In this document: one piece after another, positions 1 through 64,000 of the stretch
Numbering within the stretch: position 1 is the first letter of the stretch
How the letters are laid out: each line of letters opens with the position of its first letter
NCBI GenBank assembly: GCA_051652765.1
Contig: JBOFUV010000133.1
Coordinates: forward strand, 1-64,000
DNA from: Microcoleaceae cyanobacterium
Lineage (GTDB): Bacteria > Cyanobacteriota > Cyanobacteriia > Cyanobacteriales > Microcoleaceae
DNA: 64,000 bases
Reading direction: 5' to 3'
The notes under the pieces: model-generated
Told to the model about the DNA's origin: nothing
The model's input: the letters and a program-made list of their open reading frames with translations, nothing else
Databases searched by the model: none
Translations under genes and position numbers: made by a program

Positions 1-2505
1 GCATCCTTACCGCGTTACCGAATGCAGCCTGAAGGTGAACCGCTCCCCCAACAGCCGTTTTCTCAGATATTGAAATCTCCTCAAGGTCTGTTTCTGATTA
101 CTGAGGATCAGTTAGGTGTGGCTCCTTATGTAGCTACAGCCTTACAACAAGCGGGTGCAACTCCCGTCATTCTCAGCCCAGATATCCTGCTGAATCCTAA
201 ACGCCTTGCCCACGAAGTTGATCAACTGCGTGAAACTTGGGGGCCTGTTACTGGAATTGTCCATCTGGCCGCCCTAGCTCCCCTCTCCCTGCCGAACTCG
301 TTCCCGCAATGGCGAACCTACACCACAATTCAAGCCAAGAGTTTGTTTCAGCTCTTGCATTTATGCAGTCAGGAGCGGAATTCTGCCAAGACTCTCAGTT
401 ATGTTTTGTCTGCCTCTTTGCTAGGGGGGTATTTGGGTCGCCCCAGTGATTCTAGCTCCCCGAATCACAGTCAAGATCTGGCCCAGGGAGGGCTAGCAAC
501 GGGAGGAGCAGCGGTAGGCTTACTCAAAACCTTGAGCTTGGAGCAACCAGAGGTTCAGGTCAAGGCCGTTGACTTTGATCAAACCCTGTCTGGGGAAGCC
601 ATGGCCCAGCATATTGTGCAAGAGTTGTTCTTACCTGGAGGGCGGATTGAGGTGGGTTACCCTCAGGGCGATCGCACCGTTTTCAGAACTGTGTCTGCAC
701 CGATTACACCTGAACCGATTACGCCTGAGACGACTGTAACCCTCTCTCCAGAACCGGACTGGGTGGTTCTAGTCACAGGGGGCGCAAAAGGAATTACCGC
801 AGAAACGGTCTTAACTCTGGCAACCGTTGGACTCACCCTGGTGATTGTAGGCCGTTCCGCCTGCCCGGAGGAGGACGCGATTCAAACCCAGGGAATTGAA
901 GATATTGCCGCGTTAAGGCGAGTTTTGTTAGACCGGGCCAAGGCTCAAGGGGTGTTGCCAACTCCGGTACAAGTCGAGGGACAGATCAAACAGATTTTGG
1001 GCGATCGCGCCATCCGGGCCAACCTCAAGCGCTTTCAACAGGCCGGAGCAACGGTGGAATACCTTCCGGGAGATGTCAAAAATCCAATTGAGTTTCAGCA
1101 CTTAGTGAACGATATTTACAGCCGTTATGGTCGGCTGGATGCGGTGATTCATGGCGCAGGCATCATTGAAGATAAGCTGATTCAGGATAAAACCTTGGAT
1201 TCTTTTGAGCGAGTCTTCGATACCAAAGTAGACAGTACCTTTATCCTGAGTCAATGTCTGCGCCCAGAGTCTTTGAAACTGCTCGTTTTGTTTAGTTCTG
1301 TGGCCGGACGTTATGGTAACAAAGGTCAAAGTGACTACGCAGCCGCCAACGAAGTAGTTAATCGCTTGGCATGGCAACTGGATCAACGTTGGCCTCAAAC
1401 CCGAGTGGTAGCGATCAATTGGGGCCCTTGGGATACCACTGGCATGGCCTCTGAAGACGTAAAACGTCAATTCCGGGAACAGGGAGTGATTCCGATTCCG
1501 TTGGACTCAGGCTGTGAATTCTTCTTGGAAGAACTGCTATGGGGGCAGAAAGGGGACGTGGAAATGATCGCGGGAATGGGCCCTTGGGATGCCCATGAAC
1601 AAAAAATGGCTCACTGTCCTAGCGTTGCCACCCTTGCCTTCCTCGGCAAAACCGCTCCCCAACTTCAGCCGGATGGAACAGTTACCCTGGATCACACCTT
1701 TTCCCTGGGGCACGATCCCTACTTAGCGGATCACTGCTTGGACGGACAGCCTGTTGTTCCTGCTGCTGTGGCGTTGGAATGGTTGGCGGAATTTATCCAG
1801 GCCGCTTGGCCAGAGTGGGAATTGGCCCAGATCCAGAATTTGCGAGTGCTACGGGGCTTAGTGTTACCTCAGGCTGAGGGATGTTCGGTGCGGCTCCAAG
1901 CCAAGGCTTCGACCCATGCCGATGCAGAGAGCTTAACGGTCACCGCTGAAATCCTTGACCCAGTACGGCGTACTCTTTACTACCGGGCAACGGCCCGATT
2001 ACAGCCCCAACTGCATCCCTCACCTCCCTTGCTCGACCTGAACCCAATTGGTGGACAGTCTCTCCCGCCAGAGGAAGCATATCGCAACTATTTATTTCAT
2101 GGCAAACGCTTTCAGTTGATCACGGCGATCGCAGGCTGTGAGGCCGAAGGGATAGATGCCCAAGTCCAGCCCAGTTATCCGACGACCTGGTTAACCGATC
2201 AAACCCCTGGAGGTTACTGGCTATTCGATCCCGGCATGATTGACACGGCCCCCCAATTGGCAATTATTTGGGCGCGAATGCAGCGTGATACCACTGTGTT
2301 GCCTGCTCGGTTTGGCTGTGTCACCCGTTACGCGGCTTCCCGTTCCCCTCAACCGCTCCAGGTGGCACTTCGAGTCACCCAGGCGAATGAGTACAGTCTC
2401 AGCTACGATGCTTTGTTCTTTGATGCTCATGGAAATATCCATTTCCAACTTCAGGATATGGAAGGCACTTGCAACTCCCAACTCAACCGTTTAGCGCAGG
2501 TTTAG
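1..2505 (+). CDS. Type I PKS/PUFA-synthase-like protein, C-terminal KR + DH domains (5' truncated by window edge)
   Basis: Frame is open from base 1 (ASLPRYRMQ...). KR motifs VLVTGGAKGITAE, HGAGIIEDK and FSSVAGRYGNKGQSDYAAAN. DH motifs DHCLDGQPVVP and DPGMIDTAPQ. Confidence 0.92.
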   Translation, partial: ASLPRYRMQPEGEPLPQQPFSQILKSPQGLFLITEDQLGVAPYVATALQQAGATPVILSPDILLNPKRLAHEVDQLRETWGPVTGIVHLAALAPLSLPNSFPQWRTYTTIQAKSLFQLLHLCSQERNSAKTLSYVLSASLLGGYLGRPSDSSSPNHSQDLAQGGLATGGAAVGLLKTLSLEQPEVQVKAVDFDQTLSGEAMAQHIVQELFLPGGRIEVGYPQGDRTVFRTVSAPITPEPITPETTVTLSPEPDWVVLVTGGAKGITAETVLTLATVGLTLVIVGRSACPEEDAIQTQGIEDIAALRRVLLDRAKAQGVLPTPVQVEGQIKQILGDRAIRANLKRFQQAGATVEYLPGDVKNPIEFQHLVNDIYSRYGRLDAVIHGAGIIEDKLIQDKTLDSFERVFDTKVDSTFILSQCLRPESLKLLVLFSSVAGRYGNKGQSDYAAANEVVNRLAWQLDQRWPQTRVVAINWGPWDTTGMASEDVKRQFREQGVIPIPLDSGCEFFLEELLWGQKGDVEMIAGMGPWDAHEQKMAHCPSVATLAFLGKTAPQLQPDGTVTLDHTFSLGHDPYLADHCLDGQPVVPAAVALEWLAEFIQAAWPEWELAQIQNLRVLRGLVLPQAEGCSVRLQAKASTHADAESLTVTAEILDPVRRTLYYRATARLQPQLHPSPPLLDLNPIGGQSLPPEEAYRNYLFHGKRFQLITAIAGCEAEGIDAQVQPSYPTTWLTDQTPGGYWLFDPGMIDTAPQLAIIWARMQRDTTVLPARFGCVTRYAASRSPQPLQVALRVTQANEYSLSYDALFFDAHGNIHFQLQDMEGTCNSQLNRLAQV
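668..675. repeat. HIP1 octamer GCGATCGC (one example of many across the window)
   Basis: Recurs in core genes and in the PKS cluster, often as ggcgatcgcc. Confidence 0.95.
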
Positions 2506-2512
2506 TGAAATC

Positions 2513-5500
2513 ATGACAAATCCTCAACTGAAATCCACGGATATTGCGATTATTGGCATGTCGGCTCTTTTTCCTGGAGCCCCGGACTTAAAGACCTACT
2601 GGCAGAACATTGTCAATGGTACCAGTGCCATTCGAGAGGCCCCAGAAGACTGGCTTGGCCCTTATTTTGACCCTGACTCTACTGAAAATGACCGGATTTA
2701 CAACCGCAAAGGAGGGTTTATCGGGGATTTAGCAGAATTCAATCCTTTGGAGTTTGGCATCATGCCAAACTCCGTGGATGGAGGTGAGCCTGTTCATTTT
2801 CTGGCCCTGAAATTAGCACGAGCGGCCCTAGCCGATGCAGGATATTTGGATCGACCGTTCAATCGGGACAAAACCGGAGTGATTCTGGGACGGGGCACCT
2901 ATGTGAACCGAGCCTATAACTCTCTGATGCAGCATGGATTGGTGATTGATCAAACCCTGGACTTAATTCGTCAGCTTTTGCCTCAGTTAACCAAGTCTAC
3001 CGTCCAGCAAATTCGTCAGAACCTGAAGCAAAGCTTGCCACCTTTTACCGCAGAGATGGCTCCAGGCTTGTCTCCCAATGTGTTAACGGGTCGGATCGCC
3101 AACCGATTTGACCTCAAAGGGCCAAATTATATTGTTGATGCTGCCTGTGCCTCAACCTTAATTGCGGTAGAGCTGGCCATTACAGAATTGCAGAGTGGTC
3201 GCTGTGACCTGGTATTAACGGGAGGCACACAAGCCTCAACTCCACCGCAAATTCACATGATTTTCTGCCAACTGGGGGCCCTGTCGCGGTCTGATATCAA
3301 GCCATTTGCCCAGGGATCGGTAGGAACGCTGTTGTCAGAAGGGCTAGGACTGTTAGTTCTGAAGCGGTTGGCCGATGCCGAACGGGATGGCGATCGCATC
3401 TATGCTGTGATTAAAGGGGTGGGTACCTCCAGCGACGGAAAAGCTTTGGGATTGTTAGCTCCTCGACCTGAAGGAGAGGTCTTAGCTCTGCAACGAGCCT
3501 ACGCGAATAGTGGAGTTGACCCCCAGACAATCAGTTTAATTGAAGCCCACGGCACGGGAATTCCGCTGGGCGATCGCACAGAAATTCAATCCTTAACCCA
3601 AGTCTTTGGGGCTCGACAGCATTTCCCTCGCTGTGCCTTGGGTTCTGTGAAATCAATGATTGGCCATTGCTTGCCTGCGGCTGGGGCTGCCAGTTTAATC
3701 AAAATGGCCCTTGCTCTCTATCACAAAGTTCTGCCCCCAACTTTGTGTGATCAGGTTAATCCAGATTTGGAAATTGAACAAACTCCCTTTTATATCAACA
3801 CGGAAACACGACCCTGGATTCAAGGGGATGGGCTGCGGCGGGCTGGAGTCAATTCCTTTGGGTTTGGTGGGGTAAATGGTCATGCCGTTTTAGAAGAATA
3901 TCAGCCGTCAACCCGTTCTTTATCCTCTACTGCGCTCCACACGCAATGGCCGACGGAATTGGTGGTGTTAACTGCAGATGATCCAAGCACTCTGATTGTT
4001 AAAATTCAACAGTTGCACCAGCAGATAGAGACCCAACTCGTCGAGGCAGCATCCCAGTTTTCCCTGGCTTCCCTTGCCTATATCCTGAACTCTCAACCCC
4101 TTCAAGGCCGAGAACGTCTGGCCATTGTGGCGGAGGATTTACCCGACTTACAGCAAAAATTAACTCAAACCTTGAGCAAATTGCGATCGCAACCCCAAAC
4201 CCTGCAAACTCGTAATGGGATTTACTATGCTGCTGGGGGAGATTTGGCTGAACCGGAGCGGTTGGCCTTGCTGTTTCCGGGAGAAGGATCGCAATATCCG
4301 AATATGCTGGCGGATTTGTGTTTGTATTTTCCAGTGGTGCGCTCCTGGTTTGACTTTCTGGATCAAACGTTTGGAGCCCAGCGAGAGATTCCCCCGAGCC
4401 ATTTCATTTTTCCCCCTCCCACTAGCTTAACTGCGGAAGAGCAGCGGATAGCTCAAGCTCAACTCTTCAATATGGACTTGGCTTCAGAAACGGTGTTTAC
4501 CGCTAATTTAGCCCTGTACGAACTTCTTAAGCAGTTGGGTCTAAAAGCAGCCGTCATGGTGGGGCATAGCACGGGAGAAAATTCTGCCTTGATTGCTTCA
4601 GGAACCGTGCGCTTGAGTAGCCGCGAACAACTAGGAAAGAATATGCGTCACCTCAACCGTATCTATCAGGGGTTAGTTGCGGAGGATCGAATTCCAAAAG
4701 GGGTGTTACTGAATGTGGGTGCGGTGGATCAGGAGGTTCTCCACAGAGTAATTGCTCAATTTCAAGGTCAGTTGCACTTAGCGATGAACAATTGTCGCAA
4801 CCAAGCAATTCTTTTTGGCGATGAGGCAGTGGTTGTTCAAGCCCAAGCCCAACTTCAGCAATTGGGGGGGATTTGCACACGGCTTCCGTTTGATCGAGCC
4901 TATCATACCTCTCGATTTGAACCAATCAGTACTGCATTCAAAGCCTTCTATGATCACCTAGACGTAGGCCCTGGGCAGACTTCCTTGTATAGCTGTGCAA
5001 CAGCGGATCAGTTCCCGACTGAGCCGGAAGCAATTCGGGAGTTGGCGGCGCAACAGTGGTCTCGCCAGGTTCGCTTTTGGGACACGATGGAGACGTGCTA
5101 CCAACGGGGGATTCGCACCTTTGTCGAAGTTGGGCCGAGTCGGAATCTCACTGGATTTGTTCGAGATGTTTTCCGCGATCGCAACCATCTTGCCCTCGCC
5201 AGTAATGTCCAACGTCAATCTGGCTTAACCCAATTGCACCATCTATTAGGCCATTTGTGGGTTCAGGGAAGTCCCCTCAACCTGGACTATCTCTACAGTG
5301 TGCGGGAATTGCAACCTGCTAACTTAGCAACCCCAATTGTTCCGCCAAAACCGAAGATGTTGCTGGATTTGAAGATGCCAATTCTTCGTCTAGATCCGGA
5401 GTTGGTTCAGGAGATTCAAGGGCAGTTGCAAAAGTTCCCATCGGTTCTTCCAGAAATAGGTCTTCCAGAAATAAGTCTTCCAAAAATAGGTCTTTCCGGA

Positions 5501-7576
5501 TCTGATCAGACCGACCCGCATGATGCTCCTGAACAGCCCTCGATAGTTCTTCAACACCCGGTAAGTGTGACTGAAGATACGGTGGAATGGGTAGTTGCTC
5601 CAGAGCAGGTGCAAGCTTCTAGCAGCAATTCAGAAATTGCCAGGGGCATCATAGAACCAGATAATTCCAGACCAATGGCTCCAGTTTTAATCCCGCCTCC
5701 GGTTCAGCTAGAACCTGTCGCTTCTACAATTCCGCTACCTCCTCAACTACCGTCTCAACAGCCTGAGTTTTCGCTGCTATGCTCTCATTTTGATTTGATG
5801 AAGACCTTTCTGGAGCATCAGCAACGGATTACAGCGGCAGTATTCTCCAACTCACCAGATGTTGCCACAACTCCTTGGCCATTTCTGGGTCAAGTGCAGG
5901 AATGCACAGCCTCACGGTTTTACAGTGAACGGGTCTTTGATTTGCAGTCTGATCGGTTTTTGCAAGACCATACCTTGGGTGGCCAACTCTCAAACTGGAA
6001 CCCGGAGATCTGTCCCTTGGCGGTGATTCCCTTCACGATCAGTTTGGAGATTCTGGCAGAAGCGGCGGTTTACTTAACGGCCTGTGCGTTTCGAGTGACT
6101 GCGATTGAGGCCGTGCGAGGGTATCGCTGGATTACGTTAGACCAAGGACAGGTGCGGCTTGGTATTGAAGCTGAGCTGCAGTCTGATCCCGCTGCTTCTA
6201 GTCCTCAGGTTCAGGTGAAGTTGTTCCAGCTTGAACCGGATCAGCAGGCAGACCCGATCCTGGTGTTTGAAGGGCGGGTAATTTTGGCGACTGACTATCC
6301 GCCGCCGCCTGCTCCCTCAATTGCACCACTTACTCATCTTCGGCCTTCCCGCTGGTTAGATGGGGAGTTGTACACTTCAGGAATGTTTCATGGCCCTAGT
6401 TTTCAGGGGGTGAAACACTTGTGCGGATGGAATGGTCAAGGAATTGAGGCAGAATTGAGGCAAATTCCCACTGATCCCTTTTTCCAATCTCTACCTCGGC
6501 CACAGTTTCAACTGGATGCGGGGTTACTGGATGCAGCGGGGCAGTTGGTGGCGTATTGGATTTCGGAACAGTCAAATATGGATTTCCATGCGTTTCCGTT
6601 TCGAGTCCAGGCTTTTCGGTTCTACGCCGACGTGTTGCCTGCTGAAGCAATCGTGGGCTGTCGGGGGCAGATTGGATTCGCACATGAACGCCAAGTCGAT
6701 GCTCAGTTAGAACTCCGGGATTCAACAGGAGCTATCATCACTCGAATTGAGGGATGGCAGGATGTGTTTTTTACGGTTCCTCAACGGTTTTGTGAGTGCC
6801 GAGTTTTTCCGCAGACGGCATTTCTGTCTCGCCCCTGGAAACCCTTGACTACCTTAACTGACAGGGTGATCAGTCGCCGAGTTGATCCCTTTCCTCAAGG
6901 GTTTTTACAGGACTCAGGCGGGTTATTACAGCGGGCGCTGGCCCATTTAGTATTAAGCGCTGAAGAACGGGATGTTTGGTACAGCTTGCCGGAAGGCAGC
7001 TCTCGCCGGTTAGATTGGTTGCTTGGCAGAATTGCTGCCAAGGATGGAATTCGTCAGTGGGCTCAGGAACAGTTTCAGTTGGCCCTAGCTCCAGTAGACA
7101 TTACGATTCTTTCCTCGGCAACAGGAAAGCCTCAGGTTTCCTGCCCAATGTTGCAAGCCTTTACATCCCTCCCTGATTTGTCCATCAGCCACAGTCAAGG
7201 TTGGGCCGTAGCAGCGATCGCCCCGGTGGGTCAGCAGATTGGAGTAGATGTCCAACCATTTCAGGGGGTCAAGGCTGACGATATTATCCCTATAGCCTTT
7301 TCAGGGGCAGAATGGCAACGCTTGCCAGATCTCACCGGTCAAGAGATTATCGGGCTGTGGTGTGCCAAAGAAGCAGCCAGTAAGGCAATGGGAGTGGGTC
7401 TTCATCAGCCCCACGATTGGCAGATTACCCACTATTCCAGGGAAACTAGTGAAGTGGCGCTGCGATATGGCGATCGCCAGTTGCTGATTCAAGTGGAGCT
7501 AACCCCAGAGGAGGCGATCGCCATCTGCCAAATTGTTCCTCAAGGAATTGGGATCTCATCACTAGAGATCAACTGA
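2513..7576 (+). CDS. Type I PKS: KS-AT-linker-DH-PPTase, no internal ACP seen
   Basis: KS DAACAS, EAHGTG, KSMIGH. AT GHSTG and RAYHT. DH FLQDHTLGG and LLDAAGQ. C-terminal Sfp-type PPTase motifs GRIAAK, SISHS, IGVDVQ, WCAKEAASKA. Confidence 0.92.
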   Translation: MTNPQLKSTDIAIIGMSALFPGAPDLKTYWQNIVNGTSAIREAPEDWLGPYFDPDSTENDRIYNRKGGFIGDLAEFNPLEFGIMPNSVDGGEPVHFLALKLARAALADAGYLDRPFNRDKTGVILGRGTYVNRAYNSLMQHGLVIDQTLDLIRQLLPQLTKSTVQQIRQNLKQSLPPFTAEMAPGLSPNVLTGRIANRFDLKGPNYIVDAACASTLIAVELAITELQSGRCDLVLTGGTQASTPPQIHMIFCQLGALSRSDIKPFAQGSVGTLLSEGLGLLVLKRLADAERDGDRIYAVIKGVGTSSDGKALGLLAPRPEGEVLALQRAYANSGVDPQTISLIEAHGTGIPLGDRTEIQSLTQVFGARQHFPRCALGSVKSMIGHCLPAAGAASLIKMALALYHKVLPPTLCDQVNPDLEIEQTPFYINTETRPWIQGDGLRRAGVNSFGFGGVNGHAVLEEYQPSTRSLSSTALHTQWPTELVVLTADDPSTLIVKIQQLHQQIETQLVEAASQFSLASLAYILNSQPLQGRERLAIVAEDLPDLQQKLTQTLSKLRSQPQTLQTRNGIYYAAGGDLAEPERLALLFPGEGSQYPNMLADLCLYFPVVRSWFDFLDQTFGAQREIPPSHFIFPPPTSLTAEEQRIAQAQLFNMDLASETVFTANLALYELLKQLGLKAAVMVGHSTGENSALIASGTVRLSSREQLGKNMRHLNRIYQGLVAEDRIPKGVLLNVGAVDQEVLHRVIAQFQGQLHLAMNNCRNQAILFGDEAVVVQAQAQLQQLGGICTRLPFDRAYHTSRFEPISTAFKAFYDHLDVGPGQTSLYSCATADQFPTEPEAIRELAAQQWSRQVRFWDTMETCYQRGIRTFVEVGPSRNLTGFVRDVFRDRNHLALASNVQRQSGLTQLHHLLGHLWVQGSPLNLDYLYSVRELQPANLATPIVPPKPKMLLDLKMPILRLDPELVQEIQGQLQKFPSVLPEIGLPEISLPKIGLSGSDQTDPHDAPEQPSIVLQHPVSVTEDTVEWVVAPEQVQASSSNSEIARGIIEPDNSRPMAPVLIPPPVQLEPVASTIPLPPQLPSQQPEFSLLCSHFDLMKTFLEHQQRITAAVFSNSPDVATTPWPFLGQVQECTASRFYSERVFDLQSDRFLQDHTLGGQLSNWNPEICPLAVIPFTISLEILAEAAVYLTACAFRVTAIEAVRGYRWITLDQGQVRLGIEAELQSDPAASSPQVQVKLFQLEPDQQADPILVFEGRVILATDYPPPPAPSIAPLTHLRPSRWLDGELYTSGMFHGPSFQGVKHLCGWNGQGIEAELRQIPTDPFFQSLPRPQFQLDAGLLDAAGQLVAYWISEQSNMDFHAFPFRVQAFRFYADVLPAEAIVGCRGQIGFAHERQVDAQLELRDSTGAIITRIEGWQDVFFTVPQRFCECRVFPQTAFLSRPWKPLTTLTDRVISRRVDPFPQGFLQDSGGLLQRALAHLVLSAEERDVWYSLPEGSSRRLDWLLGRIAAKDGIRQWAQEQFQLALAPVDITILSSATGKPQVSCPMLQAFTSLPDLSISHSQGWAVAAIAPVGQQIGVDVQPFQGVKADDIIPIAFSGAEWQRLPDLTGQEIIGLWCAKEAASKAMGVGLHQPHDWQITHYSRETSEVALRYGDRQLLIQVELTPEEAIAICQIVPQGIGISSLEIN

Positions 7577-7645
7577 TTAAGCATCTACCATCATTAATTT
7601 CCTAGCCCTGTTAATTCATCGTTCACCTGTTTAAAGTTCAATCCT

Positions 7646-7990
7646 ATGAACACATCGATTCAGTCTGCTCTAATTAGTGTCAGTCGGCAGCTCCGTAAGT
7701 TAGAAATTCAGGTTGCTGTTGTCAATCTTATTCGTTCTCTGTTGCAAGAGTGGCGGATGGAATTTAACGATATTAACCCGAAAAGTCGATTGACATCCGA
7801 TTTGAATTTTGAATCCATTGAGATTATTAATTTGGTTGTTGCTTTGGAGAAAAAATATCGCAAGACCTTAGATTACTCCCGACTCCTTATGCAGGATGGT
7901 CACTATGTTGAAGACATTAGCATTGAGCAGCTTGCCAATTTTGTTGGGGAAAGTTTTCCTGAAGATCAAGATGAATGTTCTACGAGTTGA
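7646..7990 (+). CDS. Stand-alone acyl carrier protein
   Basis: SRLTSDLNFESIEIINLVVALEKKY matches the ACP helix II pattern with the Ser attachment site (ES in place of DS); directly follows the PKS. Confidence 0.8.
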   Translation: MNTSIQSALISVSRQLRKLEIQVAVVNLIRSLLQEWRMEFNDINPKSRLTSDLNFESIEIINLVVALEKKYRKTLDYSRLLMQDGHYVEDISIEQLANFVGESFPEDQDECSTS

Positions 7991-8274
7991 TGAGTCATTT
8001 ATCTAGGTAAGTTTTGCCTGTAAACTTACCCGTGAATTTATCCGTAAATGTATCAACAAATTTGTCAGCAAAGTTGTCGGTAAAGGTGTTGATACGTTTG
8101 TTCGTCGAATAATATGGCAATCCTTTATTAATTATAAAAACCTGAAAAGAGGTTTGGGGATTTTGTTCTAAGAAAGAGCAACTTCTCTTTACCCCTTTTC
8201 CAAAAATTATTCCTGATTCCTATAGCTTGACTTTGCATAATGATATGAAGTGAGCCCTAATAATCCTTTGAGAA

Positions 8275-8307
8275 TGTTGGGTCTCGCTAGCTCGATACCA
8301 ACCTACA
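8275..8307. repeat. REP-like small dispersed repeat copy (family A)
   Basis: Reverse complement tgtaggttggtatcgagctagcgagacccaaca resembles tgtagggtaagtcgagcttgtgaaacccaaca at 30289-30320. Confidence 0.55.
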
Positions 8308-8351
8308 CAGCCTACATTTTTAAGCGACATGCACCAGTGGGGGGACTCAAA

Positions 8352-11204
8352 ATGTACCAAACTGCTCAAAATCGGCTGCGGCAAGACTTGACAATTGTTA
8401 AAAGTGCAATTCTTAAAAATGCTAGATATCATTACCTCATCAAACTACCGGAGTCGGAAGATTTTTTTGAGTTAGGAGAAGAAGACTATTATCTCTGCTG
8501 GTTAATGAATGGAGAATTGACTGACGCGGAAATTTGTAATCGATTTTGCGAAAGGTTTGGGCGAGTGATTACGACCCGTAACTTTAAATCATTTTCCCAA
8601 AGAATTGATGCGTTAGGATTGTTAGAGCCTTATCATCATGCATTTTCAGTCTTGGAAGAACCCGAGCCAAATTTATTACTAGATCCTCCTCATAATATCT
8701 CTGAAATTGAGCCTGAAATTGAGCCTGAAATTGAATTAGAGTTTACTCATAGTTATGACATCCCTGAATCCAAAAGTTACAATCCAATCAAGGTTAATCC
8801 TCCATATCACTGGGCGTTATTCAATCCCAATTTTGGGCTAAGAGGTCTAGCTACTTTATGTCATCCTTTGCGTCACTTGACTTACGGGATTATTCCCTTG
8901 TTAGGATTGGCAATTCTGACTATCCTCAATAATCAGCCTCTTTTTTGGCAAGACTTAACAACTGAAATTACCCCTATTCCTTTACTCAGTAAGCTCGGGT
9001 TTAACCTGCTCAGCATTAACATCTTAGGAAAGGTCGCTTATGGCGTAGTCTACACATATTATGGGGGCCGTAGTTCAACAGCAGGAATCCAGTTCATATT
9101 TGGATTTTTTCCCTTATTTTATCTCCAAACCTCGAATTTATGGCAATTCCGCCGCCAGCAGCTCCTTTGGATTTTTGCGACTCCACTACTATTCCGAATA
9201 TTTGCTTTTTCAGGGACAACTTTACTATGGTTTTGGTTGCGATTGACTCAACCTCAACTGTCCATCTTTTTTCTCATGTTATCTCAGATTTCACTCCTTA
9301 GTTTTGCCCTTCACGTTAACCCTATTTGGAAATCTCATGGCCATCTTTGGTTATCAACTTATTTGCGATCGCCGCAATTGTTAGAGCAGGCTCATCTGCT
9401 CATTAATCTGAGGATAAAGCGTCGTCCAATGCCTTTAAATTTGTCTCCTCATAAAATATTGGCGCTGCAAATTTATGGTGTAGTTGTGATCTTGTCTTGG
9501 ATCTTACTGCTGATCGCAATAGTTTTGGGAGGCATGATACTCACAGATTACTATCAAGGAATTGGATTTTTGATCTCAGTCACAGCAGTTATTCTTACAA
9601 TTAAATGGTGGCTCACAATGAATGGAAAATCTTCGTCTGGTGCTCATTCTAATTCAAAATCTAATTCAAGAATGATTCGAGAATTAAATTCAAGAATGAT
9701 TCAAGAGTTGTCAACTGTTGCACATCCTGCTAATGCTAATGGCTCAATTGCTTTAAATCATCCTCCCCGAATCGTCACCTTTTTAAGCACAACTCTTAAA
9801 ATTGGAGCTGTGATTGGGGTTGGAATTTTACTATGTTTACCTTATCGCTACCGTCCTGGCGGTGGAATTGAATTATTGACTCATCAGCAAAAAGAAATTC
9901 AGGTGGATATTTCTGGCCGAATTGCACAAGTTAAATTTGATGGTGGGGATGGGGCATGGATTAATGCAGGAACTACTATTGCTGAAATTGAACCGTCTAG
10001 CCAGGTTCATTATCAAACACCAACTGAAAATGATCTCTTGATCAAACGAGAACAAATTAATCGCCAAAGAGCTGAAATTGAGAAAGTCAAAGCGAATCTT
10101 AATCGTCTATTGTCTACACCTCGCCAGGAAGAAGTTGATGTTTCTCAGCGAAAAATAGAAGTAGAACAGCAAGAGTTAGCCTCAGTTCAAAGTCAGCTTG
10201 CTGTAGCTCGGGAAGAACTCAATTTAGCCCAGCGGCAAGTTGCAGTTCAAACGGAGGAATTGGCAGCAGTTCAAAGTCGAGTGGAGACCGTTCAAGAAGA
10301 GGTTAAAGTTGCCCAAAAAGATTTAGAAGCTGCCCAGATTAGATTAGAATTTCAAAGCCGAGAGGCCAATCGTTTACAGGTTTTATATCAAGAAGGAGCA
10401 ATTCCCTTGCAGGATCTTGAAGATGCTCAACGGCTAACGGAACTTGCTCAAGCAGAAGTAGATCGAGAAAAAAGTAATATTCAAAGTAAGCTCAAGCAAG
10501 TTGATGAACGGCAGCATGAAGTCCAGGTGCAACGGAATAATATTGAAGAAGAAAAACAAAATATTTTGGTTAAACAAAAGCAAGTTGAAGAACGTCAAAA
10601 TAACGTTCAGGCTCAACAAAAAAATATAGAAGTTAAACGAGCTGATTTGAGTCTAATTATGAGTGGCTCTCATCCAGATGAAATTGCTGCGGCTCGTAAA
10701 GATGTCGAAGCTGCTCAACTGCAATTGAAGCAATTAGAACAAGATATCACCTACACTCAAACTCAACTGGAGCGCCGAACTTTAGTGATGCCCTTTGATG
10801 GTCGTTTAACTACGCCTTATTTAACTCAAAAAGTGGGGAGTTACTTAGACCAAGGTCAAGTATTTGCGATCGCAGAAGATGATCGAAAAATTCGTGGAGA
10901 AATCGAAATTCCAGAGTCTGACATTGGAGAATTTTCTGTGGGTGCTCCCGTTGAGATTAAGTTATCGTCTTATCCAAACCAGGTGATTACGGGAGAGATA
11001 GTTTCTATTGAACCAAACGCAACAGAAAGTTCTAGCGGGCAGTTTATTAAAGCGATTGTTGAAATCCCCAACACTGAACAGATGCTCAAGCCAGGAATGA
11101 CAGGTCATGCCAAAATTTCAGGTGGAGTTAAACCAGTTATGTTCTCTTTTACTCGTCCTTTAGTGCGCTTCTTTCAAATTGAAGTGTGGTCTTGGATTCC
11201 TTAA
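8352..11204 (+). CDS. Fusion protein: PqqD/RRE-like N-terminus + degenerate M50-like multi-TM domain + HlyD-family membrane fusion protein
   Basis: ATG at 8352 follows ggggga and is preferred to GTG 8250. N-terminal RLRQDL...FFELGEEDYYL...GLLE pattern, several hydrophobic helices, long Q/E/K coiled coil, lipoyl-like halves (ISGRIAQV; MPFDGRL) and C-terminal LKPGMTGHAKI. Confidence 0.8.
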   Translation: MYQTAQNRLRQDLTIVKSAILKNARYHYLIKLPESEDFFELGEEDYYLCWLMNGELTDAEICNRFCERFGRVITTRNFKSFSQRIDALGLLEPYHHAFSVLEEPEPNLLLDPPHNISEIEPEIEPEIELEFTHSYDIPESKSYNPIKVNPPYHWALFNPNFGLRGLATLCHPLRHLTYGIIPLLGLAILTILNNQPLFWQDLTTEITPIPLLSKLGFNLLSINILGKVAYGVVYTYYGGRSSTAGIQFIFGFFPLFYLQTSNLWQFRRQQLLWIFATPLLFRIFAFSGTTLLWFWLRLTQPQLSIFFLMLSQISLLSFALHVNPIWKSHGHLWLSTYLRSPQLLEQAHLLINLRIKRRPMPLNLSPHKILALQIYGVVVILSWILLLIAIVLGGMILTDYYQGIGFLISVTAVILTIKWWLTMNGKSSSGAHSNSKSNSRMIRELNSRMIQELSTVAHPANANGSIALNHPPRIVTFLSTTLKIGAVIGVGILLCLPYRYRPGGGIELLTHQQKEIQVDISGRIAQVKFDGGDGAWINAGTTIAEIEPSSQVHYQTPTENDLLIKREQINRQRAEIEKVKANLNRLLSTPRQEEVDVSQRKIEVEQQELASVQSQLAVAREELNLAQRQVAVQTEELAAVQSRVETVQEEVKVAQKDLEAAQIRLEFQSREANRLQVLYQEGAIPLQDLEDAQRLTELAQAEVDREKSNIQSKLKQVDERQHEVQVQRNNIEEEKQNILVKQKQVEERQNNVQAQQKNIEVKRADLSLIMSGSHPDEIAAARKDVEAAQLQLKQLEQDITYTQTQLERRTLVMPFDGRLTTPYLTQKVGSYLDQGQVFAIAEDDRKIRGEIEIPESDIGEFSVGAPVEIKLSSYPNQVITGEIVSIEPNATESSSGQFIKAIVEIPNTEQMLKPGMTGHAKISGGVKPVMFSFTRPLVRFFQIEVWSWIP

Positions 11205-11251
11205 GTTATTTCTCATCAAGTTCATAGGATTTTTAGTTTGGAGAAACAGCA

Positions 11252-11617
11252 ATGCTCGATTTTCAATGTTCAACAATGCCCTTAGAATTTGAAGAACATT
11301 TAAGGCTGAGAAACTATCAAGAAACTTGGATTCAAGCCCTATTTGAAGAGACAAAGTTTGAGCTAGAACAGTTATCTAGGATTCCAGAGATGACTCTCAT
11401 ACCAGAAGAGCCGTGGGAAATTCCTCAGGGTTCATTTCTAGAATTTTTAGATAGCATGTCCCAAGAAACTATAGAATCTCAAAAAGAGCGTAAGACGCTG
11501 GCTGAATTACAAGAACGTTATCAAAAGTTACTCTATCATCGTGTTTGGTTGAATCGCTTATTACAGCAAGTTCATCGTGATGTAAAAGCCGCAACACTTG
11601 TGACCAGTAGTGCATGA
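11252..11617 (+). CDS. Hypothetical helical/coiled-coil protein
   Basis: 121-aa ORF co-oriented within the cluster, ggaga upstream; no family recognised. Confidence 0.55.
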   Translation: MLDFQCSTMPLEFEEHLRLRNYQETWIQALFEETKFELEQLSRIPEMTLIPEEPWEIPQGSFLEFLDSMSQETIESQKERKTLAELQERYQKLLYHRVWLNRLLQQVHRDVKAATLVTSSA

Positions 11618-11680
11618 TCGATTCGGGTTCATCCTAATCATTAATAGTGTCCATTCTGATCATTTTTACTGATAATTTCA

Positions 11681-12823
11681 ATGCGTCTTTACCCAAGGCC
11701 CCGACCGCAAATCAATTATCTTTTCCAACTATTTCTGTTTTCAGCATTTCTACTCTTCCCAACGTTAACTGCTTGCTCGATCACTTTCTCTAACCTCATG
11801 TCTCATCCATTTCTCTCAACACCTGTACGTTCTATGAGTTCAACATTAGTGTCTCCTCAGTTAAACTACCAACCGACACTGGGGCCCTATGGAGTCAAGA
11901 CGGTTGATCATCTGGTTTTGCCCGGTCGCAGCGGTCGTACCCTACCCCTGAGACTCTACTACCCTGAAGGATCAGGAAAATTTCCGGTGATTGTGTTCTC
12001 CCATGGCTTGGGAGCTTCAAAAGCAGGATATTCTCTTTTGAGTCAATTCTGGGCTAGTTATGGCTATGTTTGTATTCATCCAACCCATGCCGATGCCTTA
12101 GTTCTCCAAGGCAAGGCCCCAACACCGGAGAATTTGCAGGCTCTCGTGCGAACCATGCTCCAGGATGTCGAAGGCTGGCAACAGCGGGTGCAAGATGTGG
12201 TGTCCATTCTGGATGCCTTGGAGGAGCTAGAACACCAACTGCCGCAATTTCAGGGTCAATTTGATCTGCAAAACATTGGGGTCGGTGGTCACTCCTATGG
12301 GGCTTACACAACTCAATTGTTAGGGGGAGCTAGGATTGACTTGCCGGGTGAGCAACCGGGCAAAAGCTTTGCTGATCCTCGGATACAGGCTACTTTGCTC
12401 TTGTCTCCCCAAGGATCGGGGCAACAGGGTTTGACGGCGACCTCCTGGGAACAGCAGAAATTGCCCATGATGGTCATGACCGGGTCTCGGGATCAAGGCG
12501 CTCAAGGACAGGGCCCAGACTGGAAACAGGAAGCATTCAAGCTTTCCCCGCCGGGAGATAAATATCTGGTGTGGATCGAAGGGGCACACCATTTTTCCTT
12601 TAGTGCGCCCCTGTCAGAACCCTCCCGTAGGGGCAACCTGGGACGAGCCCCCAGGGAGTTAGAGACTGCCCCCCAACAGCAGGCGATCGCAGCCTATATT
12701 CAAATCTCCAGTTTGGCCTTTTGGGATACTTATTTAAAGCACAATCCAGACTCTAAAGCCTACCTTCAGAGCGATGCGTTAGAGAAGTACAGTCATTCTG
12801 CTGTTTCCATCTCGACAAAGTAA
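11681..12823 (+). CDS. Alpha/beta hydrolase (chlorophyllase/PAF-acetylhydrolase-like), probable lipoprotein
   Basis: FSHGLG oxyanion loop, GGHSYG nucleophile elbow, TGSRD, GAHHFSF; signal peptide ending in lipobox LTAC. Confidence 0.85.
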   Translation: MRLYPRPRPQINYLFQLFLFSAFLLFPTLTACSITFSNLMSHPFLSTPVRSMSSTLVSPQLNYQPTLGPYGVKTVDHLVLPGRSGRTLPLRLYYPEGSGKFPVIVFSHGLGASKAGYSLLSQFWASYGYVCIHPTHADALVLQGKAPTPENLQALVRTMLQDVEGWQQRVQDVVSILDALEELEHQLPQFQGQFDLQNIGVGGHSYGAYTTQLLGGARIDLPGEQPGKSFADPRIQATLLLSPQGSGQQGLTATSWEQQKLPMMVMTGSRDQGAQGQGPDWKQEAFKLSPPGDKYLVWIEGAHHFSFSAPLSEPSRRGNLGRAPRELETAPQQQAIAAYIQISSLAFWDTYLKHNPDSKAYLQSDALEKYSHSAVSISTK

Positions 12824-12841
12824 ATCCTGAGTAAATCCTGA

Positions 12842-14338
12842 GTGTCAAACCGATTGATTAAACCCCTCGTAAAGATGCTGACCCAACCTGGACTCCACCG
12901 TGCCAATTTTCGCAAAATTTGTATCAATGGGTTTGGAGATGGGAACAATGCCTATGCCCACTCCATGGCCTGGTTCAAAGATCATTTGTATGTCGGGACA
13001 ACTCGGGCCAACCTTTGCCTGCTGCGCCATTCCATGAAAAAAATCACCATCGATACCTGGCCCGTGGAATGCCCTTACCCAGTTTACTCTTCAGAGTTTG
13101 AGCAGATCCAAGCCCGCGCCGAAATCTGGCGCTATAGTCTAGTGTTGGACAGTTGGGAACGGGTCTTTCAAGCTCCAATGGTGTTTGGCAATACGGGGGA
13201 AGAGATGAGTCGAGATCTTGGGTATCGCGGCATGGTCGTCTTCCAGGGAAAATCCGATCCGGAACCGGCCCTCTATATTAGCACCTGGTCAAGGTCTCGC
13301 GGAGATGGCCCTTTAATTCTGCGGTCTGAAGACGGCAAAACTTTTGATACGGTCTCTAAACCTGGATTAGTCGGTCTTCCAGTCACAAGCTTCCGAACCT
13401 TAGTTCCGTTTAAGGGACGCTTGTTTACCGCACCCAGTGGTGCAGCTAAAGGCAATCCCAACACGGCGGGGGTGACGATGATTTACGAAAGTGATGATCC
13501 AGCCCAGGGCCAGTGGCGACCAATCAACGAACCCAACTTCGGTGACCCTGACAACTCGACTGTCTTTGAAATGAAGGGGTTTGGGGATTATCTCTATGCA
13601 GGCACCTTTAACATTCAGGGATTTCAAATTTGGCGAACTCGGGCCGAAGGTTCCCTGCCCTATCATTGGGAACGGGTGATGGATCGAGGGGGCGATCGCG
13701 GCTGCCTCAATCAAATCGCCACCAGCATGATGGTGTTTAACGATGCCCTCTACGTGGGCAGCGGCATTCAAAATGGCGGCTATGATCGCTTGAATCAGAT
13801 TGGGCCAGCCGGAGTCGAAATTCTGCGGATTCAGGCCGACGGGAGTTGGGATGTGATCATGGGGAACATCCGCCCCAATGGAAAACGTCCAATCAGTGGT
13901 TATCCGCCTGGATTTGGGAATTTGTGTAACGGCTATCTATGGCGGATGGGCGTTCATGAGGGTTGGTTGTATGCCGCCACCATGGACTGGAGTATTTTTC
14001 TGCGCTATGTCAATCTAGCGAACAAGCCCCCTCGAACAATGCGGCTGTTGCAACGGGTAGGTTTAGAAACGATTATGCACAATCAAGCCGGATTTGAGTT
14101 GTGGCGTACAGCCGATGGAGAAAATTGGGTTCCTGTAGATTGTCGAGGGTTTGGGAATCCCTACAACTATGGGGTTCGCAACATCATTTCTACCCCCCAT
14201 GGAGTGTTTTTAGGAACCACCAATCCCTTCGGCCCCAAGGTTGCTGTTCCGCAGGGAGAAGCTTGGCACTATGTTGATAATCCTCAAGGGGGATTGGAGG
14301 TTTGGTTGGGATCAACGAACGTTAACCCAGAACGTTAA
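12842..14338 (+). CDS. Putative beta-propeller protein of unknown function
   Basis: About seven repeats of the form GFG..N.Y...M..F...LY.GT; start is GTG 12842 or ATG 12875. Confidence 0.75.
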   Translation: MSNRLIKPLVKMLTQPGLHRANFRKICINGFGDGNNAYAHSMAWFKDHLYVGTTRANLCLLRHSMKKITIDTWPVECPYPVYSSEFEQIQARAEIWRYSLVLDSWERVFQAPMVFGNTGEEMSRDLGYRGMVVFQGKSDPEPALYISTWSRSRGDGPLILRSEDGKTFDTVSKPGLVGLPVTSFRTLVPFKGRLFTAPSGAAKGNPNTAGVTMIYESDDPAQGQWRPINEPNFGDPDNSTVFEMKGFGDYLYAGTFNIQGFQIWRTRAEGSLPYHWERVMDRGGDRGCLNQIATSMMVFNDALYVGSGIQNGGYDRLNQIGPAGVEILRIQADGSWDVIMGNIRPNGKRPISGYPPGFGNLCNGYLWRMGVHEGWLYAATMDWSIFLRYVNLANKPPRTMRLLQRVGLETIMHNQAGFELWRTADGENWVPVDCRGFGNPYNYGVRNIISTPHGVFLGTTNPFGPKVAVPQGEAWHYVDNPQGGLEVWLGSTNVNPER

Positions 14339-14372
14339 CCCCTCGAACGTTAAATCTAGCAGAGGAACTGAG

Positions 14373-15284
14373 ATGAACACTGACTTTGCTCAACCCCTAT
14401 TTATCCTGGCTTCTCCGCGTTCGTTTACCTCTGTGCTGTGTGGCATGTTGGGCCAGCATCCCCAAGCCTACGGGGTAGCAGAATTGAGCATCTTTGCTTC
14501 CGAAACCTTGCAAGAGTTTACGGATCGAATGCAGGGCTTATTTCAATACAATATGCATGGTTTACTTCGAGTGGTGATGCAACTTTATGCTGGGGAACAA
14601 ACGTTAGCTTCTCTTGAAATGGCTCGCCGTTGGGTTGCAACTCGCGGCGATCGCACTACGGGCGAAGTCTATCAAGAACTCTGCCAAAAAGTTGCCTCCA
14701 GACGCATTATTGATAAGAGCCCAATCTATTCGACAAAACGGGAAATCATGAACCGAATTTATCGAAATTTTCCCGATGCTTATTATTTGCATTTGGTTCG
14801 TCATCCCAGAACTCAAGGGCAATCTATGATGAATTTTGCTGACGGGAATCTGACGATTTTTGGAAATTCTGTGGACTATTCCACACATCCCCCAACGGTT
14901 GATCCGCAGTATTGGTGGTATACCATGCAATGCAATATTTTAGATTTTCTAGATACAGTTCCCTCAGAACAACAAATGCGCTTAAAAGGGGAAGATCTCT
15001 TGAGTGATCCAAAATCTTACTTTGAAAAAATTTGTGGTTGGTTGAATTTGGACTGGAATGATGAAGCGTTTGCAGCCATGTTAAATCCTCAGGACTCTCC
15101 CTATGCCTGTTTTGGCCCCTATGGTTCCCATGCTGGAAATGACCCAAACTTTATGCAGTCCGCTAAATTTAAGCAACGAGAGATTCCATCCAGTCAATTA
15201 GCAGGAGATTTACCCTGGCGTTCTGATGGGAAAGGTTTCATTCCAGATGTGATTCAACTCGCACAAACCTTGGGATATGAGTGA
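14373..15284 (+). CDS. PAPS-dependent sulfotransferase (resembles CurM/OLS ST domain)
   Basis: ATG after agagga. 5'-PSB loop LFILASPRSFTS, IIDKSP, 3'-PB HLVRHPR, GEDLL, DPNF, LGYE end. Confidence 0.9.
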   Translation: MNTDFAQPLFILASPRSFTSVLCGMLGQHPQAYGVAELSIFASETLQEFTDRMQGLFQYNMHGLLRVVMQLYAGEQTLASLEMARRWVATRGDRTTGEVYQELCQKVASRRIIDKSPIYSTKREIMNRIYRNFPDAYYLHLVRHPRTQGQSMMNFADGNLTIFGNSVDYSTHPPTVDPQYWWYTMQCNILDFLDTVPSEQQMRLKGEDLLSDPKSYFEKICGWLNLDWNDEAFAAMLNPQDSPYACFGPYGSHAGNDPNFMQSAKFKQREIPSSQLAGDLPWRSDGKGFIPDVIQLAQTLGYE

Positions 15285-15364
15285 TTGTTTGACAAGCTTT
15301 GACCTGAAACAATTATCCACAGTAATCATTCAAAGTAATCATTCAATTAGAGGGACATTGAATC

Positions 15365-16501
15365 ATGAAAAAGCACTATAGAATTCACATCTACCGTAAT
15401 ATTTCTAGTCTGTTATGCCTGATCCTAACTCCGGCATTGGCTCTGGCTTGTACTGCCAACGTTGTCAGTCATGAGTCTTCAGGTTTATCAAGGTCAACTT
15501 CCCTCCCAGCTTCCTCCAAGGTTGCCCTCAGTGCTCAAGATTGCACAACGATGATTCCCCCCATTCCAAGCGGCTATGGCTCTTTTGGCCCCTATACAGC
15601 CACGCAAACAACATTTGAGAGTCCCCTCTGGAAACTCAATCAAGTTCATGTTTATTTTCCCCAAGAAGCCACTGCTCCAGTTCCCGTGGTCTTTTTTGCC
15701 CATGCCTATGGAGCCATTTATCCTAAGTTTTATGGTGCCCTGATTCAACATATTGTCAGCCAGGGATATGCCGTGGTCTTTTCTCCCTATCAAGGACGCG
15801 GTGCTGATCACAGCACTCGTTATCAAATGTTGTGGGCTGGGTTTGAAGCGGCGGTTCAAAAATACCCAGATCGTTTAGACCTGAATCGAGTGGGGTTTAT
15901 GGGCCATTCCTATGGGGGAGGCGCAGTCCCAGCAATGGCCTATCGGGCCTTAGTTGAACGGGGGTGGGGAACCCAGGGGTCATTTTTGTTCATTATGGCT
16001 CCCTACTACTCTTTTGAAATTCAACCAGAACAGCTTCAGCGCCTCCCGGCTCAAACCAAACTGTTGATGCAGGTCTATGAAGAAGAGCAGATTAATGATC
16101 ATCGGATTGCGATCGCCCTGTTTAATCAGTTCAACCTCGCGGCTTCAGAGAAAGACTATGTTGTGGTTCGTTCGGATCAGAATGCAGACTGCACGTTAAT
16201 AGCCAATCACGAAACACCTGCCAGTTCTGGCTTGTGGACTACTCTTGAAGTCAACGGCCTAGATTACTATGGGGTCTATCGGCTGTTTGACGCATTGGCT
16301 GACTATACGTTCCAGGGTAGTCCAGGCGGAAAAGCCGTTGCTCTGGGCGACGGGAGCGATCAACAAACCTACATGGGAACATGGCCAAATGGGGTTGAAG
16401 TGAAGCGACTCATTGTTAATCCTACACCGCAACCCTTGCGAGAATCGGGTTCTTATCGATATCCCCAAACGAATCGCCCAGGAACGTTTACCGGAGAATA
16501 A
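15365..16501 (+). CDS. Alpha/beta hydrolase, probably exported/lipid-anchored
   Basis: FFAHAYG, GFMGHSYGGG, candidate catalytic His in ANHETP; basic N-terminus and hydrophobic stretch ending ALAC. Confidence 0.85.
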   Translation: MKKHYRIHIYRNISSLLCLILTPALALACTANVVSHESSGLSRSTSLPASSKVALSAQDCTTMIPPIPSGYGSFGPYTATQTTFESPLWKLNQVHVYFPQEATAPVPVVFFAHAYGAIYPKFYGALIQHIVSQGYAVVFSPYQGRGADHSTRYQMLWAGFEAAVQKYPDRLDLNRVGFMGHSYGGGAVPAMAYRALVERGWGTQGSFLFIMAPYYSFEIQPEQLQRLPAQTKLLMQVYEEEQINDHRIAIALFNQFNLAASEKDYVVVRSDQNADCTLIANHETPASSGLWTTLEVNGLDYYGVYRLFDALADYTFQGSPGGKAVALGDGSDQQTYMGTWPNGVEVKRLIVNPTPQPLRESGSYRYPQTNRPGTFTGE

Positions 16502-16523
16502 TCCATTACGTTGAACCATCACC

Positions 16524-17441
16524 ATGAACTTCAAACCCCAAGTTAAACGGTTAGAAACGACTAATGCTGAACGAATCCGGCTCAGTTATGCCCTCTCAAA
16601 AGTGAGGCAGTTTGATCAGGCATTGAGTGAGCTGAACATCGTCTTGGATCACAATCCTCGTTCAGTCTATGCTCATCTCGCCATTGGCAATATTTGTTAT
16701 CTGCAAAGACGATATGGTGAAGCCTTTCATCACTTTCAAACGCTGACTCACTTGAATCCTCTGATGAGTGAAGGATACTTAAAGCTGGGGCAAGTTTGTT
16801 TACGGTTGGAGTGTTTAGAAGATGCCCTGGAGTATTTTGATACCGTCCTCAATTTGGATGCTCAATCCCCTCAAGCCTATCTCAGTCGCGGTCAAGTGAT
16901 GATGCGCCGAGAAGAATATGACTGCGCGATCGCCCATTTTCAGCAGGCTCTCAACTTAAATTCAGATGTGTTTTTGGCTCACTTATTACTGGGAGAGATT
17001 TATCGTAAGCAAAAGCATTTCCCTCAAGCTCTGAGAGAATTTCAAGCTGTTCTGGAGGTTCAACCCCAACTGATGATGGCCTACATTCGCTTGGGGCGAC
17101 TTTATCTCGATATGCAACATCCAGTTCAGGCAAAAGCTACTTTTGAGTATGCTTTACAGTTAAATCCTCACTCGATTTATGCCTATTTGGGTCTGGCTGA
17201 TGCGCTCATTCAATTAAATCAGTTAGAAGCGGCGGATGAATTACTGCAAAAACTACCGCACTTTAACAAACCTACCCTGAATCAACTCAACCGGAATCAA
17301 CCGAGTATCCCTGAGCCAACCTTCTTGGTTTCTCCTGACAGCTCTTGTCCTGAAGTTCCCTTTGATGAAACAGGCAATCTAGAGCAAATTTGGTACACAG
17401 AAGCTCTAGCTGGCCAAGAACGCTACTTGAACCTGGAATAA
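16524..17441 (+). CDS. Tetratricopeptide repeat protein
   Basis: Six to seven 34-aa repeats (AHLAIGNI...LNP, AYLSRGQV, AYIRLGRL, AYLGLADA). Confidence 0.9.
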   Translation: MNFKPQVKRLETTNAERIRLSYALSKVRQFDQALSELNIVLDHNPRSVYAHLAIGNICYLQRRYGEAFHHFQTLTHLNPLMSEGYLKLGQVCLRLECLEDALEYFDTVLNLDAQSPQAYLSRGQVMMRREEYDCAIAHFQQALNLNSDVFLAHLLLGEIYRKQKHFPQALREFQAVLEVQPQLMMAYIRLGRLYLDMQHPVQAKATFEYALQLNPHSIYAYLGLADALIQLNQLEAADELLQKLPHFNKPTLNQLNRNQPSIPEPTFLVSPDSSCPEVPFDETGNLEQIWYTEALAGQERYLNLE

Positions 17442-17548
17442 TTGGCATTATTCCTATGGCTCTCCTGTGAAAACGTTGTAAAGCACCTTGCAAAAATCCT
17501 TACAAAAATCCCTGCAAAAATCTTTGTACAGATTCGAGATGTTCTGGA

Positions 17549-18046
17549 TTACGGCTTCGCTGAAGGGTCATCTAATCTAGCTGAATCTACCACTGTTGTA
17601 TCCTCATAAATCTCAGAATTATCCCCGTCCTGAATTGAGGGATTGGCTGTAGGAGTCTCAGAAGAGGCGGCTATCCCTGCAGCTTTTGATGGAGTTCCCA
17701 CACTTTCGTCCGAGGGTTCGGATTTTGATTCCGCTTGGATTCTAAGCTGTATTTTAGGGCCTGAGAGTGCAATGTGGATAATTTGTCCATCCTTGACCCT
17801 ACATTCCGTTACCAGATCCCCGTCAACATAGGTGCCATTAGTACCAAGATTAACGACTCTCCACCCCTCCCTGTCTAGCCTAAGCTCCAAATGATGGCGA
17901 GACACTACAGCACTGTAAAGCACAACGTGATTCTTTACCGAACGACCAATCCGAATCACGTCTTCCTGTTCAAACATCCAACTTCTGACCGGGGTTAACT
18001 GGTAAGGGTGGAGTAATATTAATGTAATCACATTGTTATCATGCAT
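17549..18046 (-). CDS. FHA domain protein
   Basis: IRIGRS, VVSRHH, GTNGTYV motifs. Confidence 0.88.
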   Translation of the reverse strand: MHDNNVITLILLHPYQLTPVRSWMFEQEDVIRIGRSVKNHVVLYSAVVSRHHLELRLDREGWRVVNLGTNGTYVDGDLVTECRVKDGQIIHIALSGPKIQLRIQAESKSEPSDESVGTPSKAAGIAASSETPTANPSIQDGDNSEIYEDTTVVDSARLDDPSAKP

Positions 18047-18225
18047 TCAAATTATTCTGGGAATCGAAGAACCCTAAATCTCCGTTATGGCAATCCCAAA
18101 GGATTTGTGAAAGGATTTGTGCAATGGGGTGAAGGGGCATTGTTCATGCTTGAAGACTTCGTCCCCAAATCCCACTTTGATGCTTGGGTCACTGATTTGG
18201 GATTGCTAGAGAACTGAAGCTTTGT

Positions 18226-18960
18226 CTAAGAGAGTTGAAAAATAAAGGAGACGAGATCTCCTTTTCCTAGGGAGATGCGATCGCCGGGTCTGAGACGATG
18301 ACGGTTTCCCTTCTGTAAGGGAATATTGTTAATGTATGTCCCATTCGAACTGCCAATATCCTCGATATAGTAGGTATCTCCCTCAGTCCGAATGTCAGCA
18401 TGGGTGCGTGAAACAATCTCTGAGTTGGGAAAACTGGAGACATCTATATCTGGGGGAATCATCTGATTGGGCTTGCCGACATGAATGACCGGCAGGTTTT
18501 GAGGCAGTTCAACGACAGTATTAGTTTGGACATGGACAAGACGAGCAGAAGACTGTTGCAGTTGAGTGGTCGAATGTCCTGCTATTTCTCCGCCTTCGGG
18601 GGCGAGTAGAATTGGCTCTTCTTCTGAGATAACTAGGGGAAGTGGCTCCTCGGCTGTTTTCTCCAGGGTCAATCCCCCAGCTTGAATCGGTTCAACCTCC
18701 ATTAAAGGATCTGGAGTGATGTTCTGAGGCAGGGAGGGAATTTCTTCTGCAACACTGGCTAGAGGCGTAGATTCGGCACTGGCTTCACTGACTCCACTGG
18801 GTTGTAGGCTATACCCACATTGACCACAGAATGCAGCATCACTCTGAACCGTTGCTCCACAGTTCGGACAAGTTGTTGTTGTGGGCAGGGGAGTGTAGCA
18901 AGCTTCACATTGTGTAGCCCCTTCTGGATTTTGGTGGCTGCAATTCGGGCAAACAATCAT
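18226..18960 (-). CDS. fraH: Double zinc-ribbon + FHA protein (FraH-like)
   Basis: Starts MIVCPNC with four CxxC pairs, acidic/Pro linker, FHA motifs VSRTHA and SSNGTYIN; adjacent to pgl. Confidence 0.82.
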   Translation of the reverse strand: MIVCPNCSHQNPEGATQCEACYTPLPTTTTCPNCGATVQSDAAFCGQCGYSLQPSGVSEASAESTPLASVAEEIPSLPQNITPDPLMEVEPIQAGGLTLEKTAEEPLPLVISEEEPILLAPEGGEIAGHSTTQLQQSSARLVHVQTNTVVELPQNLPVIHVGKPNQMIPPDIDVSSFPNSEIVSRTHADIRTEGDTYYIEDIGSSNGTYINNIPLQKGNRHRLRPGDRISLGKGDLVSFIFQLS

Positions 18961-19182
18961 CGGCTTCTCCTCTTCAGGCTGGAGCAAGTTCTAACGGTTA
19001 ATGGTTAGCTTGTTTAACGTTATTCTTTCTCTTCAATCCTATCTCAAGAATCATCTCGTATAAAATTACCTCTGGCTTAATCGAATGGGGAGTAAAAAGT
19101 AGGGAGCCGGGAAGCGGCATAAACTATGACAATTTGATTTGCAGCGTGTGTGGATCTGAACCTGATGAAGGATGCCTAACGG

Positions 19183-19905
19183 TTAAGCGGTTAGCCCCTG
19201 GCCCGCAGCCTCGTCCAGTAGCCACCAGAGTTCTCCCTGGGGTTGAATCAGGCGGGCAGGATAGGTTAATTCATCAGCCATAGGGGCAAAGATTTGGGCC
19301 AGAGCTGACTGTTTATTGGCTCCGGTGACCAGGAACATCACACAGCGCCCGTGGTTAATCAGGGGGACAGTGAAGGTGAGGCGGGGCTGACCCGATTTGT
19401 TCCCAACTGTAATCAGGCGATCGCTTACGGTTAAGGCATCAGTCCCTGGAAACAAGGATGCCGTGTGAGCATCATCCCCGATGCCCAGCAAAATCAAATC
19501 GAAGCGGGGAAATTCTCCTGGCGCGAGGTGGAAAAAATCCTGCAGTTCCGCTTCATGCTGACGGGCATCGGCGGCGGGATCACTTGCTCCTGTAGGCATT
19601 GGATGAATATTGCTGGCTGGAAATTGCACCGCGTCAAACCAGGCTTGACGGGCCATCAGTTGATTGCTGTCTGGATGATCCGGAGCCACGTAACGTTCAT
19701 CTCCCCAAAACACATGGATTTTTTCCAAGGGTAAGTCTTGGGCTGCCAGCGCTTCATACAATGGCTTCGGCGTGCTACCCCCCGCTAAAGCCATTGTAAA
19801 TTGATCCCGCTCCTGAATTGCTGTCGCCAGTTTGCCGAGGAAAATTTCCTGCGATCGCTGGACAATTTGCGCTAGATTAGCCAAAACTTCAATATTTTTC
19901 TGCAT
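19183..19905 (-). CDS. pgl: 6-phosphogluconolactonase
   Basis: ALAGGSTP, FWGDERYV, DSNQ, LGIGDDAHTASLFP. Confidence 0.95.
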   Translation of the reverse strand: MQKNIEVLANLAQIVQRSQEIFLGKLATAIQERDQFTMALAGGSTPKPLYEALAAQDLPLEKIHVFWGDERYVAPDHPDSNQLMARQAWFDAVQFPASNIHPMPTGASDPAADARQHEAELQDFFHLAPGEFPRFDLILLGIGDDAHTASLFPGTDALTVSDRLITVGNKSGQPRLTFTVPLINHGRCVMFLVTGANKQSALAQIFAPMADELTYPARLIQPQGELWWLLDEAAGQGLTA

Positions 19906-20097
19906 AAGTCATTCTCAGGCGAAGGATTACCCGTTAATTTATCTAGATTGAGGTTAACAAAACCTTAATGCCGACTGGGGATTCAGCGCTAGAATAAGAG
20001 TATTCTTTGCTGATTGTTTTACTGATTTTTTTAATGGCTGTTTCATAATATCCTCAAGTTCTGTCTCTGTACATTCATCCCTGATCTGAGATTCTCC

Positions 20098-21330
20098 ATG
20101 CTTAAAAAACTGGCCCCTAAATCTATTGCTGCCCTCAAGCCTCAAGTTCATCCGTTGATGCGACCTCGTTTTTGGGGGCCAATTGGGATTCTATTGATTC
20201 TAGGTGGGGTTTTTTGGGAGTTGGCCGAAAACCCAGAACGGTTTCAGGTGTCCGGCAACTCGTCTTCCCCCCCAATAGACGGTAATCTGGGTCAGCGCTT
20301 AACGGATGAAGACAAGGCGATCGCCGCTGACATTGACAGTTCGGGGTTACTCATTCAGGAGCTTCAGGAATTTGAACCCATGTCAACAGATTTGATCAAT
20401 AATCCCATCTTGGTCAAGGAACAGGCCCTTGACCTTCCCCAAGGGTCAACTTCAATCCCCTCAGGAGCCCAAGCTCAAAACCCACTTTTGCCTCAGTTCC
20501 TGGGAGGCCCTGAAGGTTCTGACCCAGCCGCCTCGGCTTCATCCGGTTACGATCTGCTAAACTTTGGAGCTTTGCGGCAGTCTTCTAGTTCCTCTAGGGC
20601 TTCAAATTCTGCTAATCCATCACAGACCTCTGGTTTTGAAGCAGAACCAGGGCCAGCTCAACCGGGCAATCCGTTGCAAGCCGCGATGGATCGAGAAGCC
20701 CAATCTTCGGCCCAGAATCGTACAACTGGCTCAGAAGAGTCCCAGGGAGAACAGAGAGGTGGAGTGAATTCTGCAAATTCATCTGCAAATTCTGGGGTGA
20801 ACGCCATCAATTCCTCTCAGTCCCCAACAACGGCCCCTGAAACTTCGAACAATGCTGCCGTCAATCCGATAGCTGTGGGTCAACTTCAACCTTCAACGGT
20901 TCCGCAACCGCCTTCAATGGTTCCTCCGCCAACCTGGACTGTTCCCAGGGCAACGGTAAATCCAGGGATTCCCAGTATATCGCCAGCAGTTCCCAATGCC
21001 TTTCAAACAGATCGCTCGATTCCTCAGGCGATTGCTCCTGTGCAGTCCAATATCCCGGTCACTGCTTCAACCCTGACTCCAAGCTCTCCCAGTTACTCTC
21101 GCTTTTATCCCGGCTTGAATGGAAATTCAGCCCTAGAGTTAACCAATCCTGGATATAACTCCTCGTTCTCAATTCCGGTTGCCCAACCTGTTCAGGTCAA
21201 TCCAAATGTTTTCACAACCCCGACCGTTCAGACTAACCCCTTAGTTCGACCCCAGCCCTTCTCTATTCCCCGTTCTGTCCCTGGACGAACCATTGGTGGC
21301 GGAGAAATTAACACCTTTGCCAATCCCTAG
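20098..21330 (+). CDS. Membrane-anchored Ser/Pro/Asn-rich hypothetical protein
   Basis: One N-terminal TM helix, AIAADIDSS motif, low-complexity body, C-terminal GGGEINTFANP. Confidence 0.7.
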   Translation: MLKKLAPKSIAALKPQVHPLMRPRFWGPIGILLILGGVFWELAENPERFQVSGNSSSPPIDGNLGQRLTDEDKAIAADIDSSGLLIQELQEFEPMSTDLINNPILVKEQALDLPQGSTSIPSGAQAQNPLLPQFLGGPEGSDPAASASSGYDLLNFGALRQSSSSSRASNSANPSQTSGFEAEPGPAQPGNPLQAAMDREAQSSAQNRTTGSEESQGEQRGGVNSANSSANSGVNAINSSQSPTTAPETSNNAAVNPIAVGQLQPSTVPQPPSMVPPPTWTVPRATVNPGIPSISPAVPNAFQTDRSIPQAIAPVQSNIPVTASTLTPSSPSYSRFYPGLNGNSALELTNPGYNSSFSIPVAQPVQVNPNVFTTPTVQTNPLVRPQPFSIPRSVPGRTIGGGEINTFANP

Positions 21331-21341
21331 GCTGTTCATGC

Positions 21342-22520
21342 CTAGCGGGACGCGCGAGACAATAAAAATCCTGCCACTCCCAAGCCTAGAGCCGTAGGAA
21401 GCCAAGCGGCAACAAAGGGAGTTAAAACGGCTTTTTGACCCATCGCTCCTGTGACAAACGAGAGCAGGTAATAAGAAAAGATCACAATAATACTGATCCC
21501 AAAACTGGTGGCTTTGCTGGCCTTGTGAGGGCGAGATCCAAGGGCGGCTCCCAAGAGCCCAAACAAAATGCAGACAAAGGGCAAGGCATATTTCTGTTGA
21601 ATCCGAACTCTTGTTTTGAGTACCCGCCGTTCATCGCCGCTGAGCCGCATCAGTTGTAAATATTCCTGGGCTTGAGCAATGTTCATTTCGTCATAGCCCC
21701 GCTTTTTCGTCGCCAAGTCCAAGGGAGTACGGGAGAGCTGAATGGCTTTGTGGTCAAACCGCAGAATATTTCGGTAGGAACCTTCGGGATCAATCGCATA
21801 GAGGGTGCCATCGAAGAAGTCCCACATATTTTCTGCGCCATTCCAGGTTGCAGACTCTGAAGAAATAATCTGAGTAATGCCTGTTTGAGACCGATCCAAG
21901 ATGGTTACGCCTTGCATTTGACGGCCATCAAAATGATCGGCATAGAACAACCGAGACAAAACAGTAATCTCATCCTCTGAGCCTTCAACCTCAACTTTTT
22001 CGTATTCTGGATAAAAAATATTATCTTCTCGGAATGGCAGGCGATCGCGGTTTAAGGCCCGTTCCAGGGTCATGGTGGCTTGGTAATTGGTGGCCGGGAC
22101 AATCAGCTCGTTAAAGGCAAAGGTCAAGGCAGTCACTAAAACACTGAAGATTAAAGTCGGCACAACCAGGCGATAGATGCTGATGCCACAACTCCGCAGG
22201 GCAACTAGTTCGCTATCACTTGACAACCGACCATAAACCATCAAAGTTGCCAACACCATGGACATGGGGAACGCTAGGACAATAAATTCTGGCATTCGTA
22301 GCAGAAACACCTGGGCGGCAACCCCAATCGCCAACCCCGACTCCGTTACCTGGCGGACTAAATCAAAGACAGTATCCACGGTTAGAGCAATGGACGTGAA
22401 TAGCCCAATCCCAAACAAAAACGTCGGCACGAGTTCCTGGATAATGTAGCGATCCAGAATCGACAGTATGGGTAGAGCAAACTTGTGAGACTTCAACGGA
22501 CTAGCAATGGAAATTTTCAT
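21342..22520 (-). CDS. LptF/LptG family LPS export permease
   Basis: ILDRYI, RLSSDSELVALRSCGIS, 3+3 TM layout; overlaps the lptB stop by 4 nt. Confidence 0.92.
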   Translation of the reverse strand: MKISIASPLKSHKFALPILSILDRYIIQELVPTFLFGIGLFTSIALTVDTVFDLVRQVTESGLAIGVAAQVFLLRMPEFIVLAFPMSMVLATLMVYGRLSSDSELVALRSCGISIYRLVVPTLIFSVLVTALTFAFNELIVPATNYQATMTLERALNRDRLPFREDNIFYPEYEKVEVEGSEDEITVLSRLFYADHFDGRQMQGVTILDRSQTGITQIISSESATWNGAENMWDFFDGTLYAIDPEGSYRNILRFDHKAIQLSRTPLDLATKKRGYDEMNIAQAQEYLQLMRLSGDERRVLKTRVRIQQKYALPFVCILFGLLGAALGSRPHKASKATSFGISIIVIFSYYLLSFVTGAMGQKAVLTPFVAAWLPTALGLGVAGFLLSRASR

Positions 22521-23245
22521 AGCTGAAAGCTGTCACCCAGATAATACCGCCGCACTAGAGGATTATTGTAAAGTTCTTCGGTCGAGCCGGAAGCAAAAAT
22601 CTGTCCCTCTCGCATAATATAGGCCCGATCTGTGATTTCCAATGTCTCCCTCACATTGTGATCCGTGATGAGAATGCCAATTCCTCGCGATCGCAACTTT
22701 GCCACAATCTCCTGCATCTCTGCAACTGCAATCGGGTCAACTCCAGCAAAGGGTTCATCCAGTAGTAAAAATCGAGGACTATTCACCCCAGAGGCTAAAG
22801 CTCTGGCCATTTCTGTCCGTCGGCGCTCTCCACCAGACACCTGATTTCCCAAAGTATGAGAGACCTTTTCTAGACGGAATTCCCGTAAAAGAGTTTCCAT
22901 CCGTCGTTGCCACAGTTGTTGGGGAACTTGGGTTTGCTGCAAAACCAACAGAATATTATCTTGGACACTCAAATGGCGAAAAATACTGGGTTCTTGGGGG
23001 AGATAACCAATCCCAAGCTGAGCCCGTTTGTGAATAGGTAAAGCCGTAATATCCTGGTCATTCAGGTAAACATTTCCCTGATTGGGCTTCTCCAAGCCTG
23101 TGACAATGTAAAACGTAGTTGTTTTGCCTGCACCATTGGGGCCTAACAACCCGACAATTTCCCCCTGGGCAAAGGATAAGTTCACTCGGCTAACAACAGG
23201 CCGCTTCCCGTAGGATTTGTGAATATTTTCCAGCGCAATTTTCAT
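22517..23245 (-). CDS. lptB: LPS export ABC transporter ATP-binding protein
   Basis: GPNGAGKTT, YLPQEPSIF, SGGERRR, LLDEPFAGVDP, ITDHNVRETL; start set at MKIALEN. Confidence 0.95.
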   Translation of the reverse strand: MKIALENIHKSYGKRPVVSRVNLSFAQGEIVGLLGPNGAGKTTTFYIVTGLEKPNQGNVYLNDQDITALPIHKRAQLGIGYLPQEPSIFRHLSVQDNILLVLQQTQVPQQLWQRRMETLLREFRLEKVSHTLGNQVSGGERRRTEMARALASGVNSPRFLLLDEPFAGVDPIAVAEMQEIVAKLRSRGIGILITDHNVRETLEITDRAYIMREGQIFASGSTEELYNNPLVRRYYLGDSFQL

Positions 23246-23456
23246 AGGCTGAGTAGAATCACGGAAGGTTTTGGACAGAACGTTTTGTAATGCAGATAGA
23301 AACTCTAAGAATACAGGACTCAGGAAAGAACAGAAACAGTTGAATTCAGGCAAACACTCATAGTCCAATAGCTTGAATATTCTACAGCTTGGATATTGTA
23401 AATTCCTGAAGTTAAGCCCTTGCAGGTGATCTGATTAGATACTATCAGCTTAAATT

Positions 23457-23993
23457 CTATCTGAGTTGTACCGGTGGAGCAGGGGGAGAGCTAAGTGGGG
23501 CCTTAAACTCGGGTTTTGGGTTGAAGGGGGACGCAACTGTTTTAGATCCGGCTGCATCGTCGGGAACCAGATAAATCGATTCCACCTGTTGTCCTCCCCC
23601 CGGCAGAGCGATAAATCGGCCTTCGTCAATCAGGTAAGTTACCGTTTCTCCCCGAATACTGTTGCCTTCCTGCAAAATAAAAACATCCCCGCTCAAAATA
23701 ATGCGACGTTCCCGGCTAAAGTACTGAGCTTGAGCTGAAGTGGCCTGAATGTTTCGGGCGGGATAGTTAATCTGAACATTGCCTCGAGCTGTAACGATGC
23801 CCGTGTTTGCATCTGCTTCTTGAATATCAGAGCGAACAGTCATAGCAGTCTCCGGCTGTTTTACAGCATTCTGAGCGTAGCTTGGAGAGAGATTCATCCC
23901 AATTTCTACTAGCACAGCACTCGCCAGAACGGCTGGCAAAATTAGAACCCAGTCTTGACGAACCAGCGATCGGAGTAATTTGACAAGCAGCAT
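23457..23993 (-). CDS. lptA: LptA/OstA family protein
   Basis: Signal peptide, beta-jellyroll-like TARGNVQI...LSGDVFILQEGNSIRGE; upstream of lptB. Confidence 0.85.
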   Translation of the reverse strand: MLLVKLLRSLVRQDWVLILPAVLASAVLVEIGMNLSPSYAQNAVKQPETAMTVRSDIQEADANTGIVTARGNVQINYPARNIQATSAQAQYFSRERRIILSGDVFILQEGNSIRGETVTYLIDEGRFIALPGGGQQVESIYLVPDDAAGSKTVASPFNPKPEFKAPLSSPPAPPVQLR

Positions 23994-24267
23994 GATGGTT
24001 TAAGGGGAGGAAGTACAGAGCATTGAGTGATGGGATGAAACATCAAAGTTAGGCTTGTGTGCTCTATTGTACTCGATACAGTTCCTAGGAAGCCAACTCC
24101 GGATTGATTGCTGCAATTCACAGTCTCAGAATTTAAGGTGGTTTGGCTCTGTTGCTATAATCGACGTTGACGCTAGGAAACCCAACCAACGAGATCGAGA
24201 TCTAGGCAAATGATCTAGACAGACCACCAGGGCTGAGTTCAAGGACATTTTGATCAGGAGAAAGACC

Positions 24268-24948
24268 ATGGAAATCCCACAGATTGAACTCTACCTCAAT
24301 AGTGATGATGCTCAAGAACGCCTAAAAGCTCTTGTGGAGTTGAGGAATTATGACAGTGCCGTTGCAGTGCCGATGTTGGTGAGTCGGCTGCACGATCCCG
24401 AATTTTTAGTGCGATCATTTGTCGCAATGGGTTTGGGTCATAAACAGTCTCCAGAATCCTTTGATGCTTTAGTCACGCTGCTCACGGCTGACTCTGACCA
24501 TAATGTTCGGGCGGAGGCTGCGAATTCCCTATCGAAGTATGGAGAGGTCTCTATTCAGCATCTCGTTCAGGCATTTCAGCAAGATGAGAGTTGGTTAGTC
24601 CGGCGCAGTATTCTAGCGCCTTTGATCGACATGCCCTATCCGGAAGCGCTCTATGACATTTGTCTTGAGGGGTTGGCTGGAAACGATCAGGTTGTGCGGG
24701 AGGAAGTCGTTGATGGGTTAGGGGCATTGGCAGGTTCGGAGAGACAAACCGATGCCTTAGATCAACTGCTGGCATTAGTCAGCACTGAAGGATGGCGCAT
24801 TCGGGCTCGCGTTGCTAAGGTGTTAGGAAAATTTGACGATCCTAGGGCTCAAGCCGCACTGAACTATCTGAGGAAAGACGAAGATCATCGAGTTGTGGGA
24901 GCAGCTTTGGAAGGTTCCTTGGGCATGAAGCTTGGGAATGAAGCTTAG
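24268..24948 (+). CDS. nblB: PBS-lyase HEAT-repeat protein (NblB-like)
   Basis: Repeats VRSFVAMGLG, VRAEAANSL, WLVRRSIL, WRIRARVA, DHRVVGAALE. Confidence 0.75.
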   Translation: MEIPQIELYLNSDDAQERLKALVELRNYDSAVAVPMLVSRLHDPEFLVRSFVAMGLGHKQSPESFDALVTLLTADSDHNVRAEAANSLSKYGEVSIQHLVQAFQQDESWLVRRSILAPLIDMPYPEALYDICLEGLAGNDQVVREEVVDGLGALAGSERQTDALDQLLALVSTEGWRIRARVAKVLGKFDDPRAQAALNYLRKDEDHRVVGAALEGSLGMKLGNEA

Positions 24949-24995
24949 GAATAAAACTTAGGAATAAAACTTAGGCATGAAGCTTAGGAATGAAA
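24925..24995. repeat. Degenerate 12-nt tandem repeat (atgaagcttagg-like)
   Basis: atgaagcttggga atgaagcttagga ataaaacttagga ataaaacttaggc atgaagcttagga spanning the stop codon (unit 12-13 nt). Confidence 0.8.
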
Positions 24996-25025
24996 GTTGA
25001 GTAACCCCGAGAACGTAGATTATTC

Positions 25026-25050
25026 TGTGGGTTGGGCATCTTGCCTGACT
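25026..25050. repeat. REP-like small dispersed repeat copy (family B)
   Basis: tgtgggttgggcatcttgcctgact matches 41554-41578 at 23 of 25 positions. Confidence 0.65.
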
Positions 25051-25168
25051 TGGATGAGCTGAGATTGAGCTAGATTTCCACCCCAAATCTTGATTGCTTT
25101 GAACCAATCGGTTGTTGGCGATCGCTGTGGCTCACTATAAACTTAGAGAAAAGTGTGCTGAGCAAAAC

Positions 25169-26779
25169 GTGCCCTACTTAATTCACAATCCGGATACCTC
25201 CCACGCGGTTACCTATGAACTACAGTTGGGTTCCAACACGATTGGTCGGAGCAAAAGCAATAACATTTGCCTGACGGATGTGAGTCTTTCTCGCCAGCAC
25301 GCTACGATTGACGTGACAGAGCAAGGAGTAACCTTAACTGATCTCAACAGCAGTAACCACACCTTCGTTAACGAGACCAAGATCGTTCAATGTCAGCTCA
25401 AAACGGGGGATTTGGTTCGCTGTGGAGCAGTAGTATTCACGTTTCTCAATTTAATCAGTTTCTCTTGCGAGCAAACTCAAACCATTTCAGGCAATTCGAC
25501 CTCGATTGTTCGGCAATTTTCTCCTGCTCTTAGCCTAACCAGTCTGTCTCAGGAATTACTCCAGGGTGGGTCTCGAAATGATTCTGTGATCAAGCTCAAA
25601 CAGCAGCAAGATGCGGGTCAACGGGCAATTAATAAACTCAAAATTTTGCTAGAGGTCTGTCAAGAACTCTCCTCTCCCCATGAAACCCAACAACTGATCG
25701 AGAAAATTTTGACCTTGCTGTTCAAGATTGTGAGTGTCGATCGTGCCGCTATTCTGTTGGTGAACTCGGACACCGGAGAGTTGGATCAAAAAGCCGTTAA
25801 ATTCCGCAATGAGATTTTTGCCGAAGAGCAGTTTTACAGTACCCGAATTATCAGCCTGGTACGGGAACAGGGCAATACAATCCTGACTGCTGATGCTCTG
25901 GTAGACGAACGGTTTCAGGATTCTGAATCGATTTTAGCTCAGGCGATTCATGCGTCGGTTTGTGTTCCTCTGAAACCCAGAGATGAAGTGATCGGGGTAC
26001 TGTATATGGACAATTTATCCATGTCGAATGTTTACTCCGATGAAGATGTGGAATTCTTGGCGGCCTTGACGAGTCAGGCGGCGATCGCCATTGATAATGC
26101 CGAACTCTCCAAGAAAATGCGGGAGGAAGCGGTTGCCCGCTGTACCTTAGAGCGCTTTTTCCCCCCTGCGGTGAGTCGTAAGTTGCGAGAGGAAGGCAAG
26201 CTAGGAATTTTTGAGGCAGATGTAACGGCCTTGTTCTCGGATATCACTCGATTTACCCAGATGTCTGCCCGCATGGGGCCACGGCAAGTGATTTCGATGT
26301 TGAATGAATATTTTAGGGTGATGGTAGAAGATATTGTCTTCCCCCACGAAGGCACGCTAGAGAAGTATATTGGAGATGCCCTAGTTGCCGTTTGGGGAGC
26401 CCCCTATCCTCAGTCTGGGGATGTTGATCGAGCCGTCCAGGCAGCCATTGAAATGCAACAAGCCGTTGCCCGCATGAATCAAGAGTGGATCAGTCGTTAT
26501 AAGGAGCCAATCCATATTCACATTGGGTTGAATTCAGGCCCCGTTGCCACAGGCAATATTGGCTCTGAAAAACTGGTTCAGTATGCTCATATTGGAGATA
26601 CGATGAACGTCGCGAGTCGGATTTGCAATGTGGCAGAGGCTAACGAAATTTTAATTGCCGAATCTACGTTTGAACAATTGAGCGATCGCAGTCTTCCGTT
26701 TGATAAGCTTCCCCTTGTGACGGTCAAAGGAAAAAATGAACCTTTACAGCTTTATCGGTTGCTGTGGGAGAAGCTCTAA
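25169..26779 (+). CDS. Class III adenylate cyclase with FHA and GAF domains (CyaD-like layout)
   Basis: FHA (TIGRS, LSRQHA, SSNHTFVN), GAF (CVPLKPRDEVIGVLYMDN), cyclase (LFSDI, EKYIGDA, IGDTMNVASR); likely GTG start at 25169. Confidence 0.9.
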   Translation: MPYLIHNPDTSHAVTYELQLGSNTIGRSKSNNICLTDVSLSRQHATIDVTEQGVTLTDLNSSNHTFVNETKIVQCQLKTGDLVRCGAVVFTFLNLISFSCEQTQTISGNSTSIVRQFSPALSLTSLSQELLQGGSRNDSVIKLKQQQDAGQRAINKLKILLEVCQELSSPHETQQLIEKILTLLFKIVSVDRAAILLVNSDTGELDQKAVKFRNEIFAEEQFYSTRIISLVREQGNTILTADALVDERFQDSESILAQAIHASVCVPLKPRDEVIGVLYMDNLSMSNVYSDEDVEFLAALTSQAAIAIDNAELSKKMREEAVARCTLERFFPPAVSRKLREEGKLGIFEADVTALFSDITRFTQMSARMGPRQVISMLNEYFRVMVEDIVFPHEGTLEKYIGDALVAVWGAPYPQSGDVDRAVQAAIEMQQAVARMNQEWISRYKEPIHIHIGLNSGPVATGNIGSEKLVQYAHIGDTMNVASRICNVAEANEILIAESTFEQLSDRSLPFDKLPLVTVKGKNEPLQLYRLLWEKL

Positions 26780-26872
26780 ATATTCAATCAACCAATGCTG
26801 ACAACGCTAGTCTCCAAGCAGAGTATCTGAACCTTCATTGCCATCTAGCAAATCGTTCCCTTACTGAGATGA

Positions 26873-28144
26873 CTATGAAGGGGAAGATGAATAAATTCTC
26901 CCTTTCCATAATCCTCCTTTTCCTTGCCAATGACGAATAGCAGAATCAAGGGTCATGAGCAGATAGAGTAAGGCAATTAATGGCAAACAAACTGCTAAAA
27001 ACGGAGAGCATTGGTAAAGTTTTAGGGTAGGCAAATAGGCAACTATCATTAACCCCAAAGTTACTGTAGAGATGAAAAGTATAATCGTATTTCCAGTCGC
27101 AACTCCCAAGATCAACCCAAGTACGGGCATTAGATAAATGACTGCCATTCCTAGAACTGTTCCTAACAACAAGATAGGAGAATAATTTAACTGAGTAAAA
27201 GCTGTTCTAGCAACCATATCCCAAATACTTTCTAGGGAAGGATAGGCTCTCAAGCTGTGAGTTGACTGAGTCAAGCCCAGCCAAATTCCTGAAGGATTCG
27301 GACGAGATTTAACAGCTTGAGCTAGGGTACAATCATCAATTAAAGCTTGCTTAACTGAGGCAATTCCCCCAATTTCTTCCAACGCTTGATGACGAATTAG
27401 AATACATCCTCCAGCCGCAGCCGCAGTTTTTTGTTGAAGATCATTCACCCAAGGAAACGGATAAAGTTTTTGGAAGAAAAAGACAAAGGCGGGGATGAGA
27501 AGCTTTTCCCAGATACTTTTACATCTGAGCAGCACCATTAAAGAAACTAAGTCTAAGTTATCACGCTCAGCTTTAGTCACCAGTTGGGAAATGTTGTCTA
27601 AATCATGTTCAATATCAGCATCAGTTAATAGCAAATAATCTGGCTGCTGAGGGGATTGTTTGATAAACTCAATCCCTTGATGAATTGCCCAGAGCTTGCC
27701 AGACCATCCCGGTTGCAAGGGCTTTGCTGAGATGACGGTGAGTTGATGAGGAGTCTGAACCGATTGAGCCAAGTTTTGGGCAATTTCACTGGTTTGATCG
27801 GTGCTGTTGTCATCCACAAGAACTATTGAGAAATCACCTGGATAAGTTTGGCTAAGCAGCGATTTCAACGTAATCGGTAACAGTTCAGCTTCGTTGCGAG
27901 CCGGAATAACAGCACAGATTGAAGGATAGGCTTTCTGATTGAACTGAGCGTTATTTTGAATTGAGTCTTGAATCGATTTTTGAATCGATTTTTGAATTGA
28001 GTTTTGATCAAGATTAAATGGATCAGGATGAAATGAATTCAGTCCCAACTTCTGATCGCATCGCCAAAACTGCCCTCGAAAGAACATGAGGACAATCCAA
28101 ATTAATAATGAAAGAAAAGTGATCGCACCAAAAATTAAATCCAT
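26873..28144 (-). CDS. hpnB: GT2 glycosyltransferase, hopanoid-associated HpnB-like
   Basis: IPARNEA, VDDNSTD, GWSGKLWA, LTDADI, AAAAGGCIL, LIDDC, WKGR. Confidence 0.85.
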   Translation of the reverse strand: MDLIFGAITFLSLLIWIVLMFFRGQFWRCDQKLGLNSFHPDPFNLDQNSIQKSIQKSIQDSIQNNAQFNQKAYPSICAVIPARNEAELLPITLKSLLSQTYPGDFSIVLVDDNSTDQTSEIAQNLAQSVQTPHQLTVISAKPLQPGWSGKLWAIHQGIEFIKQSPQQPDYLLLTDADIEHDLDNISQLVTKAERDNLDLVSLMVLLRCKSIWEKLLIPAFVFFFQKLYPFPWVNDLQQKTAAAAGGCILIRHQALEEIGGIASVKQALIDDCTLAQAVKSRPNPSGIWLGLTQSTHSLRAYPSLESIWDMVARTAFTQLNYSPILLLGTVLGMAVIYLMPVLGLILGVATGNTIILFISTVTLGLMIVAYLPTLKLYQCSPFLAVCLPLIALLYLLMTLDSAIRHWQGKGGLWKGRIYSSSPS

Positions 28145-28299
28145 ATAGCAATCCTATTGAAATCGTGAACGTTAGGTCAGGCCCTTTACCTGAGCAGTCT
28201 AAAGCCCCAGCTACAAATTTTCATAATTCATTTAGGATTGCTACACAATAAACTTAAAACCTATAGCAACTTTTACAGTCCTAACTTCCGGGGATTGCT

Positions 28300-28324
28300 G
28301 TCCCCCTTCTTTGTCAAGGGGGAC
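28300..28324. repeat. Inverted repeat gtccccctt...aagggggac (possible terminator or dispersed-repeat remnant)
   Basis: 9-bp perfect stem with 7-nt loop just downstream of the COP23-like gene. Confidence 0.5.
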
Positions 28325-28364
28325 TACAGCAGGTCTTCTCCTGAATCGTGCCTACTTACGGACG

Positions 28365-29180
28365 TTACCGCAGATTTGATCCAGAACCTCCGTCGATTGG
28401 ATCTAGGAAAGGTTTTAAATTGATGCCGTTTGAACGGTTGGCGGGTCGCCCAAACAGTCCTCGCAGAATTCCGGTTGATTCATCATTCGTGAAGGTGTAA
28501 ACGCCTTGAGTGGAATTGCCACTATCGGCGACGACTAGGTTTTGGAAGATGCGATCGCGGACGGCTACTGGATTTTCTCCCTGAGGAACGGTTAAAACAA
28601 TGCGGCAGTTGGGCACGTCTTCGGTGGTTGCACAGATTGTGTTGTAGCCATTTTCCACGCTGGTACGCAATTCCACTAATCCGTCAGGTCGATAGGATTC
28701 CAAACGGCGGGCAATCTCGCCGCATCGACGTTCCGGTGTCCAACCTCCTCCCATCAGGCCAGGAACTGCCCAAGGGTAGCTTTCACTAGGTTGGCTGGGT
28801 GGATAGTACATTACTGTGGGTTGATTGTTGACCATCTCACAGATGAATCGAGCATCGCTGGTTGAATCATTGGTGGGATCAGCGGTTCCCTCTCTTTGAG
28901 GTGCAGGAAGAGTTTCAACTTCAGGTTGGGACGGTTCGGGGACGGGAATTTCCTCAATCTCCCAAACCTCTTCTGCTGGAGTCTGAGCTTGCTCATTGAT
29001 TTCTTGGCCATTGATTTCAAAGCCAGGAAACCACTGAGGCGAGCGTGCTCCGGAACTTTCAGGCATAAACTGGGCGTTGGCACTGCCCGCAGTGAGTAAA
29101 ATGGGAAGGCTGAGAGCAAAACTGAGAACGTTTAAAGGGGAGAAAGAATGATTGCCGATAGAGTTTAATGGAACTTGCAT
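28365..29180 (-). CDS. COP23-domain secreted protein
   Basis: Signal peptide (SANA-Q), RFIC, GGGWTPERRC, NGYNTICAT, C.IVLTV. Confidence 0.8.
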   Translation of the reverse strand: MQVPLNSIGNHSFSPLNVLSFALSLPILLTAGSANAQFMPESSGARSPQWFPGFEINGQEINEQAQTPAEEVWEIEEIPVPEPSQPEVETLPAPQREGTADPTNDSTSDARFICEMVNNQPTVMYYPPSQPSESYPWAVPGLMGGGWTPERRCGEIARRLESYRPDGLVELRTSVENGYNTICATTEDVPNCRIVLTVPQGENPVAVRDRIFQNLVVADSGNSTQGVYTFTNDESTGILRGLFGRPANRSNGINLKPFLDPIDGGSGSNLR

Positions 29181-29336
29181 GGAATTTTGCTCCTGATTCG
29201 GGTAAATTGAGTGTGGTCTCTGAAGTTATGAAGCTTTAGCTCATTTTTTTCACGAAACTTTACAGTCTGTGATTTGTTTCATAAAATACACAGTTGAGAC
29301 TAAACAGTTGAGAACTTGGATGGAGTGTGAGCGGTA

Positions 29337-30230
29337 ATGCCCGAGGTCGTAGCACCACTGACTGTTCCAAGGGAGTTGTTACTCCCAGCAGGGGGTCTGA
29401 ATGTGACCCTACTAATGTTCCTGGGGGCATTGGCACTGATTTTTCTTTCGACTGTGGGTTACTGGCGTTGGGATTGGCCAGGGTGGGGCTGTTTTTGTAT
29501 CAATGTTCTGGCACTGCATCTTTCGGGAACTGTGATTCATGATGCTTCTCATCATTCAGCCCATCGCAATCGCATCTTGAACGCAATCCTTGGCCATGGT
29601 AGTGCCCTGATGCTGGGATTTGCCTTCCCAGTGTTTACAAGGGTACATATGCAGCATCACGCTCATGTTAATGATCCAGACAATGATCCTGACCATTTTG
29701 TTTCCACAGGTGGCCCGCTTTGGTTGATTGCGGCTCGGTTCTTTTACCATGAAATCTTTTTCTTCAAACGACGACTGTGGCGAAAGTACGAGTTACTGGA
29801 ATGGGCTTTGAGCCGTTTGTTTGTGATTTTGATTGTTTGGATTGCGATTCAGTACGGCTTTATTGGGTACATTCTGAACTACTGGTTTTCTCCGGCTTTG
29901 GTGGTGGGTTTGGCCCTTGGATTGTTTTTTGATTACTTGCCCCATCGCCCCTTTCATGACCGCGATCGCTGGAAAAACGCTAGAGTTTATCCGAGTTCAG
30001 TGCTAAATCTGTTGATCCTTGGCCAGAATTACCATTTAATTCATCATTTGTGGCCTTCAATTCCCTGGTACAGCTACAAGCCTGCCTACGAGGTCATGAA
30101 GCCCTTACTCGATGAAAAGGGATCTCCTCAAACCTTGGGAATTTGGCAAGGTAAGGATTTTTGGGGATTTCTCTATGATGTTTTCTTAGGAATTCGTTTC
30201 CATCCTCGCAAGCAGTCCGATGAAGGTTAA
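29337..30230 (+). CDS. crtR: Beta-carotene hydroxylase (CrtR type)
   Basis: His boxes HDASH, HMQHH, HLIHH; NDPDNDPDH and YLPHRPF motifs. Confidence 0.93.
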   Translation: MPEVVAPLTVPRELLLPAGGLNVTLLMFLGALALIFLSTVGYWRWDWPGWGCFCINVLALHLSGTVIHDASHHSAHRNRILNAILGHGSALMLGFAFPVFTRVHMQHHAHVNDPDNDPDHFVSTGGPLWLIAARFFYHEIFFFKRRLWRKYELLEWALSRLFVILIVWIAIQYGFIGYILNYWFSPALVVGLALGLFFDYLPHRPFHDRDRWKNARVYPSSVLNLLILGQNYHLIHHLWPSIPWYSYKPAYEVMKPLLDEKGSPQTLGIWQGKDFWGFLYDVFLGIRFHPRKQSDEG

Positions 30231-30288
30231 AGTAGATTTAAGGGGAACCAATGGTGTGTCAAGTTTGATTCAAGTTTGATATGGGTTA

Positions 30289-30375
30289 TGTAGGGTAAGT
30301 CGAGCTTGTGAAACCCAACATGTTCAAAATGTTTAAAGGTATGTTGAAGTTTGCGCTGGTTCACCCTAAACTACA
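30289..30375. repeat. Degenerate inverted pair of REP-like repeats (family A)
   Basis: Left arm tgtagggtaag...acccaaca (30289-30320) and right arm tgttgaag...ccctaaactaca (30342-30375). Confidence 0.5.
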
Positions 30376-30432
30376 ACGTTTTTCTAGACAAGCCACTAAA
30401 CCCTGAAAGCGCTATTTTCGCTATTTTTAAGA

Positions 30433-31017
30433 ATGCCAGTGGAAAATCAACAGCAGAGCCCGAGTAAAGTCGATCAGATACAGAAATCCTTTTGGAAAAG
30501 TCAGCAAGAGAATTTCTTCATTCTGATTGCCGCATTGGGGCTCTCTCTGCTTATTCGGTTATTTATCGCTGAACCTCGCTATATTCCTTCAGACTCCATG
30601 GTTCCAACGCTAGAGATTGGCGATCGCCTCCTCGTTGAGAAAGTGTCTTACCACTGGCATTCACCCCAGCAGGGAGATGTCATTGTATTTGCTCCGCCTC
30701 AGCAACTTCAAGCCGCCGGATACAGCTCTGATCAAGCGTTTATCAAGCGGGTTATTGGTCAGCCTGGGCAACAGCTTGAAGTCAGAGAGGGCAGGGTTTA
30801 TCTGGATAATGAACCGTTAGTTGAATCCTACATTGCCGAGCCTCCCGACTATCAGTTAGGTTCGCTCCAGGTTCCGACGGATGAGTACTTTGTGATGGGA
30901 GACAATCGCAACGATAGTAATGACTCCCATGTTTGGGGGTTTCTTCCCAGTCAAAACATTATTGGTCGGGCTATATTTAGATTTTGGCCCCTAGAGCGGT
31001 TTGGGTTTGTGAAGTAG
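30433..31017 (+). CDS. lepB: Signal peptidase I
   Basis: IPSDSMVPTL, FIKRVIG, MGDNRNDSNDSH. Confidence 0.95.
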   Translation: MPVENQQQSPSKVDQIQKSFWKSQQENFFILIAALGLSLLIRLFIAEPRYIPSDSMVPTLEIGDRLLVEKVSYHWHSPQQGDVIVFAPPQQLQAAGYSSDQAFIKRVIGQPGQQLEVREGRVYLDNEPLVESYIAEPPDYQLGSLQVPTDEYFVMGDNRNDSNDSHVWGFLPSQNIIGRAIFRFWPLERFGFVK

Positions 31018-31183
31018 CTTGTCAGGTCACTGTACGGAAATTGCGACCCATCTGGGTGAGAAGTGCTACCTGAACAAACTGTTAGAATAAGGCAAAATTA
31101 GGAGTAACGTGCAACTTTAATTTGATTGTAGCGTTTTTAAAAACTGTAATGTCCTATTTGTAGTACTTTAAGAAAGGTTAGCT

Positions 31184-31507
31184 ATGGGATTCTTTGACTC
31201 AGAAATTGTTCAACACGAAGCCAAGCAATTGTTTGAGAACTATCAATCTTTGGTGCAGTTAGGAAGTGACTATGGCAAGTTTGATCGAGAGGGAAAAAAA
31301 CTTTACATCGACCAAATGGAATCTATGATGGAGCGCTACCGCATTTTTATGAAGCGGTTTGAGTTATCAGAAGACTTTATGGCTCAGATGACAATAGAGC
31401 AGCTTAAGACTCAGTTGGGTCAGTTTGGTATCACTCCTGAACAGATGTTTAGCCAAATGAATTCAACCCTAGAACGAATGAAGGCAGACCTAGAAAAACA
31501 ACTTTAA
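31184..31507 (+). CDS. DUF1825-family conserved cyanobacterial protein
   Basis: MGFFDSEIVQ, YGKFDREGK, KRFELSEDF. Confidence 0.85.
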   Translation: MGFFDSEIVQHEAKQLFENYQSLVQLGSDYGKFDREGKKLYIDQMESMMERYRIFMKRFELSEDFMAQMTIEQLKTQLGQFGITPEQMFSQMNSTLERMKADLEKQL

Positions 31508-31780
31508 ATACAGTTCTGAACACAGTTCTGAATACATCAAATATTGTGTGACGTTACGTCTAGCCACAACAGCCAGTATCTTACAATCCTGCCAGCAACT
31601 CCCACGACAGACCTCTTATTAGCTGTTACTGGTTTATCGGCTTTAGCTGTGCCGTTTTGCTGAGGTTCAGGAATGGCCAAAATCTTTGCTTTCCCATATC
31701 TTCGGCAGATTGATGCGAAGTTTGATTTGTTTTGTTTCTATGAATTCAACCAATTGATTTAACTTCATGGCACTAACTTC

Positions 31781-32608
31781 ATGACACTACTGAGAATTTC
31801 GCAGCAACAGCTTAATTTATTGGCGACTTGTCCGCGAAAATTTCAGCAGACTTATTTAGAGCAATTGACTTCTCCGCTCCCCCCTGAAGAGGAGGCGCGT
31901 TTAAATTGGGGTAGTCAGTTTCACCTATTAATCCAACAGCGAGAATTGGGCTTGCCCATTGATTTAATATTAGAAACCAACCCAGAGTTACAACAGTGTT
32001 TGAATCAATTTATTAAGGCCGCTCCAGAGATTTTTAATGCTGATTTTGAGTCTGAAACTCAGTGGCAAACCCAAATTTTTCGAGAACCTGAACATCAGCG
32101 ATCGCTCAAATTTCAAAATTACCTGCTAACAGTTATTTATGATTTATTAATTGCCGAAGTTGATCAAGCCAAGATTTTTGATTGGAAGACCTATCCTCGC
32201 CCTCGAACCCCTCAAGATCAAAAATATTTGGCGCAGAACTGGCAAACTCGTTTGTATCTTTACACACTAGTAGAAACCAGTGATTATTCTCCTGAACAGA
32301 TTTCTATGACGTACTGGTTTATTCCCCCAAAACCAAACTATTTTCCTGAATCTCTAAAGTTTTTCTACACCGTTCAACACCATCAGAAGACTCATGAAGA
32401 CTTAGTAGAACTACTCCAACGCCTAGAGCAATATCTTGCAGATTATGAACGCGGTCAAGCCTTCCCTCAAGTCAGTTTAACTCAAGGACTCTGTCAGTCT
32501 TGTCAGTTTGCATCTCGCTGTCAACGAACGAGTGAATCTGAGGACTTAACCCCTAGTTCTCTCAATTCCTTGCCCGATTTCGCTAGGATTAAAGAAGTTC
32601 CAATTTAG
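31781..32608 (+). CDS. PD-(D/E)XK nuclease (AddB/Cas4-like fold, probable Fe-S cluster)
   Basis: CPRKF, WGSQFH, YDLL, IFDWKT, Q.RLY, C-terminal CQSCQFASRC; upstream of recJ. Confidence 0.85.
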   Translation: MTLLRISQQQLNLLATCPRKFQQTYLEQLTSPLPPEEEARLNWGSQFHLLIQQRELGLPIDLILETNPELQQCLNQFIKAAPEIFNADFESETQWQTQIFREPEHQRSLKFQNYLLTVIYDLLIAEVDQAKIFDWKTYPRPRTPQDQKYLAQNWQTRLYLYTLVETSDYSPEQISMTYWFIPPKPNYFPESLKFFYTVQHHQKTHEDLVELLQRLEQYLADYERGQAFPQVSLTQGLCQSCQFASRCQRTSESEDLTPSSLNSLPDFARIKEVPI

Positions 32609-32635
32609 CAGGAAAGGAACTTTTTTTAGAAACCC

Positions 32636-35080
32636 ATGATGTGGCAAATTCAGCCTTCGATACAGCTTCCCAGTTGGATGCTGCCGACCCTTCATCAACA
32701 TGCACCTCACTTATCTGGAAAATATGCAGCGCAACTCCTGTTGGCCCGAGGCATTCAAACTCCTGAACAGGTAACAGCATTTCTCGATCCAGACGCATAC
32801 CAACCTGGGAGTCCTCAGGAATTTGGCTTGGAAATGACCTGGGCGGTTGAACGGTTGCAGCAAGCGCGCGATCGCCAGGAAACCGTCACAATTTGGGGAG
32901 ATTTCGATGCTGATGGCGTGACCTCAACTTCAGTATTGTGGGAAGGCTTGAGTCAATTTTTTCAGCCAAACCTTCAGCTAAACCCTCAGCTAAACTTTCA
33001 GCCAAACCTTCAACAGAATCTCACCCCAGAATCCACCCAGCTTTCTTATTACATTCCCAATCGCTTGACGGAATCCCACGGCTTAAATTTGGCGGGGATT
33101 CAAACCCTTGCAGCACAAGGCTGTACGCTAATCGTAACCTGTGATACAGGCAGCACGAACCTAGAAGAAATCAAAGCCGCCAATCATTTGGGAATTGATG
33201 TGATCGTAACCGATCATCATACGTTGCCCCAGGAACGTCCCCCCGTTGTCGCCATGATCAATCCCCGCACCTTTCCGCTTGAACACCCTCTACGTCATCT
33301 CTCTGGAGTTGCAGTGGCTTATAAACTGGTAGAAGCCCTGTACCAAGCCACTCCAGAGTTGCCTCAACACACCCTGGAGAATTTGTTGGACTTGGTCGCC
33401 ATCGGGTTAATTGCAGATTTAGTCCAGCTCACAGGGGATTGCCGCTATCTGGCACAACGGGGCCTGCAACGGCTACAGGCTCAACTCAATACCCCCACTC
33501 GCCCAGGAGTGGCAAAGTTGTTGGAACTCTGCAAACGGAGTGGCGATCGCCCCACGGATATTTCCTTTGGGATTGGCCCCCGAATTAATGCGGTGAGCCG
33601 AATCTATGGGGATGCGAAGTTCTGTGTGGAGCTGTTAACCAGTCGGGATCGTACCCGCTGCATGAAGCTAGCCCTCGATACAGAAATCGCCAACAGTCGC
33701 CGCAAGGCTCTACAAAAAGAAGTTGTGCGGGATGTGGAACGCAAACTGGAGCAGCTTGATCTATCCACCACGGGAGTGATTATTCTTACTGACTCCCAAT
33801 GGCCTACGGGAATTTTGGGTTTAGTGGCGAGTCAGGTTGCCCAGCAATATGGACGACCGACGATTTTGTTGAGCATTGAGGAAGGAACACAAGCAGTGAA
33901 GCTGGCTAGGGGCTCAGCTCGCTCTGTGGGAGGAATTGATCTCTATGAACTGGTCAGTAGTCAAGCCCATTTGCTCCATCGGTTTGGCGGACACCCATTT
34001 GCAGCAGGATTGAGTTTAAACGTTGAAAATTTACCCTTGTTTACTGATGGCATCAATCGTCAATTGCGGGCAACGTTTAATCATTCTGGAGCCTTGATCG
34101 AACCCCACATTACTGTTGATTTAGTCTGTACCGTTGCAGAATTGAGCAAGGAATTATTTCAAGAATTAAAACTGTTAGAACCTTGTGGCATGGGTAACCC
34201 TGCTCCCAAAATCTTAATTAATAATTGTTGGTTTACAGACTTACACAATGCCAATCAACAAGATATTCGCGGGGCCAAAGTGAGCTATATTAAGACTACA
34301 TTTAATCTCTGGGATGACTCAACGGCAATGGGATTTCCTGGGGTTTGGTGGGGGCACTACACGGATGAGATTCCGGCGGAACGGTGCGATATTTTAGTAG
34401 AACTTGACTTTAACTCGCTGAAAAAACGTTACGAAGTGCGCTTACTGGAGATTCGTTCTACGGTTTCAGCCCCCCCCGTGCAATTGCCGCAACGCTCTAT
34501 TGATCAGATTCTAGACTGGAGGCATTTAACCTCAACCCTTCCAACTGCTGCAAGCGAGTTTCAACAGTCTCAACCTTTGAGTCCACCTTTAATTTCACCC
34601 CTAGTTCTCAAAGATTGCCCCAATAGTTGGTCAGTGCTTCAGGCTTGGTTTTACAACGCCTTGACTCAACAGCGACCTTTGGCGATCGCCTACACCCTTC
34701 CTCTAGACTTTTCTGCCGTTGAGGTTTTAGAAAATCTTGTGGGGATTGCCAAGTATTTAAGTCGCACTCAGCAACTCGTGACCCGTCAACAATTGCTAGA
34801 GAAATTAACAATTGGAGAGAGCTCTCTTCAGCTTGGATTTGACTGTTTAAAAACCTGGGGTTTCAAAATCGAACCGATGGATCGGGCCTTTCAGATCACC
34901 CAAACTCCCTTAGAAGAAACCAAGGATCGACAATCTCAACTGATGCAGAAATTTCTCTCCGCCGTTCAAGAGGAACACTTCCGTCGCCGATATTTCTGTG
35001 AAGTTCCGATTGAAACCATTCAGGCGATCGCCGATCAAACGTCAGTTAGTCCTTTAGTCAGTCCTGTTGAGAGTGAGTAG
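32636..35080 (+). CDS. recJ: Single-stranded DNA exonuclease RecJ
   Basis: GDFDADG, TCDTG, TDHH, GLIADL, PRINA, RGSARS, GGHPFAAG, LEPCGMGNP. Confidence 0.93.
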   Translation: MMWQIQPSIQLPSWMLPTLHQHAPHLSGKYAAQLLLARGIQTPEQVTAFLDPDAYQPGSPQEFGLEMTWAVERLQQARDRQETVTIWGDFDADGVTSTSVLWEGLSQFFQPNLQLNPQLNFQPNLQQNLTPESTQLSYYIPNRLTESHGLNLAGIQTLAAQGCTLIVTCDTGSTNLEEIKAANHLGIDVIVTDHHTLPQERPPVVAMINPRTFPLEHPLRHLSGVAVAYKLVEALYQATPELPQHTLENLLDLVAIGLIADLVQLTGDCRYLAQRGLQRLQAQLNTPTRPGVAKLLELCKRSGDRPTDISFGIGPRINAVSRIYGDAKFCVELLTSRDRTRCMKLALDTEIANSRRKALQKEVVRDVERKLEQLDLSTTGVIILTDSQWPTGILGLVASQVAQQYGRPTILLSIEEGTQAVKLARGSARSVGGIDLYELVSSQAHLLHRFGGHPFAAGLSLNVENLPLFTDGINRQLRATFNHSGALIEPHITVDLVCTVAELSKELFQELKLLEPCGMGNPAPKILINNCWFTDLHNANQQDIRGAKVSYIKTTFNLWDDSTAMGFPGVWWGHYTDEIPAERCDILVELDFNSLKKRYEVRLLEIRSTVSAPPVQLPQRSIDQILDWRHLTSTLPTAASEFQQSQPLSPPLISPLVLKDCPNSWSVLQAWFYNALTQQRPLAIAYTLPLDFSAVEVLENLVGIAKYLSRTQQLVTRQQLLEKLTIGESSLQLGFDCLKTWGFKIEPMDRAFQITQTPLEETKDRQSQLMQKFLSAVQEEHFRRRYFCEVPIETIQAIADQTSVSPLVSPVESE

Positions 35081-35095
35081 GGTCGCAAGGCTGGG

Positions 35096-35674
35096 CTAAG
35101 CAGGCAGACTAGACTCGGAGTGGGTCGAGGTCTGAGATTGCTCAAGTTGTTCACTGGCCCAACGATGATAGTCTAAAACCAAGTGATAAACGAGCCGCTG
35201 TTTCACGCTCGCCAGAGTACTTTTCAGGAGATGGTTTCCTGTCGCTTCCAACAGAGATTTTGGGGTCAGCCAAAGGGCAGGGGGGAGTTCAACTTCAACT
35301 GTGAGGTCTGCCAACCCCTTTAGGTAAGTGACTCCATCAATCTGTTGCGGTGATAAACGCCCAAACAAATGCAGGGCAAATCGTTGGTTGATGTACTCCA
35401 CCCCCAGAATTTCACAGCCGACAGATTTGAGCCGAATCGTGCCATCAGACAGGGCCCAAACCTTCATATCGACAGTCGGTTGAATCATCAGCGATAGAAA
35501 AGAGAGAGGACGCATCTTCAGCCGAAAACAATCTTCACTAAGCTGTTCCAACCGTCGCGGATCAACTAAGGCGCTGATCAAACGATGGGGCTGACGCAAG
35601 TAGTGTTGGATGGGAATGTGTTCGTCAGGAACCCTCAGCTCAATCGATTGAAATCCGGTAAATTGCACCTGCAT
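35096..35674 (-). CDS. DUF1997-family protein
   Basis: YLRQPHRL, FRLKMRPL, IQPTV, INQRF, LLEATGN, DYHRW. Confidence 0.8.
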   Translation of the reverse strand: MQVQFTGFQSIELRVPDEHIPIQHYLRQPHRLISALVDPRRLEQLSEDCFRLKMRPLSFLSLMIQPTVDMKVWALSDGTIRLKSVGCEILGVEYINQRFALHLFGRLSPQQIDGVTYLKGLADLTVEVELPPALWLTPKSLLEATGNHLLKSTLASVKQRLVYHLVLDYHRWASEQLEQSQTSTHSESSLPA

Positions 35675-35890
35675 GGATTCGTGAAAACCTTAACTTTGTA
35701 AGTTTATTTTAACAAAAACTGTTTAACAAAAATTAATATTGCTGCCTCTGGCTTCATTTGGGGTTAAGCGCAATTCAGAGTTATGCTGAAGCCTAACCTG
35801 AGCCCAGTCGTTGTTCCATCATACTGAGTTGATGGATGAGAGTTGGATAAAGAAATATAACGCGCTGTAAAATACTTTTGGTGTCAAACG

Positions 35891-36736
35891 ATGACCCTCT
35901 CAATTGCCCATCTCGGCCCCACAGGAACCAATGCAGAAGCGGCAGCCCTCGTCTATGCCCAGTACCTTCAGCAAGATTCCCCTGTGGAGATTCAGTTATG
36001 CCCCTATCCCAGTATCGCCCAAACTCTATGGGCCGTGGCTCGCGGAGAAGTGGATGTGGCAGTTGTCCCGGTTGAAAATTCTATTGAAGGCAGCGTAACA
36101 ATTACCCTAGATACCCTTTGGCAAGTCGATACGCTGAGAATTCAAAAAGCCCTGGAACTCCCCATTTCCCATGCTTTTTTATCTTTGGCCCGGAACCTAG
36201 ATCAGATTAAACGGGTGTACTCCCACCCTCAAGCCCTAGCTCAATGTCAAAGATGGTTGGATCAGCAGTTGCCACAAGTGAAACGGATCGCAACAAACTC
36301 TACAACAGAAGCCTTGCAACATCTTGATCCAGAAGGAACGGCAGGGGCGATCGCCTCCCAACGAGCCGCACAACTTTATGAATTGCCGATTCTGGCCCAT
36401 CCCATTAGTGATTATCCAGAGAATTGCACCCGCTTTTGGGTGATGAGCCTGAAGGATTCACCGGGTGGGAGTCATACGTCTCTCGCGTTTAGTCTCCCTG
36501 CCAATGTTCCAGGAGTTTTAGTGAAACCGTTACAAGCGTTTGCCCAACGGGAAATCAACCTCAGTAGGATTGAGTCTCGCCCCACAAAACAATCCTTTGG
36601 TACTTATCTGTTCTTTATTGATATTGATGCTAATGCTCAAGAGGAATCTGTTCAAGGAGCCCTAACCGAGTTGCGAGCCTATACAGAAACCCTGAAAATT
36701 TTCGGCAGTTATACGATGCTGAACTGCAATGTCTAG
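35891..36736 (+). CDS. pheA: Prephenate dehydratase
   Basis: LGPTGT, PVENSIEG, SHPQALAQC, NCTRF, NLSRIESRP. Confidence 0.95.
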   Translation: MTLSIAHLGPTGTNAEAAALVYAQYLQQDSPVEIQLCPYPSIAQTLWAVARGEVDVAVVPVENSIEGSVTITLDTLWQVDTLRIQKALELPISHAFLSLARNLDQIKRVYSHPQALAQCQRWLDQQLPQVKRIATNSTTEALQHLDPEGTAGAIASQRAAQLYELPILAHPISDYPENCTRFWVMSLKDSPGGSHTSLAFSLPANVPGVLVKPLQAFAQREINLSRIESRPTKQSFGTYLFFIDIDANAQEESVQGALTELRAYTETLKIFGSYTMLNCNV

Positions 36737-36741
36737 GCAGG

Positions 36742-36770
36742 AGCAAGGTCACTCGCCCTTGCTATTTTTG
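36742..36770 (+). terminator. Probable intrinsic terminator of pheA
   Basis: agcaagg/ccttgct 7-bp stem followed by atttttg. Confidence 0.55.
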
Positions 36771-36814
36771 ATCGTATTTTTTAGATCGTCGTAGTATTCT
36801 AGTCGGTATAAGGT

Positions 36815-36885
36815 TTTCAACCCTAGGTGTTCAATCCTAAGTGTTCAACCCTAGGTGTTCAATCCTAAATCTTCAATCCTAAATC
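36815..36885. repeat. 14-nt tandem repeat (ttcaaccctaggtg-like, about 5 copies)
   Basis: ttcaaccctaggtg ttcaatcctaagtg ttcaaccctaggtg ttcaatcctaaatc ttcaatcctaaatc. Confidence 0.85.
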
Positions 36886-36900
36886 TCCTCAACGTCAATC

Positions 36901-37647
36901 ATGGCAACCAATCTTTCCCCCGATCCTGAAATTATTCTAGGTACTCCAATTACCACCATTCTTCCCGATGATACAGAGGAAGGAGAGTTTTCAGGAACAA
37001 CCAGCCCTGACTATATTCAAGTTGACCCCAATATTGAACCCTTTGACTTTAATCTCTCTGGACTTCAGGGGTCTGATACCCTGATCGGAGGCGCTGGGAA
37101 TGATTTGATATCAGGGAATACCGGGGATGACCGACTTGATGGATTGAATGGGGCAGATGTTTTATTTGGCAACACTGGGGTCGATCTGTTGTCCGGGGGA
37201 GCCGCAAACGATGAAGCTTATGGTGGCCAGGGGAACGATACCTTGGTGGGAGATATCGGAGATGATATCTTGTCGGGTGATAAAGGCATGGACTTGTTAA
37301 TTGGGGGGCCCGGTCATGATTTATTCATTGTGGGCGATCGCGGTCAACTGGATGCGGCCTTCGTTGATGATTTTGTGCCCGGTCAAGATCAAGTCTTGAT
37401 TACTGGGGCTAATTCTTTTGGGGACTTGGATTTCTTCCCATTGACCGGCTTATCCGTGCAGAATTTGTTCCCAACCATTAACCAATTTACTGTGGGAGGC
37501 ACATTAATTTCAGTGAAGCAAACTGGAGAAATTATCGGAGTATTAAATAATGTTTTTCCTGAACAGGTTTCTATCTCTGATTTTCGTTTCCTGCCTCCTA
37601 GACTTCCCGCTCAAGATGCCGAAAGTTCCGACTCTTCAGCGGCCTGA
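36901..37647 (+). CDS. RTX-type calcium-binding repeat protein
   Basis: About nine GGxGxD nonapeptides followed by DDFVPGQDQV. Confidence 0.88.
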   Translation: MATNLSPDPEIILGTPITTILPDDTEEGEFSGTTSPDYIQVDPNIEPFDFNLSGLQGSDTLIGGAGNDLISGNTGDDRLDGLNGADVLFGNTGVDLLSGGAANDEAYGGQGNDTLVGDIGDDILSGDKGMDLLIGGPGHDLFIVGDRGQLDAAFVDDFVPGQDQVLITGANSFGDLDFFPLTGLSVQNLFPTINQFTVGGTLISVKQTGEIIGVLNNVFPEQVSISDFRFLPPRLPAQDAESSDSSAA

Positions 37648-38723
37648 CTTGTTGTCATGGCTAAGGGTAAAACGATCTCTACGGTTGTGCCCTGATCTCT
37701 CCCTAGACTTAAGAGACGGATCTGCCCCCCCATCATTTCAATCAACTGTTTGGAGATTGTTAACCCCAGTCCCGTGCTCCCTTGAGGATGGACAACCCTC
37801 TCGTTTTCAACTTGAAAGGGCTGAAAAAGTTTATTCTGGGCCTGAGGTTCAATTCCAATTCCAGTGTCTCGAACGGTTATCACGGCTGCTTTCGGGAATG
37901 TGCCCCCGTTCAAATCAATAGCGGCGGGGATAGTCGTCTGGATCGTAATGCCACCTTGCTCCGTAAACTTGACTGCATTTCCAATAATGTTAATAAAAAC
38001 TTGCTTCAGGTAAGTTGGATCAGCAATAACCTGAATCAAGTTTGGATCATGTTCCAAATTAAACTGTAACCCCTTCTGGCGAATATTGGCTAACTGTAAA
38101 TAGGCGGCGGCGGACAGACAAGCATGGAGATCGACAGACCTCAAATCACACATGACATAACCGGATTCAATCTTGGCTAAGTCTAAAACTCGATTGATCA
38201 AGGTTAACGAATGGACTGAAGATTGATAAGCCTGTTGCAATAACTCCATTTTTTCTTCTTGACTATCATACAAATCATCTAAGAGGAGCTGAAGAGAGCC
38301 AATAATGCCATTCATTGGGGTTCTGAGTTCATGGGAAATTTGCCGCAAAAACTCATCTTTGTAGTGGTTAATATTGTGTAGAGTTGAGTTATGGGCTTCT
38401 ATCTTGCGATAGTTTTCACAGGCATCCTTCAGGGCTTGTTTCAACTTAATTTTTTCGCCCTGTAATTGCTCTATTTTTTGATTGAGCAACCCTTCTAGGA
38501 CTGAGTTTCGCCGCCGTAGAACTTGCGACTTTTGATAAAGTGCGATCGCAACTCCACAGGCAATCAGAACAATTGCAAGGGGGATAATGATAAAAAATCC
38601 ATAGACTAGGAAGAAGTGTATCAAAGTGAGAGTGCGTAAAATACCAGCAATACTGAAATAGATGCTCTCATCAGTCTGGACTCCTAGATTGTATCGTTTG
38701 AGTTTCCGTTCTAGGAAGAACAC
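37611..38723 (-). CDS. Membrane-anchored histidine kinase (HisKA + HATPase), start uncertain
   Basis: SHELRTPMNGI, NIIGNAVKFT, DTGIGI, LFQPF, GSTGLGL; the 3' end overlaps the RTX gene by 37 nt. Confidence 0.88.
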   Translation of the reverse strand: MFFLERKLKRYNLGVQTDESIYFSIAGILRTLTLIHFFLVYGFFIIIPLAIVLIACGVAIALYQKSQVLRRRNSVLEGLLNQKIEQLQGEKIKLKQALKDACENYRKIEAHNSTLHNINHYKDEFLRQISHELRTPMNGIIGSLQLLLDDLYDSQEEKMELLQQAYQSSVHSLTLINRVLDLAKIESGYVMCDLRSVDLHACLSAAAYLQLANIRQKGLQFNLEHDPNLIQVIADPTYLKQVFINIIGNAVKFTEQGGITIQTTIPAAIDLNGGTFPKAAVITVRDTGIGIEPQAQNKLFQPFQVENERVVHPQGSTGLGLTISKQLIEMMGGQIRLLSLGRDQGTTVEIVLPLAMTTSQAAEESELSAS

Positions 38724-38890
38724 TGAACCTGTAATTTACTGAGGGTCAAAGCCTAGGCTTAAGTTTACCCCTCCATTCTACTCAGCCAATTTCTAAGTGG
38801 AGGTACTCCGGTCTCGGCTGATTGATTTTTGGCAGATTATTTGTCATTGGTGCTTGAATGCGGTCAACTGTTAACTGACGACTATCACCA

Positions 38891-39448
38891 ATGTTAGCTA
38901 TGTCTTCTTCCTTTCACCTTGAATCCCCACAAGTTAGTATTATCATGGGGAGTGATTCTGATCTGTCTACGATGCAAGGGGCGATCGCCATCTGTGAAGA
39001 GTTTGCCGTATCCCATGAAGTGGCCATTGTTTCTGCCCACCGCACACCTGATCACATGGTGAACTATGCAAAAACAGCCCACGAGCGCGGACTGAAGGTG
39101 ATTATTGCTGGAGCTGGGGGGGCCGCCCATTTACCTGGCATGGTAGCGGCCTTAACCCCTTTACCTGTGATTGGAGTTCCAGTGGCCACTCGTCATCTCC
39201 AAGGGGTTGACTCCCTTTACTCCATTGTGCAAATGCCGGGAGGAATTCCGGTGGCAGCGGTGGCAATTGGCAATGCAAAAAATGCAGGGTTGCTGGCGGT
39301 TCAGATCTTGGCAGCCCACCACCCGGATCTGCTTCAGCAGGTGCAGGAATACCGTCAATCCCTACGAGATTCTGTTCTTGATAAACAAAATCGCCTAGAA
39401 CAGTTGGGCTACGCTCAGTATCTAGTTGAAATTGCAGAGGGTTACTAG
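38891..39448 (+). CDS. purE: N5-CAIR mutase
   Basis: [31 protein letters not shown]. Confidence 0.96.
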
Positions 39449-39531
39449 TGTTGATCAGGGGTGTTACAAAACTTAAGCCTAGAGATTGAGTTTGTAGAAT
39501 CTAGCGTGTAAGTGTTGTTAGGATGAGCAAA

Positions 39532-39547
39532 TGTAAATTCTGATACA
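39532..39547 (+). promoter_or_regulatory. NtcA binding site upstream of amt1
   Basis: tGTA-aattctga-TACa matches GTA-N8-TAC; cacaat 23 nt downstream is an imperfect -10. Confidence 0.8.
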
Positions 39548-39850
39548 GAACCCATTGCTATCTGGTATACACAATTAGTAATTCTTGATGCAAAATCGGC
39601 ATTAGCGCTGAAATTTGAGTTGCTAGAGTACTTTAGCTAGCGCAGATTAATTGTCCTGAGACAATCTCAGGGCAGTTTGGCAACTGTATTCTGTTACCGA
39701 GTTGCGCTGTTGAGCTAGCAGTTCTCAGGTTCCTGAATCAACCTAAGGCTTAAATTTTTCCAGAATCCAAAACTTGATTTTCCAAAACTTAAGTTTCATA
39801 AACTTAAGGTTCATAAACTTTAAGTTTCATATCTTTTACCTCAATCTCCA

Positions 39851-41368
39851 ATGTTGAAGGCAATGTACAACAGAAAACAGCTAAACGTGGATCGTCTTAC
39901 GCTTCCTGCCAGCCACAGTTTCCAAAGCATGAAAAGCCAGAGAATCAAAAAACGAGGATGGACTAGGTGGCTCTCCCCTAGTCTTCTGAGTTGCATTCCT
40001 CTAACTGCAATTATTGTAGTCACTTGGAATTTGGCGGCTTCTGCTCAAGATGCTGAGCCTCTGACCCCTGAAGCAGTCCAGGGAGCCCTAAATATGATCT
40101 GGGTTCTGATTGCTGCAATTCTTGTGATTTTTATGAATGCGGGCTTTGCCATGCTAGAAACAGGGTTTTGCCGTCATAAAAATGCAGTTAATGTTTTGGC
40201 CAAAAACCTAATCGTGTTTGCGGTTTCCACTTTGAGTTTTTGGGTGATTGGATTCTCCCTGATGTTTGGTGGAGATAATCCGTTTATTGGGGGTGGGGGT
40301 TATTTTCTGTCTGGTAGTCCAGAAGTTTATAACTTGGCTCCCTTCCCTGAGGGATTACCACCGAGTGTGTTTTTCCTCTTCCAAGTTGCGTTTGCTGGGA
40401 CAGCCGCAACGATTGTTTCGGGAGCCGTTGCAGAACGAATTGAGTTCGTTGCTTTTTTGATTTTCAGTTTCCTGTTGGTGGCGATCGCCTATCCGATCAC
40501 AGGTCACTGGATTTGGGGCTATGACTTTGCCAACGGTGAAGCCACAGGTTGGCTTGGCAAGATGGGCTTTATTGATTTTGCGGGGTCAACCGTGGTTCAT
40601 TCCGTTGGGGGTTGGGCAGCACTGATGGGAGCAGCATTTCTGGGGCCTAGAATAGGCAAGTATGCTGAGGATGGCTCCCCTCGGGCAATCCCAGGTCACA
40701 ATATGAGTATTGCAACTCTGGGATGCTTGATTCTCTGGGTCTGCTGGTTTGGATTTAACGCTGGTTCAGTCCTGGCGGTGAATGAACTTGTTCCCTTCGT
40801 AGCAGTAACCACCTGTTTGGGCGGTGCGACTGGGGGAGTAGTTTCAACCATTACGTCCTGGGTCAAGGATGGCAAGCCGGATTTATCCATGATTATCAAC
40901 GGCATTCTGGCTGGATTGGTCGCCGTGACTGCAAGCTGCAATCTGATTACCTACTGGGAAGCTATAGTGATTGGTGCGATTGCCGGGGCTTTGGTGGTTT
41001 TTGCGGTTGGCTTTTTTGATCAGATCAAAATTGACGATCCCGTTGGAGCAACCTCGGTTCACTTGGTTTGTGGTGTTTGGGGAACCTTGGCAACGGGACT
41101 CTTTGCAACGGGTGCAAATTTTGGTGTTCAAGTGTTAGGAATTCTTTCCATCGGTGGATTTACCGTTCTCCTGAGTACAATCTTCTGGCTGGCGATCAAA
41201 GCGACTGTAGGGCTGCGGGTTCACTCGGAGCAGGAATTGATGGGTTTGGATATTTCCGAACATGGCATGGAAGCCTACAGCGGTTTCGTCAAAGAATCTG
41301 GCCCGACCAGCATGGGTGGAGCCGAATCGGGCATTCCTGCAGGGGGAGGAATTTCCAGTTCTTACTAA
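39851..41368 (+). CDS. amt1: Ammonium transporter (start uncertain)
   Basis: [46 protein letters not shown]. Confidence 0.95.
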
Positions 41369-41452
41369 GGCCCTCGACCGTCTCTAGGGCTGAGATTGTT
41401 CGCCCTAAGGGTTTAGGATTTAGAATCAACCTTTAACCTGCCTTAAAGTATC

Positions 41453-41500
41453 TCGCCCTCAACCTGACAAGAAACGATCAGGTTGAGGGCGATAATTTTT
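41453..41500 (+). terminator. Intrinsic terminator after amt1
   Basis: 15-bp stem tcgccctcaacctga/tcaggttgagggcga followed by taattttt. Confidence 0.8.
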
Positions 41501-41553
41501 GTGATTGATTAAAGTTACTGATTAAACTACTGATTAAATTTTTGATTAAAATT

Positions 41554-41578
41554 TGTGGGTTAGGCATCGTGCCTGACT
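41554..41578. repeat. REP-like small dispersed repeat copy (family B)
   Basis: tgtgggttaggcatcgtgcctgact, near-identical to 25026-25050. Confidence 0.65.
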
Positions 41579-41786
41579 GAGAAAGCCGAAACGACTGCCC
41601 TACAGATTAAAATTCACCTTAAATCTTTAGACTTAACCCTGAGATTTAATGTTGAGATTTAACCTTAAGCTTCAACCTTATAAACTTGACTCAGAAACTT
41701 AACCTTTACATTAGACTATTACCAAGCAGTTTCTCTATCAATTTGTTAGGATGACTATGACTCAGAAGAGTTAGTAGGAGAGCACT

Positions 41787-42284
41787 GTGTTCAATTATCT
41801 TCCGCCGCTAAATGATCACAATTTACCCTATCCGGACACAATGCATCCCATTGTAGTTCACTTTGTGATTGCAATGGTATTGTTTGCGTTTTTTTGTGAT
41901 GTCGTTGGCTACTTAACCCGCAATTCTCGCCTGTATGAAGTGAGTTGGTGGAACTTGTTTTTTGCTACTATTTCTATTTTTATTGCAATTATCTTTGGAC
42001 AGGTTGAGGCGGGTCTAGCCCAACCCTATGCCGCAGCAGAGCCAACCCTGAACTTGCATACCCTGATTGGGTGGTCACTGTCTGGGGTGATTGCTGGGAT
42101 TACAGCATGGCGCTATGTCATTCGATTTCGCGACCCGAAGCAGTTGTCTGTAGCGTTTTTGGGTTTAGAAGTTCTCTTGGTGGGTTTGGTTTTTTTCCAA
42201 GTTTATCTGGGGGATGAGCTGGTTTGGGTCTACGGGCTCCATACTGTACCTGTAGTCGAAGCAGTTCGGGAAGGAGTATTGTAA
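41787..42284 (+). CDS. DUF2231-like four-TM membrane protein
   Basis: HPIVVHFVIA, four hydrophobic helices, LGDELVWVYGLH; GTG start after aggag. Confidence 0.82.
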   Translation: MFNYLPPLNDHNLPYPDTMHPIVVHFVIAMVLFAFFCDVVGYLTRNSRLYEVSWWNLFFATISIFIAIIFGQVEAGLAQPYAAAEPTLNLHTLIGWSLSGVIAGITAWRYVIRFRDPKQLSVAFLGLEVLLVGLVFFQVYLGDELVWVYGLHTVPVVEAVREGVL

Positions 42285-42889
42285 TGAATTCTGATTTGGT
42301 TAAACAGTTGGGAGAGCAACTGGGGGCCAATGGCTTGCCCTATACAATTCCGATCCATCCGAACTTAGTCCATCTCACCCTGGGACTGTTTATTGTGGCG
42401 ATCGCCTTCGATATTGTGGGCGTGCTCTATCCCTTGGAAAAGCCTGTATTTAAGTTCATGTCCATTCCAGCCGCCCGTTCAAACTTCTTTGATGTGGGCT
42501 GGTACAACATGCTAGCTGCTGCCATCATTACCTTTTTTACAGTGGCCGCAGGGTTCTACGAGATTCTCCTGGCGATGCCCTCCCCTGAAACCAAAAGTGC
42601 CTGGGGATTACAGGCGATGGAAACGATGCTGTGGCATGGGGTCGGTGGGGTTGTGCTGCTAGGACTGATTGTGGTGATGACAGTCTGGCGAGGGTTTCAA
42701 CGGTTTCTCTGGCGCAAGGACAGATCCCAGCAGGTGCAATGGAGCTATCTGCTGGCTGGGCTGGGAATTTTTGCGCTGATGTTTGTTCACGGAACCCTAG
42801 GGGCGCAACTCGCTGCTGAATTTGGGGTACATGTTACGGCTGATCGGTTGTTGAGATTGGGTGAAAACCCGAATCTGCTCCTGAAGTAA
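42284..42889 (+). CDS. DUF2231-like four-TM membrane protein (paralogue)
   Basis: IHPNLVHLTLG, LWHGVGG, LGAQLAAEFGVH; ATG overlaps the previous stop (TAATG). Confidence 0.82.
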   Translation: MNSDLVKQLGEQLGANGLPYTIPIHPNLVHLTLGLFIVAIAFDIVGVLYPLEKPVFKFMSIPAARSNFFDVGWYNMLAAAIITFFTVAAGFYEILLAMPSPETKSAWGLQAMETMLWHGVGGVVLLGLIVVMTVWRGFQRFLWRKDRSQQVQWSYLLAGLGIFALMFVHGTLGAQLAAEFGVHVTADRLLRLGENPNLLLK

Positions 42890-42903
42890 TTCTGTAGGTT
42901 GTC

Positions 42904-43839
42904 ATGAAATTTCGGCTGATTTTGACCTTATCTGTAGTAGCGATCGCGCTCTTGGCCGTGAGTTTGTGGATGGGACAGCAGGCGTATACCTGGCTACCCC
43001 CGCAAGCCTCGGCTGAATCAAAGCTGAGCGACGATTTATTTAGTTTTCTGGTTACGATTTCAACTTCTATTTTCTTTGGGGTAACGGGAACCCTAGCCTA
43101 TTCTTTGCTATTTCATCGGGCTGGCAAGTACGACTTCAGTGACGGCCCCCATATCGAGGGCAATGTGACTCTAGAGGTGGTTTGGACAGCCATCCCGATG
43201 GTTCTGGTATTTTGGTTGGCGGGCTATAGCTATCAGGTTTATAACCAAATGGCGATTCGTGGCCCTATGGAACATCATCACGGAGCCATGGCCGCTGCCC
43301 AAGCCGCCCCAATGAACGCCGATCCAATGAACAAGGCGGTGTCAGCCAACCCCAGAGATCTAGAAGAGATTGAGGTGTTGTCCCGACAGTGGGCTTGGGA
43401 GTTCCGCTATCCCAATCAGAATATAACTAGCACAGAATTACATTTACCTCAAGACCGGCGGGTGAGGTTAACCATGACATCCGAGGATGTTATCCATGGT
43501 TTTTATATTCCTGCCTTTCGGGTAAAGCAAGATATTATTCCGGGTCGAGTGAATGATCTGGAGTTCACGCCAATTCGCATCGGTCAGTATCGGTTGCGCG
43601 ATTCTCAGTACAGTGGTACCTATTTTGCCGCTATGCAAACCGATGTTGTCGTGGAGTCTCGCGAAGACTATCAGCAGTGGTTGGCTAAAGCTGCATCTCA
43701 GACTCCTACGGTGGCCTACAACCGAGCCTTTACTGAATACAACCAAACTCAAAAATCCGCGATCGCAGGCTGGAAGACGGTTCCTCCTTCTGCTCCCCCC
43801 GTTGTTAATTTTTCTAGTGCCAAGGAAAATTCTTTATGA
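42904..43839 (+). CDS. coxB: Heme-copper oxidase subunit II lacking CuA ligands (ARTO/cox3-type)
   Basis: LEVVWT, QWAWEFRY, DVIHGFYIP; the CxExCGxxHxxM site reads DSQYSGTYFAAM. Confidence 0.9.
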   Translation: MKFRLILTLSVVAIALLAVSLWMGQQAYTWLPPQASAESKLSDDLFSFLVTISTSIFFGVTGTLAYSLLFHRAGKYDFSDGPHIEGNVTLEVVWTAIPMVLVFWLAGYSYQVYNQMAIRGPMEHHHGAMAAAQAAPMNADPMNKAVSANPRDLEEIEVLSRQWAWEFRYPNQNITSTELHLPQDRRVRLTMTSEDVIHGFYIPAFRVKQDIIPGRVNDLEFTPIRIGQYRLRDSQYSGTYFAAMQTDVVVESREDYQQWLAKAASQTPTVAYNRAFTEYNQTQKSAIAGWKTVPPSAPPVVNFSSAKENSL

Positions 43840-45518
43840 TCGACACTCCTTTCCCAGGGGTTGTTCCTAGTCGTGAACAGCCTCAGCCTGGGTCTCCTGA
43901 GAACTGGAGACGCTTCTTTAGCTTTAGTACGGATCACAAGGTGATTGGTATCCAGTATCTGGTTACGTCATTCCTCTTCTTCCTGATTGGTGGCATCTTT
44001 GCCATGATTATGCGCGGGGAGTTGATTACTCCAGAGTCAGATTTAGTTGACCGCACGGTTTACAATGCCCTGTTTACAATGCATGGAACGATCATGCTAT
44101 TCATGTGGACTTTTCCATCGTTGCTGGGAATCTCCAACTACCTAGTTCCCCTGATGATTGGGGCGCGGGATATGGCCTTTCCTCGCTTGAATGCTGTGGC
44201 GTTCTGGATGGTGCCAATTTTTAGTATTGTCCTGCTATCCAGTTTCTTTGTTCCTGGTGGCCCTTCCCAGTCTGGTTGGTGGGCCTATCCTCCAGTGAGT
44301 CTACAGAATCCCACAGGGAACTTAGTCAATGGTCAGTTCCTTTGGCTGGTGGCAGTGGCGATTTCGGGGGTCGCTTCAATTATGGGCGCAGTCAATATCG
44401 TGACAACGATTGTCAAAATGCGAGCGCCAGGAATGACCTTTTTTCGAATGCCTGTTTTTGTTTGGACCGTGCTTAGCGCTCAAATTATTCAGTTGTTTGG
44501 CTTGCCTGCGCTGACGGCGGGGGCGGTGATGCTTTTGTCTGACTTAACGGTTGGCACTAGCTTTTTTGACCCTGCGAAGGGAGGAGATCCGGTTCTCTTC
44601 CAGCATTTTTTCTGGTTCTATTCCCATCCGGCAGTTTATGTGATGGTTCTGCCCGTCTTTGGGGTGTTTTCAGAAATTTTTCCAGTCTATGCTCGCAAGC
44701 CTCTATTTGGCTACAAAGTGGTTGCCGTCTCATCTGCGATTATTACTGCGCTGAGTGGCCTAGTTTGGGTACATCACATGTTCGCCAGTGGAACGCCGGG
44801 ATGGATGCGGTTGTTCTTTATGATTACCAGCATGTGTATTGCTGTGCCCACAGGAATTAAAGTGTTTGCCTGGGTGGCAACGATTTGGCGTGGCAAACTC
44901 CGTTTGGATACTCCCATGCTGTTTGCGATGGGGGGCTTGGTAATGTTTTTGTTTGCTGGCATTACCGGGATCATGCTGGCTTCGGTGCCAATTGATATTC
45001 ATGTCAATAATACCTACTTTATTGTTGGCCATTTTCATTACGTTCTGTATGGGACGATTACGATGGGCTTGTTTGCCGCCATCTATCATTGGTTCCCTAA
45101 AATGACGGGAAAAATGTACTACGAGAGTTTGGGCAAATTGCATTTCTGGCTCGCCTTCATTGGGACTAATCTCAACTTTCTGCCGATGCATCCATTGGGA
45201 TTGCATGGAATGCCGCGCCGGGTTGCTTCCTATGATCCAGAGTTTGCCTTTTGGAACGTGATTGCGAGTATTGGAGGCTTCGTTTTAGGGATGTCCACGT
45301 TGCCGTTTATTCTCAATATGGTGAGTTCCTGGGTACAGGGCAAAAAAGCGCCCGATAATCCTTGGCGAGCTATTGGTTTGGAATGGCTGGTGTCTTCACC
45401 TCCTCCGGTTGAGAACTTTGAGGAAATTCCAATTGTGATTGCTGCACCCTATGGTTACGGCAAAAAAGATCCCTTAACTGCAAACCTTCGCGACGCTTTA
45501 GAGGTGGCCAATGAGTAG
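43836..45518 (+). CDS. coxA: Heme-copper oxidase subunit I
   Basis: TDHK, MHGT, FWFYSHPAVY (A2-type YS motif), WVHHM, GHFHY, GMPRR. Confidence 0.96.
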   Translation: MIDTPFPGVVPSREQPQPGSPENWRRFFSFSTDHKVIGIQYLVTSFLFFLIGGIFAMIMRGELITPESDLVDRTVYNALFTMHGTIMLFMWTFPSLLGISNYLVPLMIGARDMAFPRLNAVAFWMVPIFSIVLLSSFFVPGGPSQSGWWAYPPVSLQNPTGNLVNGQFLWLVAVAISGVASIMGAVNIVTTIVKMRAPGMTFFRMPVFVWTVLSAQIIQLFGLPALTAGAVMLLSDLTVGTSFFDPAKGGDPVLFQHFFWFYSHPAVYVMVLPVFGVFSEIFPVYARKPLFGYKVVAVSSAIITALSGLVWVHHMFASGTPGWMRLFFMITSMCIAVPTGIKVFAWVATIWRGKLRLDTPMLFAMGGLVMFLFAGITGIMLASVPIDIHVNNTYFIVGHFHYVLYGTITMGLFAAIYHWFPKMTGKMYYESLGKLHFWLAFIGTNLNFLPMHPLGLHGMPRRVASYDPEFAFWNVIASIGGFVLGMSTLPFILNMVSSWVQGKKAPDNPWRAIGLEWLVSSPPPVENFEEIPIVIAAPYGYGKKDPLTANLRDALEVANE

Positions 45519-46128
45519 CGTTAATCTTGAAATGTCTCCGAGTTCAGATCTGGAAAAAGCTCACGGTGCTGAACACGTTCACGATGAAGCAGGCAACAGC
45601 ATGTTTGGCTTCATTGTGTTCTTGCTCTCAGAAAGTGTGATTTTCCTAAGTTTTTTTGTTGGGTATATTGTTTATAAGACTACAGCGGTTGACTGGCTAC
45701 CTGCAGGGGTTACCGGGTTAGACATTCGAGAACCTGCGATTAATACAGTGGTCTTGGTATCCAGTAGTTTTGTGATCTATGTTGCCGAGCGATTTCTGCA
45801 TGTTAAAAATCTATGGGCATTTCGGTTGTTTTGGCTGGCTACAATGGCCATGGGAACTTACTTTCTGTATGGTCAGGCGGTAGAGTGGCGCAGCCTTGAG
45901 TTTGGCTTTACCTCTGGAGTGTTCGGGGGAAGTTTTTATTTACTGACGGGATTTCATGGGTTGCACGTCTTGACAGGCGTGCTTCTACAATTGCTGATGT
46001 TGATTAAATCCTTTGTTCCCGGCAATTATGACAAAGGGGAAGTTGGAGTGGCTGCAACTTCTCTGTTTTGGCATTTTGTGGATGTCATTTGGATTATTTT
46101 GTTTATTCTGATTTACATCTGGCAGTAA
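45511..46128 (+). CDS. coxC: Heme-copper oxidase subunit III
   Basis: FLLSE, NTVVLVSSS, TGFHGLHV, FWHFVDVIW. Confidence 0.95.
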   Translation: MSSVNLEMSPSSDLEKAHGAEHVHDEAGNSMFGFIVFLLSESVIFLSFFVGYIVYKTTAVDWLPAGVTGLDIREPAINTVVLVSSSFVIYVAERFLHVKNLWAFRLFWLATMAMGTYFLYGQAVEWRSLEFGFTSGVFGGSFYLLTGFHGLHVLTGVLLQLLMLIKSFVPGNYDKGEVGVAATSLFWHFVDVIWIILFILIYIWQ

Positions 46129-46266
46129 CGAGGGTTTGACCGATTTAACTTTTGATTTGGGCTTGATGACCGAACCCTTGCTTGAGGGCAAGGTCACCTT
46201 GCTTTTATAAAAAATATAAGGTTGTCAACCAGACTGAATATGACTCAGCAGTTAAGGAGGAGTTGA

Positions 46267-47772
46267 ATGATTATCGACGACCAACACTATGATGTGATTG
46301 TGATTGGCACTGGGGCCGGTGGAGGAACCCTAGCTCACAAACTAGCATCAACTGGGAAGAAAATCTTGATCCTGGAACGGGGCGATTTTATGGCCCTGGA
46401 AGAGCAGAATCGCACCAGCGTGGATGTGTTCAAACGGGAGCGTTATCATGCTCCAGAGCAATGGTATGACAGTATGGGAGAGCCGTTTTCTCCCCAAACG
46501 AACTACGCTGTTGGAGGAAATACCAAGGTTTATGGTGCGGTGTTGCAACGGATGCGGGAACGGGATTTTGAGCAGATCAGTCATCAAGACGGGATTTCTC
46601 CAGAATGGTGTCTCAAATATAGTGACTTTGAGCCTTACTACAGCGAAGCAGAGCAACTGTATCAGGTTCACGGAACTGCGACTGGAGACCCCACAGAGCC
46701 TGCCCATAGTATTGAGTATGCCTATCCGGCGATTGAGCACGAATCCCGTGTCCAGCCGATTGTAGAAGCGATCGCCCAGCAAGGCTTGCATCCGACGACC
46801 TTGCCCCTGACCCTGACCCGTGAGAAGGATGATCCGACCGGAGATTCCGAGACCTTTGGCATTGCTCCGGCGCTCAAGTCCCCCAACATTACCCTGATCA
46901 CTTCGGCTACGGTGGTTTGCTTGCACACCAATTCCTCTGGGCGGATGGTGAAAGCAGTAGAAGCAGAAATTGCTGGACATCCCTATCTCTTTCTTGGGGA
47001 TATGATTGTACTGGCGTGTGGAGCCATTAATTCAGCGGCGTTGCTCCTGCGATCGGTTAATGAAAAACACCCTAAAGGATTGGCGAACGGCTCTGATCAG
47101 GTTGGACGCAATCTGATGAAGCATCTAATGACCACTATCGTGCAGCGGGATGGAACCCCTAATTCTGGAACCTTCCGAAAATCGATCAGCGTGAATGACT
47201 TTTATTGGGGAGATGCTGATTTTCCCTATCCTATGGGCCATGTCCAAAACACTGGGGGTCTGCTACAGGATGTGATTTTTGCTGAAGCGCCACCGTTATT
47301 GTCAGTGTTGGCAAAAGTGATGCCTGAATTTGGGCTGAAGCAATTGGCGATGCGTTCAATTGGGTGGTGGGTACAAACAGAAGTGTTGCCTGATCACAAT
47401 AATCGAGTCCGGGTTGAGCCCGCCAAACTCTGCCTAGATTACACCCCTAATAATTTGGAAGCCCATGACCGTCTGATTTATCGTTGGAAAGAAGTCCTCA
47501 AAGCCGTCGATAAAACGATTGAGCAGCGCAGTGCCGTTTATCCCCATGGTGAAGCGCCGATCCAGGTTGTAGCCCATCAGTGTGGAACCTGTCGGTTTGG
47601 GGACAATCCAGAGACTTCTGTCCTCGATCAAAACTGTCGAGCCCACGAGATTGATAATCTGTATGTGGTCGATAGCAGTTTCTTTCCTTCGAGTTCCGGT
47701 GTGGGTCCAGCGTTAACGGTGATTGCAAACGCTCTGCGAGTTGGGGATCACTTGATCGAACGCCTAACTTGA
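46267..47772 (+). CDS. GMC-family FAD oxidoreductase
   Basis: IGTGAGGG, VGGNTKVYG, ACGAINSAALLLRS, VGRNLM, HQCGTCRFG, NLYVVDSSFFP. Confidence 0.92.
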   Translation: MIIDDQHYDVIVIGTGAGGGTLAHKLASTGKKILILERGDFMALEEQNRTSVDVFKRERYHAPEQWYDSMGEPFSPQTNYAVGGNTKVYGAVLQRMRERDFEQISHQDGISPEWCLKYSDFEPYYSEAEQLYQVHGTATGDPTEPAHSIEYAYPAIEHESRVQPIVEAIAQQGLHPTTLPLTLTREKDDPTGDSETFGIAPALKSPNITLITSATVVCLHTNSSGRMVKAVEAEIAGHPYLFLGDMIVLACGAINSAALLLRSVNEKHPKGLANGSDQVGRNLMKHLMTTIVQRDGTPNSGTFRKSISVNDFYWGDADFPYPMGHVQNTGGLLQDVIFAEAPPLLSVLAKVMPEFGLKQLAMRSIGWWVQTEVLPDHNNRVRVEPAKLCLDYTPNNLEAHDRLIYRWKEVLKAVDKTIEQRSAVYPHGEAPIQVVAHQCGTCRFGDNPETSVLDQNCRAHEIDNLYVVDSSFFPSSSGVGPALTVIANALRVGDHLIERLT

Positions 47773-48135
47773 CCGGTGGTCTGTCTAGATAAGTTGGCGT
47801 TGTTTAATGGCAGCATGATTCCACCCCCTAGCCCCCATGTGCATCAGCATTTTCGGAAGAGTATTCTGAGGGGAATTAGACTTCCAAGGAAGGTTCCCCA
47901 GGCTTGGGAGTATTCTTCGAGCAGCTCCTTGGTCGAAGAGGGGGCCGCATAAAGTTGGGTGGTTTGACAGATTTATTTCTAACTCATCGGCACCATCAAA
48001 ACGTTCCTGATCAAACTTCCGTGCAACCCATAAATCTGTATAACCCATAAAATAAAGGGGTAGGCTCGATTCTTTGAGAAAGCTCAAGTTTTTGCTTTAA
48101 GTTTTTTGCTTCAAGTTTTCATCGGTTACGCTGCT

Positions 48136-48558
48136 ATGACCTCAACACCACCAGACGTTGCTAACGTTGTTGCTAAATCGACCCCATACCTGCCAGCAAC
48201 CCTGGAGCGGGCAGAGCGTGCGATTCGTTGTTCTCCATTCCAACTCAAATTGTTCATGACAATGCGCTATGACCGAGTGGAATTGAAGGCAATTACCGCT
48301 GAATCTGGTGTTGGTCTGGGGTATACCCGCTGGCAGCTCTCAGAACTTGCTGCCGAGAATTATTTGCTATGGTTGATTCAAGTGGGGGTTCTTCGCCGCG
48401 AGGTGGATGGACAAGGGATTACAGATAGCTTTCGGCTAACGCCCTTGGGACGGCAACTGGTTGACCACTGGGAAGCTCTAGGTCAAGGTTTGGCTATGCC
48501 TACAGGGCGCGATCGCTGGCTGAATGCCCTCACCCGTTGGCTGCGATTTCCCCTCTAG
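48136..48558 (+). CDS. Npun_F0494-like conserved cyanobacterial protein
   Basis: LLWLIQVGVLRREVDGQGITDSFRLTPLG; upstream of cobQ. Confidence 0.8.
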   Translation: MTSTPPDVANVVAKSTPYLPATLERAERAIRCSPFQLKLFMTMRYDRVELKAITAESGVGLGYTRWQLSELAAENYLLWLIQVGVLRREVDGQGITDSFRLTPLGRQLVDHWEALGQGLAMPTGRDRWLNALTRWLRFPL

Positions 48559-48562
48559 ACCC

Positions 48563-48626
48563 TCAGATACCTGTTCTGAGATACATGTCCTGAGATACAT
48601 CTCCTGAGATACATAGTCTGAGATTT
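48563..48626. repeat. 14-nt tandem repeat (ctgagatacatgtc-like)
   Basis: ctgagatacatgtc ctgagatacatctc ctgagatacatagt ctgagattt. Confidence 0.85.
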
Positions 48627-48664
48627 ATGTGAGATCGATTCAAGCCTCTGACAAGGATTCTGCA

Positions 48665-50155
48665 ATGACCAAACAGACAAAGGCAAAGGCCATCATGGTG
48701 GTCGGAACCACCTCCCACGCGGGGAAATCCATGCTTGTGACTGCCTTGTGTCGGATTCTGCGCCGTCGTGGGGTTCTTGTTGCTCCCTTCAAAGGTCAGA
48801 ATATGGCCCTCAACTCCTATGTTACTCCCACAGGAGCGGAGATCGGCTATGCTCAGGTGGTTCAAGCTTGGGCCGCAGGGTTAACGCCTTCAGTGGAAAT
48901 GAATCCCATTTTACTCAAGCCTCAAGGAAACATGACCTCCCAGGTGATCTTGAAGGGCAAAGCCGTTGATTGTGTTCAGGCGGCAGAGTATTACGAGAAA
49001 TATTTCGATATTGGCTGGCAGGCTGTTACCGAATCCCTTGACTCCCTGATGTCAGAGTACCAACTTGTCGTTTGTGAAGGAGCAGGTAGCCCAGCAGAGG
49101 TAAATCTAAAGCATCGCGACCTGACTAATATGCGGGTGGCCCAGTATTTAACTGCTAAAACCTTGCTGATTGTCGATATTGATCGGGGCGGAGCCTTTGC
49201 CCATGTGATTGGGACATTGCAGCTCTTGGAACCGGAGGAACGGCAACTGATCAAAGGCATTGTAATCAATAAGTTTCGAGGGCAGCGATCGCTCCTGGAT
49301 TCTGGAATTCAATGGCTGGAGGAATATACTGGAATTCCAGTGGTGGGAGTGATTCCCTGGGTTGAACTCAACTTGCCAGCCGAAGACTCCCTCAGTTTGT
49401 TTGACCGTCGGAACAGTTCTTCGCCTCAAGCAGAGATTACGATTGCGGTGATTCGTTTACCTCGAATTGCCAACTTTACCGACTTTGACCCGTTAGATGC
49501 TGAAGCAACGGTCAGTGTCAAGTACGTTGATCTGCATCAGCCTTTGGGCCATCCAGATGCAGTCATTATTCCAGGGTCTAAAACAACCATTCCAGATTTA
49601 TTGGCCTTGCAAGAGAGCGGCATGGCAGCAGAAATTCAACGCTATATTGCCGCTGGAGGTCAAGTCATGGGAATTTGTGGAGGCTACCAAATGCTGGGAC
49701 AAACCGTTGCAGATCCCTATGGCTTGGAGGGCAAACGAGGAGACTATGAAGGTTTGGGACTACTGCCTTTGAAAACTATTATTGACCGACCAAAAGTCTC
49801 AGCCAAACGACTGGTCACTTCAGCGTCTCCCCAAGCAGGTTTTCCGATTGAAGGGTATGAAATTCACCAAGGACGCACCCAGGTACTAGATCGAGCAGAC
49901 ATTACTCCTCTGTTCGATGACATTGGCTTAGGAGTGGTGAATACTCAGTATTCTGTCTGGGGTCATTATTTGCATGGCATCTTTGATAACAGTGCTTGGC
50001 GGAGAGCTTGGTTGAATCATCTCCGCACGCCACGAGGATTGAGTACCTTGCCCACAGGGGTTCCAAACTATCGAGAACATCGGGAAATGCTATTGGATGT
50101 ATTGGCAGATATAGTGGAAGAAGCTCTAGATCTTGATCTAATCTTGGATTGTTAG
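48665..50155 (+). CDS. cobQ: Cobyric acid synthase
   Basis: GTTSHAGKS, PFKGQNMALNS, EGAGSPAE, NFTDFDPL, GICGGYQMLG, GYEIHQG. Confidence 0.96.
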   Translation: MTKQTKAKAIMVVGTTSHAGKSMLVTALCRILRRRGVLVAPFKGQNMALNSYVTPTGAEIGYAQVVQAWAAGLTPSVEMNPILLKPQGNMTSQVILKGKAVDCVQAAEYYEKYFDIGWQAVTESLDSLMSEYQLVVCEGAGSPAEVNLKHRDLTNMRVAQYLTAKTLLIVDIDRGGAFAHVIGTLQLLEPEERQLIKGIVINKFRGQRSLLDSGIQWLEEYTGIPVVGVIPWVELNLPAEDSLSLFDRRNSSSPQAEITIAVIRLPRIANFTDFDPLDAEATVSVKYVDLHQPLGHPDAVIIPGSKTTIPDLLALQESGMAAEIQRYIAAGGQVMGICGGYQMLGQTVADPYGLEGKRGDYEGLGLLPLKTIIDRPKVSAKRLVTSASPQAGFPIEGYEIHQGRTQVLDRADITPLFDDIGLGVVNTQYSVWGHYLHGIFDNSAWRRAWLNHLRTPRGLSTLPTGVPNYREHREMLLDVLADIVEEALDLDLILDC

Positions 50156-50165
50156 TTGGTTTAGA

Positions 50166-50399
50166 ATGAGAATTCGCTTTTTGCCAGACAATATTGCTGT
50201 TGAAGCCCAACCGGGAGAACCGATGTTGGCAGTTGCCAACCGGGCCAGAGTTTCAATTCCCACAGGTTGTCTGATGGGATCATGTCATGCCTGCGAGGTT
50301 GAAGTGGACGGGGGAGATATTATCTGTGCTTGCATCAGTTCTATCCCGAGTGGAAGGGAAGAAATGACTGTGCAACTTTATGTTGATCCAACGTGGTAA
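50166..50399 (+). CDS. Small 2Fe-2S ferredoxin-like protein
   Basis: PTGCLMGSCHACEV...CAC. Confidence 0.88.
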   Translation: MRIRFLPDNIAVEAQPGEPMLAVANRARVSIPTGCLMGSCHACEVEVDGGDIICACISSIPSGREEMTVQLYVDPTW

Positions 50400-50432
50400 G
50401 TCACTTCAGGACTTTAAGCTTCAGGACGTTAA

Positions 50433-50456
50433 CGTGAGTTCAAGACTGAACTCACG
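50433..50456. terminator. Hairpin between convergent genes (ferredoxin-like / metK)
   Basis: cgtgagttca-agac-tgaactcacg, a 10-bp perfect stem. Confidence 0.65.
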
Positions 50457-50478
50457 CTAATGAACGTTTACTGAACCT

Positions 50479-51735
50479 CTATCCGGCCACTGCTGAAGCT
50501 GACAGAACTTCCTTGAGTAATTCGGTCTTATCCGTTATTTCCCAAGGAAGATCTAAGTCAGGTCGGCCAAAGTGACCATAAGACGCGATATCCTGGAAGA
50601 AACGTCCCCCTCGTTTGGCCGGAAGATTCTGCAAATCAAAGGCTTGAATCATTCCGGCTGGGCGCAATTCAAAAATTTCGAGGACAGCATCCATCAATTG
50701 TTCCTCATCCACATTGCCCGTGCCAAAGGTATCAACATGAAGACTCATAGGCCGAGCTACCCCAATCGCATAGCTGACCTGGACTTCACACCGATCTGCT
50801 AGCCCAGCCGCAACGATATTTTTAGCAATGTAACGACAAGCATAGGCTGCCGTGCGATCGACTTTGGTTGGATCTTTCCCAGAGAAGGCTCCCCCACCGT
50901 GACGGGCATAGCCTCCATAGGTATCCACAATAATCTTGCGCCCGGTTAACCCTGCATCTCCTTGAGGCCCACCAATGACAAATTTTCCGGTTGGATTCAC
51001 CAAAAACCGAGTTTCTGCGTCAGGTTTGATGTCAATATCCTCAAACACAGGCTTAACCACCGCTGCCCAGAGATCTTGTTTGATTTGAGCTTGGATCGCA
51101 GCAGATTCACTGATGCCATTGATGACAGCGGCATGTTGGGTTGAGATCAAAATCGTATCAATGCCAACTGGGCGATCGCCCTCATAGATCACAGTAACTT
51201 GGGTTTTCCCATCGGGCCGTAAATAAGGCAATGTGTGATCTTTCCGAACCACAGAAAGCTGTAGAGAAATCCGGTGCGCCAAACTAATGGGTAATGGCAT
51301 CAGTTCTGGAGTTTCGTTACAGGCATAGCCAAACATTAACCCTTGGTCTCCTGCTCCAATGGCATCTAACTCTTCTTCGCTCAGAGCCGTTCGGGTTTCA
51401 TGGGCCTGATCAACGCCTTGAGCAATATCGGGGGATTGTCGATCAAGAGCCAGCAAAACTGCACAACTCTCGGCTGAGAAACCGTTTTCGGCATGAGTGT
51501 AGCCGATTTCAGCAATTTTCTTGCGGGTGAGGTCAACAAAATTCACTTGAGCCTGAGTCGTGATCTCCCCTGTAATTAGGACTAACCCTGTATTGACAAC
51601 AACCTCAGCAGCAACACGACTTTTTGGATCGTGAGTTAATAATGCATCCAGAATCGTGTCTGAGATTTGGTCACAAAGTTTGTCAGGATGACCTTCGGTC
51701 ACTGATTCGGATGTAAATAGGTAGCGACGAGACAA
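50479..51735 (-). CDS. metK: S-adenosylmethionine synthetase
   Basis: [37 protein letters not shown] start after aaggagg. Confidence 0.96.
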
Positions 51736-51973
51736 GAGCAGAGCCTCCTTCAATTTAAGCGTGTTGACAAAGGATGGAAGCAAGGGCTGAGTATTCAACT
51801 GCCATCAGAGGACTCAGGCAATCTTTCCCTCAAACGTTATTCATCAAACCCTTGAAAACTTTCATTAGTCCTGTTGTATCAGCAGAACCGGATAGCTGTA
51901 AAGTTTCTGGGGCAGAACAGATCTTGAGATTGCAAAGGATAACAACCCTGAAATCATCTGAGGGACAAAGCTT

Positions 51974-52717
51974 TCAGCTTACTGAAATCACTTGAATTTG
52001 ATCTAAGTTTTGGATGACAACATCCGCAGATTGCAAAAGTTGAGGAATCTGTCCTTGACGATCGATGCCAATGCACCCTGCTGCCTTAGCTCCTCTAGCC
52101 ATCTCCATGTCAACCATTGCATCCCCGATCATTACTGCGGACAAAGGATTCACATCCAAAGCCTGACATGCCTGCAAAAACAGTTTGGGATCTGGCTTGC
52201 CTGGGCCCTCATCTACTCCCATCTTTAGCTGGAAATACTGCTCCAAATGATACCGTTTGACAAAGCTATATACCGATTTCGAGGAGGCAGCAGAGAGGAT
52301 TCCCAGCTTCAAGCCAGAAGTTGAAAGCAACTCTAACACCCCAAGGCACTCTCTGAATAGAGGGGCTGGAGAAGAAGTTTGAAGAACTTGGTCTGCTTTC
52401 TCAAAAGCTTGGCGGGCAATTTTTAGCGATTCTGACCAGCTCTGCCCAGTTTCAGCAATACAGGCTGCTGCCGCAATCTCGTTTTCCCTCCGACTGCCAA
52501 CAGCCATCAATCCTGCTGGGTTCAGCCAATCTTCTATAATCCCAAATGTTGGTAGGAGTCGTTGCCTCAACCCTGGAATTTGATGATCAATGAGACGCGA
52601 TCGCGCCTGTCCCAAGTCCTTTAGGATTGCTTGAGAATCTTCTAAGGTTCCATCTTTATCAAACACGATGGCTTGAATATTTTTGAATAGAACCTGGTCA
52701 ACTCTTAGAGTAGCCAT
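51974..52717 (-). CDS. HAD-family hydrolase
   Basis: FDKDGTL, KPDP, MIGDAMVD. Confidence 0.9.
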   Translation of the reverse strand: MATLRVDQVLFKNIQAIVFDKDGTLEDSQAILKDLGQARSRLIDHQIPGLRQRLLPTFGIIEDWLNPAGLMAVGSRRENEIAAAACIAETGQSWSESLKIARQAFEKADQVLQTSSPAPLFRECLGVLELLSTSGLKLGILSAASSKSVYSFVKRYHLEQYFQLKMGVDEGPGKPDPKLFLQACQALDVNPLSAVMIGDAMVDMEMARGAKAAGCIGIDRQGQIPQLLQSADVVIQNLDQIQVISVS

Positions 52718-52796
52718 AGGAGAAACTCTAGTTAAACAAAGCCATGAAAAAAGAGGGTGAATCCCTCCTTAGAGCCAATACAAAGTGACATTCATG

Positions 52797-52875
52797 ACAC
52801 ATAGTTTATTAAACATAGTTTATTAAACATACTTCATTAAACATAGTTTGATAGACATTGTTTAATAAACATTAT
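52797..52875. repeat. 14-nt tandem repeat (acatagtttattaa-like, about 5 copies)
   Basis: acatagtttattaa x2, acatacttcattaa, acatagtttgatag, acattgtttaataa. Confidence 0.85.
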
Positions 52876-52941
52876 GGGTCATGAAACTAGGTGCTACGAA
52901 ACGGTCAAGAAGCCGCTAAGACTTAAAGATCAGGCTGAACT

Positions 52942-54378
52942 TCAAGACTCAGCGATCGCCTCAAGCTCTTCCTCTTCAGCCAAGGCTTCCTCAGAGATCT
53001 CTTCCGGTTCAGTTTCTTCAGAAACTTCTTCCTCAAGCACAGCTTCTTCAGAAACTTCTTCCTCAAGCACAGCTTCTTCAGGAACTTCTTGAAGAACTGC
53101 TTCTTCAAGTACAGCTTCTTCAGGAACCTCCTCTTTAAGTACAGCTTCTTCAGGAACTTCTTGAAGGACTGCTTCTTCAAGTACAGTTTCCTCAAGTACA
53201 GCTTCTTCAGGAACCTCTTGAAGGACTGCTTCTTCAAGTACAGCCTCTTCAGGAACTCCTTCCTCAAGTACAGCTTCTTCGGGAACTCCTTCCTCAACTA
53301 AGGCATCACTGGAAACCTCTTCCGGCGAAGCTTCGTCAAGCGCCGCTTCAATGTCCTCTGAAGCCTCAGGTACATCAACGTCTTCAACCGCTAATGGAAT
53401 CTCATCCTCTTCCATAGCAGAAGGAATCTCGACCTCCTCTAGGGTCGCTTCTACGTCAGGTTGAACTTGAATGCCCTGCTGCTCAGCTAGCATTTTTTCC
53501 CGGAATTTAGCTGCCATTTCTTCAGCTTTTTCGTAAACCAAGTCAGGGTTCTTCACCATAGCCCCTGGTTCTGGCTCCAACTGCTTCGTGGAGAGGGAGA
53601 TCCGACCTCGATCCGCATCCAGATCGATGATCATCACCTTAACCTCATCATTAACGTTGAAGACGCTATGGGGAGTATCGATGTGATCGTGGGAAATTTC
53701 AGAAATATGGAGCAAGCCACTAACACCACCAATATCAATAAATGCTCCATAGGGCTTGATTCCCCGCACCGTACCGATCACAACTTCCCCGACTTCAAGG
53801 CGGTTCATCTTGCGCTCAACCAAAGCTCTACGGTGGCTTAGAACGAGGCGGTTTCTTTCTTCATCAACCTCTAGAAACTTCAGCGGAAGTTCTTCAGCAA
53901 CCAGATCTTCCTTCGGCTTGCGGGTACTAATGTGTGATCCAGGGATAAATCCCCGCAGTCCTTCGATTCGGACTAGAGCACCCCCGCGATTGGTTGCAAA
54001 AACCTGAGAACGAACCGTCGCATCTTCAGCTTGGAGTTGGCGGACTCTTTCCCAGGCCCGCATGTACTCAATACGACGAATTGAAAGGGTTAACTGGCCA
54101 TCCTCGTTCTCATCAGTCAAGATGAAAAATTCTCGCGTTTCATTAGACTGCAAGACTTCATCCGGACTTTCCACACGATTGATGGACATTTCTTGAAGCG
54201 GAATATAGGCTGCAGTCTTAGCGCCAATATCAATCAGGGCTCCCCTTGGTTCTATACTAAAAACAGTCCCAGGAACTACGTCTCCCGGACTGAAATGATA
54301 GTCGTATTTATCAAGTAGGGCTGCAAAATCTTCGTGGGTAAAGCCCACGTCTTTAGGCTTGACTGTCTGATCGAGCAT
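52942..54378 (-). CDS. rpsA: 30S ribosomal protein S1 with long acidic repeat tail
   Basis: GFTHEDFAALLDKYDYHF, three S1 domains (ALIDIG, GFIPGSHIS, GLLHISEIS), then repeated EEAVLEE/QEVP units. Confidence 0.95.
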   Translation of the reverse strand: MLDQTVKPKDVGFTHEDFAALLDKYDYHFSPGDVVPGTVFSIEPRGALIDIGAKTAAYIPLQEMSINRVESPDEVLQSNETREFFILTDENEDGQLTLSIRRIEYMRAWERVRQLQAEDATVRSQVFATNRGGALVRIEGLRGFIPGSHISTRKPKEDLVAEELPLKFLEVDEERNRLVLSHRRALVERKMNRLEVGEVVIGTVRGIKPYGAFIDIGGVSGLLHISEISHDHIDTPHSVFNVNDEVKVMIIDLDADRGRISLSTKQLEPEPGAMVKNPDLVYEKAEEMAAKFREKMLAEQQGIQVQPDVEATLEEVEIPSAMEEDEIPLAVEDVDVPEASEDIEAALDEASPEEVSSDALVEEGVPEEAVLEEGVPEEAVLEEAVLQEVPEEAVLEETVLEEAVLQEVPEEAVLKEEVPEEAVLEEAVLQEVPEEAVLEEEVSEEAVLEEEVSEETEPEEISEEALAEEEELEAIAES

Positions 54379-54740
54379 GCAATTTATTTCCTAGGGATAT
54401 CTCTCCTTAAGTTGCGTTTATGCAGTCACCAAGGTTAATGCTTGAACTACCAAGCTTGATAGCAACCACAAACCTTAGAAGGCTTTAAAACTACCATCAA
54501 GAGCTGGAACTTCGAGAATCAACTTTAACTCTAGCTTCCCAATAAGGCAAGCACAGAAAACTCCTAGAAGCAAACAGTCGCGGCGATCAAGTTAAACTAG
54601 CTAACGAAACATCCCTTAGCTAGTTCAGGAAGCTAAAACTCCTGTAGATCTTACCAGCTCACTACTTAACAACTATGGAGTCAACTTGACTAATTTAACT
54701 TAAAGTACTGATATTATGCCATACTCTAGCAAAATTTGTG

Positions 54741-55337
54741 TCAGTTTATCGATGAGCTTTTCTGAGAGTTCAAAATAGGATTTGGATCTGAAGGATTGGA
54801 AATCGACCCTTCAGAGGCGTGAGTCGATGACAGGTCAGTCTCATCTGGGGTAAATCCACCATTTTCACCCTGCTTCAAGTGAGCTTGGTAGTGCTTGAGC
54901 TGAGCTAAGGCATCAACAAAATCTCGAATTCCCGTGAACTTTCGATAAACTGAAGCAAATCGCACATAAGCAACTTCACTTACGGCTTTCAGTTGCTCTA
55001 GAACCAGCTCCCCGATTTCTTGACTGGACACGTCTCGATTGGGACGCTGTTGCAGTTCAAGCTCAATTTCATCAATAATCTCGTTAAGTTGGATTGGAGT
55101 CATTCCGGTCTTTTCACAGGCTCGAACTAATCCTCGCAGCAGCTTGGAGCGGTCAAAAGATTCCCGCTTTCCATCCCGCTTAATCACTGTAACTGGAACA
55201 AATTCAACTCGTTCATAAGTGGTGAACCGATGTTGGCAGTTCAGGCACTCTCGCCGACGGCGAATACTCCGACCAGACTCGGCTGCACGGGATTCCAAAA
55301 CTCGGCTATTCGTATGCTGACAAACTGGGCATTGCAT
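54741..55337 (-). CDS. nrdR: Transcriptional repressor NrdR
   Basis: [22 protein letters not shown] cone, [10 protein letters not shown]. Confidence 0.95.
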
Positions 55338-55390
55338 GACTGGGTTGTCTTCTCTGATTCAGTGCGATTTCTAGCTAGAGGATAACTAGA

Positions 55391-55486
55391 CTACTTGCCA
55401 ATTCGGGGAGGTTCACGAAAGGCGATCGCAAAAAACAGAACTCCCAAGCCCAAAGCTAGAACCAAAATATAAGCTGCACTTTCCAT
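55391..55486 (-). CDS. psbT: Photosystem II protein T (not in the ORF track)
   Basis: Hand translation gives [31 protein letters not shown]; lies between psbB and nrdR. Confidence 0.95.
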
Positions 55487-55652
55487 GTCAATTTTTCCTA
55501 AAAAGCAATTTCTTATCAGTTTACCAGTCAAAATGGCATAAACGCTAAATCAACATTGCTTTTTTGTCAGGAGAAGGGCTAAACGGGCATTTCAGTTATC
55601 AATATCAGTTGCCAATATCAGTTGCCAATAATAGTTCTAAAAGAACTAGTCC

Positions 55653-55687
55653 AAAAAAAATGAAGCCCAACTCACTTGTTAGGCTCC
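55653..55687 (-). terminator. Intrinsic terminator after psbB
   Basis: Minus strand ggagcctaac-aagtga-gttgggcttc followed by a and 8 U. Confidence 0.7.
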
Positions 55688-55749
55688 AGAGATAAAAGCA
55701 CAACTCATATTGACTTTCAAGAGTGGAAAGCTGAATGAGTCCGCAAAAG

Positions 55750-57285
55750 CTAAACGCTTTCCTTGGCAGGAGTTGATTTGTCTCCAAGCTTCTGATAAAA
55801 GCCCCATTCAAGCTGCTCTTCTGTCATCTCAGGGTCAATTCCAGCAAACACGTCTCGGAAAATAGTCCGAGAACCGTGCCAGATGTGACCAAAGAAGAAC
55901 AAGAGAGCAAAACAAGCATGACCAAAAGTAAACCAACCTCGGGTACTGGTGCGGAATACGCCATCAGATCCTAAGGTTTCCCGATCAAACTCAAAAGGTT
56001 CACCCTTCTGAGCAAAACGGGCATACTTTTTGACCGTAGGAGCGTCCTTAAAGGTTTGACCATCTAGATCGCCACCGAGGAAGGAAACACTAACGCCAGC
56101 CTGTTCAAAGCTATAGCGAGACTCTGCACGACGGAAAGGAATATCTGCCCGAATGACCCCGTCCTCGTCTGTGAGGAGAACTGGGAAGGTTTCAAAGAAG
56201 TTGGGCAAACGACGAACCGTCAGGTTATGGCCATCAGCATCCTTAAAGACAGGATGTCCAACCCAACCCTGAGCAATCCCATCTCCCTTGTCCATGGGGC
56301 CAACCCGGAACAAACCACCCTTGGCAGGACTGTTGCCGACATAGTCGTAAAAGGCCAACTTCTCAGGAACTTTAGACCATGCTTCAGAGAGGCTATCCCC
56401 TGAATTAACGTTGGCCTGAACCCGCCGTTGAATTTCCTCTTGGAAATATCCCTGATCCCACTGATACCGAGTCGGGCCAAACAACTCAATTGGGGTTGCA
56501 GCGGAACCGTACCACATTGTTCCTGCAACCACAAAGGCCGCAAAAAATACCGCCGCAATACTGCTAGACAGCACTGTCTCAATATTCCCCATCCGCAATG
56601 CCTTATAAAGACGCTGGGGTGGACGAACAGACAAATGGAACAAGCCTGCGATAATACCGACAATTCCAGCCGCAATGTGATGGGCAACAATTCCCCCGGC
56701 GTTAAATGGATTAAAGCCCTCAGGCCCCCAAGAAGGCGCGACAGCTTGAATGCTTCCCGTCAGCCCATAGGGATCGGACACCCACATTCCAGGCCCAAAG
56801 AGCCCAGTTTGGTGAAAGGCACCGAAGCCAAAGCAGAGCAAACCAGACAACAACAAATGAATCCCAAACATTTTGGGCAAATCCAGGGCAGGCTCTCCGG
56901 TACGGGGATCAGTAAAGAGTTCCAAATCCCAGTAAACCCAGTGCCAAACTGCTGCTAAGAACAGTAAACCAGACAGGATAATATGAGCAGCAGCAACACC
57001 TTCGAATGACCAGAATCCTGGATTCACCACAGTGTCACCACTGACAACACTCCAGCCTGACCAGGATTGGGTCACGCCCAAACGAGCCATGAAAGGCATG
57101 ACAAACATTCCCTGCCGCCACATTGGATTGAGGACAGGATCAGAGGGATCGTAAATCGCGAGTTCATAGAGTGCCATTGAACCCGCCCAACCTGCTACAA
57201 GAGCAGTGTGCATGAGGTGTACAGAAATTAGCCGTCCTGGATCATTCAGAACTACTGTGTGTACACGATACCAAGGTAGTCCCAT
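55750..57285 (-). CDS. psbB: Photosystem II CP47
   Basis: [19 protein letters not shown]...; RBS ggagga. Confidence 0.99.
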
Positions 57286-57578
57286 TGACTACGCTCCTCC
57301 TCGATTTAGTAAGGTCTACTTTGTTAAACTTTGCTATCCGATACCCCGTTTGGGGTCAACCGATATCCAGAATTTATCAACTCTAGCTCTGATTAAAGTT
57401 CCTAACGGGATCTTCGCGTATATGAAACTTATTTAAAGAAGTGTATCGATAGTTAGAGCCAATTGCAAGTTCAGTCCTTAGGTTAGAACAGCATTATTTT
57501 ACCTTTAATTAGCTCAAAATCCCTTGAAGCAACGAAAATCAGCCAAATGAAGGCTAACTTTAAAGACTGCAATTCTTA

Positions 57579-57902
57579 TCATTTTCCCGTCCCAACCGAA
57601 CATTCTGCAGAAGCCGCACACAAACGTTCTAAAACTTGGTCAGCAGTAATTAGCCGAGTGAGAACAACTTGACCAATCCCTGTACCAGAAGATGGGTCAA
57701 GCTGAGGCTCGGTCGGTTTGACCTCAATCATCAGCACGGCATCCTCGACCCGGTATAGCCATAGCTTTTCTCCCGTGTCCAATAAGCACAAATCAAGCTG
57801 TTGAATATTAGGCGGACGACGGCCCATTACTTCATCCCACGGGCCCCCTACACCCCATACCCGACCCACTATCCATCCATTGGTAAGAAAAAAATATTTC
57901 AC
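57579..57902 (-). CDS. Conserved cyanobacterial hypothetical protein
   Basis: GTG start gives KYFFL..GW.VGRVW..GG.W, LWLYRVEDAVLMIEV, IGQVVL.RLI. Confidence 0.7.
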   Translation of the reverse strand: MKYFFLTNGWIVGRVWGVGGPWDEVMGRRPPNIQQLDLCLLDTGEKLWLYRVEDAVLMIEVKPTEPQLDPSSGTGIGQVVLTRLITADQVLERLCAASAECSVGTGK

Positions 57903-58432
57903 AGATTTCCTAATCTTGATTTCTAATCTTAGTTTCCACAGCGATCTGATTTGAATTGCAAAAGTGGATGGCCTTTTGTCCGCACAGACTAAAAGCCTGC
58001 TCCACAGACTTTCATCAATCACTTGAGATTGCCATAACCCTAGTTAGTTCAAAATCTGCTATTTACTCTCTTCATCTATTCTACGCTCAACCTATTGTCC
58101 CGAATGGCTATTTATTCTGTGCCCAAATCGTCAAACATCAAGTCATCCTCAATCCGATTCTGGCAGTGGCACGACTTAGACAATCCCCCCTGCCTTCCCT
58201 TTGGCCTATTCTTGCCGCAGATCTCCCGTAAGATCCTCCTCTGCAGCCAGCAAGCTACCCCGACAGAATCAATGAAATATCCTCAGGAGTTGCAGGTTTA
58301 ACGTTCATCCATGGAGGGTTTGCGATGGAAAATTTCCTTGTCATTGTACTGCCGGGAATAGTGTCATAAGTCCAGACCCCATAGCAAAATAACATAATAC
58401 AATAAGCAAACCGTGAAGTTTGGAATTGAGTC

Positions 58433-58651
58433 ATGGCCCACCAAGTTGATCTGCTACCTGGAGCCATTTCAGAACTAATGGCATCTGTTGCTGATACCCA
58501 TTGTCTCACTCGAGCTGACCGCTATGGGCTACTAGCAGCAATCTTGGATGAGTCTCTTTCTGAGGAGGAGCGCCGTTCGGTTGATCGACTCTTGAGAGCC
58601 TGTAGTCGGGGACGGGTTCAGGTTGTGGAAGATCTCTCTACCCTCGGGTGA
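58433..58651 (+). CDS. Small conserved hypothetical protein (72 aa)
   Basis: LLPGAISE, LT.ADRYGL.AA.L, LSEEE...DRLL....RG pattern recalled from cyanobacterial small proteins. Confidence 0.75.
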   Translation: MAHQVDLLPGAISELMASVADTHCLTRADRYGLLAAILDESLSEEERRSVDRLLRACSRGRVQVVEDLSTLG

Positions 58652-58788
58652 TTTCCCCGAGCCCCAACTGATTAGAACATGGGAATTAAATCACCCTTGA
58701 ACTTTTGGGGATAAGGTATCTTGTCTGACTTGAGCAATCGGGATGGCCATCTTAATCAGATCTCATTCCAAATCCTAAGGACACAATT

Positions 58789-59805
58789 TCAAGGGATTCG
58801 TTGTAGGGCCTGAGCGAGGGCTTGGCTAACCCATTGATTCCCTGCAGGGCTGAGATGGATGTGATCTCGGTAAAGGCTTTGAGGGTGAGTTGTGGCGTTC
58901 AGTGGATCGAGAAAGTCGATATAAAAAATCTGTTCTACTTGGGTCAAATCTTTCAAGCGGTGGCGAGCTTTGATCTCATAGTCCCTGGGGCCGGGTTCCC
59001 CCAGCTCTCGCAACAGGGGGGTCATGGCTAAGATAAACTCAGCCCGGTTTTGGGTGGCGATCGCCCGAATCTGTTGAATTGCGTCTAGGTTGAGTCCAAC
59101 TAAGTCTTGAGGCTGGGGTTCTGCCGGAGGTGGAACGGGTTGAGATTTAGCAAAGTAGCGCTTGAAAACCTCAATGACCGCTAAAGCGGGCTTGTGATCA
59201 GGGTAGTTGCGATCGCGCCCGACAATTCCAGGATTAGGTCTACCTGCAAATAAATCATCTGTGTTAATCAAGAGCACAATCACTTGGGCCTGGAATGTGC
59301 CGAAATGTTGTAGATAGGCAAGTTGGTTGGGGGGGCCCCAAGAGTTGGCGGAGGCATTGAGGACTTCTATAAAATGCAACGGGTCTTGAAGATTTAATCG
59401 TTCTAAGCTTGGTTTCAAGCCTGGTTTCAAGTGTTGTTGTAGGTGTTGTTTCAAGTGTTGTTGTAAGTCAAAACTCAAGGTTAACTGCTGTTCTAGCAAG
59501 GCCGAGAGGGTTTCTGACTGATCAGTCCACCAAGCTCCATTGACAATCGAATCCCCCAAAAGTAAAACCCTGAGGGTGGAAGCCTGAGGTGAGGGAGAAA
59601 TACTCCCACTTCGCATAGAATATTCATTAATGGCGATCCGATTGCCAAATCGACGAGTCTTTTGGGAGGGAGCTAATAGGTATCCAATCTCTGGATCTGC
59701 TAAGTACAATAGGGGACTGCCAAAGCCAAACAGCAGCCGCAAGCCTATTTCAAGGGCGATCGCCAATCCAATCAGCAAAATTCCAATCACTAGGGCAGCT
59801 TTCAC
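58789..59805 (-). CDS. SGNH/GDSL-family hydrolase with N-terminal TM
   Basis: LLGDSI, VLNASANSWG, INTDD, DHIHLSPAGN. Confidence 0.88.
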   Translation of the reverse strand: MKAALVIGILLIGLAIALEIGLRLLFGFGSPLLYLADPEIGYLLAPSQKTRRFGNRIAINEYSMRSGSISPSPQASTLRVLLLGDSIVNGAWWTDQSETLSALLEQQLTLSFDLQQHLKQHLQQHLKPGLKPSLERLNLQDPLHFIEVLNASANSWGPPNQLAYLQHFGTFQAQVIVLLINTDDLFAGRPNPGIVGRDRNYPDHKPALAVIEVFKRYFAKSQPVPPPAEPQPQDLVGLNLDAIQQIRAIATQNRAEFILAMTPLLRELGEPGPRDYEIKARHRLKDLTQVEQIFYIDFLDPLNATTHPQSLYRDHIHLSPAGNQWVSQALAQALQRIP

Positions 59806-60007
59806 TACAATGCCTTCAATGAACCTTCCTTCAGAAGGTTATCAGTCATGGGGAGCAGTTACCGATAAAATTTTAGATGTATGTTTTGTGTACGTTTGAT
59901 ATGCAGTTTCAAGCGGCTGATTTTAAGACCAACCTATTTTCTCTGAATTTGAGTTTGCACTCAGTTGGGTTAATAGCTCAGGCATTTTGTGGGCTGAAGG
60001 GAAACCT

Positions 60008-60877
60008 GTGAACTTAGAGCAAATCTTTAAAACTGATCATCCCGTTATTGGTGTCGTCCATCTTTTGCCACTCCCAACCTCTCCACGTTGGGGAGGGAAT
60101 CTTCGTGAAGTGATTGACCGAGCCGAACAGGAAGCCACCGCTCTTGCTTCGGGTGGCGTGAATGGCATCATTGTAGAAAACTTTTTTGATGCCCCCTTTG
60201 CCAAAGATCAGGTCAATCCGGCAGTGATTAGTGCAATGACCTTGATTGTGCACCGCTTGATGAACTTGATCACTCTGCCCATCGGTGTAAATGTTCTCCG
60301 CAATGATGCCCATAGCGGGTTGGCGATCGCCGCTTGTACAGAGGCCCAATTTATCCGAGTCAACGTTCTGAATGGGGTCATGGCCACGGATCAAGGGCTA
60401 ATTGAGGGCAATGCTCATCAATTGCTCCGGTATCGGCGGGAGTTGGGGTGTGATGTTAAAATTCTAGCTGACGTATTGGTCAAACACGGTCGCTCCTTAA
60501 GTACTCCAAATATCACTACCGCCGTGGTTGAAACTGCCGAACGCGCCTTAGCCGATGGGGTGATCTTATCCGGTTGGGCCACGGGACATCCCCCGAGTTT
60601 AGAAGATCTAGAACTAGCCTGTGCGGCAGCAGGAAGTACTCCAGTTTTCATTGGCAGTGGTGCAACCTGGGAAAACATTCCAAAACTAATTCAAGCTGCG
60701 AATGGGGTGATCGTTTCAAGTTCCCTCAAGCGTCATGGGCGAATTCACCAACCGATTGATCCCAGTCGGGTTCAGCAGTTTGTTGAGGCTATGGGTCGAG
60801 GTCTTGCTGCCCCAGAACGGTATCAAGACTGGCCCATTCAGCCAGAAAAAGCCCAAGTGCCATTCAAGAATTCTTAA
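60008..60877 (+). CDS. btpA: Photosystem I biogenesis protein BtpA
   Basis: IGVVHLLPLP, VENFFDAPF, GVNVLRND, ADVLVKH, IGSGA. Confidence 0.93.
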   Translation: MNLEQIFKTDHPVIGVVHLLPLPTSPRWGGNLREVIDRAEQEATALASGGVNGIIVENFFDAPFAKDQVNPAVISAMTLIVHRLMNLITLPIGVNVLRNDAHSGLAIAACTEAQFIRVNVLNGVMATDQGLIEGNAHQLLRYRRELGCDVKILADVLVKHGRSLSTPNITTAVVETAERALADGVILSGWATGHPPSLEDLELACAAAGSTPVFIGSGATWENIPKLIQAANGVIVSSSLKRHGRIHQPIDPSRVQQFVEAMGRGLAAPERYQDWPIQPEKAQVPFKNS

Positions 60878-60885
60878 GGCTTTCC

Positions 60886-62058
60886 CTAGCTATAACGAAT
60901 CCCTGCGGCTTTCATCCGTTGAATGGCTTGCTGAATTTTGTCTTCAGGAGTAGTTAAAGTCATTCTGACAAAACCCTCTCCTGCTTTGCCGTAGCCATTT
61001 CCAGGAGGCACAACAATCCCACAAGTCTCAAGCAACAGCGTCACAAATTCCATTGAAGTATATCCTGCTGGCACGGGAACCCAAAGATACAACGTTGCTT
61101 TGGGAGGGTCAATGGCCCATCCCAGGGACTTTAATCCATTGACGAGAACATCCCGGCGATGTTGGTAGACCCCAGTCAGGGCTGCCAAATCCTGTGCTGA
61201 GGTTGAAAATGCAGTGATGGCAGCCTGTTGAATTGCTTTAAACACCCCTGAGTCAACATTGCTTTTCACCTGACTCAAGCCTTGAATGCCAATCGCATTC
61301 CCCACAACAAAGCCAATCCGCCAACCTGTCATATTGTAGGACTTCGATAGGCTGTGAAATTCTAGGGCAATCTCTCTAGCGCCCGGAACTTGCAACACAC
61401 TGGGCGATCGGTAGCCATCATAGGTAATTTCAGAGTAAGCATGATCATGACAAAGCAAGATATTGTAAGTCTTGCAAAACTCAACCATTTCAGCAAAATC
61501 CTTCAGGGTTGCGACTGCCCCGGTCGGGTTATTGGGATAGTTGACCCAAAGCAGTTTGGCATTCTGAGCAACGGCTTCTGGAATGACCGTCAGATCCAGG
61601 AGAAAACCGTTTTCAGCCGTTAACGGAATCGGATAGGGCTCTCCCCCGGCAAATAAAGTTGACGTTCGGTAGACGGGATAACCCGGATCAGGAACTAATA
61701 CCAAATCCCCTTCCTGAACAAAGGCTAAAGCCGTGTTGTGAATGGCTTCTTTGGAACCGATGGAAGAAATTGCCTCTGTTTCTGGATCAAGCCCCATGAC
61801 CCCAAAGCGACGCTCCATCCAATCAACGACAGCTTGACGGTACGGCTGAATTCCTCGTTGGGGAGGATAATTGTGAGTTTCAGGAGACGCAATTGCCGCC
61901 TGCATTGCTTCAATAATTGGTCGTAGCGTGGGCTGATCTGGATCACCAATGGCCATATCAATCAGATCTACGCCTTGAGCCAGTAGCTGCTGTCGTTTTT
62001 GATTAATTTCCGTGAATAGATACGGTGGAATTTTCTCAAGGCGCTTTGCAAACTCCAT
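60886..62058 (-). CDS. Class I/II PLP aminotransferase (LL-diaminopimelate aminotransferase-like)
   Basis: IPPYLF, IGDPD, NYPNNPTGA, HDHAYSE, SLSKSYNMTGWRIG. Confidence 0.88.
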   Translation of the reverse strand: MEFAKRLEKIPPYLFTEINQKRQQLLAQGVDLIDMAIGDPDQPTLRPIIEAMQAAIASPETHNYPPQRGIQPYRQAVVDWMERRFGVMGLDPETEAISSIGSKEAIHNTALAFVQEGDLVLVPDPGYPVYRTSTLFAGGEPYPIPLTAENGFLLDLTVIPEAVAQNAKLLWVNYPNNPTGAVATLKDFAEMVEFCKTYNILLCHDHAYSEITYDGYRSPSVLQVPGAREIALEFHSLSKSYNMTGWRIGFVVGNAIGIQGLSQVKSNVDSGVFKAIQQAAITAFSTSAQDLAALTGVYQHRRDVLVNGLKSLGWAIDPPKATLYLWVPVPAGYTSMEFVTLLLETCGIVVPPGNGYGKAGEGFVRMTLTTPEDKIQQAIQRMKAAGIRYS

Positions 62059-62079
62059 GGCGATCGATACAACATGCTG

Positions 62080-62123
62080 CAGGGCTACAGTAGAATTTCT
62101 CTCATCATACTACTGTAGCCCTG
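62080..62123. terminator. 14-bp inverted repeat between the small ORF and the aminotransferase
   Basis: cagggctacagtag ... ctactgtagccctg with a 16-nt loop; no clear U-tract. Confidence 0.5.
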
Positions 62124-62134
62124 ACTCAAGAAAC

Positions 62135-62329
62135 CTAAGAACTAGGGACAAGCTTAATCCGTCCTGCGTCCATTTCCTCCATTAACAGTTCTAGTGCTTC
62201 ATAGTCAGTGTCGGAAATGTAACCCAATCGAGTGAGTTCTGAGTTGATTTCATCTTCAATCTCAGGAGTTAGACGCTTAACATAGAGCGCTTTTGAAACC
62301 AGCTTTCGAATAATATTGGTGGCAACCAT
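62135..62329 (-). CDS. Small conserved hypothetical protein (64 aa)
   Basis: Amphipathic helical pattern IRKLV.KAL...LT...D.EAL.LL....G.I. Confidence 0.72.
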   Translation of the reverse strand: MVATNIIRKLVSKALYVKRLTPEIEDEINSELTRLGYISDTDYEALELLMEEMDAGRIKLVPSS

Positions 62330-62988
62330 ACTTTATCTGAACAACTCCGCTTAATCTAATTCTCTAACGAGTCCCTAGTCTGATTTGTGATCCAAACCTA
62401 AAATTTAAAGTGATTTCAGTCACTTTTTTTTCACGATCTTGATTTGCAGCTATCCCAAATCAGTTGGGGAAAAACTAAAGAGAAGCTTGGGAAAAGTTCC
62501 TCAGAACGGGGAACATCCTTCATCCCGTTTTAAAATTTGTTGGTGCAAATCTTTGATACAAATAGCTAGAGGGTTCTCTTCTTATTAGACATCACATCCT
62601 TTTTACAGGTTCTAATCTACAAGTTCTAATCTGCAAGTTCTAACCTAGTCCACTTGAAGAACGAAAGCAGACTATAGCAATCCGGAATGATTTGTGAGAG
62701 TCTCAGTAGTGCAGACTCAAGCCTGTACAGACAAGATGCTACTCCAATTCTCAATCAAATCAAGTTCACAGTTAAGTCACATTCACATAAATCACGTTCA
62801 CAATCAAATCAAGTTGGGTTCTGCAGGCTTGACACCAACTGAGACAGCCAATAACACGTTTAGTAGACCCCTTTCTGATCTGATGGTTGAGCTTGGGGAC
62901 AAGTTAAACTGTAGTGATGGCTGGATTTGAGGAAGTTGTGACCGTCAACTATCGTACAACAATATCGTAAAGCGAGGTGAAATTAACC

Positions 62989-64000
62989 GTGGCAGTAGCA
63001 GTAGAAAAATTAATCACCCCCGATATTCATCAACCTGCCCGTTATTTAGGCAACGAACTCGGGGCTAAACACAAACCTTGGGACTCGGCTCAAGTCCGCT
63101 GGGCGTTGACCTATCCTGAAATTTATGAAGTTGGGGCCTCTAACCTGGGGCACATTATTCTCTACAACATCCTCAATACCCAACCTCGGCAACTCTGCGA
63201 TCGCGCCTATCTTCCGGCTCCAGATTTGGCAGAGAAACTGCGAGCCACTCAAACCCCTTTGTTTGCCGTTGAGTCCCGTCGGGCCTTGAGTGAGTTTGAT
63301 ATCCTGGGATTTAGCCTCAGCTACGAACTTGGGGCAACTAATATTCTAGAAATGTTGGATTTGGCAGGAATTCCCCTCACCTGGCAAGCACGTCAACAGG
63401 CTAATCGCAAAACCCCTTGGGGAGAGTTGCCGCTGATTTTTGCTGGGGGGCAGACCGCAACCTCCAATCCAGAACCCTACGCTGACTTCTTTGATTTTGT
63501 GGTGTTGGGGGATGGGGAAGAGCTACTGCCAGAAATTGGCCTTGTGCTTGAGGAAGGCAAAGCCCAGGGCCTGACCCGTGAGGCGCTGCTGCTGGACTTG
63601 GCTCAAGTGCCCGGTGTGTATGTCCCTCAATTTTACGATATGGCCAAGGATGGCTCCGTCCACCCAAACCGTCTTGATGTTCCAGAGCGGATTTTGCGGC
63701 GGGTTGCAACCCCAATGCCGACCTATTCTATCCGCATGGTGCCTCTGGTTGAAACGGTACATGACCGGTTAGTGATTGAGGTGCGGCGAGGTTGCACTAG
63801 GGGATGCCGGTTTTGTCAACCGGGAATGTTGACTCGTCCAGCTCGGGATGTGGAACCTGAACAGGTGATTTCAGCAATTGAGCAGGGCATGAAAGCTACT
63901 GGATACAATGAATTTTCCTTACTGTCCCTGAGTTGTTCGGACTATTTGGCGTTGCCCAGTGTCGGCATTGAGCTAAAAAACCGTCTCAAGGATCAAAATA
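62989..64000 (+). CDS. B12-binding-like radical SAM protein (TIGR03960-type), 3' truncated; not in the ORF track
   Basis: GTG after gaggtg gives MAVAVEKLITPDIHQPARYLGNE...YPEIYEVGASNLG...SYELGATN...GDGEE...CTRGCRFC (CxxxCxxC at 63793-63816); open to the window end. Confidence 0.92.
   Translation, partial: MAVAVEKLITPDIHQPARYLGNELGAKHKPWDSAQVRWALTYPEIYEVGASNLGHIILYNILNTQPRQLCDRAYLPAPDLAEKLRATQTPLFAVESRRALSEFDILGFSLSYELGATNILEMLDLAGIPLTWQARQQANRKTPWGELPLIFAGGQTATSNPEPYADFFDFVVLGDGEELLPEIGLVLEEGKAQGLTREALLLDLAQVPGVYVPQFYDMAKDGSVHPNRLDVPERILRRVATPMPTYSIRMVPLVETVHDRLVIEVRRGCTRGCRFCQPGMLTRPARDVEPEQVISAIEQGMKATGYNEFSLLSLSCSDYLALPSVGIELKNRLKDQN

Follow-up and report, generated by a model that had tools for sequence, protein, structure and literature searches.

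The PKS1 gene of a lipid/polyketide synthase cluster in a Microcoleaceae cyanobacterium appears to encode two subunits, of 2155 and 2994 aa, by programmed -1 ribosomal frameshifting. We put the probability of this reading, which was reached by sequence analysis, at about 0.8. The sequences also argue strongly that shifting occurs in vivo and that both forms are maintained by selection. If real, the shift would be a means of controlling domain stoichiometry at the translational level in a megasynthase. Annotation of hundreds of clusters would change: what is listed as a stand-alone "SDR" would be the C-terminal end of a 3000-aa enzyme, and fused genes would have a hidden short product as well. 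Codon optimisation or ORF-based cloning would destroy the signal, which could explain failed cluster expression. Among chromosomal bacterial genes, -1 ribosomal frameshifting is known from only a few. A literature search, mostly outside subscription journals and judged by titles and abstracts, found no case in a fatty acid or polyketide synthase. The term "frameshift" has 0 occurrences in PMC3098273 and PMC13291983, "polyketide" does not occur in the initial 300,000 of the 449,034 characters of PMC5009743, and no synthase of the PKS1 kind is named in the main text or one supplement of PMC3711429. Passages of PMC4558948 likewise contained no mention of this cluster.

The ACP/KR junction of PKS1

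The window, a 64,000-nt stretch of DNA, begins within the synthase. Its first 139 nt (1..139) form an exact, unique overlap with the end of contig C1 (minus strand) of the same genome. On C1, the zero-frame ORF of PKS1 (6618..151, minus strand) encodes a 2155-aa protein with tandem FabK/NMO-like ER, KS, AT, helix, ACP and ACP. The ER and ACPs that the first-pass annotation had predicted 5′ of the window were thus found on this contig (ER-KS-AT-ACP-ACP). That annotation took the KR-DH frame (1..2505, + strand) for the end of an in-frame PKS and missed the frameshift signal, the most unusual feature of the cluster. In fact, 11 nt separate the stop of the upstream PKS frame from window base 1, and KR-DH, which carries the KR and PKS-DH domains, continues PKS1 in its -1 frame to give the 2994-aa product. 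The catalytic residues of KR-DH are intact (KR GGxxGI and Tyr446; DH His577/Asp748).

A slippery heptamer, G_GGA_AAG, was located at C1 169..163, which places it 30-24 nt ahead of window base 1 and just past the second ACP. It has the form X_XXY_YYZ in zero-frame phase and lies inside the overlap of the two frames. After the heptamer the zero frame stops in 3 codons, whereas the -1 frame is open for 842 codons. An SD-like GGAG ends 13 nt before the heptamer (pairing -6.4 kcal/mol). A hairpin with an 8-bp lower and a 3-bp upper stem starts 7 nt past it; the 5′ arm (16-9 nt ahead of base 1) contains the zero-frame stop, and the 3′ side occupies 1..11 (+ strand). The MFE of this hairpin is -20.6 kcal/mol (z -4.7 vs. 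100 dinucleotide shuffles). The only tRNA-Lys found in the genome was tRNA-Lys(UUU).

We propose that a ribosome reaching G_GGA_AAG past the second ACP would be held by the upstream SD-like site, through 16S rRNA pairing, and by the downstream hairpin. Ribosomes staying in frame would terminate three codons on and release ER-KS-AT-ACP-ACP, while those slipping back one base would continue through KR-DH. About as likely as not, the short form is itself functional, either adjusting the proportion of condensing/carrier to reducing domains or presenting an exposed C-terminal ACP for chain hand-off. Subunit assembly may use a helix common to PKS1, PKS2 and some relatives' stand-alone KR-DH proteins. 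In the portions of PMC4066793 and PMC5009743 covered here, dnaX, copA, IS911/IS3 and phage lambda G-T likewise combine X_XXY_YYZ, an upstream SD and a downstream hairpin with a short and a long product. The same portions place G_GGA_AAG, and C_CCT_TTT found in relatives of PKS1, in the most shift-prone heptamer classes in E. coli. Unlike the dnaX-type cases, the present one concerns a lipid/polyketide megasynthase, in whose family both polarities occur and three motifs replace one another at a single junction.

Conservation of the junction and alternative readings

Orthologs were collected from 91 loci; removal of 6 without upstream ACP sequence, 1 duplicate and 4 distant paralogs left 80 scored ACP-KR linkers. 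An even sample of the cyanobacterial order comprised 17 loci, of which 1 was dropped and 16 were scorable. For the metagenome set, relatives were retrieved with an alignment as query (a single-protein query gave none), and 12 of 80 loci were dropped before counting. Two loci in which the KR frame is broken were omitted from the tree.

In the order sample, G_GGA_AAG was present at the junction in 16/16 scorable orthologs (9 split, 7 fused). A -1 shift leads to the long protein in the 9 split genes. In each of the 7 fused genes, a shifted ribosome would meet a stop (TGA, TAA or TAG) one codon past the heptamer, against a background of about 9%. Among the 80 linkers, G_GGA_AAG occurred in 16 (0.04 expected), covering 12/12 loci with a -1 break, and C_CCT_TTT occurred at the same junction in 16 loci from distant phyla (0.18 expected); because the loci are related to each other, these expected values do not amount to independent tests. 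In other parts of these genes, Gly-Lys was coded as in G_GGA_AAG in 1/102 cases and Pro-Phe as in C_CCT_TTT in 0/122. C_CCT_TTT was always directly followed by a -1 stop (TGA 15, TAA 1); in one metagenome locus the stop was TAG. Locus L172 carries C_CCT_TTC in flipped polarity. The tree implies at least 3 switches of the split/fused polarity.

SD-like pairing was found at 16/17 G_GGA_AAG and 16/16 C_CCT_TTT sites, vs. backgrounds of 10% and 15%. MAFFT failed to align the hairpin arms because loop lengths differ, and pairs were counted by script from an anchor position. The C_CCT_TTT hairpins had z < -1.5 in 13/16 cases, loops of 4-27 nt, and covarying pairs at three stem positions in registers chosen to maximise pairs. 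Strong hairpins (z < -1.5) were present at only 4/17 G_GGA_AAG sites, and those at most cyanobacterial sites were weak. Runs of A7 or longer were found at the same junction in 6/80 loci, two distant paralogs and a Beijerinckia ArsA-type gene; the latter has the heptamer A_AAA_AAA with SD, hairpin and a -1 stop just past the last ACP. No heptamer was present in 42/80 orthologs, including all 11 Nevskiales-clade rows and cyanobacterial locus L020, indicating that two protein forms are not always needed.

Translational coupling of two separate genes, in which PKS1 ends past the ACPs and KR-DH restarts at its own ATG (base 22) and docks in trans, is an improbable explanation. The stop overlaps the KR-frame ATG (TGATG/TAATG) in 6/12 split loci, as coupling would have it; however, in PKS1 the stop lies 32 nt ahead of the ATG with no SD in between, and 3/12 split loci have no start codon at the KR-frame Met. 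Databases hold hundreds of stand-alone ~820-aa KR-DH proteins, and in five related loci the short form and KR-DH are encoded as truly separate genes, but these separate KR-DH genes have an extra N-terminal helix that is absent in the split loci. A start at the base-22 Met would also truncate the first KR strand. In the structural model this strand spans KR-DH residues 5-12 and begins ahead of the first Met (residue 8), and alignments with solved PKS KRs begin at residue 1. In 16/16 loci the KR frame retains an R-[YF] motif ahead of the first Met; this motif corresponds to the first KR strand in the model. Nor can coupling account for the fact that fused genes have the identical heptamer, SD and -1 stop.

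Recoding by RNA polymerase slippage rather than by the ribosome is very unlikely. The A7+ runs would suit such slippage, but G_GGA_AAG and C_CCT_TTT contain no long homopolymer, and the phase, SD and hairpin are ribosomal features. An assembly error or a one-base indel in a decaying fused gene would fit the position of the heptamer 24-30 nt from a contig end and the predominance of fused genes among non-cyanobacterial orthologs (64/80 orthologs are fused in frame), but the same -1 break recurs at the same heptamer in 15 other genomes from several families and all downstream catalytic residues are intact, so that decay was rejected and this explanation as a whole is largely refuted.

Extending programmed frameshifting to a general design rule of Pfa/Hgl/Ars-type megasynthases is more tentative, and we consider it somewhat doubtful. 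Such a rule would involve recoding at the ACP/KR boundary by at least 3 slippery motifs with free polarity flips, and an enzyme that works as a complex in which long subunits are mixed with short ones lacking KR. If it is true, the shift rate would tune chain reduction, length or hand-off (e.g., keto vs. hydroxy lipids), and many database "split pfaA" genes as well as many "fused" ones would be mis-annotated.

Cluster composition and affiliation

Ten + strand ORFs occupy positions 1-17441 of the window with gaps of 7-259 nt; ORF coordinates and domain searches bear out the ten co-oriented genes of the first-pass annotation. Most of its domain calls also stand (KR, PKS-DH, KS-AT-DH-PPTase, ACP, HlyD, hydrolases, Sulfotransfer_3, TPR), the exceptions being the M50-like part, an "RRE" and a "propeller"; the last two labels have no Pfam match and remain putative. 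PKS2 (2513..7576, +) encodes a 1687-aa KS-AT-helix-DH-PPTase. Its KS contains Cys209 and is therefore not a chain-length factor (CLF), and its PPTase carries LSISH, in keeping with the hShxH motif that characterises types M, N, O, P, R, S and T. The stand-alone ACP (7646..7990, +; NCBIfam E 5e-6, below cut-off) is 36% identical to the ACP part of a CurM-like ACP-sulfotransferase (ACP-ST) encoded divergently from PKS1 (C1 7503..8861).

The next ORF (8250..11204, +; comparison with relatives makes ATG 8352 the likely start) encodes a membrane protein with an M50-like domain fused to a HlyD-type adaptor at the C-terminus. A daptide M50-type model matched weakly (E 9e-7). An active intramembrane protease was rejected: HExxH is absent here and in 11 aligned relatives, and K/R-x-A-[QY]-G-like residues occupy its position in both. 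It is followed by a 121-aa protein with no assigned function (11252..11617, +; ortholog in 2 cyanobacterial loci) and a PAF-AH/chlorophyllase-like alpha/beta hydrolase (11681..12823, +; GHSxG, lipobox LTAC). A conserved 498-aa protein (12842..14338, +) is a putative beta-propeller by its repeat pattern, with no Pfam family and no apparent signal peptide. Its single-sequence AlphaFold pLDDT of 33 is too low for fold comparison, and its Atlas clusters at cosine 0.99 share no common Pfam family. The remaining genes encode a stand-alone sulfotransferase (14373..15284, +; Sulfotransfer_3; the ORF opens at 14241, likely ATG 14373), a second alpha/beta hydrolase (15365..16501, +; GHSxG, hydrophobic N-terminus) and, as the last gene of the inserted island, a TPR protein (16524..17441, +) identified by domain search. 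The N-termini of both hydrolases are signal-like.

The cluster is a two-gene iterative FAS-like "secondary lipid" synthase. It has KS, ACP and KR with AT, DH, ER and PPTase, the last of the hShxH type, and this domain content supports the earlier view of an iterative PfaA-type synthase with a self-priming PPTase. By sequence comparison it falls in the types M-P group of Shulse & Allen 2011 (PMC3098273), closest to types M-O. As here, types M-O have ER fused before KS-AT-ACP-KR and a second gene with KS, AT, DH and PPTase, and they are patchy across phyla. Fused Gloeobacter orthologs at 47-48% identity point to type O and CF-3, and the cluster is probably CF-3 of Calteau et al. 2014 (PMC4247773). 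It is not an orphan in the sense of unseen, as had been claimed, because Shulse & Allen 2011 and a JACS Au 2026 paper describe the two-gene layout as that of a secondary lipid synthase not yet characterised. A "pfaDA + pfaBC-PPTase" layout resembling this pair is reported from Renibacterium salmoninarum (PMC13291983).

The ArsA/ArsD pair (type P; Azotobacter, Beijerinckia) is homologous, with an ArsA-like synthase and an ArsD-like DH-PPTase present here. The Beijerinckia proteins show 46% (ER), 44% (KS-AT) and 41% (KR) identity to PKS1, and 29-36% (DH-PPTase) to the end of PKS2. ArsA makes C23-C25 chains (PMC4824345). The present cluster differs from ArsA/ArsD in its second KS-AT, its additional ACPs, its two sulfotransferases and the HlyD fusion; no type III PKS genes arsB/arsC were found among its ORFs. 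A canonical PUFA synthase (Pfa, types A/B) or heterocyst-glycolipid synthase was rejected in that there is no CLF; compared with Pfa, both KS have the active Cys, the DHs match PKS-type Pfam models, and ER and PPTase are fused. Enediyne PKSE is a single KS-AT-ACP-KR-DH-PPTase chain without ER, and was rejected in view of the ER and the location of the PPTase on the second gene.

Sulfation, export and product

Neighbouring genes were counted in 84 related loci, or in the 50 of them that span 20 kb or more; for most loci the flanks extended no further than 10 kb. Co-occurrence of the downstream genes with the PKS, implied by the earlier cluster reading, extends to other phyla: sulfotransferases were found in 11/50 loci, the putative propeller in 13/50, the HlyD fusion in 9/50 and TPR in 7/50. 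The stand-alone ACP was present in 23/50. The first hydrolase was found in 3/84 loci and the second in 0/84.

A sulfated, exported lipid product is plausible, but that only 11/50 loci carry sulfotransferases speaks against it. We slightly favour a long, mostly reduced hydroxy-acyl chain that would be sulfated by CurM-type sulfotransferases on small ACPs and leave via the membrane/HlyD fusion, which is proposed as a candidate export part. Export and extracytoplasmic ester processing had been suggested earlier and are still conjecture, with no ABC ATPase in the cluster and one hydrolase not conserved.

A less likely alternative is that, as in CurM/olefin synthase, sulfation serves only for activation and the pathway ends in a long-chain terminal alkene or another lipid without sulfate. 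Both cluster sulfotransferases are closest in PDB to the CurM/olefin-synthase ST, the nearest structures being 4gbm (CurM ST) and 4gox. One of the two is fused to an ACP, as in the ACP-ST-TE of those systems, and the ACP-ST matches CurM ST over 285 residues (E 4e-64). The cluster differs from those systems in that no CurM thioesterase, whether fused or otherwise recognisable, and no loading module with an acyl-AMP ligase was seen in it, and its synthase looks iterative. A cytoplasmic alpha/beta hydrolase, which would favour an alkene, is encoded in 25/84 related clusters and directly follows ACP-ST in two loci, but it is absent from this cluster and has no clear ortholog in the genome. The best 60 of the 283 PDB matches to the relatives' hydrolase do not include the CurM thioesterase. 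The second sulfotransferase here, and the sulfatase-family and adenylyl-sulfate-kinase-like genes that relatives also carry, suggest retained or multiple sulfates.

Upstream part of the synthase and its island

The window begins at a contig start, and its first 139 nt are identical to the end of another contig of the same genome (C1, also L001), and only there. Extension across this overlap located on C1 the ER and ACPs that the first-pass annotation had predicted to lie outside the window: a 2155-aa ORF (PKS1; C1 6618..151) encodes a tandem NMO/FabK-like ER, KS, AT and two ACPs. C1 also carries a divergent ACP-sulfotransferase gene, for whose product the CurM ST is the closest match among solved structures (E 4e-64). 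The synthase is absent from two genomes of the same genus; in both, the genes flanking the cluster on the C1 side and the window side lie within ~0.5 kb of each other. This adjacency supports the C1/window join and indicates that the cluster is part of a ~30 kb island. Two similar FHA-domain genes border the island (window 17549-18046 and C1 12574-12990) and are neighbours in the two genomes lacking the cluster. Within the island, C1 8954-12046 (+ strand) encodes a protein of 1030 aa that has FG-GAP repeats and, at its C-terminus, RTX calcium-binding repeats; it may be a substrate of type I secretion.

The ten + strand ORFs claimed for the window side are present, and active-site motifs of KS, AT, KR, DH and ACP are intact in both synthase genes. 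The earlier domain calls mostly hold, but the M50-like domain lacks HExxH, and the propeller and RRE labels received no confirmation. The second hydrolase, proposed as a cluster gene, exists as an ORF but was found in none of 84 related loci. Window 12842-14338 encodes a member of a widespread conserved protein family lacking a Pfam model, which tracks related clusters, sometimes in two copies; one Atlas cluster of this family is auto-named "putative exo-alpha-sialidase". Window 41787-47772 contains a co-oriented run of putative genes for two membrane proteins, for subunits II, I and III of cytochrome c oxidase, and for a GMC-type oxidoreductase.

Probable frameshift signal at the ACP/KR junction

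The PKS1 ORF stops 11 nt upstream of window base 1, and KR-DH (window 1-2505, + strand) lies in its -1 frame. The heptamer G_GGA_AAG is located three codons upstream of this stop, in the right phase for tandem tRNA slippage. An SD-like GGAG ends 13 nt upstream of the heptamer, and a hairpin (z -4.7), whose 3' side is window 1-11, starts 7 nt downstream. The possible products are 2155 aa and 2994 aa. tRNA-Lys(UUU) is the sole tRNA-Lys found in the assembly, a situation that favours slippage on AAG. In E. coli, G_GG.A_AA.G and C_CC.U_UU.U are among the most efficient classes, according to PMC4066793.

Conservation was scored in 80 loci. Besides the own locus, these comprise 5 found by genome searches and 74 that came from scanning species-representative genomes; 6 loci lacking an ACP upstream, one duplicate and 4 distant paralogs had been excluded beforehand. 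G_GGA_AAG was present within the ACP-KR linker in 16/80 loci vs. 0.04 expected, including all 12 loci with a -1 break; elsewhere in the same genes, Gly-Lys was encoded in this way in 1/102 cases. Beyond the own genome, an even order-wide sample of 400 genomes yielded 17 matches, and all 16 scorable orthologs carried the heptamer (7 are repeat loci already counted among the 80). Nine were split and seven fused in frame; all seven fused genes had a -1 frame stop one codon past the heptamer, vs. ~9% background. Thus, the arrangement flipped while the same two products were kept. A tree of 87 rows, built by a quick method, requires at least three split/fused changes on well-supported branches. SD-like pairing was found upstream of 16/17 G_GGA_AAG sites vs. 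10% of control windows; a strong hairpin was found at only 4/17 cyanobacterial sites, most being weak. The fused genes at loci L005/L193 and L196 contain a tandem G_GGA_AAG pair, 24 nt apart; whichever of the two is used for a -1 shift, the ribosome would run into a stop.

Translational coupling could add a separate KR-DH, since the stop overlaps an ATG in 6 of the 12 split loci. However, an R-[YF] motif upstream of that Met is kept in 16/16 loci, three of the split loci lack a start codon at this position, an AlphaFold model (pLDDT 88.5) places the residues before the Met in the first KR strand, and alignments with solved PKS KR domains begin, judged by end points only, at residue 1. Counting against frameshifting itself, along with the mostly weak cyanobacterial hairpins, is the lack of a heptamer in 42/80 orthologs. 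Judged from sequence, dnaX-type -1 frameshifting in this lipid megasynthase is very probably real (probability ~0.85). What the case contributes is a ribosomal signal of the classical type, stimulators included, together with another heptamer unrelated to the first and the occurrence of both polarities within a single family. A literature search, mainly of open-access papers and mostly at abstract level, found no paper on frameshifting in such synthase genes.

Other candidate slippery sites at the same junction

The second heptamer, C_CCT_TTT, was present in the ACP-KR linker of 16/80 loci vs. 0.18 expected, in Alpha- and Gammaproteobacteria, Actinomycetota, Thermomicrobia and one planctomycete; Pro-Phe elsewhere in the same genes was never coded in this way (0/122). 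All 16 sites are followed by an immediate -1 stop and preceded by SD-like pairing (vs. 15% of control windows), and 13/16 have a strong hairpin on the 3' side. The hairpins show paired changes at three stem positions and loops of 4-27 nt, with registers chosen for best pairing and few lineages behind the changes. Among 68/80 scorable loci of a metagenome set, partly from the same organisms, G_GGA_AAG was found in 4 and C_CCT_TTT in 11; one locus had C_CCT_TTC in flipped polarity. The linker of locus L071 retains only T_TTT, with the -1 stop and hairpin of the C_CCT_TTT group, the pattern expected of a tetramer shift site.

A-runs occupy the site in 6/80 loci. In a Beijerinckia indica plasmid (L200, CDS 5053-13077), A_AAA_AAA lies at codon ~2120, directly after the last ACP of an ArsA-type synthase. 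It is accompanied by an SD-like site and a hairpin (-19 kcal/mol), and the -1 frame stops 10 codons further downstream. Through this gene, the signal may reach into the characterised phenolic-lipid family. Two distant cyanobacterial HglE/PfaA-like paralogs (L008 and L010) also have A-runs at the junction, one being split by -1 and the other fused with a near -1 stop.

Proposed enzyme and product

As a pathway, the cluster is a newly seen member of a catalogued family. Shulse & Allen 2011 (PMC3098273) lists related types with product unknown and, for types D and H, mentions genes described as "split pfaA". In a 2026 paper (PMC13291983), the combination of a fused pfaDA with pfaBC-PPTase is treated as a Renibacterium-like synthase still to be characterised, and CF-3 of Calteau 2014 (PMC4247773) is probably the same family.

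The short subunit would comprise ER, KS, AT and ACPs, and the long subunit the same domains plus KR and DH. In five related loci (L032, L116, L130, L158 and L173), the short form and KR-DH are encoded by separate genes, and the separate KR-DH begins with a copy of the post-AT helix of PKS1 and PKS2, a candidate docking element. This arrangement points to a functional short form and to contact between the subunits through the helix. PKS2 (window 2513-7576) would add active KS, AT, DH and PPTase. With its FabK-like ER and no CLF, the synthase likely makes a long and mostly reduced chain, as does ArsA, whose chains are C23-C25 (PMC4824345). The presence of two sulfotransferases of the CurM type and of two small ACPs that resemble each other suggests that a hydroxy-acyl chain is sulfated while bound to its carrier. 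A sulfated, exported lipid is our best guess, at slightly better than even odds; a CurM-like alkene is the less likely rival. In relatives, frequent neighbours of the synthase are a phosphodiesterase-family gene, sulfatase-family and adenylyl-sulfate-kinase-like genes, the propeller-like gene, the HlyD fusion and the TPR gene.

Follow-up and report, generated by a model that had tools for sequence, protein, structure and literature searches.

The gene at positions 14373..15284 (+ strand) of the window, the 64,000-nucleotide stretch of cyanobacterial DNA analysed here, encodes a stand-alone, presumably PAPS-dependent sulfotransferase (ST) which, with a probability that we put at roughly 0.55 from its sequence and gene context, sulfates a hydroxyl group on the lipid chain of its own gene cluster, probably paired with a beta-propeller protein and in a reaction distinct from the one catalysed by a second, ACP-fused ST. 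To our knowledge, structures have been solved for just two "activating" sulfotransferases that act on an ACP, each of which takes part in making a terminal alkene. Phylogeny places the ST in a large sister clade of these activating enzymes, marked by a PRS[F/Y]TS loop and found in a widespread lipid-synthase cluster for which no product is known. Its free-standing form of 303 aa should be easy to express.

Sequence and fold of the stand-alone sulfotransferase

The reading frame runs from ATG to TGA, with a purine-rich GAGGA just 5′ of the ATG at 14373, and homologues start at about the same position. As 1016 homologues of equal length were found, the gene is no artefact. The named homologues that match best are cyanobacterial; a search of genome contigs with the single protein gave one locus, and a plasmid search gave three distant PKS/NRPS matches. 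The protein belongs to the Pfam family Sulfotransfer_3 (PF13469; score 90.6 bits, curated cut-off 27). The motif series and the atypical PRSFTS loop listed in the preliminary description are all present and in order (FILASPRS, AEL, GL, VYQEL, DKSPIY, LVRHP, NILDFL, EDLLSDP, DPNF, LGYE); only the motif given there as EDL..P, which stands in its place, really reads EDLLSDP and is one residue longer. The claimed kinship to the ST domains of CurM and olefin synthase (OLS) was likewise borne out. Among 177,635 PDB sequences the only significant matches were 4gox (E 7.5e-26) and 4gbm (E 3e-21), the ST domains of OLS and CurM, respectively, and the next match had an E-value of 0.23. With an AlphaFold model of the ST (mean pLDDT 94.4, 51-row alignment), Foldseek returned the same two structures at the top (E 1e-16 and 3e-16; next 4e-8), and VIA-align ranked 4gox first (Z 29.1, rmsd 2.5, 262 residues aligned; next chain Z 17.2).

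The structural neighbours after OLS and CurM are tyrosylprotein sulfotransferases (Z about 17), which would fit an active enzyme with a non-lipid acceptor, such as a sugar or head group of the product, a small molecule or a protein. The fold does not fix the substrate, because NucO, whose closest relatives in fold are CurM and OLS, serves nucleoside sulfamylation in nucleocidin (accessible text of PMC10946740). A non-lipid acceptor is nevertheless unlikely in our view: a lipid synthase is linked to the ST in 16/16 cyanobacterial genomes, relatives of the ST are fused to alkylsulfatases and to a thioesterase (see below), and a scan of ten cluster genes in the window revealed no glycosyltransferase.

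PAPS site and catalytic residues

Residue numbers and roles are those reportedly assigned in CurM by McCarthy et al. 2012, and were carried over through the alignment with 4gbm, in which seven such positions share one constant offset. R16, S17, T19, S20, R143 and S151 of the ST align with 4gbm and 4gox and make up the signature of a PAPS-dependent P-loop sulfotransferase, namely the 5′-phosphosulfate loop and the Arg and Ser for the 3′-phosphate; Glu60, Lys133 and Asp266 of CurM are kept as E37, K115 and D257. Across 247 clade domains, nine of them gapped at N-terminal positions, Glu60 is conserved in 247, Arg39 in 230, Lys133 in 241, Arg161 in 241, Ser169 in 239 and Asp266 in 226.

The ST has F18 at the position of the loop Gly and S39 at that of His62, and so has neither the PRSG[ST]T loop nor the His. 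The Gly is kept in 27/27 PRSG domains, ACP-linked or other; in the 238 clade domains that cover the site the position is occupied by F (210), Y (23), L (4) or H (1) and never by Gly. Since its loss is clade-wide, the PRSFTS loop is a clade signature and not the decay of one copy. At the position of His62 the clade has N in 187, H in 34, Q in 9 and S in 8 domains, and PRSG-type domains have H in 19, E in 5, Q in 2 and N in 1.

Either of the two changes, the replaced Gly or the lost His62, may lower the activity of the enzyme. Both changes, the first a clade-wide exchange to an aromatic residue within the 5′-phosphosulfate loop, would suit a PAP(S)-binding subunit with weak or no catalysis of its own, in the service of the propeller or the ACP-fused enzyme, as would the canonical ST present in the same cluster in 7/16 genomes. 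We regard such a role as quite improbable, however, given that the catalytic Glu is found in 247/247 domains, that His62 varies in PRSG-type domains too, and that clade members are the only PAPS-type STs found in the clusters of 9/16 genomes; in addition, a cluster can hold several paralogues, each often with a propeller next to it, as would suit enzymes acting at different positions. From the conserved residues we infer that the ST is catalytically active with PAPS, and an APS kinase gene is present in the ST-bearing genome.

Phylogenetic position

A quick IQ-TREE analysis of 82 rows comprised 52 of the 248 clade domains, 22 of the 27 PRSG domains and, as outgroup, eight other STs of the same genome; OLS-sized genes stood in for the CurM and 4gox sequences. 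The ST groups among the 52 PRS[F/Y]TS rows (SH-aLRT 92) and apart from the eight outgroup STs, while the opposite side of the tree (SH-aLRT 99) holds OLS/PKS/NRPS-embedded STs, ACP-ST fusions including the one of this genome, and the fusion protein P0147. Read with a root that is unsure, because the outgroup is long-branched and does not form one clade, the tree puts the ST in a sister clade to the OLS/CurM STs and outside the OLS/PKS/NRPS-embedded clade. Identity of the ST to PRSG domains is 21-32%, and that of the ST part of the ACP-ST fusion to other PRSG domains 34-60%.

With the OLS (4gox) and CurM (4gbm) domains the ST has in common the fold, the motif order, the catalytic Glu, the Lys, the residues for the 5′ and 3′ phosphates, DPNF and a polyketide-synthase context. 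It differs from them in that it is free-standing and not part of an ACP-ST-TE module, has no matching thioesterase, has a propeller as probable partner, carries PRSFTS for PRSGST and Ser/Asn for His62, and falls in a separate clade. The ACP-ST fusion of its own cluster shares the catalytic core (31% identity over 234 aa), but has the canonical Gly and His as well as its own ACP. Two NRPS proteins, P0251 and P0263, were seen to contain two canonical ST domains apiece.

Where the phylum is known, clusters with the PRS[F/Y]TS clade are mostly from Pseudomonadota. No paper on the clade or its cluster was found in a literature search whose coverage excluded most subscription journals, and the clade is not described in the accessible text of PMC3098273, PMC3903477, PMC11730487, PMC10946740, PMC11143521, PMC4558948, PMC5577590 and PMC11980604.

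Organisation of the gene cluster

The window starts at a contig end, where contig C1 of the same genome (G000) overlaps by 139 identical bases, the first 60 of which were found at these two places only. Encoded on C1 are a synthase of 2193 aa with the domains ER-KS-AT-ACP-ACP and, divergent from it, the ACP-ST fusion (452 aa; C1 7503-8861, outside the window) with canonical PRSGST and PELH motifs. The join of C1 to the window is supported by the same divergent synthase/ACP-ST layout in G298, G304 and G690, and the cluster accordingly comprises two STs, the stand-alone one in the window, to which the preliminary description was confined, and the fusion on C1.

The genes in the window form a same-strand run (+). 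It begins with a PfaA-like KR-DH protein (22..2505), whose partner is the synthase on C1, a second synthase of the order KS-AT-DH-PPTase without an ACP of its own (2513..7576) and a discrete ACP (7646..7990), a paralogue 37% identical to the ACP of the fusion. The preliminary description was right in calling the latter an ACP and in assigning the ST to a PKS/ACP cluster: the protein has weak NCBIfam ACP matches below the cut-off and a conserved Ser motif common to 10 cluster ACPs. A membrane protein with a metalloprotease-like N-terminal part, in which no HExxH was seen, and a HlyD adaptor (8250..11204) is predicted to act in export; no ABC transporter or TolC gene was found among the cluster genes of this genome. 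It is followed by a 121-aa protein with no assigned function (11252..11617) that recurs in related clusters, a first alpha/beta hydrolase (11681..12823; GHSYG, lipoprotein-type signal LTAC) and a beta-propeller of no known family (12842..14338; 498 aa, start probably at ATG 12875) that ends 34 nt upstream of the ST. Downstream of the ST lie a second alpha/beta hydrolase (15365..16501; GHSYG, signal ALAC) and a TPR protein (16524..17441), the last gene of the run, which also recurs in related clusters. By eye and by hydropathy, both hydrolases start with a hydrophobic segment that has a lipobox-like Cys after it, and they are predicted to reside outside the cytoplasm. The 9-mer GAACGTTAA occurs three times at 14317-14353, at the end of the propeller gene and just 5′ of the ST start. 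Scans of the region gave 8 promoter sites (16.1 in shuffled sequences) and 8 terminator sites (10.4 in shuffles), and the GC content of the cluster (0.40-0.52) is not clearly distinct from that of the genome (0.46). For 12842-16500 no RNA entry was listed.

The cluster resembles the Pfa-like secondary lipid synthases that the accessible text of PMC3098273 describes, comprising PUFA, heterocyst glycolipid and alkylresorcinol synthases, in its PfaA-like KS-AT-ACP(n)-KR-DH order, PfaD-like ER, second KS-AT-DH synthase and PPTase. It differs from them in the N-terminally fused ER, the PPTase fused to the second synthase, the discrete ACP and the ST, propeller and HlyD tailoring genes, and the word "sulfo" is absent from that same text. 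Matches of the PfaA profile to the cluster synthase are below the cut-off.

Genes for FHA-domain proteins lie beyond both ends of the cluster (window 17549-18987; C1 12574-12990, the latter identified by eye). At the cluster edge, a 1030-aa FG-GAP repeat protein with RTX repeats is encoded at C1 8954-12046 and at L001:13276-16374. This gene was found in 2/17 genomes searched (this one and G690), for which reason we consider it accessory. It was rejected as a CylK-like alkylating enzyme, its PDB matches spanning the RTX repeats only; its product is a possible cargo of the HlyD protein. The cluster of the closest relative has a 1339-aa caspase-like/NB-ARC/TPR gene between the HlyD gene and the propeller (L001:3949-7968). 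G651 (contig C2) has its cluster in two parts separated by about 1 Mb (near 3.66 and 4.73 Mb), one with the synthases and the stand-alone ST, the other with the propeller and the ACP-ST fusion. A TauD neighbour was considered as an AtsK-type alkylsulfatase and set aside, AtsK and TauD structures not being named among its 8 PDB matches.

Distribution and alternation of partner genes

Clade members were detected in at least 4/401 genomes of a phylum sample and at least 14/401 of an order sample, with the best five candidates per genome scored and misses possible; none was found in 25 and 27 genomes of the same family. Partner genes were counted in all 16 genomes found with the ST (G690 included; the member in G304 is divergent) and in the control genome G591. 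The ER-KS synthase is present in 16/16 and absent from the control. A full-length ACP-ST fusion occurs in seven (G000, G298, G304, G411, G446, G651 and G690), and the remaining nine have, along with a free ACP, a full-length AlkP-family protein of 532 aa (L077:4140-5738 and its orthologues), in six of them directly 3′ of the free ACP. No genome has both and none has neither, two partial AlkP matches (about 130 aa, 28-29%) in G000 and G690 being excluded from this count, of which the one in G690, close to where its contig stops, might be a truncated gene; estimated completeness is 74% for G680 and 88% for G630. In 80 metagenome loci, which are partial, the AlkP gene was seen in 10 and the ACP-ST fusion in 2, with no locus holding both. 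Three changes between the two states are required on the ST tree (bootstrap range 2-4), and a topology that unites the fusion genomes in one clade was not rejected (p-AU 0.21); related genomes are not independent, so the pattern may reflect only one to three events.

Given the strict either/or pattern, the discrete ACP seems to be served by the ACP-fused ST or by the AlkP protein, and the stand-alone ST seems to pair with the propeller. The alternation would be explained if AlkP-fold proteins can add sulfate, for which the AlkP-superfamily sulfotransferases Agl30 and Agl31 of Halobacterium salinarum, acting on N-glycan sugars (accessible text of PMC11980604), offer a precedent to which the 532-aa protein is likened by superfamily. 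The alternation of ACP-ST with ACP plus AlkP thus leads straight to a prediction about an AlkP family without annotation, and one that can be tested.

These distributions do not sustain the earlier assignment of the ACP at 7646 as the specific partner of the ST. A free ACP of this kind was not found in 4/16 ST genomes, all among the seven with the fusion, although the query also missed the fused ACP of G304, which is the weakest case. Of 115 ST genes in the 80 metagenome loci, 32 adjoin another ST, 24 a propeller and none a free ACP, and among the matches listed for 39 long forms (clade proteins of at least 400 aa, from a search scoring the best 8000 candidates) no ACP was detected by the cluster-ACP profile or by Pfam, the latter run on 37. 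Nor does the stand-alone ST appear to be the CurM-like ACP enzyme of the cluster, as had been proposed: the ACP-ST didomain on C1, with its canonical motifs, its place inside the OLS/PKS-embedded clade and no thioesterase, is the better candidate for hydroxyacyl-ACP sulfation.

In the pathway that we favour, the two synthases would likely produce a long acyl chain that bears hydroxyl groups and hand it over to the discrete or fused ACP. There it would likely be modified by the fused ST or, in the other genomes, by the AlkP protein. The stand-alone ST, together with the propeller, would likely sulfate one more hydroxyl, its acceptor being presumably an aliphatic secondary alcohol, and with some preference we picture the chain as still carrier-bound at this step. 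Export of the product would proceed through the HlyD fusion.

The question of terminal alkene formation

The preliminary description had the ST sulfate a 3-hydroxyacyl chain in trans on the ACP at 7646, with a terminal alkene as one outcome once a thioesterase eliminates CO2 and sulfate. We find this very doubtful. The OLS and CurM domains are indeed its closest solved relatives, three genomes with both fusion and free ACP (G000, G298 and G690) hold a carrier without a known enzyme partner, and a cytosolic-type hydrolase of 294 aa with a weak likeness to the OLS thioesterase (E 5e-9) occurs in the clusters of 9/16 genomes. However, both CurM and OLS require a thioesterase after the ST (accessible text of PMC3903477 and PMC11730487), and the present ST is a free-standing ORF accompanied by hydrolases with lipoprotein-type signals only. 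The 294-aa hydrolase has no close match in this genome, and a search of the genome with the OLS thioesterase gave partial matches of 69-135 aa and no full-length enzyme. The accessible text of PMC3903477 gives the OLS architecture as FAAL-ACP-KS-AT-KR-ACP-ST-TE and describes OLS and FAAR/ADO as mutually exclusive; the domain order of the cluster differs from this, the ADO alkane gene is present, no OLS-sized ST frame was found in this genome, and the canonical ACP-ST is a different gene. Two other cluster-bearing genomes, G411 and G651, have an OLS-sized gene as well, and together with the ADO gene here this indicates that cluster and hydrocarbon route do not depend on each other. That the ST leads to a terminal alkene by decarboxylation of the CurM type is thus unlikely, as no cytosolic thioesterase was found in the cluster; a general cytosolic hydrolase encoded elsewhere is conceivable.

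The propeller, fused relatives and the fate of the sulfate

The propeller has no sequence match in Pfam, NCBIfam or the PDB. Its model (pLDDT 91.4) adopts a beta-propeller fold with generic structural matches only, Vgb (Z 27.5) and WD40 proteins (27.1) being tied, and neither sequence nor structure gave a specific match to an arylsulfotransferase, a Vgb-type lyase or CylK, so that these readings are not favoured. Eight Arg are invariant in 25 sequences. As its N-terminus is not hydrophobic, the protein is predicted to share a cytosolic location with the ST. The gene is present in 16/16 ST-bearing cyanobacterial genomes and not in the control G591, and 3/39 long forms are predicted ST-propeller fusions, in both orders, which could be gene-calling artefacts. 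From this context and these fusions we infer that the propeller is the partner of the ST.

Apart from these three, the long forms comprise 13 fusions to an alkylsulfatase, two tandem STs, nine that end in a different domain, up to about 500 aa long and with a weak resemblance to a propeller, one each with a thioesterase (P0165), an SDR and a methyltransferase alone, and nine unexplained. The alkylsulfatase fusions (P0123-P0129, P0131, P0133-P0136 and P0201) are SdsA1/Pisa1-like, P0124 matching SdsA1 (E 1e-34) and sec-alkylsulfatase (4e-33). They point to alkyl sulfate esters, and fall in other sub-clades and gene contexts than the ST of the window; the union of an enzyme that adds sulfate with one that removes it in a single polypeptide suggests stereo-inversion.

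As to the sulfate itself, we lean slightly towards its being kept in an exported sulfolipid-like product, and give its consumption as a leaving group by a partner enzyme a little under even odds. In the latter case the propeller would represent a new enzyme class. A more far-reaching and tentative idea, which we think doubtful, is that the ST and the propeller form a two-part "activate and displace" unit, in which the ST installs sulfate on a chain hydroxyl as leaving group for a substitution, ring closure or internal elimination by the propeller; where an inverting-type alkylsulfatase is fused in its stead, the pair would flip the stereocentre, and the AlkP-fold protein would be a non-homologous stand-in for the ACP-fused ST on carrier-bound chains. 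If true, sulfate activation would reach beyond terminal alkene formation.

Among metagenome loci of at least 10 kb a synthase was seen in 8/27 and a propeller in 18/27, which speaks against a strict link to the synthase within the DNA covered. In favour of a lipid acceptor, L070 has two clade STs immediately after a KS-AT-KR-ACP module and a thioesterase close by. Tandem arrays of clade STs with no synthase in view (L065-L068, L078 and L087) speak for the non-lipid acceptor considered above. In support of PAPS use, cysNC lies beside the ST in 1/80 loci. Arrays of 3-5 tandem STs occur in L065, L066 and L068, and a gene with a Pro-kumamolisin domain lies at the end of L065 and L067.
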